Below are positions 1-64,000 of a DNA stretch of 64,000 nt, piece by piece. The translations under genes were made by a program, and so were the position numbers. Where the stretch lies: NCBI GenBank assembly GCA_976226885.1, contig OZ320313.1:118978001-119042000 (forward strand). Direction: 5' to 3'. Source of the DNA: Iphione sp. A-MEVVRFRX5 (Eukaryota). The notes under the pieces were generated by a model. That model worked only from the letters and a program-made list of their open reading frames with translations. It was not told where the DNA came from and made no database searches. How positions within the stretch are numbered: position 1 is the first letter of the stretch; each line of letters begins with the position of its first letter.

Positions 1-1796
1 TCCCTGCCAATAAATGTATTGATATTATCATAAGTCTCGGGACGTGGGCCTCGGCCGTCGGCGAGGGTCAGGGCAGCCGTCGGCCGACGACAATGAGCAG
101 CTTGTCGTCTTGCCCTACGTTCCCAGGGCTGGGCGACATGCTTAAAAACCCTCGTGAAACATGACGTTTAGCGCCCTTGCACATTTTGCCGTCCAACGAC
201 CAAGCCCTCCATGACGTCCCCCAGCGCTTCATGCGCGTACATACTTACGTACGCTCACACACACACAGACACACGTTTCCTCATGGTGCCCCATTAAAGC
301 CGCCTGAAGATGGCCATATTCGTGTGCAATGTATTTCGGTATTTATCATGAGTAATGACTCAGTACCCCTGAGTAACGAGCTTCGCCCATTTGATCTACG
401 CTTCATAACAGACACACACACATGTATATGTACATGCCCACATTATATGGGAAATCACCTACAAAGCCCCCCTGCCTCTCGTGTCAATCCCTACTATGGT
501 CGCTCGAGGAGCAGATGGTTCCTTCCCACAGGCAGTGGTATCATGGCTCCTTTAGCATTGTTTTCAGTACAATTTGAGAGCTGCTCGTTACTCAATCCTT
601 TTAGCGTCCACACAGAAATCGTGAGATCGCTGAGTATTTCATCTATCCAACCAGCCGCTTCTTATCTCAAAGGGTGTGAAATGTCAGTGGAATTTCAATA
701 CTGCGGCTGAGAAATAGGACCGTTTGTATTAGCACCGGCAGTTGTAGAATCGCGCCACCATCGAGTCCTCCACGATAGATACCACATTTTACTGAGAGTG
801 GCAGCCCTGGGAGTGATGCGATAGATATGAGGGTGGGTTTGGGGGATGAGGTCGAGAAGAAGCTGGCATATCGCCTGCATAACGCACATGGCAAAATAAC
901 ATAGCTGTTTTCTCGCCCTGCGTACCGCAAAGATGCTGAGAACGCTAACCTGGAGGATCCAGCCACCGCCCTCCCCAACCTGACCAGGACCCTGGTGGGT
1001 CTAATCCATCTGCACTGAAATCATCTCAGTCACATATCGAAGTGAACAATGCGAACCAACATGTTTCAGTATTTGTACACCGATTGGAGCTCTATGTGGG
1101 CTAGTTATCTGACACCTGATTTCATGGAAATCATACGAGTGGTGCTGATTGACAGCTTCCATTTGGATAATTTTAGTTACATATTTGTATTCTGCAAAAT
1201 TCAAGGACATCTCCCGCTACTTGATAACGGATGGTGGCTACCAAAAACGACTCCATCGGATCCCTGGATCCGGGCACGCACGTAGGGACTTCTGTTCAGA
1301 TTCAGAGGCGTAAACAATGCTGCACTATCACAGAATAGAATACTTGTGCATCTGATAAAAAGGGCTTCGAAGATGCGACCGATCCCATGCTTCGCAAAGC
1401 CATGCAGTTGATTCAGAGCCGATATTTTTAACAACTTTATTCTCCATTACAATTATTCTTCTTTCGGAATTGAGAATATAGTTCAATTATTGGTTATATA
1501 TTCTTTTGACGTGGGTCAAATTAATCAAGAAGCTTGAGAAATATCCGAGAACAAGTTGATTAAGCTAGGATGAACACTGCAATTAATTGCTAATTGTTAT
1601 ATTACAAATGCATATCGACATGACTAATCAGTAGTAGAAGGTACTTTAATATAATGATGTATGTATCTAAAAATTGTCTGCAGGATCCTCATTTTAATAC
1701 CAACCAAATTTAACAAGAAGCACAGAGGAAACCAAGATTACATATAAATGCAACAATTTCGTAGCAGTGTTGATAGGCATATTTAATTCAAGCATA

Positions 1797-1968
1797 CAGT
1801 AGACCCCCTCTATTGTGACCAATGGAAGGACAGATCAATTGTACCCTTATTTCATAGTTGCCCTCATTAGAGGGTTGCTCTGTTTATATTTGGTATAGTA
1901 TTTAGACTGGAAAAGTTACCTTTAATTTGCCCTCCTAGTTGGGTTGGCCACATCATACGTTGCTACTG
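1797..1968. mobile_element. Tc1/mariner-type MITE
   Basis: Ends TA|CAGTAG ... CTACTG|TA (TA target duplication). Confidence 0.5.
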
Positions 1969-3037
1969 TAGTATTGGCAACACAGAGTGCTGTTTTCCCA
2001 GCATTTTTAGACATCAAATAGCGACATATACGGGGATATCATTGAATAATTGAACTTTCGGTACCACACTGCTATTTCACCGTGAATTTCTGTTTCCAAG
2101 TTTATTCTTCGAAGGTCAAACATGAGTCACAACAACGGATTTACATCGGTCTTTTTCTGTCTCTACTGATTGAAGGTCCTTCATACATTGATAAATTATT
2201 TACTAATAACTTGACGTATTTCTCAAAATGTCGAGAATTTATATGCAGAAACATCATAGTCATAATGGGACAAAATTGCATATTTTGGTTGGTCACACCT
2301 CAAAATTTTGGTCATGATGTAGGCTGGCCATTGCACGTGTTGGTCATTGTGCAATTGCCCAAGGATTATTTGTATAGATCAATATTCCCTGTCATATGAG
2401 GCTTTACCTATAATTGTTCTTCATGCCACGGGACTATTACCAATGGTCCTCTTATTTTATCAGAAATAAGGACATTATTATTGTAGACATCGGAAGAAAG
2501 CATGATGTGCATGAAATATTGTATGTTTTTCCAACAAACTTATCTTCAGGTATATCCAACGGCATCGGAAGAGTGGGGGGGGGGGCTCTTATTTATATAT
2601 TGTATACATCATGATTTACGGATTGCTGGTGCACGTCAGAGCAACACAATCGAAACACCAAATAGGATGCTCTTCTACGTGGTGCGACTAGAATTGGAAC
2701 CGTCAAACCAGGTGATTAATGCTCAATGCTACCAAAACAAAAAGCTAAAGCAAATGAGTCACGTGACGGAGCAATGGGAAATGGGAGATAATTGAAGCCT
2801 TCATAATAGACGATGGGGGAGGTATTGTTTCGTGGTCACTGATTCAACGCCACTCCTAAAAACAGCAACATGCATCGTGGTTCTCCGATACAAAAACACG
2901 GCCAATATACAATAGCTCTCACCACGTTACAACGCCATGCATCTCGAAGGGTAAATTCTAACAAGCACGGTAAGCTGCGTATATGTGAATACACATACAT
3001 AGAGTAAGTTTCCTTACTTGTGGGATCCTGTTGGGTA

Positions 3038-3207
3038 CAGGCCCATAGCCAAGAAGTTTTGTGAGGGGTATCAGATCATATGACACCCCAGTACCGCCAG
3101 GAACTCCTAGTGACTATCTCTAATGAAAGTCTGTATGGAGGAATCTTTTCGGGGGGGGGGGGGGGTAATCGGATAATACCCCCGATACCCCCTTGGCTAT
3201 GGGCCTG
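3038..3207. mobile_element. Small MITE with 16-bp terminal inverted repeats
   Basis: CAGGCCCATAGCCAAG (3038-3053) / CTTGGCTATGGGCCTG (3192-3207); internal G-run. Confidence 0.6.
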
Positions 3208-3289
3208 GGGGTGTCTGGATGCACTGCACATTAGCGGAGTGGGGGGGGGGGGAGATTTGCATTTTTTCACTGCAGGTTGACACACAGGG

Positions 3290-3338
3290 GTATCCCTTGA
3301 CATGCATGTGTGTGCATGCATGACAGTACATGCGTGTC

Positions 3339-3384
<46 letters not shown>

Positions 3385-4203
3385 TGTGGAAGTGTGTAGG
3401 TGAGGTATGTATGTGTATGTATCTATGAGAATTCCTGTCAAATCTGTGTAAACTGCTTGGTTTTAGTATGGATCTCATTGAATTTCTGTCAGATCTGTCT
3501 AAACTGTTTTTTTCTATGCAAATGACATGCAAATTAGATATTATTTTACATGAACTAAAGTATGTAAGACAGTGTTTCTCCTCCTTTTAGTTCATGTAAC
3601 ATAGATTCACTGATAATTTCATCTGATTCAAAGGATATATCCTCTACCCTACTTGTACACGACACTGTGGGCGCAGGAAATTATCAGGCATGTACTGAAA
3701 ATGAACATACGCAATATGCAAGGTAACACACCTGCACAGTCATGCACATAGGGAACACCCCATAATGAAATTAACATGCTCCATAAGAATGCACTGCGAC
3801 ACACACCAATGTATGGACACCAGACATAAGGCCCGTTTTCCGTGTGTGAAGATTTTTTTCCACACAATGGATAAGTAGGTCTGGTTAAAAAAGACCCTAT
3901 GGTGTTCGACATGATTGTTTCCTTGGGTCCATATCTCTGGGTCCATGGTCCGGGTCTGGAGCTATCCAGAAACGGAAAATGACCGTGGGCCGTAAATTTA
4001 CCAGTATTCTGGACCACGAAGACCCACACAGATGGGAAGAGGCTAGGAGGGAGAGGCTGGAGAGGGGCTAGGGAGACACCAGGGAGATGCCAGGGAGTCC
4101 GTACTCATGGAAAACAGCTCTCTGTGCTTGTCCATGCTCCTCCAGAAAATTGGCAGAATTTCCTGACCCTTCCACCCTAACATGTACACATGGAAAGCAG
4201 GCC
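3290..4203. mobile_element. Degenerate PIF/Harbinger-type MITE, related to the 23373 element; left end unclear
   Basis: Right TIR TACACATGGAAAGCAGGCC|TAA; contains (AG)20, a TATGCAAATGACATGCAAATT motif and GGGCCGTAAATTTA, shared with the 23.4 and 48.3 kb copies. Confidence 0.5.
3341..3381. repeat. (AG)n microsatellite
   Basis: Direct reading. Confidence 0.97.
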
Positions 4204-5019
4204 TAATGTATACAAGATCCCTTAGTCCGTCTTTCTCTGTATATGTACATTTCGGGAATGGACACAGGGCCAGGACTCGGCAAGTCCTACCCAAGTAAAT
4301 TTTAATTAACACTACCCACATGGACAAACTTGACGAAACCGTGTTCATGATGAAAATCGGCAAGTTACCAGTTTTTCTGGACCCCGGTCTAGGTTCGTTA
4401 AGTGTAATCTGTTGATTTTCTACCAATATCAGTTCTCAACAATCCCCCCAGGGGTCTCTTCATCTATTGTATTTGCTATGTACACATGGAAAGACCTCCT
4501 CATATCATGTTCCAGGTCCTAAATAATCGCCCCGGATTCCAAAAGGTTTCATACACATGGAAAGACCTCCTTATGACTCATTCAATGAAAACTGAAATCT
4601 TGGGGAAGATTTTGCACTGTGTTCCTTCAAACACGCCTGCCTCTTTCTCTACCTCAGGTTTTGAGCTATAGAAACTGGTCGTTGATACAGACGGGTGTTA
4701 GAAATAAAATGGCAGATAAGATGTCCTTCTACGCATGTCAGTGGCAGAATAAAGGAATAATGCTTGCCCCGCAGATACGGCGTAACTGGTTTACCCTAAT
4801 AAAATGATCGAGGATCTCTAATCTAGCCGCCCATTTGTATAAAGCTCGGTTAGGTGCTACTGACAGGCCGAAGATCTTACATAACTGACGACTTGGCAAA
4901 CTGAAGGGTTCGTGGATGCAGTTAATTTGCTCTGGTACATGTTGCCAACCTCTGTATGACAAGTTGTACCGAAGCGGCCTTGAAAATGTATTCTTTTTGA
5001 TGATAGGAGAGCCGGCCGG

Positions 5020-5320
5020 CGTCTCCTCTTCTAATAGGGCAATTTACTCATATTTTGGAGGAGAGTAACTGAAGCACTTAATAGAATCGGTTATACAAGC
5101 TGCTCAAAATATGCCATCGCAGAGGACTACAGTAAATGAGATGGTCGTCGCCTCTGCGGCAAGTAGGTCTATACTTTTTGTCAGACCTAAGAAGTATAGG
5201 GGTTATAGAAGCCATCTCTTGGGTTTTTTTGAAAGCTGGGGACAAAGCACACTCCAGTGTGGTTGTGATGCAGCAAAAGATTGTTCGCGATTTCAATGAA
5301 CAAATATTTAGGGTGAGTCT
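5020..5320 (-). mobile_element. Possible heavily decayed non-LTR (CR1/L2-like) reverse transcriptase fragment
   Basis: Frameshifted minus-strand peptides ASITPIL..KYRP and FEQLV/YNRFY resemble the RT N-terminal ITPIxKK..NYRPISL..FEKLVYNRL motif; many stops. Confidence 0.3.
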
Positions 5321-6549
5321 CTTTCTTTTCCTTCTTGGCATATAAATTTGAGATTTTCATCCTGAACAGATCAATCTGTTGTGAGAAGTTCGTGCATGAT
5401 ATTCATCTGTTCGCTCCCACTTTTAGAAGGAAAGCAGAACGGGCTTGACCATGATAGCTGTCACACTGCGTTTAAAAACTGTCCATTACACTAGTCATCA
5501 CATTTAATCAACCACCATTTTGGACATTATAAGCTGAACCCCTGGAATTACTTGTCCAACCATCATCATCTGTGTCAATTTGATGACGCAGTAGGCCTTT
5601 CTGACAATCGCCCCTTCAAAACAGTGGTGGTTGGGGTGGAGGTTGAGGTGGAGGTTGGGGTCCAGACCATGTCCCTATCCCGATACTTTTGTCCCATGGG
5701 AAACACATTTTCTAAAATGATTCAAAAGTCATACCAAGACAGCCTCTTATAAGCCATACGTATACCCCAGCATAATTATAAGTTCGTTGGCCTGGCTGAT
5801 CAACACATAACCTATCACAATGATGTGCGCATCGCACAGAAACAACGAGAAAACCCTCTTAGTTGTCATCACATCCAATCTATAACGCATTGGAAAGGTT
5901 TGACGTGTTCTTTCAAGCAGGGAGAAGAACTGTGCTCCTAGGTCGGTAGTCATGGCGGGGTTGGACCCTCACGACCCGCAGCAGCCGGGCACATATACTT
6001 AATCCCCCATCTCTCTAGCCATTACGAAATGATTAGGCCCAGAGCAAACATTTTATTGGACCATCGGGGTCGAGGTCTGTCCCCCATAACGGCATATGAT
6101 TGGCCAAATTGCCAAAAGGGGCGAAAGACGAGGCCCTGCTTAATAGGATACTCTAGGTCGACATGCAAGAGAAATGGTGTCTTCAAAATGATTGAAACAG
6201 AAAACGTATCTTACAGATTATTCTCTTCGTTCAACATGTTCTCACTCTACTTACAGCAAATCCTTATGATTCATTACATCCATTTTCTGTATAACTTGCA
6301 TATTTGCTGAATAAGTTTTCATTGTTTTTCCTCCTTTCATCTTGTTTTTGTTTCCTGTCAGAAAAGAAAGTGCTAAGTTAATGAGTTCAACGGACGAACA
6401 TTTGTTCCGACTCAGAATAAGACAATACGTTTTTTCCGTGAGCTGCGACCTCGAAAATAAATTTAGACGTTTCACCTAATCTACCCCATTTACAGCAAAT
6501 TGGCTTTGCTCAGCTCAAATAAATCATTACTTTTTGATACTTCTTTCAG

Positions 6550-6734
6550 ACATACCGCCCCCAACTATTACTGAAGCCCGCCATATAAGTTTAAATGCCG
6601 TCCGCGTGTCATGGGAAATAACCGCTACGTCACTTTGGAACCGAACAAAAGACATCACAGGATTCGAGGTTGCTTTGAGCAAAAATGACTGCCCTAGTGG
6701 CAGTAGAAAGAAGAAGTTGGACAAAAATGAACGG
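6550..6734 (+). CDS. Gene A exon: FN3 domain, first half
   Basis: ttctttcag|..|gtaagt; [25 protein letters not shown]...[11 protein letters not shown], with the FN3 SW and F/Y-x-V pattern; phase 1 to 0. Confidence 0.75.
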
Positions 6735-9700
6735 GTAAGTGTGCGATTGTGTTTTGTTTAAAAAAAATTCGATCGAACCTTGTAAAGAGCAATTCCGCTG
6801 TTTTAATTATTTTACCACAATATGCAAACAAACAGGGTCGGGCCTATCCCCTCTTACATGGATAATTCTATAGGGCCAGCATGTACTGAAAATGCAGCGT
6901 GTGCATTTTTTCCACTTCTTTTAACATGAACCGGGCACAGTAAATATTTCGATAAAGGTATAGTGTTGGATAACGTTGGGGGTGAATCTTATAATAATCT
7001 TAACATCAAGGATTCTATGTTTTGATCCTGTAGACCACCACGTTCTGGGAAGTGATGACTGGCCCGCTCTTCGCGTGTGTGCAGACTATGACGTCAAACG
7101 AGACGAGTAATTGGGGCCATGTGAGCCTAAAAACTGAAGGTGAATTGATGATACGCTTAAACACACACACGCAGGCACACACACACAGATATACATAGTA
7201 GGAACAACTCAGAATTATGACAATGGATGAGACCAGACAATTGCGCCCTTAACTACTACCTGGGTTGGTTATGCATTAGAAATCAAGTACAAGTAATTGT
7301 GACCAGCTAAAGCTGGCCTTAATTCTGAGATGTCGTAATTGTTGAGTTGACCAACGTGCACGTTGCCTCTTGATACATTGTATATACATTTATATAATGT
7401 TTACATTGTATGTCAGATATAAACATTGACAACATAGAAGGGGAATATGGTAGAGGGGAAGTGCTGGAGGGGGCGGAACAAGTGATGATAAACAGGAAGC
7501 AGAAGGAGAGGACCAATAATGAAATAGCCATGACCCGTAACACTTTAGATAGAATATGACAAACATTATGTACAAGTACGTTCATACCGCAAATTAGCAT
7601 GGTAGCCATCAAAATATAAGCAGTTTAGACATGGCATGCATACACATGTACATTATACATATGTATATTTATGTGTATGCATTCTTATCAACGCTTGTGC
7701 AAACACATCATGTATACACAATCATGCAACTGGCCTCAAGAAAATTGTTCCCCACTTTGCTTTAACGGATCGCATGATGCCAGTTATATTGCTTAGAAAG
7801 AAAGTTACAACTGGCCAATAAGGTGACCATTTGTAAGACACAGTCAGGATTCTTGAATCGAGTATGTGGATATATACACGGACAAAATATGATAATCACG
7901 ATATAATAAGCATGTATGGACGGCCTTCATTGACTTAGTACACATTAACCACCACTTCGAGACCACAAGCCGTTGTGCACTATGCTTACTTGGCTTTCCC
8001 CTCGCTAAGTTCTCATCCTCGGCATGCAATCGAGGTCTGCAGAGGGTTTTTGATGCACAGATTTGCAGACGCATCTGGTCACTTGGGACTGGTGCCAGAG
8101 GCCAATGCCTGTCTTTTGCTGACCCACTGCACCTGCGGGGCATGGACCGACTGACCTTTCTAGTGGATTAAGCGCCTAATTCACTCCTGCAGACCACCAT
8201 CTACCTACACTGGCTTTTGCCAGCATGTAGATTGCATTCCTCTTTTAAAAACCATCTCAGCAGCTGATCAATGCGGTCTCGGCGGTAGATCGGTTCCAAT
8301 CAAGTGATGAAGCTGTAGCGTGTCTGGAAATACCATTGGTAGATGTAGGGTATCGGCCGAAAATTAGCCCAATCCACCTGCAAATATATCTGCATCATTT
8401 TAGGAGATATCCCTGTTCGTTATCGCTCCAATAGTCTACAGCCGAGCCACTTTTACTCCCGGCGATGATCATTGCCACGTGTGAAATATGATCGTTGGAT
8501 GTCGGGTGTAGATTGTTGACGACAGACCTGTCACCACCAGGTAGATAAGCCTGTACCCCTGACTGTTGCAGTGAAAACGCCTCCCCGCATCGTCAGTAAC
8601 CTGGCCGCTCACAAGATCTATTACCCGTCTGAGGACATTAGTCTGCCCTGCGAGGCTACAGGATCGCCGCCACCAGAGTAAGTCGGTTTACACCTACAAC
8701 TTCACATTTAATTCCAGGTGGTGCTGCGGGTACTATCTCCAGCCCCGCCAATGCCCCTTAGGTCCCACCCTTGCTGGAATCACTCTAGAAAAATATTCAT
8801 TCCAATGGGCTTCTTATCGTCTCGAGACTGCAATATGTGGCTGGGGATGGGTGGGGGATGATGTAGTGAGGAAGTGTTCTGGCGAAAAAAATACCACATT
8901 TCCGTATTCTCCTACATTAAAAAGGTCATGCAATTACCGAGAAGGTGCATTGCAAGACATTACTATAACTTGGTAAAAACCTCTTTACTTCCAATATACT
9001 AGTCTCGTGCTTGAAGGAGAGAGAGGATGAACAGATCCTGCTAAGTACTTTGAGGTGCTTTGTAAACTGGAAGAGTGGCATGTTTGTGAGTAAACCGTTA
9101 ACACGATAAACATGTAAGAAGGCCCTTTTGTGAATCTGATTCGAAATGTGTGTCTGATGAACTACCCCTGTATTTTCAAGGAATATGGATTGTATGGTTA
9201 TAGTCTTAAGAAGCAAAATGCCTTTCAGTGTTTAAACTGCTGAAAACTGCCCCCCCCCCCAAAAAAAATAGGTGTGTTTCTGGTAATGACCAGCCAAAAA
9301 CCTAGATATGGAGGGGGGGTATCTTTATTTTTTAGATGTTTTCCCAGTTTCTTCCAATGGTTTGAAAAATGCTAAGACAATATCAAGAATTTCGACCAAT
9401 CTGTATGAGTTTTACATTTTGTTGGTGAATTTCCATGGATTTTGCTGTTTTTCTACTAAATTTACCAAAAAACTGTGCCGTGAAAAAACTTATCTAAGGA
9501 ACTTCAGCCTTGGAAACTCTTTGGGGCCAAAAAATTTTTAGGTAGGGGTGGTTACCAGAAACACACCTATTTTTTGTTTTTGGGCCTTATTAATCTTAGC
9601 GGAAAATAATGTGAATAGAAAAACCCTATCAGTTAACTGGACCGTTTGCATGACCTCTCTTCTAAATGCCATTTAGGGACGGTCAATTTATAATGCTGCA

Positions 9701-12700
9701 CACCTTAAAAGGCGAGGCTGTTATCCATTCTTCATAGATCACTGCGTTTCCGTCTGTTCGAAGCAGGATTTGTTCGATCTTAAGTGCATTATTGCTCATT
9801 ACTAAACTACATTGCACGTACATTGTTTTTCGAAGCGTAGGGAATGACCCCTTCGTTTATTTTCTGACTGAAATCCACTGTCATGTGCTATTGTGTTGCT
9901 TAAAAAACAACAATAGGATCACCTGGTTCGTCAACGGGAAACTCATTAGCTCGAGTTGGAACGGCTATGAGTTGTTTCCCAATGGGACGCTCTACATCGA
10001 CCACGCCTATGGGCAACACCAGGGGGAATACCGGTGCCATGCTACCAACACCGTTGGCAGAGCAGTCTCCGACGGAGCGTTGCTTGAATTTGCTGGTCAG
10101 TACGCAGTCTCGGCGCCATAATCCACTATCATCCTTAGAATTCATGTTTTAAACAAATGCTGCATGATCTAAATTGGCTTCTAAACGAGTATGCCTCTGT
10201 TAATCAAGTACATGTAGATGTGTCCTTTGATTTCACTTCATTGTAGGAAACTTTTTTGTTGTACGAATTGCTTTGGACTTGATGATTTTTAGATACCATT
10301 TGTAACTGTAAAATTATACATCTGTAGTTGTTCCCTTTTATTATAGTGACTTCCTGCTTAAAACAGATGATAAACGTTGCTTCAGGTCACACAATTTCTA
10401 GAAAAAACTAAATTTGTCATGCGGGTGCTTCTTTCTCGGGGACTTCGTTAACAGAGGTATACCTGTGATATCTTTCTAGTTAAACAAGACGTCCCACGTG
10501 CACAACAATATTAAATGTACTCTGTCATCTTCTTACGTACAGTGCTTGATTCGTTCCCCTACCGTCCACCCAACACTATGGAGGCCCACGCCGGTCACAG
10601 TCTTCGCCTACCTTGCGCCCAGAAGCCGCACAGTGTACCAGACGCCGAGATAACCTGGTACCAGGCGGACACGGAGAGCAACTTTGTGTCAGAAAACGAG
10701 CAAGTCATCACAAATCACAGGCGGGCTCTCGCGCCGGACGGTAAGTCGTCCCTGTGCCTCCCCAGCCATGCATTCAATCAACTACTAATTTCCTCGTCAT
10801 CGTCTCTGAATTGGTGAACAAAGTAGAAGGATAGACACCTCTTGAATGTATGCGTCCCAATTACCTTGCAAAATAGAAGCAACTGTTGTGACGTCCTCTC
10901 CAATAAACACATATACCTATTACCTCTGCCCTAACAGGCTCCCTGCTGTTCATCTCCGTTGTTAGCACAGACAGTGGGTTCTATAAGTGTGAGCTATGGA
11001 ACAACCAACTGGACAAAGGTGTCTTTGGGAGTGGCTCTATAGTAGCAGTACGAGGTAAGTAATCTGTTTTCCTTTCAGGTGTATGTTCATCAAAGGAATC
11101 ACCATTTAAATTTTATAAGTTGTATAAGGATTCATGAAGAATTGAGGCATATCATTCCCACTGGTCAACACACATGCACATATAACTCATCTGACTGTGT
11201 TATTGTGTGTAGCTACAATAATAATGCATAACAGATGTTTCAGTGTTTGTTCCGATTTTTTTACTGCATGGCCATACCAAAAATGCTTTGGTAGTAACAT
11301 GTTAATATGTAGATATTGAATACAAATGTTAAATTTTTGACACTTTCAATAAGCTGGTGTTAATTATGGCCTGTCAGTAATATTTAAACTCTACAAAAAA
11401 ATCATAAAACCTGTTACAATGCTATACAGTTGGGCACCTCCACAGGGACGCGCCTGGTAACAACCCTCATAGGTACCTCTGGTGGAGGTAATAATCTCAG
11501 AGGTTCCTCTGAGGCCTGAAATAGTCTTGGAGGTGTGAGAGAGACAGTCAATCACTTCAATCGAGGTTCCTCTGTTAATGGGAAACGTCTCAGAGATGAG
11601 AGAGAAGGGTGAACTCAGTTGGAGCTTCAGTTGGAACACCTCTGAGAGCTGGAATCGGCTCGATTGTTTGTGCTCCACACCCCCTACCAATTTCCTTACT
11701 TGGTGATGTCCCTGATGAACGAACATACCATGGGAACAACCTGACTTGTAAAACAGGGCTTTAGGCTCCATTCTACGGGATAACTTGCAGAGAGTGACCT
11801 TAGGCCACAAAATTTTGGATCATGCCGTGCCTCTAATCAGGAGAGTTTGGGGCAGAACCAAGGATGTCCCGATTAGACGCACCTGACTATATATAGGTTC
11901 ACCAATGATTTCTATACAGTGTTGAGAAGAAAGGCCTACGCAGTAGGCAAACTAACCATATAAAGTAACTATTTTAGAGTTTTGTTGAATTCCTATGATT
12001 TCCCATCTTCTTTCGACAGGTGGAGAAGACTTCCGCATAGCCAAACCATCTCTACTAGATAGCTCGTCAGACAACATCTTTGCCTTAGAAGGCGACAGAG
12101 CGACTATAACTTGTATATTTGGTGGAAGGTTAGTGAATGCGCACGTCAAGATATTCTAGAATTCTGGTTGCTTGATAGTATTACTTGTAATGGGAGAACA
12201 TGAAATCTTCTAAAGGTTTCGATCAAATATATATCGCGTTTCTAAAAGTAGAGACCAATGTTTACTCGTAAAAGGACTGTAAACAAATGTTCGATTTGAG
12301 CGACGTTTCCGGCATAAGTACCATTGCTGTAGATATGTAGATATATACTCCAGATAAAATTCCCTGTCTATGGACTGAATTAAGAAAAACAGTCAAATTG
12401 CTGCATCAGCTGTTCTCCTCTCCCACCCCTTTCCCTTTAAAAAAGGCCTACCCCTGACATCCTCTGGACGCGCGTTGGCGGCCGTCTGGACAGTCGGCAC
12501 CGAGTCATCGACTACAACCGGACGCTGGTCATCGACCCCGTCCGACTGAACGACACCGGCGACTACGAGTGTATCGGCTCCAACAAAGACGACGGCAGGA
12601 CGCTGTACAGCCACCCGGTCAAGTTCAAGCTCATCGTCAATGGTCATTATTAATTAAGGCATGGCTCCAACAGAGTAGTTCTTAAAACAAGGGATGGCGA

Positions 12701-15700
12701 AGTTTATCCGACTATGATAACATAAATGCCTGGATAAAATAAAAAATAATAAGAATAACATCACTAAACCCTTGGTACTATAATTATATGGAGTTGATGA
12801 TTACATCTGTGCTAGTGATGCTGCAACTGCAGAGCCTGCAGCTGCACATGTGAATCATACACAAAATTGTAGGATGGCAGGTTCAAAATACCACAACCTC
12901 GATATTCGCGGAAAGCTGCCCGAGGTTATTGTGAGAAGTCATATAGACTCCTGTAAATTCGCCATGGATCGTTTTTACATACTGCATTCACTACAAACCA
13001 TTATCAATCTGTTAGTATTTCTTGGTAAAGCGTCATTTTACCCCGTGACTCCTCCTCCCTCCCCTTCTCTGGTCTTAATTAGTCAAAGTCAAAAAGTGAA
13101 ATAGTAGAAATGAACTGACGAAGTTGTTCGGTTCGATTTGATTCGCGCTCCGGGTAGCCCTGGCCGATGACGAATTGGATCGTTCGTTCGTTGATAGGTT
13201 GTTGTGTTGGAGAACACGGGCCTTCGCCGTTGAGGCAGGCCAGTTGTAAATCTGAACTGAGCTGTTGATTATATACTAGAGTGGCGCTGCAAACGTGAGG
13301 TCGACCAGAGCCCCCTGTCGCACTCACCTGGTACAAATACCTTGGCATTGAGGCGCATGGACATGTGGCAGGTGGTGTCACCCATGTGCGGCCCCTGAAA
13401 GCATTAAGGTTTAAGGGGATTATAATGCGAGGTGGGTGGGGTGGGTGTAGGCATATGGAGAATGTTGAGAAACATGGCACGTGGTGCGGCCATGTGTACA
13501 GGGACAGGTGTGAACCGATGCTAAGCCTTAATTTCCATGTATCGGTATTTGTCATCCGCGTCTCTGTGTCGGCAACTTGGATATGTGTTCCTTTGATATG
13601 GACCCACTCGAACAAAAGAAACATGGACTCCATGTAGTTTCAAGGAAGGCAGGATAGTAAACCTGCCTATATCAAAATCAAGCCTAGTCCTACGTACATT
13701 TATGCAGGTGTGTTTCCACGTCGGTCAAAATAGAAACTGTAGTCCTCTGCTTTGGATATGTACCAAACCAAGAGATACGGTCTCCAAGCTGTTGCGACAG
13801 AGGTACAGCGAGAAAATATAATCACCTAGAAATTGGAGTGGGAAAGAACTATATACCCTATGTTCAAATACATAAAGACACATTATTAGTTCTACTTTTA
13901 GTCGATATTAAGGAGAAATTTTCAAATCATCTAGTTGAAAGTGTATTTCGAGCTTTAACCTATTCATATCTTATAACACCCAGCGTGCATCTCAACTGAA
14001 CAGGATACTCTCCGAATGTGGCTTGAACATTGCATACACACAGCATATATTTTCTCTTCGAGTGAAAAAAGGAACCGCATCGCAATGATAAGCGTAGTAA
14101 CGGACCGGAAATATAAACTCACAACTAAAAGTGGCTAATGCTCTGTGTGTACATCTTCATCCAGCTCGTCCACGATGGGTCGAAAAGCCGGCCGCCAAAA
14201 CAGTCTCAGTCGGGGACAACGTGACATTCGAGTGCCGGGCTGAGGGCTTCCCGGCGCCTGCCGCTCGCTGGCTGATCAACGGGGAACCAATACATATGCA
14301 GAGTAGGTTTAAAATCACACTTATTGCCTGTCTTCTCCTTTTCTATACTTTTTGTTTCCATTTCTGTCTCTGGGTATTTAAAAAGATAACGGAAATAAAC
14401 ATCAATTTACACATTTGTTCATAAAGTATATGAACTACATGTATATTCATTTCATAAGTACAGTTTCGTAAGTACATGCATATATGCACATTTCCCTCAT
14501 ACATGCATAATGATTTTCTGATATGTGCAGAATGTAGTCACTATTTGTTGACTTTATCAGTTGTGTAATATTTATGAACATATTATGTGCCAAATAAAAC
14601 GTGTGGACATGGTGCTACCCTGGGCCTAATTATTTACAAGAGCCTTTGGCCGATCTGTTGCCTATAGGCACATAAATTGAGTACTCTGTGAAAATTTCAC
14701 ACAGTTAAGAATTTCTCAATATTCGACACGAAATAATTGGTTTCAAGAGGGGACAGGAGCTACTTTTGCCTACATTCAAACTGCTTGTTATAGCACATAT
14801 AAAAAAAATATCCTTCAAAGTCACTGTATACCATCCATACAGATCAAAATTCAAAGATGCACCTTACGCCAGAGGGGGCATTGGTCTTAGTCAATGTAAC
14901 AAAGGACGATATGCAGAACCTCCAATGCAACGTCAGCAATACGAATGGTTATCTCTTTGCCAACGCCTTCCTCAATGTCTTGTGTAAGTCCGATTATAGA
15001 CTTCATGTACAATACAAAGGAAATTAAACTTATTTAAGTTCACAGTAACTTCTTTCATGTAAATGGTATATTGAGTTATTTTGTGGTATTGAAAAATTAT
15101 GATGGACTGTATCAAAAAGTCGTGAATATCCCTTGCATTCAGGAAATGCGCAGTTGACTTGGTGAATCAAATCTATGACTACAGGGGTATTTTTTTAAAT
15201 ATAATTCTATGGGCATTTGGCAGTATGTCAAGCGTAATCTTATTCTAAAGAAATGAACAAGATGCAAAGTAAAACAGCTGACGAAAGATAACTAAAACAT
15301 TACGGCGCGCATTTGCAGACCCGGTAGCTATCACCCTGCCACCCAGCAGTGTAGTACTTGCACCTGGAAATGTAGTCCTCTTTGAATGTGGCTTCGAGGC
15401 GGACCCGGGACTACCGGTCGCCATCACCTGGCTGCGCGGGGGTCAACCCATCGTCTTCGAACGAGGCCGCATCTACGAGACGGCTGACCACACGCTTGTC
15501 ATCAACACCACCCTGGAGGAAGATGGCGGCCTCTCGTTCGTGGCCGCCTACACCTGTCACGTCGAAAATGGTGTGGACAGTGTCGAAGCCACTGCCAAAC
15601 TGCAGCCACCGCCAAGCCCCCAGACGATGGCGTCCGCACAGTTTGGGGAAGGTCAGGGTGAGGGCGTTTGACGTCAACTTATGATTCATTTGTTCATGTT

Positions 15701-18700
15701 CAATTTGCTCATTTAGCAATGTTTGCGGTTTCTCTGTGTCGTTATTTCTGCTTTGTGTATTTCTACTGCGAGTTTGGCTCAGGCTGTTCGTCCCAGTCTA
15801 TTCGTTTATCACCCTTTCTCTCTCATCCTCGGTGTTTGCGTTTGTGCCGTGTTTCATCACGCATGTTTTCTCATCTTTCATCTTAAATACGAGGCAATTA
15901 TCATATAAATGAATCATGATAAACATACAAAATCAGCAAAACTATGTTATTATTTCGATGTGTGCTTGATGAAACCATCTCTATTTCCCGGGAAAGTATC
16001 AGGGAGGACTCAAGCAAAGTCCCTACTCTTGTAATTGATTGACATCCCCCCCCCCCTTGTCTTATTGAATGTTAATTTTAAGCTGTCCATTTTGTACGGA
16101 TTAAATCTTTTCATAACCGGCAATTTCAGGTTTTGGTTGGCTCTGTTTTAATAAAGACCTTTATTTACTCGACAAAGACAGACATCTTTCAGATTATGTT
16201 GAGTGTAAATCTGAGGGAATTCTATTGCATTAAACGTTTTACTTCTTAGCAAAGCGTCCATCCGTATTCAGTCATAAACAAATAGATTGTATGTTTACAG
16301 GCCTCTAACACTTTTAAACAGGTTAATTGTGTATACTATAAAACAAATAGTCTTGAAATCTAAGAATATAAGTTTATGTAGCTATATTACATAATCTAAC
16401 ATTTGAATTGGTTTTCAACGCATTATCATGTTAGTACCGAAAACAATATTCGCAGTGAATGATGCAACAATCAAAGTGATTATTTATGTCTTCTGCACAG
16501 ATTTCCTTTTCATCGGACTGACTGTGGGACTGACCATCATCGTGATCGTCTGCCTTGTGGCCCTGAGCGTATTCAAGAAACGACAACAGTCAATGCTCAC
16601 CCGGTCGGGTACAGACACAAGTATCCTCACCTACCTGTCGTCTGCTTCCCGCCTCGAGGAAGAAACAACCAGTAGGTGCAGCAAACTCGAGAGTTTTAAC
16701 AAGAATCAAAATTATTACACCAAAAAAAATGATAGAGATTTGAAACACAGACCTTAAAGATTTGCTCAGCCAGTGTCCTCCGTTGTCGCTAGAAAAATCA
16801 CGATACCTAGCGCTAACCACGGACCTTTATTATTGAACATCTGTTTTTTCTTTTTTAAGTGCTATGCCTGTAAATTAATTTTACAAACCATTTGTTTTAA
16901 GTTGTTTATCATTTCCAAATTTTATGGAAAGAGGTGAGAGTACACAGTCTAACAGTTAAACGGCATATGAAATTATTCCATCGGAAATTTCTAAAAAAAT
17001 TAAAATAGTCTCGTTAAATTTAGTACATATGTAACACCAAGGTGAAGAGTTTGTGGCGGTTCGCTTCAAGCCCATAAATGTGTCCACTCGTCTCACAGAA
17101 ATGGACTGCTTCCTGCCTGTCGTAGAACATAATCTCTTACCATCGAGTTTCAGTACATAAATTTGGCACTGAGAGCGTAAGGGAAGAGTTGCCTTTCATT
17201 TGCTGATAATGTTTCTTTTTGCGCAAAACCATAATTCTTGAGCTTCAATCATAACGTACGGCCGAAATTGAAATAAGCATAGCTTATAAACTCGGCGTTC
17301 CATTTTTAAAACAGTTCTGATATAAAACAACAGGTCAGACCACTTTAATCTACATTGATATGGTACTCTCATCTTGAAATTTCGACTTTAAGTTAACCTT
17401 TTTTCATACTACTGTATCACTGCGAAACACAACGTTCAGATATGAATGCAACACCTCCCTAGAATAGTTTATATTTTTTTTGTTTACAATTACGGTATTT
17501 CCTCAGTCACTCAGTTGGTCAAGAAAAACGCACCTGAAGACTCTCGGTTTGCGAGCCACTGGTTGGGGCAGCAGACGACTTTCGCACCTGATAGGACACC
17601 ACTGTGCCTGTGTTGTGTGCAAAATTTTGTGGCAAGATTAACATTTTGAAAAAAAAAGACAGACAATCAGTTGAAATAATTTTTGTATGCGTGCATAGAT
17701 TTTTAAAAAGCACCCTCCGAACATAACCTTAGGCAACTGGCAAAAAATGGAAACCAGCAATGTACGGGGTTTCAACAATCTTGCTGCAAAGCCAACTCCA
17801 ATGGTCCACCATGCACTGGTACAGTATGCATGTCTTGCTCGATTCCATCGATTTTGAGTAGTCAGTAAACTGTAGCTAACGACTCACTTGCAGGGTTGGC
17901 TCAGTCTGACATGACGGACTTTCCCTTGCTGCCCTATCTAGATGACGAGCAGCTCAAGGCGAACATCAAGGCGGTGCTCATTCAGCGCAGCCGCATTCAC
18001 CTGGGCACAACCCTTGGCAAAGGTAAGTGGATGTACTTATACAAAAGATTCTTCAGACATTTTATGGGTGTAACCTGTTCGATATGAACAGAATTCCATT
18101 ACAGCTAGTGTTGATATGCATGGACAATACATGTAGATGGGTTAGGAGATTATTTCGTCGCCCTCAGAAGTTTCACACCTATACTTCTATCTAGATACGA
18201 TTTTGTATCAACGTAAAAATGTTTTGTTATGCGTGATTAATGTTCACCTTGCCGTGTTATTTGAAGGAAATGCTATTACATACCAAAGATTAATAGACTA
18301 TATATAACATATAATTTATATGGGTCAGATAATTGTTGATTTGCACCATGCATCAATGAAAGATAATAGAGCAGTGGATAATGCCACTATACTTCAGCTA
18401 TCACTTGATCTGTGCAATAACAATCCATAGATCATAAGAGAATGTTAATGTGTGTAAGAGGCTATGCTTCTCTCCACCTTGGAGCAACTGTGCCATTGAC
18501 ACAGGAAGTCTCAGTTCCATGCCAACAGAATACCGACCCTACTGACCCAAAGTCATGGAAATGAGCATGCATCTATATTCTTAGGCGTTAGAAGGATATG
18601 ATATTCATCCAATAAGTAGAGAAGTACGTCTGATTCATGCTTGTTCTCATTTAGCCAATTCTGACTCACATGGGCAGCTTCTACTTCAATTCACTGATCA

Positions 18701-21700
18701 CTTTTTGTGAGTCACATTTGAGTAGAATTATGTTGTTGATAGAATTATTTGCTTTTGTATGCATAAAGGGTATATATTAACCATGTTTTATGCTAATTTT
18801 GGTATTTTTCCATCAAATAGATTTTAAGTTACAAAGAGTCAAAAATGACAGTTTTAGCCCTGGAAAGGCCTAGGGAGGATGCAGGATGTCTATGCGGCAA
18901 GCACATGTTAGTGGTTTTCTTGGGGTGGAGCAATCAGGCCAAAAGCAATCGGCTATTTGCCAAATGGCGCCATCAATATTGTCTAAAGTTAAAAAGGTAA
19001 AACAAATGTATGGACGAACAATAAACAGTGGGGGAATGTACTTGAAAACTTTGTAATGCGTCAGTAATATCGGTTTGATTTTTATGGACTACCAGAACAG
19101 TTACAATTTGACAAATGATATGCAAGATCGAAATCAATAATATGTCCATAGCGTAGTCCTGTTAAAATTACATTTACACCCGTGTGGAGCTGACGGACAT
19201 AAGTGCTGCCATCTGTCGGAACTAGTAACAACCTCCGCAGTACTTGGAGGCATTTTCTGCATGATGTACGATTGTGACATACCGGAACAGCTAATGAGAA
19301 ATTTCAGTCAATGGTTGTGCCTACTTTTAAACGATATTTCTTAGGTATAAAGATAGGTATGTTTGCCACTGTCTATTCTGTTTCGCAAGCATCCGAAAAA
19401 GAAGTGAGAACTTGGTGACCTACATACATCTCATGGTCCAGTTTGGTCACTCTCTGCTATTGCACCATCGCTTCGCGTGTGCATAAAGGCAGGTGCGAAG
19501 TCACGTCCAATAGCCTGGCTAAGTTGAGGGGTTACTTTGAAAGTACGAGAGGAAAATCCATTGTTCCCCTGACGCGATCCAGTTTTTATACGAGGTGATC
19601 GTGGTTCGAAACTCCTAGGGTGTGAGAATACATGTACTTCCATATGGTACTTCGCATGTTCTCGTATGTTTGTGTCAACTACAATATATAATCATGAAAA
19701 ACAAATAGTGCATGGAGCATTTTCATTCAGTTCCCCGATAGAAATTTATTTGAAGAGTTACGGTAATATGACGCATACATCACCAGTTTAAGACAACAAG
19801 AGTGATAAACTTATCGTCTCCCTCTTAATGTACGGGGTACATTTAAAACGTTTTGTGTGTATGTTCTCCATTTTTTCCTGTAGTTAAATACAAAATGAGA
19901 TCTAATCGAGTTAGAAAACGAACGTTTATTTACAGTAAGAGCACACACTAAAGAAAAAGGTGGAAAGCCATATGAAATGATCAAAATACATGTCCATTGT
20001 ACCTGCAGTGTATTGCACGGGAGAGAACACATTGAGGTGAAGTAATGATATACAGAAACATGTGGAATATCCCTTGTGGAGTCCTTCCATCAAATATAGG
20101 AGGGGGCATTTAGTACAAAGATGTAGCATAATGAATCAAAAATGCTTTTTTTTCTCTTTTATGTACAGTATGGCACTGTAATGGACGAATCACTGTTTTT
20201 CTTTGCCACAATAGGCCAGTTTGGACGCGTCTATGCAGGCGTACTGAAGGATGTCCGTGGCAAGGCTGCCGCCAGGGTGGCTGTCAAGACTTTGAAGTGT
20301 ACGTTCGAACCTCATTAACATAAACTAAGTTATTCCTACAAGTATTAAGGGTGGGGTTTGCGCATTGCTGCTTTGAAAATCATGTTCCACGGTAACTTCT
20401 GCATAATTTGCAAATGATTATTCTACCTCATTTTGTCGATTTCTGGTCCTGCAACGAAGTATGTCAGCAACGCCCAGGCCGTCACCGCGGCCTCTCGTTG
20501 CAGGGAACGTAAGCCCCACCGGCTCACAACTAGGCTTCCAAAAGTTTTAAATACAGACCGAATTCTTGGCAGAAGAGGAGAGGAAGAATGCTATCTCCCT
20601 GTTTCTTTATATTTAATTATATAGATACATATGGTTTTATATCATGGTCTACCATATTTTGACCAGCTGTAGATTATACCACGAATCATTATGTTTCATA
20701 TACCAATCAAGAATTGCAATGTATTGTCTGCTTTTTTATTCAAATGTATGATACTGTGATTACACACTGTATCAGAATTATATAATGTACTATCAATGAA
20801 ATTCAAAACTGTCAAAAAAGCACAATACAATACTGTGTTTTTCCATGAAACGTCTTGAAATGAATGTAAAGTAGTAGGGGATCGGAGGGCTCAGATGAAC
20901 AACCCAATCCCCGTCGATGTTATAATATGGCACTGTGAATGAGAGGCTTCTTTAACAGAAGCACCATGTATTACCATTGACGACTCTCATATTTGATGTG
21001 CGATGGCTCCCGTTTACACTGTTAGTTCCAACTTCATTATAAAGGGGCTTCGTTCTCCGAAGATTCGCTAAGAGGAATATACCTTTACGGATCGATCATA
21101 CAGTGTATAGTAACCTTCATTTTCTTAGACAAACCAGAGGAGACAGAGATCGTGGAGTTGTTCCTGCGTGAGGCTATAATGATGAAGGATTTCAAGCATC
21201 CCAATGTCCTAAGCCTTATCGGTATCAGTGTTGACGAGGATGGCAGTCCAATGGTCATACTCCCACTCATGGAAAACAGTGATCTCCGCATGTATGTCCA
21301 GGACCCTGAGAAGGTACAATGTCATTTACCTACTGGTTTGACATCAGGATATGTACAAACTTGATTGTCGAATGGATTTGCCTCTACGCTGTTTAGACAT
21401 TAGTTACATGTCACAAATAGCCCCAAATACAACATGTTGTGAATGCTAATAAATGACATATTTGCTAATGCTAATTTTAGACACATATAAAGATTACAAT
21501 TATTTTATAACTATATAATACATTATTTTTACTGCCCTGTCGTTGACTCATAGGAAATTACGGTTCTCGAACTGCTCGTGCTGGGTCTTCAGGTTGCCCG
21601 TGGTATGATCTACCTGAGTGATAAAAGGTTCATCCACCGAGATCTTGCTGCCAGGAACTGCATGTAAGAATCTGCCTTTCAACCCTGATAGCGTCCTGTA

Positions 21701-23508
21701 TAGCAAAGACAGCAGACTGTGCAGGCCCAACACACGAGGCCGCAGCTATATAGCAAACACCTGGTGCCATTTATTTGCCATTAGCGTCAGAGCAACAACC
21801 TGACACCCTTACCACTCCCTGCTATATTATGACACCCAGCTATAGGGTACCTGTGGTTCCCTTCCATTCTCATCTCAGAAGAGTCTTGCTTTCGTTCTAC
21901 GTCCCAGCATTCCATTACCCCGCGAGATTTACAAATGGTTATCATACACACTTTGAAAAAAGCTCCATTAACTTCGATATGGCGCAAAAAAACCATACCT
22001 TTGTCATTGGAATAAGTATTATCAATGTCCAATACGGTGTAGTAAAAAGGACTCCTCTTGGTGGCTTCCTACAGGGTTGACGCCAACCGCAATGTCAAAG
22101 TGGCTGATTTTGGCCTCTCCAGAGATCTGTTTGCGCGCGATTATTATCGCATTGAGGACGGGAAGACGCCTCTCCCGGTCCGCTGGATGGCGCCAGAGTC
22201 GCTCACTAAGAGCGTTTTTACAACGATGAGCGATGTGGTAAGTATACATGTATATATATACATGTATGCAGCTGTGGAGTGTTTGGAATGTTGGTCCTCA
22301 CTGTACATCAAAGTAAATAAGACCGCACGTTTAAAACAACATTTATAAGGGCCTGATCACATACAGCCTGATGAAAAATACATCCCCATGTCCGGGTGCA
22401 GAGTAAACCCCCTACAGATATCGTTGTTAATTGCTTTCATATGGTTCACAGATTTATTTTACTATTGGCTCCTATGGAATCCTCATACATGTCTGGACAA
22501 AACCCATCCCAGATGGTTTGACATCCACACCCTTGTGCAGACATGGAAAAATCTGTATGTACATGTATGTTAATGCCTATAATGGTTAGAGCAGGCTGGA
22601 TAAAAATCTGCACCCGTGTATGGCTGCAGAACGGAAAAATCTGGTTATATGTGAACAATGCCTTATAGATGATTTTTTCTTTGTGTTTCAACCCCGGAAG
22701 AGGTTAGTTCAGTAATGGCCCATATCGGTCCCGAATCATTCACTTGTACAGCTAATGCTTTTACATATTGTACTCCTGACAAGCCCGAGTTCATATTTAG
22801 TCCAGCACTAGTCTAAACATCACGGGATGCATGGTATGCATGGTCCACCTCTGTCCTTTAGGTAGACTATCTAGGAGGCAGATTATTCGATAGTCGCTAA
22901 GACTAGGCATCCTGCATTCCATATAACTCGTTACAGGATCGGGCCGCCTGAACGATGTACATGTAGATGGAGATGTAGTGGGAATATCTGGCGCAACCCA
23001 CAGTCATATAGCGGGTGACAAAACAACAACGGCGCGGGTACACTCAGCCCCACTTTTAGAATAATATGCGACGTGGTTTTTTTCACTCTTTTGAATACCA
23101 TGTATCAAATTTTGAAAATCATCTATAAGAGTATGTATTTTTTTTTACTATTTTCTATAACACATACGCACTATTCACCACCATAGCTAAATCATGTATG
23201 TTTTCTGTGGCATGTATCGACTATTCCTTGTTATTATTATCATTACTTTGGTAATGGAGCGAAATTGCGGCAGGGGGCAAAATTAGCAGCCTTTGCTATG
23301 TAATCAGACGTCCTTGTGCGTTCGTTCCGCTTCATCACATACCTGTCCTTGCAGGTCTCCTTGCCCTCCTTAGGCCAGCTTTCCATGCATACGGAAATTT
23401 TTCCGTAGAGCGTAGTTCATCCGGAAATTGGGCCTATTTTCCGGACTCTTCAGGCCATGGCTTTCCATGTGTACGTGTGCATGCATGCGTGCATGCATGC
23501 ATGTGTAT

Positions 23509-23546
<38 letters not shown>

Positions 23547-25208
23547 GCAGTTTTTGTTGTGGAGGTTGAGGCACATTGGTGGAAATTGTGCAGTTTTTTG
23601 TGGAGGTTGAGGCATATCGGTGGAAATTGTGCAGGTTTTTGTGGAGGTTGAGGCATAATGGTGGAAATTGTGCAGGTTTTTGTGGAGGTTGAGGCATAAT
23701 GGTGGAAATTGTGCAGTTTTTAGGCAAATGATATGCAAATTATAAAATATTTCACAACATCTATCGCATGATAGACAGTATCTATCCAGCTGAAAATCAC
23801 CATCTCTGTATCCTACTCTTCATTTGGCCCTCCGGAGTCCGGAAAATCGTTAAATTTACGGCCCAGGTTCGTTTTCCACCTCCGGACACGGAGCACGTAC
23901 ACATGGGTGACCCTCTGTTAAAACCAGTGAGTTCGTTTTTCTCCGCATTTCCGCATACGTGCTCTGGATGCATTTTCCGTATACATGGGAAGCCAGCCTT
24001 AATCAGGCTCCGTGTTTCACACGGCTCGGACATCCCACCCACCACGCCAACAACTTAACATTATTAATCTTAGTTTATTTACGTTCTTTAGGGTGCTCTT
24101 TGTACTGGCTCATCTTGCGCATGTTGTTTTATTACCACTGATTATATATCACTACTCCTCGTTTGCTTCGTGTAGCAATACATATTTTGAGCCCATTTTT
24201 GCTTCTTCAGTAACCCTCCATACTTACTGGTAGTATTTTTACCTTATTTAATTAAATTGACAGATAGCTGGCATTTCTATGCAGTGGATGACCTTTTCAG
24301 GGCATCCTTGGCTCTTTCTCAGGCATTCCCCTAGTAGAGACCTTATTTTAGTATACAGAAAATAGAATCTGTTCTTCCTCGGTTTATCCCTATTAGAAGC
24401 ATGCTCCCTTTGGCGATGTGTCCCTAAGGTGGCCTTTTCACTGTACTGTGTACCTATTGTTCCCCAACTCTCCGCTGTTCTCCTGCAGTGGTCATATGGC
24501 GTGTTGCTCTGGGAGCTGATGACCCGCGGAGCGGTGCCTTACCCGGACGTGGACAACTGGGACATTGCTCACTACATTGAGAGTGGCAAGCGACTTGCTC
24601 AGCCACATTACTGCCCTGACTCCATGTAGGTAGACATTGGTTTTATCAGCAGTATTCCAGACTTTAACCCGATACTCAGACTACTGGGCGCCAAAATAAA
24701 ATGGGGTTTTGATGTATAGAGACATAGGATTAAGCGGGTTTTAATGTATGGAGACATAGGATCATGAGTTGGTTCTTTGCACATATTTGTCAGTTTTCAG
24801 TGTTAGCGTTCCAACGTTTTGAATTTCACTCAAATGCGATCAAGACATCATCTACACTTTTGCAGCCATGGTCACTTGTACAGCAGAGGTTCTGAAAGGA
24901 CACCTATTCTCAGTTAAGAGTTGAAAGTTGGTTTGCCTTTCTTAAGTAGTGTTACTGTCACATCTACTCAGGGGATAATTGTGCATGCTCCTTTCCATCC
25001 GTATTATTTTGTCAGATACGAGGTCATGGTTGCCTGCTGGGAGGAGGAGCCCGAGCATCGGCCGACCTTCGAGCGGATTGTCAAGGAGATTGAGGGGATC
25101 GTCGACTCAGCTCGCACAGTGCCCAAGACGTCCTCACACCTGTACCTGAATATCCACACCATGGCTGCCGTCTCCGACTACCGCGAGGTGTCGCAAGCGG
25201 CGGCCTGA
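6550..25208 (+). CDS. Gene A (spliced, 5'-incomplete): receptor tyrosine kinase, FN3 + 5 L1/neuroglian-like Ig domains + TM + MET/RON-like kinase
   Basis: 19 exons joined by hand with GT-AG boundaries and continuous phase (2981 nt, about 990 aa, stop TGA 25206-25208). Kinase motifs [21 protein letters not shown] and APE are intact. Ig domains carry canonical Cys/Trp. Confidence 0.9.
7034..7139 (+). CDS. Gene A exon: FN3 domain, second half
   Basis: ctgtag|..|gtgaat; [35 protein letters not shown]; phase 0 to 1, fits both neighbours. Confidence 0.7.
8572..8677 (+). CDS. Gene A exon: Ig1a
   Basis: ttgcag|..|gtaagt; [34 protein letters not shown]; phase 1 to 2. Confidence 0.88.
9263..9575. mobile_element. 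MITE-like element with 24-bp inverted repeats
   Basis: AAAAAATAGGTGTGTTTCTGGTAA (9263-9286) / TTACCAGAAACACACCTATTTTTT (9552-9575). Confidence 0.65.
9917..10095 (+). CDS. Gene A exon: Ig1b
   Basis: caatag|..|gtcagt; ITWFVNGK...[38 protein letters not shown]; phase 2 to 1. Confidence 0.9.
10543..10740 (+). CDS. Gene A exon: Ig2a
   Basis: gtacag|..|gtaagt; LDSFP...[24 protein letters not shown]...RRALAPD; phase 1 to 1. Confidence 0.9.
10938..11054 (+). CDS. Gene A exon: Ig2b
   Basis: taacag|..|gtaagt; [39 protein letters not shown]; phase 1 to 1. Confidence 0.88.
12020..12128 (+). CDS. Gene A exon: Ig3a
   Basis: cgacag|..|gttagt; [35 protein letters not shown]; phase 1 to 2. Confidence 0.88.
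12446..12642 (+). CDS. Gene A exon: Ig3b
   Basis: aaaaag|..|gtcatt (weak donor); [12 protein letters not shown]...[22 protein letters not shown]...FKLIVN; phase 2 to 1. Confidence 0.85.
14165..14302 (+). CDS. Gene A exon: Ig4a
   Basis: atccag|..|gtaggt; RPRWVEKP...[27 protein letters not shown]; phase 1 to 1. Confidence 0.9.
14843..14983 (+). CDS. Gene A exon: Ig4b
   Basis: atacag|..|gtaagt; [36 protein letters not shown], the L1-family Ig4 signature (QCNASNxxGYLLANAFVNVL type); phase 1 to 1. Confidence 0.9.
15319..15651 (+). CDS. Gene A exon: fifth Ig domain (L1/neuroglian Ig6-like) plus linker
   Basis: ttgcag|..|gtcagg; [27 protein letters not shown]...[18 protein letters not shown]; not in the ORF track because it has no start codon; phase 1 to 1. 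Confidence 0.88.
16501..16671 (+). CDS. Gene A exon: transmembrane helix and stop-transfer
   Basis: tgcacag|; [24 protein letters not shown] then KKRQQ. The 3' end is uncertain: in-phase GT donors occur at 16609, 16621 and 16672. Confidence 0.8.
17894..18022 (+). CDS. Gene A exon: juxtamembrane region and start of kinase
   Basis: ttgcag|..|gtaagt; [31 protein letters not shown]; phase 1 to 1. Confidence 0.9.
20215..20298 (+). CDS. Gene A exon: kinase subdomains I-II
   Basis: caatag|..|gtacgt; [28 protein letters not shown]; not in the ORF track. Confidence 0.93.
21129..21313 (+). CDS. Gene A exon: kinase subdomains III-V
   Basis: tcttag|..|gtacaa; [43 protein letters not shown], strongly MET-like. 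Confidence 0.95.
21554..21663 (+). CDS. Gene A exon: kinase catalytic loop
   Basis: tcatag|..|gtaaga; [27 protein letters not shown]. Confidence 0.95.
22075..22237 (+). CDS. Gene A exon: kinase activation segment
   Basis: ctacag|..|gtaagt; [37 protein letters not shown]...SDV. Confidence 0.95.
22349..22662. mobile_element. PIF/Harbinger-type MITE
   Basis: TAA|GGGCCTGATCACATA ... TATGTGAACAATGCC|TTA; interior matches the 27167 and 50085 copies. Confidence 0.65.
23512..23542. repeat. (AG)n microsatellite
   Basis: Direct reading. Confidence 0.95.
23541..23721. repeat. 41-bp minisatellite, about 4.5 copies
   Basis: Unit GGTGGAAATTGTGCAGGTTTTTGTGGAGGTTGAGGCATAAT starts at 23578, 23619, 23660 and 23701. 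Confidence 0.93.
24489..24625 (+). CDS. Gene A exon: kinase subdomains IX-X
   Basis: ctgcag|..|gtaggt; [26 protein letters not shown]...[12 protein letters not shown]. Confidence 0.95.
25016..25208 (+). CDS. Gene A last coding exon: kinase subdomain XI and C-terminal tail
   Basis: tgtcag|; [22 protein letters not shown]...[23 protein letters not shown]. Confidence 0.93.
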
Positions 25209-27166
25209 CGTGATGCAGAAGCCGCACCTCCTGACGACGTCATTACTGCTAGGCGAGCGTCTGACGCCAGTGTGCGGTCAGGTACTGAGGTTCAGGATCA
25301 CTGGGTTTAAAAGCAAAAGGAATGACGTCGAAGTTAGTCTGTGGGACGATCGAACGTCATTTTTGTGTCTGATGGTTGACATGGGTGAAAAGCATTTAAC
25401 AGAACGCGTGTGCGATACTGGGATACTAAGGCGTTACTGTCTCAAAAAAAACATGTCTATTAAGTAGACTTTTGTAAATATTACTGACTGCGCGTAAAGG
25501 GTTGGGTTATGGTCCATACCATTTCATACTGAACTAAAACATATGATTCTGAGCAACATCATCATTGCTTTTGGATATCCTTGTTATTAGTAGATGTTTA
25601 TATACATACATGTACCTTACATAGAGACAAGCAGAAAACGGTCCACAACGGATGCTCTTATAATTGGGTCCAATTAACACATTCTAATGTATCACGTCTT
25701 ATCCTGTGAGGAGAGTTACATGTAACACGTTACAAATGGTGTGCGTGGGATGGAAATACGTTGGGCCATTGGTCGCAATAGCAAAAGGGGTAATATTTTA
25801 AGCCATGTCCTATTTTCCAACAAGCGTATAAAGATATGCAGTATGCATCCGATGAGGGAGTATCGCCTGCACAGTATTCTTATTTGAAAGGATACATTGC
25901 TAGGGTGAATCAAGAAGACAATGATCAGGAAAAAGTATGTCCACCACGTGGCGACGTACAGGCTATCAGAAGGTTATTGAATTCATTGTGTAACCACTGC
26001 ACAAAGGTATAGCATTTATTGTTTCAATGCTGTCTGTGTAACTCCATTACCTAGGTAAAACGATTTTATAATTCGTGATATAATCATAGCATCATGCCAT
26101 TTGAATTTCAACAAGAAACAAATGGAAGATCTTTTGGGTGAGGATAATTCGAATAAGTGTAGACCTGACTAAAAAAACAGGATTAAGATGATGTCTTCCA
26201 TTCGTTAAACGAACGCATTTTGAAACCTACCGCTGATGTTAAAAAGGAAAAATATAACCCAGTTTAGTAATCAAGGAAAGGTTTACTCTCCATGTATGCA
26301 TCACAACCCTATGTGCTGTAGTTTGCTTCTTTGGTGCGAACAAGCCTTTGCCTAGTCAAGTCTTATTATGGACAAAAATGAGATGCAAAACATAAGTGGC
26401 AGTGAAGACGATTGTGGTAAAATCATACGAAAATTCAAAAAGAAATATCTCAGAGTAGAAATAATGGTCTAGGATCGGATTAAAGTATCAAGTATCAAGT
26501 GACTGAGAGATCTTTCACAAATTTGTCGACATAAAAAGCTCCGGTTTACAGGACTGCACGGGAGATATTTCTGCTGTGTGGCTTCCACTAGATCAAATTT
26601 CAGCGTTTTCTGCCTACCTAGTTTCTTGCCGATTTGTCATTTAGACCCTTGTATATAACACAGTATTCCTGACAGACACGACTGTAAGAAGACTATTATA
26701 CTGCACACAGCAGCTACGATGTGAATTAACAGTCATCAATCTCTATTCTGAACACAGGCATCTCAATCCTATTAAGGTTATGTCCCGTCTCCTGTTTCAA
26801 TAAACCAGGGTATTTATAGTGCCTTTTCTATTATTCATTCCGTAATTAAAGACATATTTACCGCCAAGAGCACATGGAAGACTTACTTATATGACCCTTT
26901 ACTAATGTTCTGGGAGGATAACATGTGTAGCCTCTTCCAAGGTTTGTACATAATTGCCGATATATATTGCTGACAGAACTTAACATTAGCTTTGGCTCAT
27001 AAATCAGATAAGAAGGTGAAAGGTGTTAATAGATTATGAAGCAGATGTTCCATGTTCATACCATGTGGCAAGCATCTGTGTGCTACACCATATACATCAG
27101 CCTTCACGACCATCCACCAGGAGTTGTATTGGTCTTCAACCCTCTTAACAGAAAGATGTTGACTAA

Positions 27167-27475
27167 GGGGTGTTTCACATGTATCCTGATTTGGCCATCT
27201 CACGTTTGGATGTGTATGCATAGGTAACCTTTGGATCGATGTATAGTAATTGCTTCCATATGGATACATAGATGTATTTTACTATTGCTTCCTATGGAAT
27301 ACATGTCTGGGCACAGAGAAAATCTGTCCTGGATGGGTTGAGTTTCATGTCCGTATGTGTATCCATATAAGTCTGGACATATCTGAATGGCTGTATTGCT
27401 TGTGCGAACTGGAAAAACGTGCGTATACATGTCCGGACATGGGCCAGACAAATCAGGACCCATGTAAATAGCCCC
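27167..27475. mobile_element. PIF/Harbinger-type MITE
   Basis: TAA|GGGGTGTTTCACATGTATCCTGAT ... ATCAGGACCCATGTAAATAGCCCC|TAA; TAA duplication. Confidence 0.7.
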
Positions 27476-27537
27476 TAAGTCTGATACATATGTACCATGC
27501 ATCCTTGCATATATACCGCGCCTGCGACCCTTGGGTA

Positions 27538-29062
27538 CACTGAAAAAATGAACTTGTCCTGGCATTGTCAATATGACAATTTTTAGGGTTGTCATTCAGG
27601 TTTTGACAATCTAAATTATCTATGACAAATATATAATCAAATTGACAATACTGGTTTGTCATAAACCTGTCATAGACTTGTCATCCTTTAGGTCTCACTA
27701 CAGCAGTTATTTTAAAGTGAAGGAACAGAATCTAAACCCACATTATTTAAGGGATATCTATAAAAATACAACTGTGAAATATAGAGTGTTATTAATAGAG
27801 TTACTAAATGCTATATAAAGTTATTTTTGAAATCAGAAAAAGGAAAGAAAAACCTGTCATTCAAATTCAAATGAAGCATACCTTAAATAACAGTCATGGA
27901 GTTAGGAGGCACTTGTCTGGGGTGAGTAAACATTTTAACTCTTTACATACCTTTAAAATGGTCCTAGAAAGAAGTGCTTTATACCAAAATGAAGCTAAGA
28001 ACCTCCTCTACACTGCTGTAGCATTGGTTTTGGTCTTACATGATGTTTAGGGCCTAAAATTGATGAAAACGTGCGATCGCGATACATCGCGATGTACACC
28101 CTGATGCTCTATGCTCTCCCTATAGCCTTGTTGTTTGGACTACATGCAAGTCGAACCTATTAGTTATAAACTAATATCAGGGGGTTAAGATGAAGATTAA
28201 AGTATTAGATTAAGTTATGAATATTGTTTTAGCTACCTTTTCCTTTGTGGCACAGTTGCTGTTGGATTCGGCCTTAAGTCTCTCAGGAAGTTGAGAATGC
28301 AGACATAATGTGTGACTGATAAACTAACAATTAGCCTGTACCCGCCTAGGTTTTATGTAACTGTGCCCAGTCAGAATGGCTGGTGTAATTTATGGCCAGG
28401 TTTATATGGCCGGGGTGGTTAGGGTTAGAGTTAGGGTTAAGGTTAGGGTTAGGGTTAGGGTTAGGGTTAGCCATATTTACATACTGAAAAAATGAACTTG
28501 TCATGGCATTGTCCTTGCTGTATTATTTGTGTAAGCTGATGAGTGTTTGCCACTAGCTGTTGCAGATCCACTGCTGCTGATGTTTGTTGATCTTCTGTGT
28601 AGAGCTGGACTACCACTGGTGGTATTCGATTCAGGCTGGCCCTGATCTGGGCCCCTCCAAAAAACTCATTTGGTGTGAGGAGGTAGGTTACCAAGTGCCA
28701 GTGGCAGCACCCAGTCAAGTGAGCACTGAGACATGGTGTGTAGCTCCATATGCAAGGAAAATTGTTATTTTGACAAGTTTATGACAACCTCTTAGTCACA
28801 AACTTTGAGCGACAATGCTAAACTTGTACATTGTATGACAGTCAATAGGATGAGGTAAAACTTGTCATTAGAGACAACCTTATGACGAGTTTAGTTGTTC
28901 ATAGTGACAAATTTAACCTTGTCATATTAACAAGTTTATGACAACCTTCCTTGTCACAAACTTTGAGCGACAATGCTAAACTTGTACATTGTATGACCGT
29001 CATCAGGACAAGGCAAAACTTGTTACCAGAGACAAGGCCAGGACAACTTTATTTTTTCAGTG
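27538..29062. mobile_element. CACTG-ended (EnSpm/CACTA-like) non-autonomous element(s): two left ends (27538, 28483), one right end (29062)
   Basis: TA|CACTGAAAAAATGAACTTGTCCTGGCATTGTC vs GACAAGGCCAGGACAACTTTATTTTTTCAGTG|TA; many subterminal GACAA/TTGTC motifs; internal tandem duplication of about 158 bp at 28770-29040. Confidence 0.65.
28419..28470 (+). repeat. Interstitial telomere-like (TTAGGG)n array, about 8.5 units
   Basis: TTAGGG units with one TTAGAG and one TTAAGG variant. Confidence 0.92.
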
Positions 29063-32000
29063 TATAATGTCCAATAAGACCTCGCTACATGGTATCGATG
29101 CATGCTGACATGTGGGGTATGACAGAACAAAAAACACATGGCCCATGATATGTACATGGAACATTAACCTTTACTAGCATTCTAGGTGGCAGGTAAATGA
29201 CTTACTCCTACCTTTACACAGTTCAATGTGGTGGTATGTTGATATATTCCAGTATTTTACAACCCCACAGCAGGGAATTAAATGTATATCATATATCCCG
29301 GCTCCTTTACAACAATTATCCTATTTATTTCCACGATTAGAATGAAGCACAAAATAATTCCCGTAAATCTTGAGCCATTTCCTGAAAGGTATAGTCAGTA
29401 AAGTTACCTTTTCAATATAGGGAGAAACAATTTCAAAATATTTGCTATTAGGTTATGATGCAATTTCTGCTTTGATTTTTATGAATACATGTATTTCACT
29501 TTGGAAACAGTATTGTATTAGGTCATTCTTGGTGAATGGCAGTGGCAAATGGATGTCTGAAGACAAGCAAGTCATCCACATGTATCTGTATGGAAGTTTA
29601 TTTCCTTTGGTTGGTTTTATAACACCCATCGGCTATGGCAACTTTGTAGATATATTTCATTCTGTCTCGATGCCTTATGTTTTTTTGTATTGATGACATC
29701 ACAGTAAATGATGAAAAAGCAATGACAATTATTTTCATTCATGTTTGCCATGCCCATCTCATAAAGCTTGACCTTAAGCATTTCAGATGTAGGGATAAGC
29801 ACATATCCCATCGCTACCAATACACTACGAATAAGAATTAATAAATCAAGTAGTATTAACGATTCTGCTGTTTCCGTTTTCGACGTACTAACTATAATCA
29901 ATTGATTAATGCTTTAGTGGTGGCTGATATTGATGATTTGTTTATAGCGGTGGGCCTAGTACTACATGAATATTCTTAGATGTGGTGGCATATGACTTAA
30001 TAACTGGTACTGTGACATTCTGGTTAAAACGATAACTGACATCTTGTTTTACATCATGCTTGAATGTACTACCGACCCTAGTCTATAGGAATGCCCCCAC
30101 GTATCATTTATACTTACGGGGTTACAACAATGAAGCACTGATTTTATCAAGTACAACAGAAGCGAACGTTTTGAAATATTTTATTCACCTTACAACACAA
30201 CATTTCCTTTGACATTACTCTGCTTTCTTTTTGAATAATCACAATATGTTGAAGTTCTATACAACTCCTTTTTCATTTTGAACAAATCCTTTGTCCCGGA
30301 TAAGCAAATTTTAATATAGTACAAAACAAAAAAATCTCATCTTATCATGAGGTGTAAGCTACAGAAAATATAACAAAGTACAATACTGAACAGTACAGTA
30401 GTCTTAGAACAATCTAATGTGTCATACATAATACGATGCGAACAAAAATCTACAAGCTAGAAATACCTAAAATCAACTCGGCCGAGCTGACCACGTATTA
30501 GCACCAAATCATTTGCAGCTATACCAGGAATGTAGGAAATGAATATATCTAATACACTCTTCATATAGGTGCGTGCTGTTCATAAAGCCGCGAACAGGTC
30601 AGTCAATGCTACACGAAAACTGGGGCATTATTCCGCGGAAATTCTGGTCACACTCTTGCAGGTAAGATATGATGAAAAGGGAAGGGGGGAAGGGGGGAAG
30701 GGGGGAAGGGAAAGAACCATAAAGTGTTCCCACATCATACCGTCTCGTGCGAAAGGGGTATCATCTCATATATGTAATTACATGTATCTGTTCACGAGAA
30801 TCAGTTGTACGTAAAGGGCATATATTTCTCACATCAGCATTCTTTGGCTCTTCAAGCATCCTACCATCTTTGATATTACTAACCAACTACATTTTCTACG
30901 GGTTACCATATGCCTAATAAAGTATGTACAAACGAGCTTTTTACATGTATAGGGGCATTTTGGCGAGCTATGACATGTTGCGATATCAAAAGATTTAGTA
31001 TTTAAGGTGGGAAAAATATAATGTAAGACTGTGTCAAAAAGTATGAGATTCACACATAAAAAGGTCAGTACAGCATATTGAAAGGAAAAAAGTGTCCAGT
31101 ATATTTTGTAACAACGGTAGAAATGGATGCATGTACATGTACATGTTTTTGGTTACACCAACTGTTCCTTTAATAGTATGAAATACATTTTATTCTCAGT
31201 GTTATAGATAAATAGTGAAATACAGATCAAGACACGGGAAAGTATGTCAAAGTTATGTAATCTGAAATATAATTCGATATTTTATCTTCAGAAAGTATTT
31301 ATAAGGGCTACAAATCATGACCACATTGATATGGTTCAGACATTGTGACATCACAGAAAACAAGTACGGTACTATATATATAGATACATATCTCAAATGG
31401 CGTCATTATCTTGGCTCCAATTAACAGTTCGACGCATCCAGCTTGAACACTAAATTACTCTTTAATCTCGATTTTGAATAGGGAATTCCAATTAAACGGT
31501 AGAAAATGTTAAAGTAAAGCTCATGTTAAATGCACAAGTCTGAAGATAATGATCTGCAATAAATATTTACATTTAAAATTACTACTTATATCGATAATGA
31601 GGTTTTCAAATGTGCCCTACACAGTAGCGTCATGCTCTTGCCTGCAACAAAAGGAGAAAAAAATCTTGTGAATATTACCAGCATGTAGTTTTTTTTCATA
31701 ACGTAAAATAGCGATGAGTTTAGGGAGAGTTGGCACATACAATTACACACATACTCATTTACTGACACAAACATTTTCATATAGCCATGGTTTGCAACTC
31801 GCCAAATCAATTTTTGAAATTATTTCAAAGATTCTTATTTATGTTATAAAAAGTATAGTAATTCTATTTGGTAAAAGCAAACACTTTCGATTGCAAATCT
31901 CACCCTGTTAGAAGCCCGTGATCCACAGTGTAGTCACTTCCGATGTCTTCATGTTTAACAGGTGTTTCGACTGAAAATTCACGAAATGTCTATGTATGAG

Positions 32001-34636
32001 TTTTACAGATCTTTTAATGCACGTGGAATATTTCCATTTTTCATCGCACTTGTTAACATAGTGTCTTGGATATAGAAAATGTGGAGATCTTCCTTGAGCA
32101 AGCAGGTCAGTTGGTTATGTAAAAGTATCTGCAAGGGGAGCTGTTGTCAGAAATGGTCATTGATATGATAACTGTGGTAGCCAGTCTAGGCTTATGAGAA
32201 GTAGTGCTGTGCTGAAGCAGGTAGAAGGTTTTGTGTGATGCAAACTGCTTTATGGAAAAATGCACTAAAGAAAAAACATTTTCCATTGGGGGGTGGGGGT
32301 GTAATGCACCTTATAACCAAGGTAGGACAAAGTAACGTAGGTTTGAAGACGGAAATGTTGCTCTCAATTATTGGTATATTTTCGTATTCATGCACGCTGT
32401 TTTACAAAATATAGCATAAATCTTTGCATATTTTAAAACATTTCAATATCGTTTTACCAACGATTTCCTTACTATGTAGAAATGTAGGGACATGCTTTTG
32501 GCAATTTTGGTATAGTCTGATGCGATAGTCACCACGATATAGCGCCATGCAAAGATGTTCATATCTGTGTTATTCTATGTGTACCTGTGGTGCAAATTGC
32601 TGTATATTATGTGAGAACTTGGTGGACATGGCGTATGAAACGGTTCTTAATGTCTTCATTTCAAGGAATTCATTTGTTTCCAACCAGGTGAAATAGAGAT
32701 GTGTTTAATTACGTTCACTGATACAGTTATCAATAATAATAATACATTTGAATTAGTTACGTGTTCCTTTTAACCGAGGAAACGTACGGAATATCAAGAC
32801 TGTATTTAATGCCTTTATCACCTTATACTTGTGCAAGTATATCAAAAGCAAACTTACATTTCAAGGCTACCCAACCCACTAATACTGAAGCGGGGACTAG
32901 AGCACTTACAACTGGACAACGTTAACATTCAAGACACTCATCGCGCAATACATAATGCCACTGATTACGAAGACCGATGAAACATGGTAAATACCAAACC
33001 AGAAGACGTTTGCACCATTGGAAAAGAGGCTAATAGAAATCAGATCTTTTCCTTTCGACAGAGACCCAGGTTATAATCAGAAGTAAGAGAAATATAAATG
33101 TCAGATTCGAGGAACCCTTAGACGGGAGGGTATTAGAACCTTATCATAGCCTTGCCACCCAAGATAAGGGTAAACATAGGAGCAGACCTAGATGGATACA
33201 CTGGACAGCCAAAACTACGTGGTACAAGTGTCGTAGGTACAGATTGTATATCCAAACCTTGGTTAAACGGCAGTGGCCTCCACGCGTAGCGGGATTGAGG
33301 TGTCCTCTGTTTTTCCCATAAAAAAGATCAGATCAGACGCTTTCTTAAGGCATAGGAATTCAATAGTATCAAACGTAACGCTCATGGCTTGACGGGCAGG
33401 AGAACCCTCTTTAAATTTTGTGGACAGAATAATGCGACCACCGTCTTTGTTTTTTTTTGTAGATTACTGAACAGAAGATTGAACAGCAAGCGCTTCTCGA
33501 AAGCTTTCCCAGAGTAAACCATAATTTTACTGCAGAGATTAAACATAATCAGTGCATAGCTCATGGGAAACGTTCAAAAGTACCATAAAATGTAAAATTT
33601 CACACAAACATATTATAAATGTGTCATGTAAGAGGGAAAACAGCTATGGGAATAAAAGCTATAGGTATGGACTTGATTTAAATAATTGGGATATACAAGG
33701 GGCTTTGTCGAAAAGGAGCACAGCCAATGACAAAATAGGAAACTGTTTTTCTTACTTAAATATCAATAGCAAAACATGCCTCTTCTCTAAGTATATCTAG
33801 ACTGAAACAATGAGGATGGGGTGCGGCAAAAGGTTGATTATTACAATAGATGGCCGTATAAAAAGGAACGACGCGCGAGACGAACAATGGGGAGTTAAAT
33901 CATAGCAGTTTCTCACCCTACTGCAAAACAGCGGCAACCGAAATGCCTTCATCCTATGGCAAAAGGCCACATGCGCAATGGGTATCTTAGGCAGGAACAT
34001 AAAAATGGTTCTATCCCGTCCCATGCATATTGCAAACGTATAAGACTTTACAGGGTTGTGTCGTTCAAAGATGATGATAATCAAGTACATGTTGCAGCAA
34101 GTTCTGACGCCGGGGACTACTTACTCTGACTGCAACATCTCCGTCAACTGTGTTATTAGTGGAAATATTATTGTTGAGGCAACGATAGGGAAACATACCA
34201 TTACAATTTACAAACTCAGTGGAAATATTTAGCTCTTAGTTGGGGGAGAGAGAAGACTCTCACTAATTAGAAAACCATTGCTATACCCTTCATCGTTACA
34301 TAAAGCAATCACGTTGGCCATTCCAAAGAAAGTGATGCTGTTTTAAGTCCACTGGCAAATATGCAGTAGCTATATAAGCAGGGGTAGCGCAGGATTGGCC
34401 TATAAGAATGGTTACCGTATAGTAACCTGCTTGCCAGCAAAACGAAATAAATGTTCCATGAACTCCCGAGCGTGTTCACCATTTAAGATCGTTTCGCAAT
34501 ACTTCTTCAAAATATGAAATAACATATTTCATTGATTTCTATAGTTTAAAGCGTGCGTTACTTAGTAGTGTTAAACTCCTCTGTATAGCTTGTTAAGGAT
34601 TGCACTTCACTAGTATGTCATGAATGGCTTGCTTAC

Positions 34637-34765
34637 TTGAATAGTTTCGGGAAGTTTTCCTGCGTCGCATGATAATCACCACTACTATCACAAATAAGAT
34701 GATGGCGACAACGATACCTCCGATGATAAAGGGTAAGATAGATGTTATTGTGCCACTTGTATTAT
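34637..34765 (-). CDS. Gene B exon: transmembrane helix
   Basis: cttcag|..|gtaagc; ILPFIIGGIVVAIILFVIVVVIIM then RRRK; phase 1 to 1. Confidence 0.87.
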
Positions 34766-35459
34766 CTGAAGAAAATGTTTCATATTTAAATGTTGAGGTG
34801 CACAAGAATAATCAAAGGAAATGCTTTACCCATATATAAAACATGCGATTTCTTTTTACTACAACGACATGACTTGGAAATTTAGAATTTAATGTATTTC
34901 CGAACCCATTTCAGAAGAATAGACGCCGTTCTGACGCGAGTTTTAACAAATGTCATGTTGGTACATCGATAGAAAGGTTGTTTTCTGGCTATGCACATAA
35001 TTAACCGGTGTTCTTGTAAGTTTTCACGGGAGGTCTTACATTATTTACTGATAAAGGGTGAAAACGGAACATTACCATCCTTTCCGTTGCCTTTTCCCGA
35101 CCGTTTCTGTCCTTCAAGATGGATGTAATTGGTTGCAAATTCATCTGCGATGGAATGAACGAAGGGCACAAATTTTAAATGTGTCAAATCAATATTGTCG
35201 ATACTTGCACCACAGTGGATGCCATACAAATACAACTTACTCGAAACCAGGGCTTAACATCGCACGTGTTCGTCATGCCAGTGTACCTGCCAACAATAAC
35301 GACCATTATTCTACAGGCTTTATTCCCTTAGAACAAACTGCCAACGTATCCAATCGTTGTGCTAACTTTACACATCTTCATAGAAATCGTCTACACATTT
35401 CTCAGATTTTCCTGAATCAATACAATACACACATACTTTCTCTCTCTCGTTCGCTCTCC

Positions 35460-35516
<57 letters not shown>

Positions 35517-38500
35517 CTTCTATGTGTCAAGTTGAGGTCACAATCATGTTTGCAGTCGTGTGTAACCGCTGCATAAGTGGTGTGGTCAGTCTCTCTAGCT
35601 GGCCTCATTAGTACAGTCGACTCTCACTCTGCGACCAGCCGCCTGGGGCGACCATGTGCCCAGGGTGACCAGTTTTGCCCAGAACCACATGATTCTCTGT
35701 ATATTTTACTATATGATGGTCTCTACCAGAGGCAACCATTCGTTCAAGGTGACCATTTACCTGGGGAGACAACTATTATCAGTACAGAAATCCAACATGC
35801 CAGCGACCACTCCCCCCTAAACAGAACATTTGAAGGCGTATTCATTGTCACAGGTGTGGGCACAGGTGTTAGCATGACCAGTCCTTCCTAACAGAAGGGT
35901 ATCCCCAGGTGACCACCTAAATCTCTGAATTAAGGGTATTCAGAAGGTATGTTCATGACGTTCAGCATGTTTCGGACCTGTTTTGACTTTTACTCATCAA
36001 ATTCACCATTTTGGGCCTTAAACTCAGTAAATTCAGCACTTTTAGGACTTTATTTTACTTTTACTCGTCAAATTCAATACTGATAGGACATGTATTTACT
36101 TGGTAGAGAGAGAAGGAGAAGGGGAGAATATTTTCAGGCTAGACCTGCCCTAACCTCCAGTGAAATTATCTAAAGAATGGTAACCACTAAATTGATAGCG
36201 AGTGAGGGTGAAGGGGAGTTTATTTCAATGCTTGACCCCCCCCCCCAAAAAAAAAAAAAAAAATATGCCATTAATGACTTTCCATTGACAGTGCCTTCAT
36301 GCAAATGTGGTAGGTATGAAACGCTTGAACATTTAAATTTAAATAAGTTCCATACTTCCATCAATACAACAGATTCTTCTTATAGCAAATAATTTCTATA
36401 CCACAAGTTGATTTACAAAATTTCAGAAACTTTGTAAACCACTGTCTTTCTTCGAAGGATAACAATGCTTTTAGGAACTCTGTGCACTATTTAATGATGC
36501 CTTAATCATTTTACACATAATGTTGCAAATTAGATGGAGACCTTCATGAAAGTCCCCACAGATATACTTCAGATGTGCAGCAACTGTAAAGAGCAATGAA
36601 CTTTTTGTTATATAAATTTTATTATCTGGATATCTATACATATCTATATTACAATATTGTCCCAGTCCTCCAGGGAAGATCTTTTCAATAGGAGCTGTCC
36701 TGGATGGGTTAAAACCTACTGCTGCATATTGTCAATACAGACGTGCCATAAGTCACAAAGTTCTATCATGTACCTCACGTTGACCTATACCGTTAAGCAT
36801 AGACACATAGTGATAACCATAATTCTTCACTGAGCAAAATGCAAGGGCCACAAATGGAGATCTTATAGAAGTGCTTACCTCCAACATTGAGATACGCTCC
36901 AGCAATAACATAGCCATAGTCATTGGAGACGTTACACTGGTAGGAGCCACGGTCTTCATGTGAGACGTCGTTGAGCCACAGCTTGGAGCCATCTTTCCAT
37001 AATTTCATGTGTGGTTTTAACTTTTCTTCTGTTAACAGTTAAAACAGTTTGTTTTCCTAATATTTCTGGCGGGGATTGGATGGTTTTCATATAGGTTATA
37101 TTTTAGCCATAGATACTATATAACACATCCAAGAGAAATCTAAGTAATTCCACTGTAACAGGCGCACAATTATAGTTGTTAAGAATCAGTTATATTAATC
37201 CTTTCCTGACCAACAGCAGGCTTAGTCAAACATGCCACATTAAAAAGGTATTCAATCTCAATCCACAATTGTCTCAGTGGAAATATAGTCACATGACCTC
37301 ACCATTTGTCATTATTTACTCACCTATCCGGTTGATAAATGTTTATATATGGAACTATATGTTATTCTATTAATTCCCCCAAAGTGGTATTTTGGTGGTA
37401 ATAATTCCAAATAATAGCTATCATTCTACCTCATATTCTTATTAGGATATCTTACCTGGCAGCGCCTCGGTGTTTTTAAACCAGGTAACGTTGGGTTTGG
37501 GTTTTCCATCACCCACGCATTCGAACACTATGTTGCTCCCTTTCGAGGTATTCAGACTAACTGGTCCAGTTTGTATCGCAGGAAGAGCTGAGGACAAATC
37601 ACATTGTTTTCGCTTAAAATCACATGCCGGTGCAGCAATAATCAAAATGACCATGCGTAGAGTTCTTGAAATGTATTACCTTCTTACTGGTGTATGAAGG
37701 AGAATACTTAGACCTCTGATACTTCTTGTACATGTTACTTTCTGCTTTTGCGGGGAAAAGGACATTCCAATGTACCTACCATTTACTTTGACTTGTATCC
37801 GCACCTTTTCACTGCTGCCGGCTTTGTTTCTACCGAAACAGCAGTAATATCCCGAATCTTCCATGCGGGCGCTCCGGACGGTCAAAGTGTGGGTGTTGTT
37901 ATCAATAGACACTCTATCTGCCGGCAGATTTTGCTTTTCCCAGTCGACTTCGGGTGTCGGACTAATATAAATTAAAGTCAGTATATTGATATAACAAACT
38001 AAAAATATACATGTGTAAAAGTGGTATTTCATATAAGATGGAAACCGCCATTCGTACTCGTTTGTCGTGTGTGTAACTGAGTATTGGTACACTGCATAAA
38101 ACATATTGGATATTCAAAGAAAAGATTTTCTCTAGAAGTCTATATCACATGGACATAAATTCAATTTGCATTGCACTTACTGCCCACTGAACATGCACTT
38201 CAGGTGGAAGTCCTGCCCTTTGAATACAACTTGAGGACTTCTACTGTGGTACATGAGTGTTGGCACCAGGTTTTGCTTATGGTGATCTAAAATAGTTGAA
38301 AAAACATACTTTAGGGTATTCTATGGCCTTTCATGTAACTGTATTTGGAAACATGTTTCAGTTGCATCCTTGCTGATGCATTGATATCTGGATTGTGTAA
38401 AAGGTGCATTGATAAAGGATACGATGTACAAAACGCGGGGACTTCAATATCATGAAAGTATACTGTGCAGCCGATGCTTTGAGGATGAGCATTAATTTTG

Positions 38501-41500
38501 TTCTTCAGCAATGCGGCAGTTAAAAAAATTAAGAAGAACATACAAAGCATTAACCAACTATCAAGAAAGGTGACACATTAATCGAAAAACACGCGCAGGC
38601 TGCATGCCTTCAGTAGTTACTAGAAATTAGCTGCAGCTGCATACAGGCTTCCAATGAAGAACGATTTTCTGTACCTTTCCATCGATTACCGACCGAATTT
38701 GCTATTGCGACCATTTGAGGTGGGAACCAAAATTCTCTCTATACATAACCTATATGATTGATTATCGATTACCGACCAAATCAAGTTGAGGTTTATTCAT
38801 TGTCTCAGGTGTTGGTAAAGGTGTGAGGGCGACCACTACTCCCTAACAAAGCGTTTAGACGTTTATCATTGTCTCAGATGTTAGAAAAGGTGTGAGGGTG
38901 ACCACTGCTCCCTAAGAAAACGTTTGGAGGTTTATTCATTGTCTCAGATGGTGGTAAAGGTGTGAGGGCGACCACTACTACAAAAAAAAGGGATTGACTG
39001 AGGAAAGGATATTGCAATTTCCGACTAAACTTGCAATTCCGACCATCTGAGCTCGGACTCGACGTCTGGTCCGATATAGAGACTCCACTGTATTTCAAGG
39101 AAACTTGAAAACAGCACAGTTCATGGACACCCAGCCAAAAAATGGCATATTTCAAGAAAACTCGGCCAAAAAGCAGCATTTTTCATGGAAACTCAGCCAA
39201 ATATGACAAAAAACATAAGTAGATGTGTGGCAGTGTGCTACAATGTCTTTTTTTCTGCAGGAAACAATAACAACATTATCTATTTAACCCCACTTTTCTT
39301 ATTCTACTATGGGATTTGTTGCTTGTAAAATTGAACAGTTCCTATTTTTTAAATATTGCCATGCATGGCCACGCACAGACACGAGTACATGTGTTAAGTT
39401 AATGAGAAAAATGCCAAGCTAAGTGCATATATAGTACAGTCGTGAGTGGTACATGCCAATTCAGCTGTGTAAGGGAGACTGTTAAGTTAATGAGGCCATA
39501 AGGTCAACCTGTAGCCCTTGACTAATGGGAATTTCACCTTTAGCTCAGATGGTTAGGTGTGGCCTCTCATGCCAAAGGTCTGGAGTTCAATTCCCCACTG
39601 GTGCTAGCTCTCCAAGACCGGAAAAGTCTTCATAAACTAAAACTGGGTACACTCCTCCTATAAGTCATAGTTCCCCAAAAATAACCACTGAAGCACGCAC
39701 TGACAGCCATAGAGACATGCGTGCATGAAAACCCTGCCTAACGTTAATATTGAAAGCATTAAAAATTTACACCAGCCAGAGCTGTACGACAACAAGTCAT
39801 TACTTACTGTGTTCAACGCTCAAGTTAACACATCCAACGGCATACTTCTCGCTGCTAAGAGATACAAAGCATCTGTACAGCCCAGCATCGGATTCCTCCA
39901 GGTCTGAGAATGCAAGGCTCCCTGACAGGACACCAAAATAAAGATAAGAATCATTCAACACATGCATTACAATAGCATTATACTGCACCAGGGGAAGAAC
40001 AACACCATTACTGTTCCTTAGGTAGAGTGCATTAAAAACCATGAAAAAGACTCACAATCCCCCTTCCTTCTTCCCAATCCCATTCGTGTTACTACTAAAG
40101 TCGTGTTTGAAAGTTTATATATATATAATCGCCTTTCAACCTACCATTCTCATCCCAACTTCTCCGACGATCTTTCCTGATGAGACTACCACTGCGAGCA
40201 CACTTATCACCTAAAATATGAAATACCTGGTTTATTGACGCACTATGATCGAGCGGCTTGCCCTCATGCACAACTTCGTAAAGAAGAGAACACCGAATGA
40301 GCAGATATAGTACACCAGAAAGAGTAACCTGAGACTACACGGATGTGCGGACGTTTTTTACTAGATTGACACGACATATTCAACGTTATGTTTATAGAGT
40401 CGATTCACGGTGTTATGTATGAACTGTAGACGTGTACTTACTCCGGAGCTTCTGCCAGGAAAATTTGAAGTTGCCCACGCCCTGTACTCCGTCACACGGC
40501 AGGGTGATCTTCTTGCCGACTGATCCATTCATCGGTGTAATATGCTTAGTGTGCGGCACCGTGATATTGATATCTGAACACAGAGATATGGTTTTGTAAT
40601 CAGAGGCTAAATCGTGTTTGTGAATAAGCATGACATGGATTCACAGAGTTGGCGGTATTTGTTGGAAAATCAAAGACTTGGCCAATATCCCGAAGTAAAA
40701 TTTATTTTAAAAATGTGACAGGTAACTTACACTCGCGGCGAAGCACGGTAACATTGGACATAGCTCTGCCGCAGCCATTGCTTGCCCAGCACTGGTAGCT
40801 TCCTTCATTTTTGCTGTAGAGCTTGAGGTTACCGTCCTGTATTTCGGTTCCGTTTCCCGCTTTGAACGTTCGGCCGTCTTTCAACCACGTGTATCTACGT
40901 AGGAGGAACGGAGTGCAACATATAGCTGAGCGATGTTCCGTATATTAAAATTCATTTTTGTGAGAATGTGCACGCACGAAGATATTCATTGGCTATGTTC
41001 ACATACACATGGAAATAGATGGTAAACTTCAACAATACGTATAACAACCTATATGTATGCGAACCTTCGGTGCCTTTACAACCACGTGTATAAATGTTGG
41101 TGGTAAGGTAATCAACGTTTGGGGATAAGTGATGCTCTGCAGAGCGATTTGCACAGGTCAAAGTTTCGTGTCCACAGTTATTCATAAGCTATATAAACAG
41201 GCACATATTCATGGAAATCTCGGGTAAAACTGAACTATAAGGAGTATACGCATAAAAAAATTGCTTTTGACATGCCATGTAGAACATGGCAGGTTTACTC
41301 ACGTGATGGGTTCGTCTCCCTCTGCTACGCAGTGTAGTGTCCACCATTTGTTTTCATTTGTCGAGATGTGTGGGGGTGGGCCTGCGACCATTACTGGAGG
41401 CAGGCCTGAGGCTGTCATTTACAAAAAGGCAAGTCGGAAACAATGATTAATAAGCCTGACTGAAAGGTTTCAGCCCGCGGTAAGGTGACCGAGTCGGCAC

Positions 41501-43077
41501 CTTCTAGTCCCACTATGTCTAAATCAACCACTATAAATAGCTGTTTTGGGCCTGAATGTAAATAAGAGCTTTGGCTCTCCCCCCCCCGCGTTTGCCTACA
41601 ACGTCACGAAAGCATATTTTACATACACGTACATAATAAAAATTGAGAAAACTGAAATTGTCATACTCTGCATTCTGTTTGTTGTGATTAACTGAAGCAG
41701 TCCGCTATTATTTTACACAATATCTGTAATATATAAAAGAGAACATCACTTCATCTTCCCTTTAGATGTCATTGCTCGACTTTGAGTTTAGTAGTGTGCC
41801 CTAGTCATGTACCGTTACACTCCTATTAGAGTTTTATATTTATTGTCTTCCTACGGGGACACATGTGTGAACATGTGGTGTTTACCAAGCAATACTTGAG
41901 CATTGCGACAGGGGTCGCGAGTGTAGCGTGCTCGGCGGTATGCTGTTGAATACCCCTAATTAGGCATGTCCTGTACTGCACTGTAAAGGAAACTGCTCTT
42001 GTCTATATTGAGACAACCCGGTTTGACACATTTGGCACATTATTCTAAGGTATGTGACTTTATGTTTTGTGTAATTTATCGTATTTATATGCAATAATAT
42101 ATTTTTGGATCATGTCCGGTTCATATCAGGATTTTTTCTAGGATTTCTAGAATAATTAAGCACGTGCCGCCGGCATGCTTTGACAACGGGTTCTCTACAG
42201 TTTACTTACAGACTTACATTGGCCGGCCTTTTATTATTACCAGCACGAGAAACAGCTTAATTTTGGATGTAATTATGAAATTCTTTTATCTGTGGAATAT
42301 TGAGAACTTAGTTCATTAGCTGCACCATTTTCCTCCGTTTGGGGCCCCTTTGCTTAGTTTGAACAGACAAACAATTATGCATGTACCCTATCCAACTGCA
42401 CCACCACAGCACACTCATTCTTCCATGCCATTATACCTGTGTAGACCGCACTAAAAAAAGAGACATTTTAGTCTGCCAGGGTCGGGTGCCAGCAGCGGTC
42501 CGTCCAGCAAACAAGGAGGGCAGAAATCAATCCTAATCACGTGACGGGGAACGCCAAGGACCGCAGTTCCCGCTCCCAGTGGACGGCGGCGGGGCCACTC
42601 CCTGACTTTGAGTTATAGACTGCGTGCTGATCTATCTTATCATTGAGGGGTCCTGACGATAAAGGACTTATCTGATCACAGGAATTACCACCTGACCTTT
42701 TAAGGTTCCCGTCAGCTAAATATACCGAGGCTTTTTGCTGTCTTCTACCTTCGGAAGTAAAGTCTATTAAACGGTTCCTTCTTCTGCATGCTGATTCTTG
42801 CGCTTTGATTAAATGTAAAAAATGGTGGGTAATAACATACGCATTTCTGTATACGTATACGTGTAATAACTAACTGGTGTTTCATAGTTTATGCTATATA
42901 TATCTGGTTATGTCGATATTTTAAAACAGAGGCACGCAGCCAACACTGTTTCTGTTGGATGGATTAGGACGTCGACGAAGACAGTGAAGATTAAAACTTA
43001 CTGCAATTCTCAGCGATGACCCTCGAGACTGCACAGAAGAGGAACAGCAGGGTAAATACCGTTTCGAACGGTGGCAT
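34637..43077 (-). CDS. Gene B (spliced, 3' end unresolved): type I membrane protein with signal peptide, four L1/neuroglian-like Ig domains (Ig1-4) and TM; no kinase found
   Basis: 11 exons joined by hand with GT-AG boundaries and continuous phase (1360 nt, about 453 aa to the end of the TM exon). Confidence 0.87.
35439..35516. repeat. (CT)n microsatellite, imperfect
   Basis: Direct reading. Confidence 0.95.
36879..37028 (-). CDS. Gene B exon: Ig4b
   Basis: taacag|..|gtaagc; GSKLWLNDVSHEDRGSYQCNVSNDYGYVIAGAYLNVG; phase 1 to 1. Confidence 0.9.
37456..37587 (-). CDS. Gene B exon: Ig4a
   Basis: cctcag|..|gtaaga; LPAIQTGP...GSNIVFECVGDGKPKPNVTWFKN; phase 1 to 1. Confidence 0.9.
37780..37961 (-). 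CDS. Gene B exon: Ig3b
   Basis: tattag|..|gtaggt; PTPEVDWEK...HTLTVRSARMEDSGYYCCFGRN...IQVKVN; phase 2 to 1. Confidence 0.9.
38181..38286 (-). CDS. Gene B exon: Ig3a
   Basis: ttttag|..|gtaagt; LVPTLMYHSRSPQVVFKGQDFHLKCMFSG; phase 1 to 2; not in the ORF track. Confidence 0.87.
38788..38980. repeat. Tandem repeat of about 70 bp, about 2.7 copies
   Basis: GAGGTTTATTCATTGTCTCAG...AAAGGTGTGAGGGCGACCACTACT starts at 38788, 38858 and 38927. Confidence 0.88.
39534..39604 (+). mobile_element. tRNA-like sequence (probable tRNA-derived SINE head or tRNA pseudogene)
   Basis: A box TAGCTCAGATGG, B box GGAGTTCAATTCC, anticodon-like arm TGGC-CTCTCAT-GCCA (CTC); poor acceptor stem. Confidence 0.55.
39808..39921 (-). 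CDS. Gene B exon: Ig2b
   Basis: tgtcag|..|gtaagt; GSLAFSDLEESDAGLYRCFV...VNLSVEH; phase 1 to 1. Confidence 0.9.
40145..40210 (-). CDS. Gene B exon: Ig2 middle (66 nt)
   Basis: ttttag|..|gtaggt; DKCARSGSLIRKDRRRSWDEN; phase 1 to 1; supplies the missing C-D strands before GSLAF. Confidence 0.75.
40442..40573 (-). CDS. Gene B exon: Ig2a
   Basis: gttcag|..|gtaagt; GKKITLPCDGVQGVGNFKFSWQKLR; phase 1 to 1. Confidence 0.87.
40731..40894 (-). CDS. Gene B exon: Ig1b
   Basis: acgtag|..|gtaagt; YTWLKDG...GNLKL...EGSYQCWASNGCGRAMSNVTVLRRE; phase 2 to 1. Confidence 0.9.
41303..41411 (-). CDS. Gene B exon: Ig1a
   Basis: tgacag|..|gtgagt; SGLPPVMVAGPPPHISTNENKWWTLHCVAEGDEPI; phase 1 to 2. Confidence 0.82.
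43002..43077 (-). CDS. Gene B exon: start codon and signal peptide
   Basis: Acceptor ttgcag at 43086-87; MPPFETVFTLLFLFCAVSRVIAENC; donor gtaagt; phase 1 matches the next exon. Confidence 0.75.
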
Positions 43078-45385
43078 ACCATGGCCTGCAAAAATGGAAA
43101 CATGACATGAATTTGTGTCTCTTCAAAGGAAAAATAACAGACATCAGCACTTCATCTTGAAATTGTCATTGTGTTCAACACTGAAACAGTCCGTTCAGTC
43201 AAACGCAAACATCTAGTCCCAGAATAAACGAAGCTTTATATAACATTTGATACAAATATGGTTTCTACTGACTGTAGTGTGCATGAGTTTGTTATTGTGC
43301 AGCAATGCCTCGAGGTTTTTGTATAGGAAATTCCAGACAAACAGCCTGCTTCATCTCCATCCCTTTTATTTTTAACATATCTTACAACAGAGGATAGGGT
43401 TCAAGATCGCCTTACGCCGGATGGGACCTTGGGCAACAACCGCCATAAATAGAAATTTTATTTCGTGCAAGATGCATAGTGAATGCGACTTTTTATACGA
43501 TCCATACGAGTAAATCCACAGGAACTGAAGGAACTCTCTCAAAATGTAAAAGTTAACACAATGTTATTTGCTCGTGTTTGGTGGGCATCATGGAGATGAA
43601 ATACGCTCATGCCATCTTGTCTTGCTTTAAGACGACCGGTGTTGATAGCTTTACACCACGTTCGTAGGGAGCCTCCCAGCTGAATTAGGTGGTTGTTATC
43701 TACCACTCAGGCATGAACGTGTGTGGTGATAACACAAGTCAGTAGGCTGGTGACATTAACGTGTCAACAGATCACACAGTTGTGCCTTGCTTTCTGTATA
43801 CATGTTTTCAATCGAATGGCATATTAAATGTGGAAGTCTTTCCGCTGCACTAAATGTTATTATCCTCATGTACACGATGTTTTATTTCATACGATAAGGG
43901 ATGAAGTATTGCACATATTTTTCTCTATAAGGGAAAGAAACATGAATCGCGCGAAAAAGGATCTATACAATGCAGTTGGTCTCGGTCAACTTTATTTGCA
44001 AAATATACTATCAGAAAAGGAGAGTTCCGGACCAACACGTCAGGTGGGGACTCACTTTTATATTGAAGAATAAGACATCAATCATTTCATCGGGCGGCCT
44101 TGAATTTGAATGCACAGCAACGCCATTATACCTCAGAATAGAACAATTTTGCCACCCTGAAAAGTCAGGACAGGCTATTCGCATAGTCACTGGCCGCAAG
44201 ACTGAATGCACTCTATGTGCGCCCCTTCATTTTGAAACGCTCTCTCTTTACGGTATTGCCACCGCCAAAGTCCCACTCGCCTCCTGCTGGACCAACCCCG
44301 CGCGGCGTCTTCGTAGTGTAAAACTGACACCAATGAAAACCATTTTCGCATACACAAAAACCGCTCTACCCTACGATGGATATGGTGCCCACTTAGATGT
44401 GGCTTTCAGTATAGCACGGTACAGGCCGGGGGTATAGGAATGGACCCTCGGCTCCCCCAGGGCGCAGCTCTCTGAAAACACCGGAACATGCTAAACCTTT
44501 AAAGGGAAACGAAAGAAATCGTTTTTCAGGGGCAGTGAAATGGCAAGGACAAAATCTGCACTGGTGATCTGGCAGGTCTGTGTTAATTCTTGACGTCTTC
44601 TTTCTTCACCTTTCACTTTCGACCGCCTCCACCTGAGAAACCTGAGAAATCACTAGGCCTGAGGTGGCCATATTCTTTTGACACCCTCTCCAACCACTTC
44701 TCCCTTTTCACCAGTGTTCAGTACAATGCTCACTACCCAGTGACCAGAATGAACATGACATATCCAACGACTGCCAAAACAAGATGAATGTAAAGCTACA
44801 TTTTAGTCATTATCTCATATTTCAAAGCATTTCCTACATGAAAACTGTCTCCCATAGAGACAGTACATGTGAATCGATTGTTTTTCACGTTGGGTGAAAT
44901 TGTTCATGATAATATGATGCTTGTGTTCATATTATTTACCAGTGTCTTTGGCCTCTACCAAAGTTCCTGGCACCATAGAGCTTACGCCTTTAGGTCACTG
45001 AGTTCACCACCCCTGCTCCACTGCTGGCTGGGCCCTATGTTTGGTCTAAGTATAACAAACTCCTTCTGTTCAAACTGATGACAAGAGTAATAACCTCTCG
45101 ACACCTAATAAATTGCTAGTGTTTGTTCTTTCTTAGTGACATTCTGAAAATGTTCAGGAAAGACTCGCTGATGTAGGTGTACACATATATCGGAGCAAAA
45201 ATACAGATGCTGAATAGAATGAACCTTTGCACGGCGGAGTGGCACAAGACTGTGAACCTAGCAAATAGATAATAACCAATTTTAAACATACATCATAAAG
45301 ATATGAGCTGAAATTTCGGTTGAAGACCATTTATGTATAACTACCCTTTCAGCGGAAAGAGCAGACACTCTTGAATGGATCTTAC

Positions 45386-45520
45386 CTTTATAAAAGCAGA
45401 CAGTTGTGTCAGAGCCGGCACTTGGGACCACGTTTTAAGCTGCACGAACCGACTACCTGTAGGAGGATCAGCTAACCTTGTGGCTGTCAGTGCCTTTTTA
45501 AATGCACTTCCGCTTCGCAG
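45386..45520 (-). promoter_or_regulatory. Candidate promoter / non-coding first exon of gene B
   Basis: Minus-strand AAAG|GTAAGA donor at 45385 and an ETS-like GCGGAAGTG at about 45505-45513; gene B's start exon has an acceptor, so an upstream exon must exist. Confidence 0.3.
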
Positions 45521-48140
45521 AATGGTTTGCGATAATAACAGGTAACCTCGGCACCGATCCCCTTCGACGCACCAGAGAACTGAGGAGGGCATTGCATGAC
45601 GGTTTATTCAAACAAGACCCGCCATAGCGAAAGACCGCAAGGTTCTGAGAATACACTGACTGTATCCCGCGTTTTATATATCTGATGGCTTTATACTTGT
45701 AAAATGTATTTTATAAAGACCTCCTGAATTCCAGACAGGTCTCTACCTTTACATTATGATTACTTAAAATTTTTCTCTTCCGTTTGTTATTTGAATGCAA
45801 GACGCGCAATAATGATAAAACTTACAATAATGTACTGGAAATGTTTTGGACGTCTATAAAATTGGAAGTCCGTCTGTATAGTATTTTGAGTATAATTCAA
45901 GAGGACTTATTGATAACAGATAGTCACGAATCAAACTGAAAGTAGTATGTTTATTTCGAAATTCCGGACGAAAAGAGTACCGCAAGTCAAATTATATATG
46001 TTTTCTTTCTTATCGTCCACCAGGGCAACGTTTCCGCTTCATCACTATTCCATTCTCACTAAGTCAAAAATAAGTAAAAGAAGGTAACTTAGTCAGCATA
46101 AGATATGGTATTCCAGTGGATATTAACAACTAATTGCGGTTATCCTCCAGGATTTCCTGATGTTAAAGGCTTCCCGCAGGAACGTACGCCGCTGGATTAC
46201 AATTATGCTGTATAAGAACCAGAGGCCTAAAGTACGAGTCCCACGCACATTTTTGGAGGGAAAAATTCTTTTAGGAGCATTAATGCGATTTACTTGAAAT
46301 ACTGTGACCTCAGACACCCCGTAGTGATCTTTTTTATAAGTCAATTTACAAGGGAGGCGATGGGTTTCAGGAAACATGTTAGACACAAAACGCAAGTAGG
46401 AGGAGAAGCAGCCACATACAAAGCTGTGTAAACGGCGTCCCCACCTCATCATTGATGCTTTTCATACATTACATGTTCCATGTTTGATTTAGTGTGGTTG
46501 TACAGAAGACCACTTTTCAGAGTTGGCTAACCACAGTTTTCTACAGAAGACATCGTGAGGTCTCAGGAGGCCTGAGGTCGCTCTCAGTTTCTAGAGGGTC
46601 CCAGCTTGAGCACAAAAGCATAACATAGTATGGAAAAATATGTCATACCTTTAAATATAACTTATCCTAAAGATCTTGTAAAAGGCTGATGATAATGTTC
46701 CCATATATGACACTGAGACAACGTTGGCCCTATGTAATTCTTTACATTTAAATCAGAAATTCACTCTTACTGAACTGATCGATCACGATGCCCTATATTA
46801 CCCATTAATTAATTTGGACTTTTTCATTTCCGTATTTTGTGTAGTCAGACTGCCGCACAACGCAATTGTATTAAGTATTGATTCATCTGCAATGTATGTT
46901 CATATAGTTTGCATATTCTTTATATCGGCCCAACAAAAATAAGTGTACACGTATTATCAGACGTCGAATTAAAAAAATATATTAAGTGGTGATTATTCAG
47001 CACGGTTCTTTGAGGATTTTGTGGGCACTTTCAAATTGGCAAACATCACACTCAAGTATATGCCGAGTCAAGGTATTTCAAGTTTATGTAAGAAGATATA
47101 ATCATGTATACATTTTTTCAGTAGGACTAATTTTACTGGCGATTTTTTTATTCCTATACATCTTTGGGAAGACCATGCCCGCTCCGTAAGGCTTACCTTA
47201 TATGGTGACCAGCAAATAAAGACCTTCAACAAAAGTCCATTGATAGTCTAAACCACCTATCTATGTACATGATAACAGAATAGCTAAAACCATGAATCAA
47301 GCGTCTCATGGAATGGTGGATAACTATCTACCTGCTAGCTTTTGGAATTGCAGTAATCATCAAACTCCTCTACTCACATACCTTTTTAGGAATCTCAGCA
47401 AAAACCACACATTTTCATTTCATACCAAAGATATGATTACGTGATGCCTTTGCCATGGAAGTGTACTTTCGTGTCATCAAACATGCCTTCACTGCACAGT
47501 GACATTCTGCATGGCTACAGAGCAGGTACGGTACACGTAGCCATATATTCCGAAAAAAATATCTAAATAAAATCAAAGAACTGAATGTTGGAGTTGATCA
47601 ATATATTTACCTAAGGTCTTAATCCACTTCACAGGTAAACAACATAGAACAGTTTTAATACGTATGTATCAATGTTGCCGTGCAAATGCTTCAGGAAGTA
47701 ATTTTGCAATTCCACTGCACAGTGGAGGTCTCCTATGGTTATGCTGTAGAGGCAAGAGGAAGGGGGGATGGAGGAGATAGCAATATAAGATACCTATTAC
47801 CATATATCAGTATTTAAAAGGTGATTCATGAACAGTCACAATAAATTAATGAATAATCATTAATGAATAATCATTAACTTGTCACTTCAACCTGTTCATT
47901 ACAATTAGATAAAATCCTCAGACAGTCCATTATGTTTATAAACACCTCAGCTATAGCACCTCAGAGATTATGAGCCATAATGGACTGTCCTCGCACTTTA
48001 TCTAATACATACATGTAACTTGCCATAGTTTCTGCAGCTAGTTTCAATAGGTATATACAGTCGAGAGCCAATCTGCAACTATCCCTCTGGTGTGAACTCA
48101 AGTGATCAGATTAGTAATATTGGTCACAAATCAGTACACT

Positions 48141-48257
48141 AGCTGATTTGCAATCTAAACCTGCTCATTCATGGTCTAAATCTGCTGATTCATGGTCTTA
48201 ACCTGCCAATTCTTAGTCTAAACCGGCCGATTTGTGGTCTAAACCCACTGATTTGCA
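48141..48257. repeat. Degenerate 21-bp minisatellite
   Basis: Units of type TCTAAACCTGCTGATTCATGG, about 5.5 copies. Confidence 0.75.
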
Positions 48258-48267
48258 CAATGAATAA

Positions 48268-48440
48268 GGCCGGCTTTCCATGTGTGCATGTTTTGGCCAT
48301 GCCGCTATCTAGGTGAGTATGGAGGGGTGTTTTCAATGTACAGTAGCAATTGCCCACATCAACGAGATGGTCTCCTAGTCGAGTTCCTCATTAAGTGGGC
48401 TCCTACTGTATCTAGACAGGAGAGAGTGGGAGAGACAAAG

Positions 48441-48491
<51 letters not shown>

Positions 48492-48906
48492 GGATAGGAA
48501 AGGAAGCAATTGGTGGAAATTGTGCAGTCTTTAATAGAGGTTTATACATATTGGTAGAAATTGTGTGTTTTTCATGGAGGTTTACACATATTGGTGGAAA
48601 TTCTGTAGTCGTTATGCAAATGATATACAAATTAAAAATATTTTACAACATCTAACTTATGCTAGATACTATTCTTCCTCCTTTAGAAGTCTCATTTCTG
48701 TATCCTACACATCCGTCAATGTCTATGGTCCAGAGAAATTTACAGCCCAGGTCCATTCTCGGTCTTCTGACAAACATGCGACATGCAGCATGCAGCATGG
48801 ATGTGGATGCATGGAAACACTCATGTTGACTAACCTAGGATCTTTATATTCCTATACACATGTACACAAAGTAAGGGGAAAAACATGTACACATGGGAGG
48901 CTAGCG
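48268..48906. mobile_element. PIF/Harbinger-type MITE, diverged relative of the 23373 element
   Basis: TAA|GGCCGGCTTTCCATGTG left TIR, degenerate right TIR; contains (AG)n at 48444-48487, diverged 41-bp repeats and AAATTTACAGCCCAGG. Confidence 0.6.
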
Positions 48907-50084
48907 CTACCCTAAGATGTGTGATCACAGGACTTCTGGAAGGTCACAAATAGGTAGTGAAATACATTGAAAAGGACCCTAAGAAGGTTACCTGGTGCAA
49001 ATTGGTCTGCCCACAAATAGCTACATGGACATAAGGCTTATTAAAGGGGAATATTTCTGTTCCGAACTCAAATGGACATATTTCTGGTTTGGGTCGCAAA
49101 TTGGTATGGTCGCAAATAGGCATTCGACTGTAGTTCACTAAGTCCATACGGTAGTTTACAGCGACAGGGGCTTCATAGTCTTTGGCTCTTATGGAAACCA
49201 GAGTGTTACTTGCAATGGAACTGTCGCCCCTATATCAACAGGGGAGGCCTAGTTTGCAATACTAATTATTAGATCGAGATGTTCATGTCCGTTATATTAA
49301 GAGATACACAGTCCTTGCTATTTTCAAAATATAGCTGAGAAATTGGGTGCAATTAAATGCAGACGTTAACCTTCCTACTGCGAAACCAGTATATGGCCTG
49401 AACCTATCCGATGAGTAAGTGCTTCTGTTTTTTTATTTATCAATTACAAAGGTGATTAGGTCTGTATTTTATCACTCCGTGACCCATTCTGTACGATACT
49501 GTGACATCCAGGTGATAAGATAGTGACGCGTGTGGGAAATTCCTGGCGATAAATATATTCAAGTATGAATCCGCTCCAGGAGCAAATAACACAAACAGTA
49601 TTGCTTTCCTCTATAATGATAAATATCAAAGTTTAAGACCTCACATTGCAAATAAAGCTAATTGAAGGTAAGATTGTCCGATGGCACACGTATATTCCTT
49701 GAAGTGCACGCCTCTGAGTGATTTTGATAACAATGGTTATTCTAGTATTGATACCTTTATGTTCTATATGTAAAAGACACTTATTGTAAAGAATGTCAAT
49801 GTCCTTAATTGTACACTATAAACAGTGCAGTCTCGCAGTATGGACAGACTAGAAATATAATGAAAAGGGAGAATTAGTCTATTTTTATAAAAGCAAATTG
49901 TTTCTCTCTACGATCTAATATCGGGGGACATTAGGACTATGGTCAGATAAGACTTATGGTCACCTCAGCCTGTGGTGACTGTATTTTGGGTACAAATGCC
50001 ACATACATAAAGATCAGAGTGAGACATAGCCCATGCAATTAAAAGAAATCTATAAAATGATACTGTAATAAGGCCAGGAGTTTA

Positions 50085-50395
50085 GGCGCTGTTCACATAT
50101 ATCTGGACAAAAAATCTGCACCTGTGTGTGGACGCGGAGGTACCCCCTGCAGATTTTGCTAGGTAATTGGTTACATATGGACAGCAGATGTCTATTCAGC
50201 ATTGAAGCCTATGGAAATCTGCGTCAAGGTCCAGATTTTTTCCATGTTGCATGGAAAATAAATCCACACCTGTGTGCAGACACGGAAAAGTCTGTATATA
50301 CATGAATGGGTATTACGGTAAGACCAGACTGATTAAATATCTGTCCCGGTGTCTGGGTACAGTCCATAAAAATCAGGATGTATGTGAACAGGGCC
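50085..50395. mobile_element. PIF/Harbinger-type MITE
   Basis: TTA|GGCGCTGTTCACATA ... TATGTGAACAGGGCC|TCA. Confidence 0.65.
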
Positions 50396-52889
50396 TCAGT
50401 AGACAGGTGTCAGGAAGGCCAGCTGTCTCCCCACAGACAATGCCAATTTGTTAATACAACATTGGAGTAAACATCAGGAGCCAGTCAATAGGCATCAACA
50501 CAGAGGAAATAAGAGGGCAGAATGAGAGTTGGCGTCTCAATATTAACATGTAGGCAGTCCAAGACCCATTGCAGTCGATTTAGTTTGGAATGATAATTGA
50601 GTTTCTACTCAAGGTGGACAATTACCCCAAGTATCTTGATTTGGTGTACATAAAGGTAGGGGTGATTGGACGAGAAACTATGTACATCTTTACGTTGAAT
50701 GTGCAAAAAACAAATAAAGTTATGGATGGATTCGAGTCTTAATAAGGCATCTCAGTAAAACATTTCCCAATCATATCTAATTCCTTTAACAGCTCTTTCT
50801 TTTGTAAATGGTTCCATTAGCGTCTCTGGCTCTAATGGGCCAAAATTCTATCACTACAGCTACGTTTCAAGGCCAACAGCCCCCCCCCCCCCATTTGTTT
50901 CTCCCTTGTCTTTTGAATTGCAAGTCCCCTTACCTAACCTAAAATGCATGGCAGTCAGCAACTCTGAAAAGATCAAGCACGATTTTGTATGAGGCAGACA
51001 TGTGAACCAGTGATACTATACGTTCATATGTCGCTGCTCTTTTTGTGGTGTACGCTTCCAATATGCACACAATTAACTGTGTGGATAGAGGACGTAAGAT
51101 GTCAATGGAATTTCAGGCACTTTTAGACCAGGCTTGTGCAAAACATCATGACATCGGTGAATTCATAACCGCCCACTCCAATCTCTTTTACTACACTAAG
51201 AAAGAAGCGTGGAAACATTCATACACTTGCACAGACCAGACATAATTGAACAACAGGTCTCCCCTATTTGGTTATGCCAGGCTCTCTGACAGCATTTACA
51301 AGCCCCTTGACTGTTCCTAGCGAACCAGTTCCCTGCCATATCCTCTTTGCTACCAAGGGTTACGCCAACCAGATCTGTCCCATATCCTCTATGCTACCCA
51401 GGGTTATGACAACAACCTGGTCTCTGCCATATTCTTATATGCTTCCCCGAATACGACAACCATACATAGCCTCTTGATTATCTAATGGAATCTATATTAT
51501 TCTCCTTAATGCAGCCCTATTCGAAGGTTGCTGTTCACGAAATTGCTGCCTATATGCCTAATGAGATATTCATGGCTAAAATTATTCCAGATTTTAATCA
51601 TGCTGCATCTTACAACCTCATGTACATGTCAGTGCAAGCCCACACCTAGAGCTCTGAATTGGGGAGGCTGTTGTGGGATACAGGGGACACTCCTCAGCAA
51701 CTCAAGTCCATTATACAATAATATACTCTAAATATTGGAAGGAGTGGCGGGTCACCATAAACAATCGAACCCTCTACAGTACCCCAAATCCCTACATCAG
51801 AGAGGAGAGAACAGAACCACTCTTTTCAGGAGTGAACTCATGACCGCAACCCACATACGTCTCCCTGTTTTGAATATCCCTGTGTTAATACCTATCAATT
51901 TAGGAGGCGGCCTTACAGATACAGAGGAGGATAAATTGGGCACCTTGACCTCCGCTCTATGCCGCATCTCTAACGACTCCTTGTTTAAGACCCACGCACC
52001 TACCCGACTATCCTGACGGGGTGCGCCCTCAGTCCCATGCCTGGAACTGAGGCAGTCTGCACATGCATGCCATCCTAATCAATTTGAAATGGGACCCTCA
52101 TAAATTGCGCCAAACACTGCACTTCTTAAAGCATTTTAAGTGGACAAGTTTTCTCTTTCAGGGGGGGGGGGGTTCAAGTATGAGTTTCATGTCATCAAGC
52201 AAGCTTTTCCGATATAATGAATAATGCATGCTTTCCCGTAATTAATGGATACCAGGTCTTAGAGTGTAACTAGTTCAATATACAGCTGGGAACTACGCTG
52301 TGGAGGTCACCCACATGTACCTGAATGAACATCAATGTGTACATGCCCATGTGTACCTGACTGAAAAGGTGCAACCAGTGAAAGAAAAATCAACTATCAG
52401 ATATGAACAACTGTAAAGAATCAAGAAACCGAATAGAATCTAATCCAAAGACAGCAAGAAACAATCCCATAAAAAATACTTTTGTAAGTTTATTAGCACG
52501 TAGCTCTCAATTGAATATTCGTGTACTCTGTTCAAATTTTAATGATTTTCCTTACAACCATATGTATATTATGATTGGCGCCAAAAAGTAAAATCACAAT
52601 TCTTTGCACTTTAAATGTAGCCATCTAACAGAGATGACATCAAGTGGTGTGTGTTAAAGATATCAAGTTTGAAAACTGCTCTCTAACACTTCACAAAAAC
52701 TATATCTCTCCACTCAGTATTCCCTTCACTCCCAGACAGATTAACTGGAGCGAAATTATGACACCTTCCATGTTTTATAATATTTTCCCTTGCTTTTTAA
52801 CGGAACAGCTTCGGACAAATGTCCCAAGTTTACCGTATAAATTAGCGTCAGTTGCAAAACCACCAAAGCAAAAATTTCTGTTTGCCTGC

Positions 52890-53260
52890 AGGACGCCCAA
52901 ACCCTCGCGCTCTCCTTTCTTGTTGGCTGTTTAAGCAACGTTTCTTGCCACCGGCTATAGAGGCGAGTGGAGTAGATAGGTGGAGGTGTATTTGGCTGGC
53001 GAGGCTCCCACTCTACATTGTGCTGTCTTGTAGCATCAGTCGGCACCGCCAACCAAAGTGGAGCAGCCATTGAGAGGAGCGATGAGAGCGGAGTTTTTGT
53101 CGTCGACGCGTACGCGGCGCCGCACTGATCGGCCGTTCTCTCCCGGCGGGGACAGCGCCAAGAGGATTGGCGCCTGACAAGGGCACCCGGGCCAGACCGC
53201 ACATAGGGCTTCGCCTGGGCCACTCTCACACCACTTGCTAGAACACGGCAGACGTAATCA
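52890..53260. promoter_or_regulatory. CpG-rich promoter-like island
   Basis: High GC/CpG against an AT-rich background; GATTGGCGCC (CCAAT/E2F-like), overlapping palindromes CGCGTACGCG and GCGGCGCCGC, YY1-like AATGGCTGC on the minus strand. Confidence 0.35.
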
Positions 53261-55326
53261 ATGACTAATTCCCATTTCACATCGTCTTTCTATAGCCTCT
53301 AAATTGTGAATGATTATTATAATTGCTCCTCACATCATTGCATTTCGGAAGGTCAACATATAAAGCGACAGTGTGTAAACTGCTCGTGTACATTATAATT
53401 CACGTTCACTAGCAGTAATATGCCTAAAAGACATGTACATAATCTGATCCTTAAGTATTTTGCTTTCATTAAACGGCTTAGGACGTGCTCTTTCCAATAC
53501 AGCCCTTTTATTCTAAACAAGCACAGAACAGCAAAGGTTGCAATATGCCGGTATAATATTAGCGACGTATGAACATATTTATTTACATGCGTTCTGTGTC
53601 TATTACATACATTGCACATGCATTACGAGTGTACACGTATTTATATACATACACATACGCATAATCTAGGTGTTTGAGTGGTTTAGTTAAGACATCAAAT
53701 TCTTTCATGTACTATAATATATATGGATAATCAATGTGTTTTGGCACTGTAAAATTAATTTTGGCTTTAAAATGTCCACCAAATAGAAATGTTTAACGAT
53801 CACCACTTTCAATGCACTATACATAGTGCTAATTGTAGTAGTTTCATTAACCTGAACTCTCAAATATCAAAACCAATTATCTTGCCCTATAAACACCATT
53901 AAACTGTTAAAAGGTTTTAGAAGCCTATAAGCATGTTAATCCATTTATTTCTTTTAACATATATAGGTGTTTAACTTTATTAACACATTAGCCTGTATGA
54001 AAAATGTTACACAAAAACACTTGTTTTTACAGTGAGGTTGGTGTGTTTACTCCATCAAATACTTCCATTTTGGGCTGCAGTAGATGTATCATCAATGGAA
54101 TAATATGAATGTACATTATGGATTAGGACTAAATCCATTCATAAGTCTTCGACTTGAGCTCTCTACCTAATTGAATGCCGATTAGGAAATCAAATCCGAT
54201 TACTATACCCTCAATCGGTCAGCTATATAAGGATAGTTCTCATAGTGAAGCGTAGTAAAATTTAAAGAGGTTAATTTGGAAAACGTTCATGAGTATTATT
54301 GTCTTCTCTATCACATGGAAGTCACAAATCCAAGTGAATCGCAGCTATGATTTCAAAACTGTGAAAAAAGCGTGGTAAAGTTTCATGAAATTTTGGTACA
54401 GATGAAGGCAAATTGTTTCAATGTCAAACGAATGGTGTTCGCACGTCTTATCCTCTAATCCACTTATTCTACCAGATACATTTTTTGCATCTAAATAGGA
54501 TAACTAGTCACGCCAGATAACGTCTTTAATACCGTTCATTTATCATGCACGTGGTGATCCTTTACCATCAAACATTCATCTCTACTATCAAACATTCATC
54601 AGCGGTTCGTGCGAGCTGTTTAGAGGCAAACCTACGTCCCTTGACTGCTGTCAAAGTTTCCTGAGGCAGCGTTTCCCCCCTGTTTTAGCCTCTGATCCCG
54701 GGCCAAATACATGTTCCGTTGTTTTAGTGAGACCTGGGGCTGCAATGTCAAGCTTACCTGATTGACGACAGTCAACTCGGCACTGTTTCGGTGAAAAGCT
54801 AGCGGTTTAAGTCAAGAATGGTGGCCCGGAGGCGGTACATGGTGCGTAAGTGAGGATGAACTAGCTGTGAAAGAACATACCTGAGCTACATACGCACCTG
54901 ACTCTCCGGCCTCGTGTTTGTGGGATAGAAGACCGCAACAGCAGTTATGGTAGAAGAAGTGTCATAATGGGATGACACACTTATGGTAGAGGCGGTCAAA
55001 ATTCAAGGCACACCTCGCGTTTTTCTATAACCGGCGTGGGTGATCGTAAGCTATATGGCTTTATTACGGTTCAATGCAACTTAGACATGCCTGACTGGTT
55101 CCAGACGGGCCTGGCCAATCTAACTTGGCCATTCGTGATAAACAGCACGTCTATAAATATATAATACACAGGCCACTACGGGCCGGCAGACCATTCCCGG
55201 ATGCCGCTAGATAATATCCAAATATATGAATCGGACCCTACACCGCGGTCTTCTGTGTGATAAGATGGCCCTCAGAGAACACTGGCTTATATTTTGGTTT
55301 TTCATGTTTTGTAAGGAAAACCCTCT

Positions 55327-55788
55327 GTGACGAGGATATATAGTGACGCACCCACCTGCGGCTCCTTGGCCCTTGCAGCGTCGTGAACGGTACATCCACT
55401 CTTCAGCTGAACGTGGCCATCTGGTCAGAGACGACACGGCGGGCTATGAGGGAACCCGGCACTCCAGGGTGGGCGACACTGCCACCAGGGGAGTCGCCAG
55501 GAACTGCCAAGAGTGGATGGGATCGGCTGACCGGCACTATGTGACCTGGGTGCGGCGGCAAAGGCCAGGAATCAGTCGATATACGTGTGTACCGACCGCC
55601 CAATGCGTGGGGCCTAAAACCCAGGGAGGCCGGCGGTGGTGGCAGCGACTGTGGTTGGCGGATCCCTGCAGGTGAGGTAGAGATGCCACCGTCAGGCGGC
55701 GGTTACCAGTCAGCCCACCGCCTCTGCCTCTTGTCTGCCGCCCTCCCGGCATACTTAGCCACCGCCCCCTCCTCCTACTGTACGTCAC
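55327..55788. mobile_element. GC-rich 462-bp insertion, possible solo LTR
   Basis: CTCT|GTGACG ... CGTCAC|CTCT (6-bp inverted ends, 4-bp direct flanks), TATA-like GATATATAG near the left end, sharp GC boundaries. Confidence 0.35.
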
Positions 55789-58700
55789 CTCTGTCCCTTC
55801 GCTAGACTGATCTGCCCCATACTTTCAAAAGCGCGCCTGAGAAATGAACCAGAGCTGCAGCTTAAGCGTAGTTTCGTCCTCAAATATTCAAATAGTCCCT
55901 CTTGTTTGTGGCAAGGCAATGCTGATACAGACACTCCTCTCTAAAACCCTTTGAACATCGTGCTTAACTACAATAATATATATAATCCTTTATCAGGTTC
56001 GACGACAGATACGTTAACAGCCCGATAAACACCTATGACAAACTGAGTGCCTGTATTCTTTTTTCTCTCTTTTTTTGTAAGAGCTGTTTCATAAACAATG
56101 TGTAATATTAGAACTCATTCACAGATGTCGTTCTGTGCGCAGTTACAGCCTACCGTTCAAGCAGTGGCGTTAAGTCCTTTTAAACTACACATTATACCCA
56201 GTAACGCCTCGTACTCCTACCTCATCTATCATTTAATTGCAAGGCTCAGAGTTACAACTGACCGATTATTCGAAAGTAATCAAAGACGCAGCTTCTCTGT
56301 AGCGCGAGTTAAGTCTCTTGTCGTACAGTGTTTAGTGACGAGCCATACTTGTGGTGTATTTGCTGCAAACTTGCCGTAGGTCATTGCATGCCTCAAGTGC
56401 TGAGAGAAGTAGAAACAACCTCATTGACAATCAAGATTGTGGGTTCGGAGCTCGTTAAGAGAAAACTCTCCTGGACAAAAGAGGCTGTAATTTTGGCGAA
56501 AGCATACTCCCCGGATTACCGATGACGTCTTGTTTTTTTTCATTCTTGAAATTAAATGTTATCAACCCGAGTCCGGTACAGGTATAACCTTTCTTGGATC
56601 ATCTTCAGACACAAGCACATTACACAAAAGAGGAACAGTGATAACCACATACAGATCTGTGGTTCAATTTTACTACCCTTTACAGCAATGCATAGAATTT
56701 TCCGGTTACTCAGACTTCTTTTCCTACATAGGTACGTTTTGTTGTACCCCACCTGCCACCGTAAACATTCAACATAGGCAGCCCCTCTCCGATAACGCGA
56801 CCTTTCTTTTTCTCAGGCAAAGTACCTCTTTAGATGGGCGCCCCGAACCCAGTCCCAGGAAGTGATGTAATGTCTATACCCCTTGTCTCGGCTATTTTTT
56901 TCCTCCAAGGTAAACATGAGTCCCGGACGGAAGGCAGACTCGGAATGGGTGGGGCCCTTTGTCTGCGGGTGGTGGGTATGTGGCTCTCGGAGTCATTCAA
57001 GTGAGTGTTCCAGGTAGTGCATGAGGGGATTATTTGTATACGCTCTGACCACACACATTACCACAACTACATTCTAATTTGGGTATTGTTTCGCGTATAT
57101 TACATGCACATACGTATATATGCGTGTATATTGAATATATTTACATACATCCCGATTTGATTCCTCCAACACTTGGACATTTGCCAGTAAATTTTGTTCC
57201 CACTGGCTCGAGTTTATCATATATAATCTATATTCCATGTATTTGAATTGATAGGGTTCGTTCTGAATGTCTTACACACGGTCAACACATAATGACTTAA
57301 CTAAATGGAGAGGAAAGGACGTCTAATTTCCAACAATCTTTTATCTGGACGGTTTCGGAGTGTTTATGTTTGCAAAATACAGCTAGAGTCTGCCATTCTA
57401 CCGATGTTCCGGCATAGTGATACAAACTAGAAACAATAAGACACCATGCAGCCGAGTGTCTATACCATCTCGGAAACTAAATATGATCTCTTTTTACCTG
57501 GAGTGACTGAGCACTTCGCTATAAGATTTTATTCGTGTACCACAGGTGCCTAATAGTAGCTTCACTGGAGTGGCATGTTTGCATTACATTGTTTACACTA
57601 GACATCACATGCCGGCAGTATTTGTCCAGAATGTTACGGTTTCTATTTGCTAAATTATGATACGATATGTCGTAACTTGATACAATGTGCAAGGTACAGG
57701 TAATAGATGAAAGTCTTCATCTTCAAGAATATCTACACCAAAAGGGATGTGAGACACGAGAAAGTGCGTTCTATAAAAGAATGTTTATTAACCGGTTACC
57801 ACCACATTCGAAACAATAATCGTAAATTATGTCGATTACATCGTGGTTCCAATTCTACCTAAAAACAAAGATGTTGAACGGGGTGGCCAGTACAACGTAC
57901 GTAACACAATTTCGCACTATGCATCTTATTTTTTTGCTATGCATGGTACACAATTTCTATATAAAAAAAATTTAACAATTCATATTTTAGCAAAGTGGCC
58001 ATAACTAGTATCTATCAGTTTGGACTGTAACATCTGAAGATCAGATCGTGGACAATTCACCCCATTACCAACTCGATCCGTTTGCCATTCACACCATAGC
58101 CAATGTGTGTCAACTCACTACTCCCTACATGAATATGTGACACATAGATACTATAAAGCCTCAGGATCTTCAAGTCTTTCAATGGATTCTTCTGCAATGA
58201 CACGACTAAAAACGTGTAGCATTGCATTCGAGTAAGTCACATCAACCTATGTCAGGACCAGACATATACACATTTGAATGGGCAATGGCACAACTCAGTG
58301 ATGAAATTGCACCAATTACCAAGAACGTTAACGTATTTTTGTCACCCAATGACAACTAAAATGTCCCTCTGTTTTCGTAAGTCAAACTGAATTATCTCCT
58401 TTCTTTGTTTGATGTCTTCAAATTTATGGCAATTCCATTTTGTACACGGATTTGTCAATGCACAGAGGATGTTTGAGTGCATCTCCTCTTCCGCAGGATA
58501 CAGCTATGTGACCACGTGTAAACCGACTAACACTGACATGGATAACATGCCAAATGTCTATTCGTATTAGATGAGCGTGGTTGTATCACAAGCCAAGACA
58601 AACAGACAGCAAATAAGAACATCGTTTGTACCAAATATGTTTACATCCTTCCCAAGGAAAAAAAAATATAGCTGTGAACATTCCGGACGGAGGTGTTCCG

Positions 58701-61605
58701 GTGCAGACCCCATGGACCATCGGGTGCCATTGTCGCACGGCTTGTCACAACAATCATATGGCAAGGCACCAAGTCCGCAAGCTGCGCGCCAACACGGCAC
58801 CAATCTAATCATGACAGTGCATCTCCTGCCAGGATGAAGATAGTATGCCCACGCCTTTCCGAACTTCATGTGATGATCATTCGACTGTGTCGTGCAGTTT
58901 GATTGACCATCAATAACCACCACGCAGACACACTAGGGCATTTTCTCTCTCTTTCTCTCTCTTCCTCTCTCATTCTTCCTCTCTTTTCCTCTCTCCCTCT
59001 CTAACACCAACATAAAGAGATAACGTTGTTTTAGGTAGTGTGATTGGAATTTTCAATTTAACCTTAGCGTTTGGGGATGGGGCGAAATAACGTCGGGTCA
59101 GATTATGGAACCAACGTTTTGCTCCCATTTGTCTACCACGTTGACAGAATGTGTTGTATACAAAGCAATCCGATATTTCCTACTCGGAAATACTATGTAG
59201 TAGAACATACAGGCTGAAAAAGTCCCATGCCCCCAAAGCAGGAAGCCGCGTATGTGCCACATGGGAGCATTGATCTTGTGAACATACATTTTCACAGTTT
59301 TAGGTATTACATTCAGTTTACATAATATCACCCGCTCGTATTGGGAAACGCCCAGTCCAATCACACGACTTCTACTACACATCTTTTTCATAGCTACTGC
59401 TCGTGCACAGACTTCACTATCTCGAATTTCCGATAGCATCTACCTAAAGACAATTCCCGAAAGGTAAACACACTTATCCAAAGATCTATGTTTCTTTAAA
59501 AGTAGCAACTAAAATATTCTCTGATTTATAATGATAGCCCTGATAACGCTGGATTCTTAATGAAAAATCACGCAATAGTCCTCCGTTGTACAATAAAAAG
59601 GAGTGTGAAGAAATAATGTCCTGAGTAACTTCAATAAATCGGTCAAGAGGAGTGAGTCTATAAATTGCAGCATTTGATATTATCTCTTCCAAAGTATGTC
59701 ATCTCTTAGGGCGTGGGATGGGGTTAGGAATCATGTACTAGAGGTCAGTTCACCGCAATGGACCCTCCCTGTACTGCGGGGCTTAAAACCTGCAGGAAGG
59801 CAGTGCCTCAAACTGAAGTGATCGTGAGAAAGCTAACTACAGAACGTATGCGTCTTCCTGGCTCACAGGAATATGACTGTTTTAAAATGCTTCCTAGGTC
59901 TTAATAATTCCATGATTGACGCTGTGTATAAAAAGAAAAATGACTAACAGCCTATGCCTACAGATGAACCGTAACGTTTGGCTTTCCTCGTGTAGATACT
60001 GTGTTCCTCTTACAAGAAAATGTTCGCCTTTGGGTTATTCCCACTCTCCGACCATGCGAACATCCAAGCTTCCCCGGGCAGCAGGACCCCGGGGCTACAT
60101 CAATATTCCGCCAATAAACAAACGCAGGAGAGATATGCCTGTATGTACACGACGACAGGTCAAAGAGGTCAGGACCCAGGCTTGACCTGAGCTGAGAGGA
60201 CGAGGTGGATGGGGGGGGGGGGGGAGGAGGTTGCGCCGTGGGACATGTGCTTCTGGTCAGTGGCTCACAAATGATCATCGATCGTTGAGATCCATCCAAC
60301 AAGCCCCTCCCCCTAACGGTCCAACGCCACTTTCTCATGCGGGCCCCGACGGCAAGTGACACACGGGAAGGTGATTAGTCTCTTTGTGCGCCTTTCGAAA
60401 CGTTTACGATATTTTTTATTTCAACTTTGCTATCCATTTCATTTCATAAAGTTCACGGTTCAGCCTCATTCAGTACTGCTATTATGCACATTAGGCTTAC
60501 TGGAGACAGAGAAATGATAAATAACACTGCGAAAAAGGATAGAGATGATAAAGGATTTCCGTTTAAGCTATTCTACCCATGCTTCAGGAGAGAGGATTGA
60601 ATAAAAAACTAAGTGCGGATAGACGAAATGTTCACCATCTTTGGTTATGTCCATGACTGTAGCTGAACTATTTCATGCGGCATTCGCCGGAATTATTGCC
60701 AGCGAATCTTTTCGAATTGCTTCTGTAGAAGGTATGTGAATATAGTAATGCGTATATGTTTATAAATACATATATACAGTGTACATTCTTTCTATGAAGT
60801 GAATAATGTTCAGGTCGGATGTTTTTATCTGATATTTTTCAGCTACTATACTGATAATGTTGTTCGTTTATTTTCGTATGTTCTGTGGAAATATTAAACT
60901 GATATTTCCATACACACAAGAGATCTTACTATGGGTCATGCTCTTAGAAACCTGGTCGTTGATATTGTTAGAAATACGCTATAATTTTGTATCAATACTA
61001 TCACCATTACTAAATACAAACATTTTTATTGTAGATGTTCCTGCGTATGACAGCAAAAAGAACTCTTCAAGCCCCCCCCCCTTCACTGGATTTGCTAATT
61101 TAACATACCCAATAAATTTAAAATAAAGATAGTAAAATGGATTTAACCTGTAGTTTATCACTAAATGCTTTTTTTTGCTATTTCTTTTCCGTATCAATTC
61201 ATACATCGTGAGTAATCACTAAGAACCAGTACGTGACTTTCTCTACAAGAATAAGGATAAACAGGCAAGGTGCATATCAGTGCTGATTATATGAGGAGCT
61301 AGCAACAAAAAACACCCAATCTACATAAAGGTACGTTGGACATATGTCATTATCTCAATGAGAGATAGCAGTCGAACAAAAATAGCACCAGTAAAAAGGT
61401 ATTGAACACATGGAAAACAGAAATTATCACGCATATTAATGTAGAACGAAAGAGAAAGTACGTGTATTTCACTTGAACATTGAAAACATTGATAACTACA
61501 ACTCACAGCTACACTCACATCTTACATTTGTATTATCTATAAATGGCCCTAAAATTTATCTCCTGAACGTACAACTTATAACTCCAATGTTCTCCATCAG
61601 TGAAA

Positions 61606-62040
61606 GGGGTTGTTCACATACATGTATAACCATATGAAATATCTGTCTACGGGTTTGTAGATGTGAAATAACTCCTTCTGTCTGTATCTTAATTGCCTCC
61701 ATATTGTCAGCAGATGTCTCTTCGCCATTGAGGCAGATTTCACATGTATCTGTATTTTCTGAAAATGGATACAGCTCGATAGATGTATTTTATCAGTCCT
61801 ATAGGGCTTGTACTAATCTGTTCACATGTGGCCACATCTACAGGTATGGATCTGTATCCGTAGAGAGTAGATCTGTTGGTGATGGATCTTATATGGCTAC
61901 GGATCCATCTTCCTTAGGAGTCGATGGTGAAGAGACATCTGCTGACCATATGGAGGCAATAAAGATACAGACAGCAGGAGGTATTTCATGTCTACGGACC
62001 CATAGATGGATATGCCACACAGACGTATGTGAACAACCCC
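61606..62040. mobile_element. Long-palindromic PIF/Harbinger-type MITE
   Basis: GGGGTTGTTCACATA / TATGTGAACAACCCC perfect TIRs; internal arms ATTGCCTCCATATTGTCAGCAGATGTCTCTTC / GAAGAGACATCTGCTGACCATATGGAGGCAAT. Confidence 0.75.
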
Positions 62041-62599
62041 TGAGTCCTATTCTTGGAGTCGGCAATCCGGGCACTCTTAGCTAGTAACATGTAAACAAAC
62101 AGCTGTCAGAGTTGATTTCTCACATATTCAAATGTCATCATATGTTTCCATTGTGCAAAATGTATGAGTTAAACCTTAATGTAAATGACCATATTAGTGT
62201 TTAAATTTAAATCATTATCTAAAAGCTTTTATTCAGCAAAAATACTGCAGAGGTGAAGAGTTGGTGATAATTGGGGAGTTTGTGTATATTCTTATGTGAA
62301 GTCTAAGGCTTTGTTAAAACAAACCAGTGCAGATTTTGTCATATTCACTTCATCAAAAGGTGGGGCTACAGATACCTTCAATATAATGTAAGATGTAGTA
62401 ATGAAATCAGTGCCATATGATTATTATTGGACTAAACACTAAAATAGCTCAAAGAAGGAAACACACTACCTTTCACCTCCACCCCAGGCAACCTGACCCA
62501 TATATGACTGAGGGTACTGGCCTTATCAGCCCCTGTGACGTCATGCCGACTTGAAGAATGGAAAACAGATCTGTAACCATGGGAAATCTGTTGCCAACG

Positions 62600-62740
62600 G
62601 ATCTACTCTCTACATATATGGATCTGTAGCTATTGATATGGCCACATATGAACAGATTAGTACAGGTGCTATAGCACTAACAAAATACATCTGCAGAGCC
62701 ATATCCATTTAAAAAAAATATGGATACATGTGAAATTCAC
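62600..62740. mobile_element. Partial inverted copy of the interior of the 61606 element
   Basis: GGCCACATATGAACAGATTAGTACA...GATACATGTGAAAT is a reverse-complement match to about 61735-61880. Confidence 0.65.
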
Positions 62741-64000
62741 CTAACTACACAAACTTGCTGGTGAAGTGTCCATATGTCCATGGGTACAAATTAGTACACT
62801 CCTGGACTCAGAGTTCTGGTGGTCTAGGTTTCTGTAATATTATAAGATATTCTCTTCTTATTCACTCATCGGTTAATCATTAGTAGGACCCATTAGTAGG
62901 ATTATTACATCCAAGATATAGTTCTGTTTGGTAAAATGTATCTATATCTGTATATATACATACACCCACATAAAGAGAAAGATACTCAGACTGCCACGAA
63001 GTGCCAGTCGACCCATCGGCATGAGTTTTTGCACATCACATGCTGCCAAAGGCAAAGTGCAATATGCAAAAACGAATGTCGATGAGTTGACAGCCACTAA
63101 AGTGTGGTCATGGCTTTATTCCACACCCAATTCTATGTATTTTTGATAGGAACATACCTATTTGTATGCCTTTTAAGATCGATTATTTGCCTTTTTTGAC
63201 TCACTAACGGCATGTTTGGGGATAAGCGTCATGTTGAAGGATCGTTATGTGCATGACAGACCCAGTTTTATGACATACTGAGCATGCATGTTCGACAAAA
63301 TCTTTTTTTACTTCTGGTTTCAAGCAAGCATGACGCCCTGAACACAAATTCATCAAATAAACCGAAATATGAGTGGAAATGGCCACCAAACACGTTAGAA
63401 AGATGTGCTTATGAATTTGTTATTTTCCTTTTGTCTGAAATAGTCCAATGTCTCCATAGTTCTATGAAAAATAATATCGAGTCGAAATCATCCACTATTT
63501 TGTTTTGGTTATAATGGAGTGTACAAGCCTATTATGACATCCCATATTTCAACTTTTACCCCATACTGCATGAGCATGTGGTATTTAACACAGAAATGTA
63601 CGGTCAGATATTGCAGTAATGTGAAAGAATACTGCACGAGCAGGGAATAAATAGATATATGTAGAACCTCACAAATGAGGAAATCCCAGTTCCCAGTGAA
63701 AGTGTCCATATTTCTAGTCTTCTTCCCAGTTTTGGATGGTACCATGTAGAGATAAAATATTATGCTGTTTTTACACAAAGTGGCCCCAGTTCTAAAGGTG
63801 TCCTATGCCTTGGGTGTCCCTGGTCATTAGGTTGATAGTATATATGTACGGTTTTCCGTACCCTACAGATCCTTGAGGTTGTTTATGCTCGGCGCACATA
63901 CAAGACTAAGTAGGTCTACCGCAGTGGGCCAGTTATTGTTTCAGTGCATTCCATTTTTCAGCAGTGACTCCTTTTGAGGAAAATAATAGGATATGACGTG

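Follow-up and report, generated by a model that had tools for sequence, protein, structure and literature searches.

Analysis of a 64,000-nucleotide stretch of the Iphione sp. genome (hereafter the window) revealed two genes, here named A (forward strand) and B (reverse strand), which lie tail to tail and, as modelled, are both intact cell-surface genes. A and B are probably intact, single-copy, deeply diverged L1/contactin-type members of the Ig superfamily, each serving as a recognition molecule of its own, and the exon layout they have in common is an inherited family trait. According to our models, A comprises five Ig domains, a transmembrane (TM) segment and a catalytically intact MET/RON-type kinase, with an adhesion-type ectodomain wired directly to the kinase, and B has four Ig domains behind a signal peptide and is anchored by a TM segment, which is preceded by a stalk of six residues and followed by a short basic tail. 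A would signal upon clustering of its Ig1-4 head by homophilic or heterophilic binding, and B may be a short molecule for adhesion or recognition.

A converging gene pair with Ig1-Ig4 exons of similar sizes had been described in a first-pass annotation of this DNA, and these exons are indeed present. The four domains are spread over half-domain exons, eight in A and nine in B. In A (8572 to 14983, forward strand), Ig1 to Ig4 are encoded at 8572-8677 (106 nucleotides [nt]), 9917-10095 (179 nt), 10543-10740 (198 nt), 10938-11054 (117 nt), 12020-12128 (109 nt), 12446-12642 (197 nt), 14165-14302 (138 nt) and 14843-14983 (141 nt). In B (36879 to 41411, reverse strand), the exons for Ig1 to Ig4 are located at 41303-41411 (109 nt), 40731-40894 (164 nt), 40442-40573 (132 nt) plus 40145-40210 (66 nt), 39808-39921 (114 nt), 38181-38286 (106 nt), 37780-37961 (182 nt), 37456-37587 (132 nt) and 36879-37028 (150 nt). 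All of these exons have AG acceptors and GT donors, i.e., canonical splice sites, and the joined exons are open in one frame in each gene. The predicted domains display the Cys/Trp/Cys hallmarks of Ig domains in A, with Pfam matches to I-set and Ig_3, and the hallmarks of four Ig domains in B, with Pfam matches to I-set. Also, the intron phase series reported previously was recovered, i.e., 1-2-1-1-1-2-1-1-1 in A and the same series plus one extra phase-1 intron in B.

The assignment of an L1/contactin-type Ig1-4 module to both genes was supported by their grouping in trees with genes that carry Bravo_FIGEY tails and by matches to neurofascin and contactins in the PDB. The matches were position specific, falling for A on the Ig3 and Ig4 domains of contactins and of neurofascin and for B on the same two domains of neurofascin and contactin-1. 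Furthermore, the linker between Ig2 and Ig3 has the same length in A and B as in the L1-tailed paralogues according to the alignment. The Ig1-4 horseshoe of L1 is characterized by an extended Ig2-Ig3 linker and by contacts of Ig1 with Ig4 and of Ig2 with Ig3 (PMC3406286).

Downstream of Ig4, gene A contains a fifth Ig domain encoded by one exon (15319-15657, forward strand; I-set, 38.5 bits) that is entered and left in phase 1 and is closest to the single-exon Ig domain located after Ig5 in the family members C4b and C4a. This domain joins the TM exon directly (16501-16671, forward strand), which encodes a hydrophobic stretch with a basic stop-transfer sequence behind it and has phase 1 on both sides. 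A word-indexed protein search with the Ig5 open reading frame of A, in which the length window leaves out full-length proteins for a single-exon query, gave no match. No FN3 match was found among the open reading frames scanned. An FN3-looking open reading frame at 6550-6758 was considered as a part of A and rejected, as it has no Pfam match and its donor is in the wrong phase. A signal-peptide exon for A was looked for in the window and was not found.

The juxtamembrane and tyrosine kinase exons of A (17894 to 25208, forward strand) are located at 17894-18022, 20215-20298, 21129-21313, 21554-21663, 22075-22237, 24489-24625 and 25016-25208, the last of which ends with the stop codon. They form an in-phase chain, and the Pfam domain PK_Tyr_Ser-Thr was found in the exon at 22075-22237, in agreement with the earlier view of A as a kinase-bearing receptor. 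The catalytic motifs of the kinase are all present (GxGxx[16 protein letters not shown] and PVRWMAPE), and a YxN motif was read from the sequence of the C-terminal tail. Comparison with the PDB yielded MET (65.4 bits) and RON (62.1 bits) as the best matches of the C-lobe exon, with the next family at 48.7 bits, and MET (55.3 bits), RON (46.2 bits) and Mer (44.2 bits) for the N-lobe exon; the activation-loop exon is nearest to InsR, ROS and IGF1R, not to MET and RON. With two exons best matched by MET and RON coming next, the kinase of A is predicted to belong to the MET/RON subfamily, an assignment made exon by exon only. Sema matches are all located more than 13 Mb from A, whose modelled ectodomain consists of Ig domains. 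The literature searches yielded no report of a MET-type kinase with an L1 head, which is a weak negative.

Gene B starts with a coding exon at 43002-43077 (reverse strand) that encodes the initial Met and a signal peptide with a hydrophobic core and ends in a perfect GTAAGT donor, the phase of which (phase 1) fits Ig1a. At the other end of the ectodomain, the splice from Ig4 leads directly into the TM exon, leaving a stalk of six residues as modelled. This exon, which encodes the stalk, the TM segment and the start of a basic cytoplasmic tail, had been placed at 34606-34755, but the phase chain fits only 34637-34765 (reverse strand), where the acceptor at 34765 agrees with phase 1 from Ig4b. 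A strong GTAAGC donor is located at 34637, and reading through into the intron would lead to a stop after 12 more codons. The stop codon of A ends at 25208, 9.4 kb from the TM exon of B, consistent with the spacing of about 9 kb noted before. The intervening region (25209 to 34636, 9.4 kb, assigned to neither strand) may contain the last exon or exons of B; splice and poly(A) signals gave no discrimination among the candidate terminal exons. That B has no kinase or L1 tail within the window was upheld by a similarity search on its strand, which revealed no kinase-like or L1-tail-like sequence at 25.2 to 34.6 kb. Also, no domain was detected by a Pfam scan of the long open reading frames at 25209-34636, and the tails of the family members C1b and C1c, used as queries, had no match in the window.

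We compared A and B with each other and with related genes elsewhere in the genome. The two proteins align colinearly over the four Ig domains (28% identity over 395 amino acids, 152 bits, E = 5e-47). When four consecutive I-set domains of giant, unrelated Ig proteins are taken as the generic background, they give 26 to 29.5% and up to 134 bits, and the similarity of A and B is only slightly above that of generic Ig arrays. A scored 183 to 209 bits with C10, C4a, C4b and C1b, i.e., above its score with B, and the best match of B is C1b. By similarity, A and B are therefore not each other's closest relatives. Neither of them has a close paralogue in the genome.

The eight-exon layout of Ig1-4 was found in no fewer than five further genes, located on three chromosomes, which indicates that this exon pattern marks the family and not a link between A and B. 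The shared intron-phase series, from which the first-pass annotation had derived such a link, occurs in five genes at other genomic locations, and the shared exon pattern is hence settled to be unusable as evidence for a pairing of A and B. A whole-genome search yielded three Bravo_FIGEY tails, none of them in the window, and these belong to three of the five layout-sharing genes. About seven family members were found in the 1.18-Gb genome, a census that represents a lower bound; among them, C1b and C1c are arranged in tandem, and C4a and C4b are 1.7 Mb apart. Ig arrays on C15 and C17, in which every domain is encoded by a single exon, were classed as generic and not considered further. A large profile search with an alignment of the Ig3b exons of A and B returned giant multi-Ig proteins only, since scores sum over many domains, and no orthologue or named L1 relative; the giant proteins were used only as generic-Ig background and as outgroup for the trees.

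Phylogenetic analysis grouped seven genes in a clade against the generic Ig arrays (support, 100/99). When the other gene of the pair was dropped, A and B were each placed outside the crown clade with the L1-tailed genes (83/85 and 93/91, respectively), a placement that refers to one genome and a distant outgroup. A sister grouping of A and B received a support of 68/60; with the generic Ig arrays as root, this sisterhood costs 4.3 log-likelihood units (approximately unbiased [AU] test, p = 0.095). The branch of B is very long (1.9 to 3.1 changes per site). In a family of about seven genes in 1.18 Gb, chance adjacency of A and B is very unlikely (we estimate about 0.001 expected chance pairs of family members within 20 kb), which favors an old local duplication. 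The duplication proposed in the first-pass annotation is thus plausible in view of the adjacency of the genes and their positions outside the crown, while the shared phase series brought forward together with it is not a valid link. We consider it likely that an L1-like ancestor was duplicated locally and in inverted orientation in the distant past and that long independent divergence followed. After this duplication, A would have acquired its kinase region, and the distal Ig/FN3 part and the L1 tail would have been lost from both genes or never been present in them. Alternatively, A and B could descend from different family members and have become neighbors by rearrangement and not by duplication in place. 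Such an origin is suggested by the higher scores of A with C10, C4a, C4b and C1b than with B, by the match of its fifth Ig to the single-exon Ig of C4b and C4a and by C1b as the best match of B, and AU tests reject neither a grouping of A with C4/C10 (p = 0.39) nor one of B with C1b/C1c (p = 0.38). Nevertheless, rearrangement appears rather unlikely to us, as it requires a very improbable adjacency in so small a family, as both genes fall outside the crown when analyzed singly and as local duplication is evident in this family from C1b/C1c and C4a/C4b.

It had further been suggested that the two genes constitute a functional system in which B serves the kinase receptor A as a trans ligand, as a co-receptor in cis or as a decoy. 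Both genes possess an L1/contactin-type Ig1-4 head, and such heads bind homophilically with Ig1-4 as the minimal binding unit (PMC3406286). Binding of L1-type molecules to receptor tyrosine kinases via Ig domains is reported (PMC3398014), kinase-less relatives of kinase receptors exist, e.g., FGFRL1 (PMC2754479), and A adjoins B. However, an ectodomain identity of 28% is what is seen between any two family members, convergent genes do not share a promoter, and the intron phases offered as a link are family-wide, so that we regard a functional system as improbable. For B as a decoy that shares the ligand of A, the identity of 28% in Ig1-4, which is no higher than to other family members, makes this role unlikely. 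A still narrower version, in which A and B bind each other via their Ig1-4 heads, with B as a membrane-bound ligand or cis-modulator of an adhesion-type receptor in which an L1-like head drives a MET-type kinase directly, and constitute a self-contained contact-sensing signaling pair that arose from one local duplication, is highly doubtful. The very long branch of B and its terminal-exon candidates, which were not told apart, would also fit a longer L1-like gene of which B is a decaying remnant or an incorrectly modelled fragment, rather than a functional four-Ig membrane protein. This is hardly credible for a gene of which eleven exons are open, with strong canonical splice sites and a start codon with a signal peptide, and which has the full set of eight cysteines and four tryptophans in its Ig domains as well as an in-phase TM segment; likewise, no remnants of FN3, kinase or FIGEY sequences were detected downstream of B.

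If the models of A and B as two intact recognition molecules hold, A carries an adhesion head of the L1/contactin type that is coupled directly to a MET-type kinase. Such coupling takes place between separate proteins in known systems, L1-type molecules being reported to bind receptor kinases (PMC3398014). A would be useful for understanding how receptor kinases gain new ectodomains by exon shuffling, which is made easy by the phase-1 domain boundaries. Furthermore, B and the short L1-tailed C1c would indicate that this genome builds short membrane proteins from a four- or five-Ig head alone.

Members of the L1 family (L1CAM/neuroglian type) have six Ig domains and then three to five FN3 repeats, and they end in a conserved cytoplasmic tail with the FIGQY ankyrin-binding motif (Pfam Bravo_FIGEY). 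A and B resemble them in the N-terminal Ig1-4 module, with its position-specific match to Ig3 and Ig4 of neurofascin and contactins, and the L1-tailed genes of this genome show the same half-domain exon layout and Ig2-Ig3 linker length as A and B. In contrast to the six Ig domains of the L1 family, A as modelled has five and B as modelled has four, both are devoid of FN3 repeats, and the FIGQY-type ankyrin-binding tail is absent from both, with a kinase in A instead.

The FGFRs and FGFRL1 are described as close relatives (PMC2754479), and the two represent a kinase receptor and a short-tailed relative with a related Ig ectodomain and a TM segment, as in A and B. Unlike in this pair, the identity of A and B is 28% in Ig1-4 and their numbers of Ig domains differ, so that a shared ligand is not to be assumed. 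Hemolin, an insect four-Ig horseshoe protein related to Ig1-4 of L1 (PMC3406286), likewise consists of just the four-Ig module and was among the PDB matches of B (31.6 bits), though not the best one. While hemolin is secreted, B is membrane anchored as modelled by its TM segment and tail. MET and RON, finally, resemble A in the kinase exons, the catalytic motifs and the YxN motif of the C-terminal tail, but their own Sema/PSI/IPT ectodomain is absent from the model of A, whose ectodomain is built from L1-type Ig domains.

The Ig1-4 head of gene A, a kinase-bearing Ig receptor gene with an L1/contactin-type four-Ig module, is encoded by eight + strand exons that are bounded by AG and GT and join into one open frame in the window. 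Each of its four Ig domains is split over two exons, with intron phases 1-2-1-1-1-2-1-1-1. The gene runs on in phase from Ig4 into a fifth Ig (I-set, 38.5 bits), encoded by one exon at 15319-15657 (+). The TM exon at 16501-16671 (+) is followed by one juxtamembrane and six kinase exons on the same strand, with the stop at 25208. The catalytic motifs of the kinase sequence are all intact. A signal-peptide exon for gene A was looked for but not found within the 64-kb window. The first-pass annotation had started gene A at 6550, where an FN3-looking open reading frame with a good acceptor is located (6550-6758, +). It has no Pfam match and its donor is in phase 0 instead of the phase 1 needed by the first Ig exon of gene A, and it may be part of another gene or noise. 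In several frames, GA-type microsatellites at ~23480-23560 and ~35372-35594 translate into Arg-Glu runs.

Gene B, the kinase-less neighbor in tail-to-tail orientation, encodes Ig1-4 in nine - strand exons with the same phases, an extra phase-1 intron splitting its Ig2a exon into 132 + 66 nt. The exons previously assigned to both genes were confirmed in exact size, phase, splice sites and open frames, and Pfam detects I-set/Ig_3 domains in exons of both as well as a tyrosine-kinase domain in gene A. The gene B model begins with an exon carrying the ATG and signal peptide (43002-43077, -). Its TM exon had been placed at 34606-34755, but the phase chain after Ig4 fits 34637-34765 (-) instead. The model comprises at least 453 residues: behind the signal peptide and the four Ig domains, a stalk of six residues leads into the TM segment and a basic tail. 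Since the TM exon closes with a strong donor and no AATAAA occurs within 1.5 kb past the read-through stop, one further small terminal exon is likely, which splice and poly(A) signals did not single out among the candidates. On this strand, the 9.4 kb that separate the TM exon from the stop of gene A contain neither a kinase nor an L1 tail nor any Pfam domain, in agreement with the earlier view that no kinase follows the TM segment. The introns of gene B harbor a repeated element with a similar translated motif per copy (38777-38842, 38906-39087 and 35774-35887, - frames), probably a small interspersed repeat. Elsewhere in the window, + ORF pieces of an inverted-repeat cluster at ~61550-63100 match - ORF pieces with 56-70% amino-acid identity, possibly representing transposon arms.

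The Ig1-4 modules of A and B align colinearly with 28% identity over 395 amino acids (152 bits), and the match of A to four tandem Ig domains of unrelated giant Ig proteins is nearly as good (26-29.5%, up to 134 bits). An A+B profile was run over fetched paralogous loci, which revealed the same eight-exon series and break points in five other genes of this genome: C10 (about 16.59-16.61 Mb), C4a (about 87.55 Mb), C4b (about 85.82 Mb) and, on the window's own chromosome, C1b and C1c (about 123.6 Mb). Each of the five modules, once reconstructed, is open, with exons of 103-197 nt that mirror those of A and B. The intron-phase series, previously taken to link A and B, is thus a family trait and uninformative on these two genes in particular. 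The genome contains three Bravo_FIGEY (L1-type cytoplasmic) tails, owned by C1b, C1c and C4b, and by this sequence feature these three are true L1-type genes. C1c (G000:C1:~123651650-123663370, +) is a short one. Its Ig1-4 follows the eight exons of the family layout, after which come a fifth Ig that is split, a TM exon and a cytoplasmic tail with SFIGAY at its end (Bravo_FIGEY, 40.5 bits). The tail lies just 3.7 kb beyond Ig4, too close for FN3 repeats to fit in between. The fifth Ig of gene A is most like the single-exon Ig after Ig5 in C4b (34%) and C4a (31%), which suggests descent of gene A from a longer L1-like gene. By position this domain resembles an Ig6, and gene A may therefore have lost Ig5.

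Pairwise comparison of Ig1-4 places A nearer to C10 (34%, 209 bits), C4a (33%, 199 bits), C4b (33%, 186 bits) and C1b (31%, 183 bits) than to B, and B matches C1b with 29% (159 bits). Residues exclusive to one pair number 17 for A-B and 14-16 for several other pairs, so that A-B is not singled out. No close paralogue of either gene exists elsewhere in the genome. Maximum likelihood unites the seven genes against generic Ig arrays (100/99). Within this clade, (C1b,C1c) and (C4b,(C10,C4a)) are strongly supported, while A and B branch at the base in an order without firm support. Constraining A and B together is 4.3 log-likelihood units worse (AU p 0.095). The AU test does not reject this grouping, nor that of A with C4/C10 (p 0.39) or of B with C1b/C1c (p 0.38). 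Attraction of B to the outgroup is a real possibility because of its long branch; in the tree without outgroup, a weak branch (68/60) separates A and B from the other genes. When one of the two is dropped, the remaining gene is excluded from the crown with the L1-tailed genes (83/85 and 93/91). The trees thus place both genes outside this crown, with moderate support, and neither establish nor reject the sisterhood that had been proposed.

The tree alone does not show the old local duplication originally suggested for A and B. However, with at least about seven family members in 1.18 Gb, we estimate about 0.001 chance pairs within 20 kb, and the family spreads by local duplication, with C1b and C1c in tandem and C4a and C4b 1.7 Mb apart. 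On these grounds we consider an ancient duplication in place likely: A and B are a real pair of diverged family members and probably an old local duplicate. The assembly, in which the window occupies G000:C1:118978001-119042000, consists of 89 contigs, some of 89-179 Mb.

B had been proposed as a decoy, ligand or co-receptor of A. In L1, Ig1-4 is the smallest unit that binds homophilically (PMC3406286), and binding of L1-type molecules to receptor kinases via Ig domains has been reported (PMC3398014), so heterophilic A-B contact is conceivable. A decoy sharing the ligand of A is unlikely at 28% identity, and the convergent orientation provides no common promoter. Functional pairing is unsupported speculation, and the more interesting object is the domain combination of gene A.

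Single-exon matches to solved structures are position specific: the second half-domain exon of Ig3 (Ig3b) matches Ig3 of contactin-5 and neurofascin in A and Ig3 of neurofascin in B, and Ig4b of both matches Ig4 of neurofascin and contactins. The length of the extended Ig2-Ig3 linker, which permits the horseshoe bend (PMC3406286), equals in A and B that of the L1-tailed paralogues in the alignment, a comparison of sequence length only. Both lie outside the L1 family definition because they have no six Ig domains, FN3 repeats or FIGQY tail. Against solved structures, the kinase C-lobe exon of gene A scores best with MET (65.4 bits) and RON (62.1), well ahead of the next family (48.7), and the N-lobe exon with MET (55.3), RON (46.2) and Mer (44.2), while the activation-loop exon is nearer InsR/ROS. 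No Sema domain occurs within 13 Mb of gene A, and its ectodomain, with an L1/contactin-type head, differs from the MET-family type.
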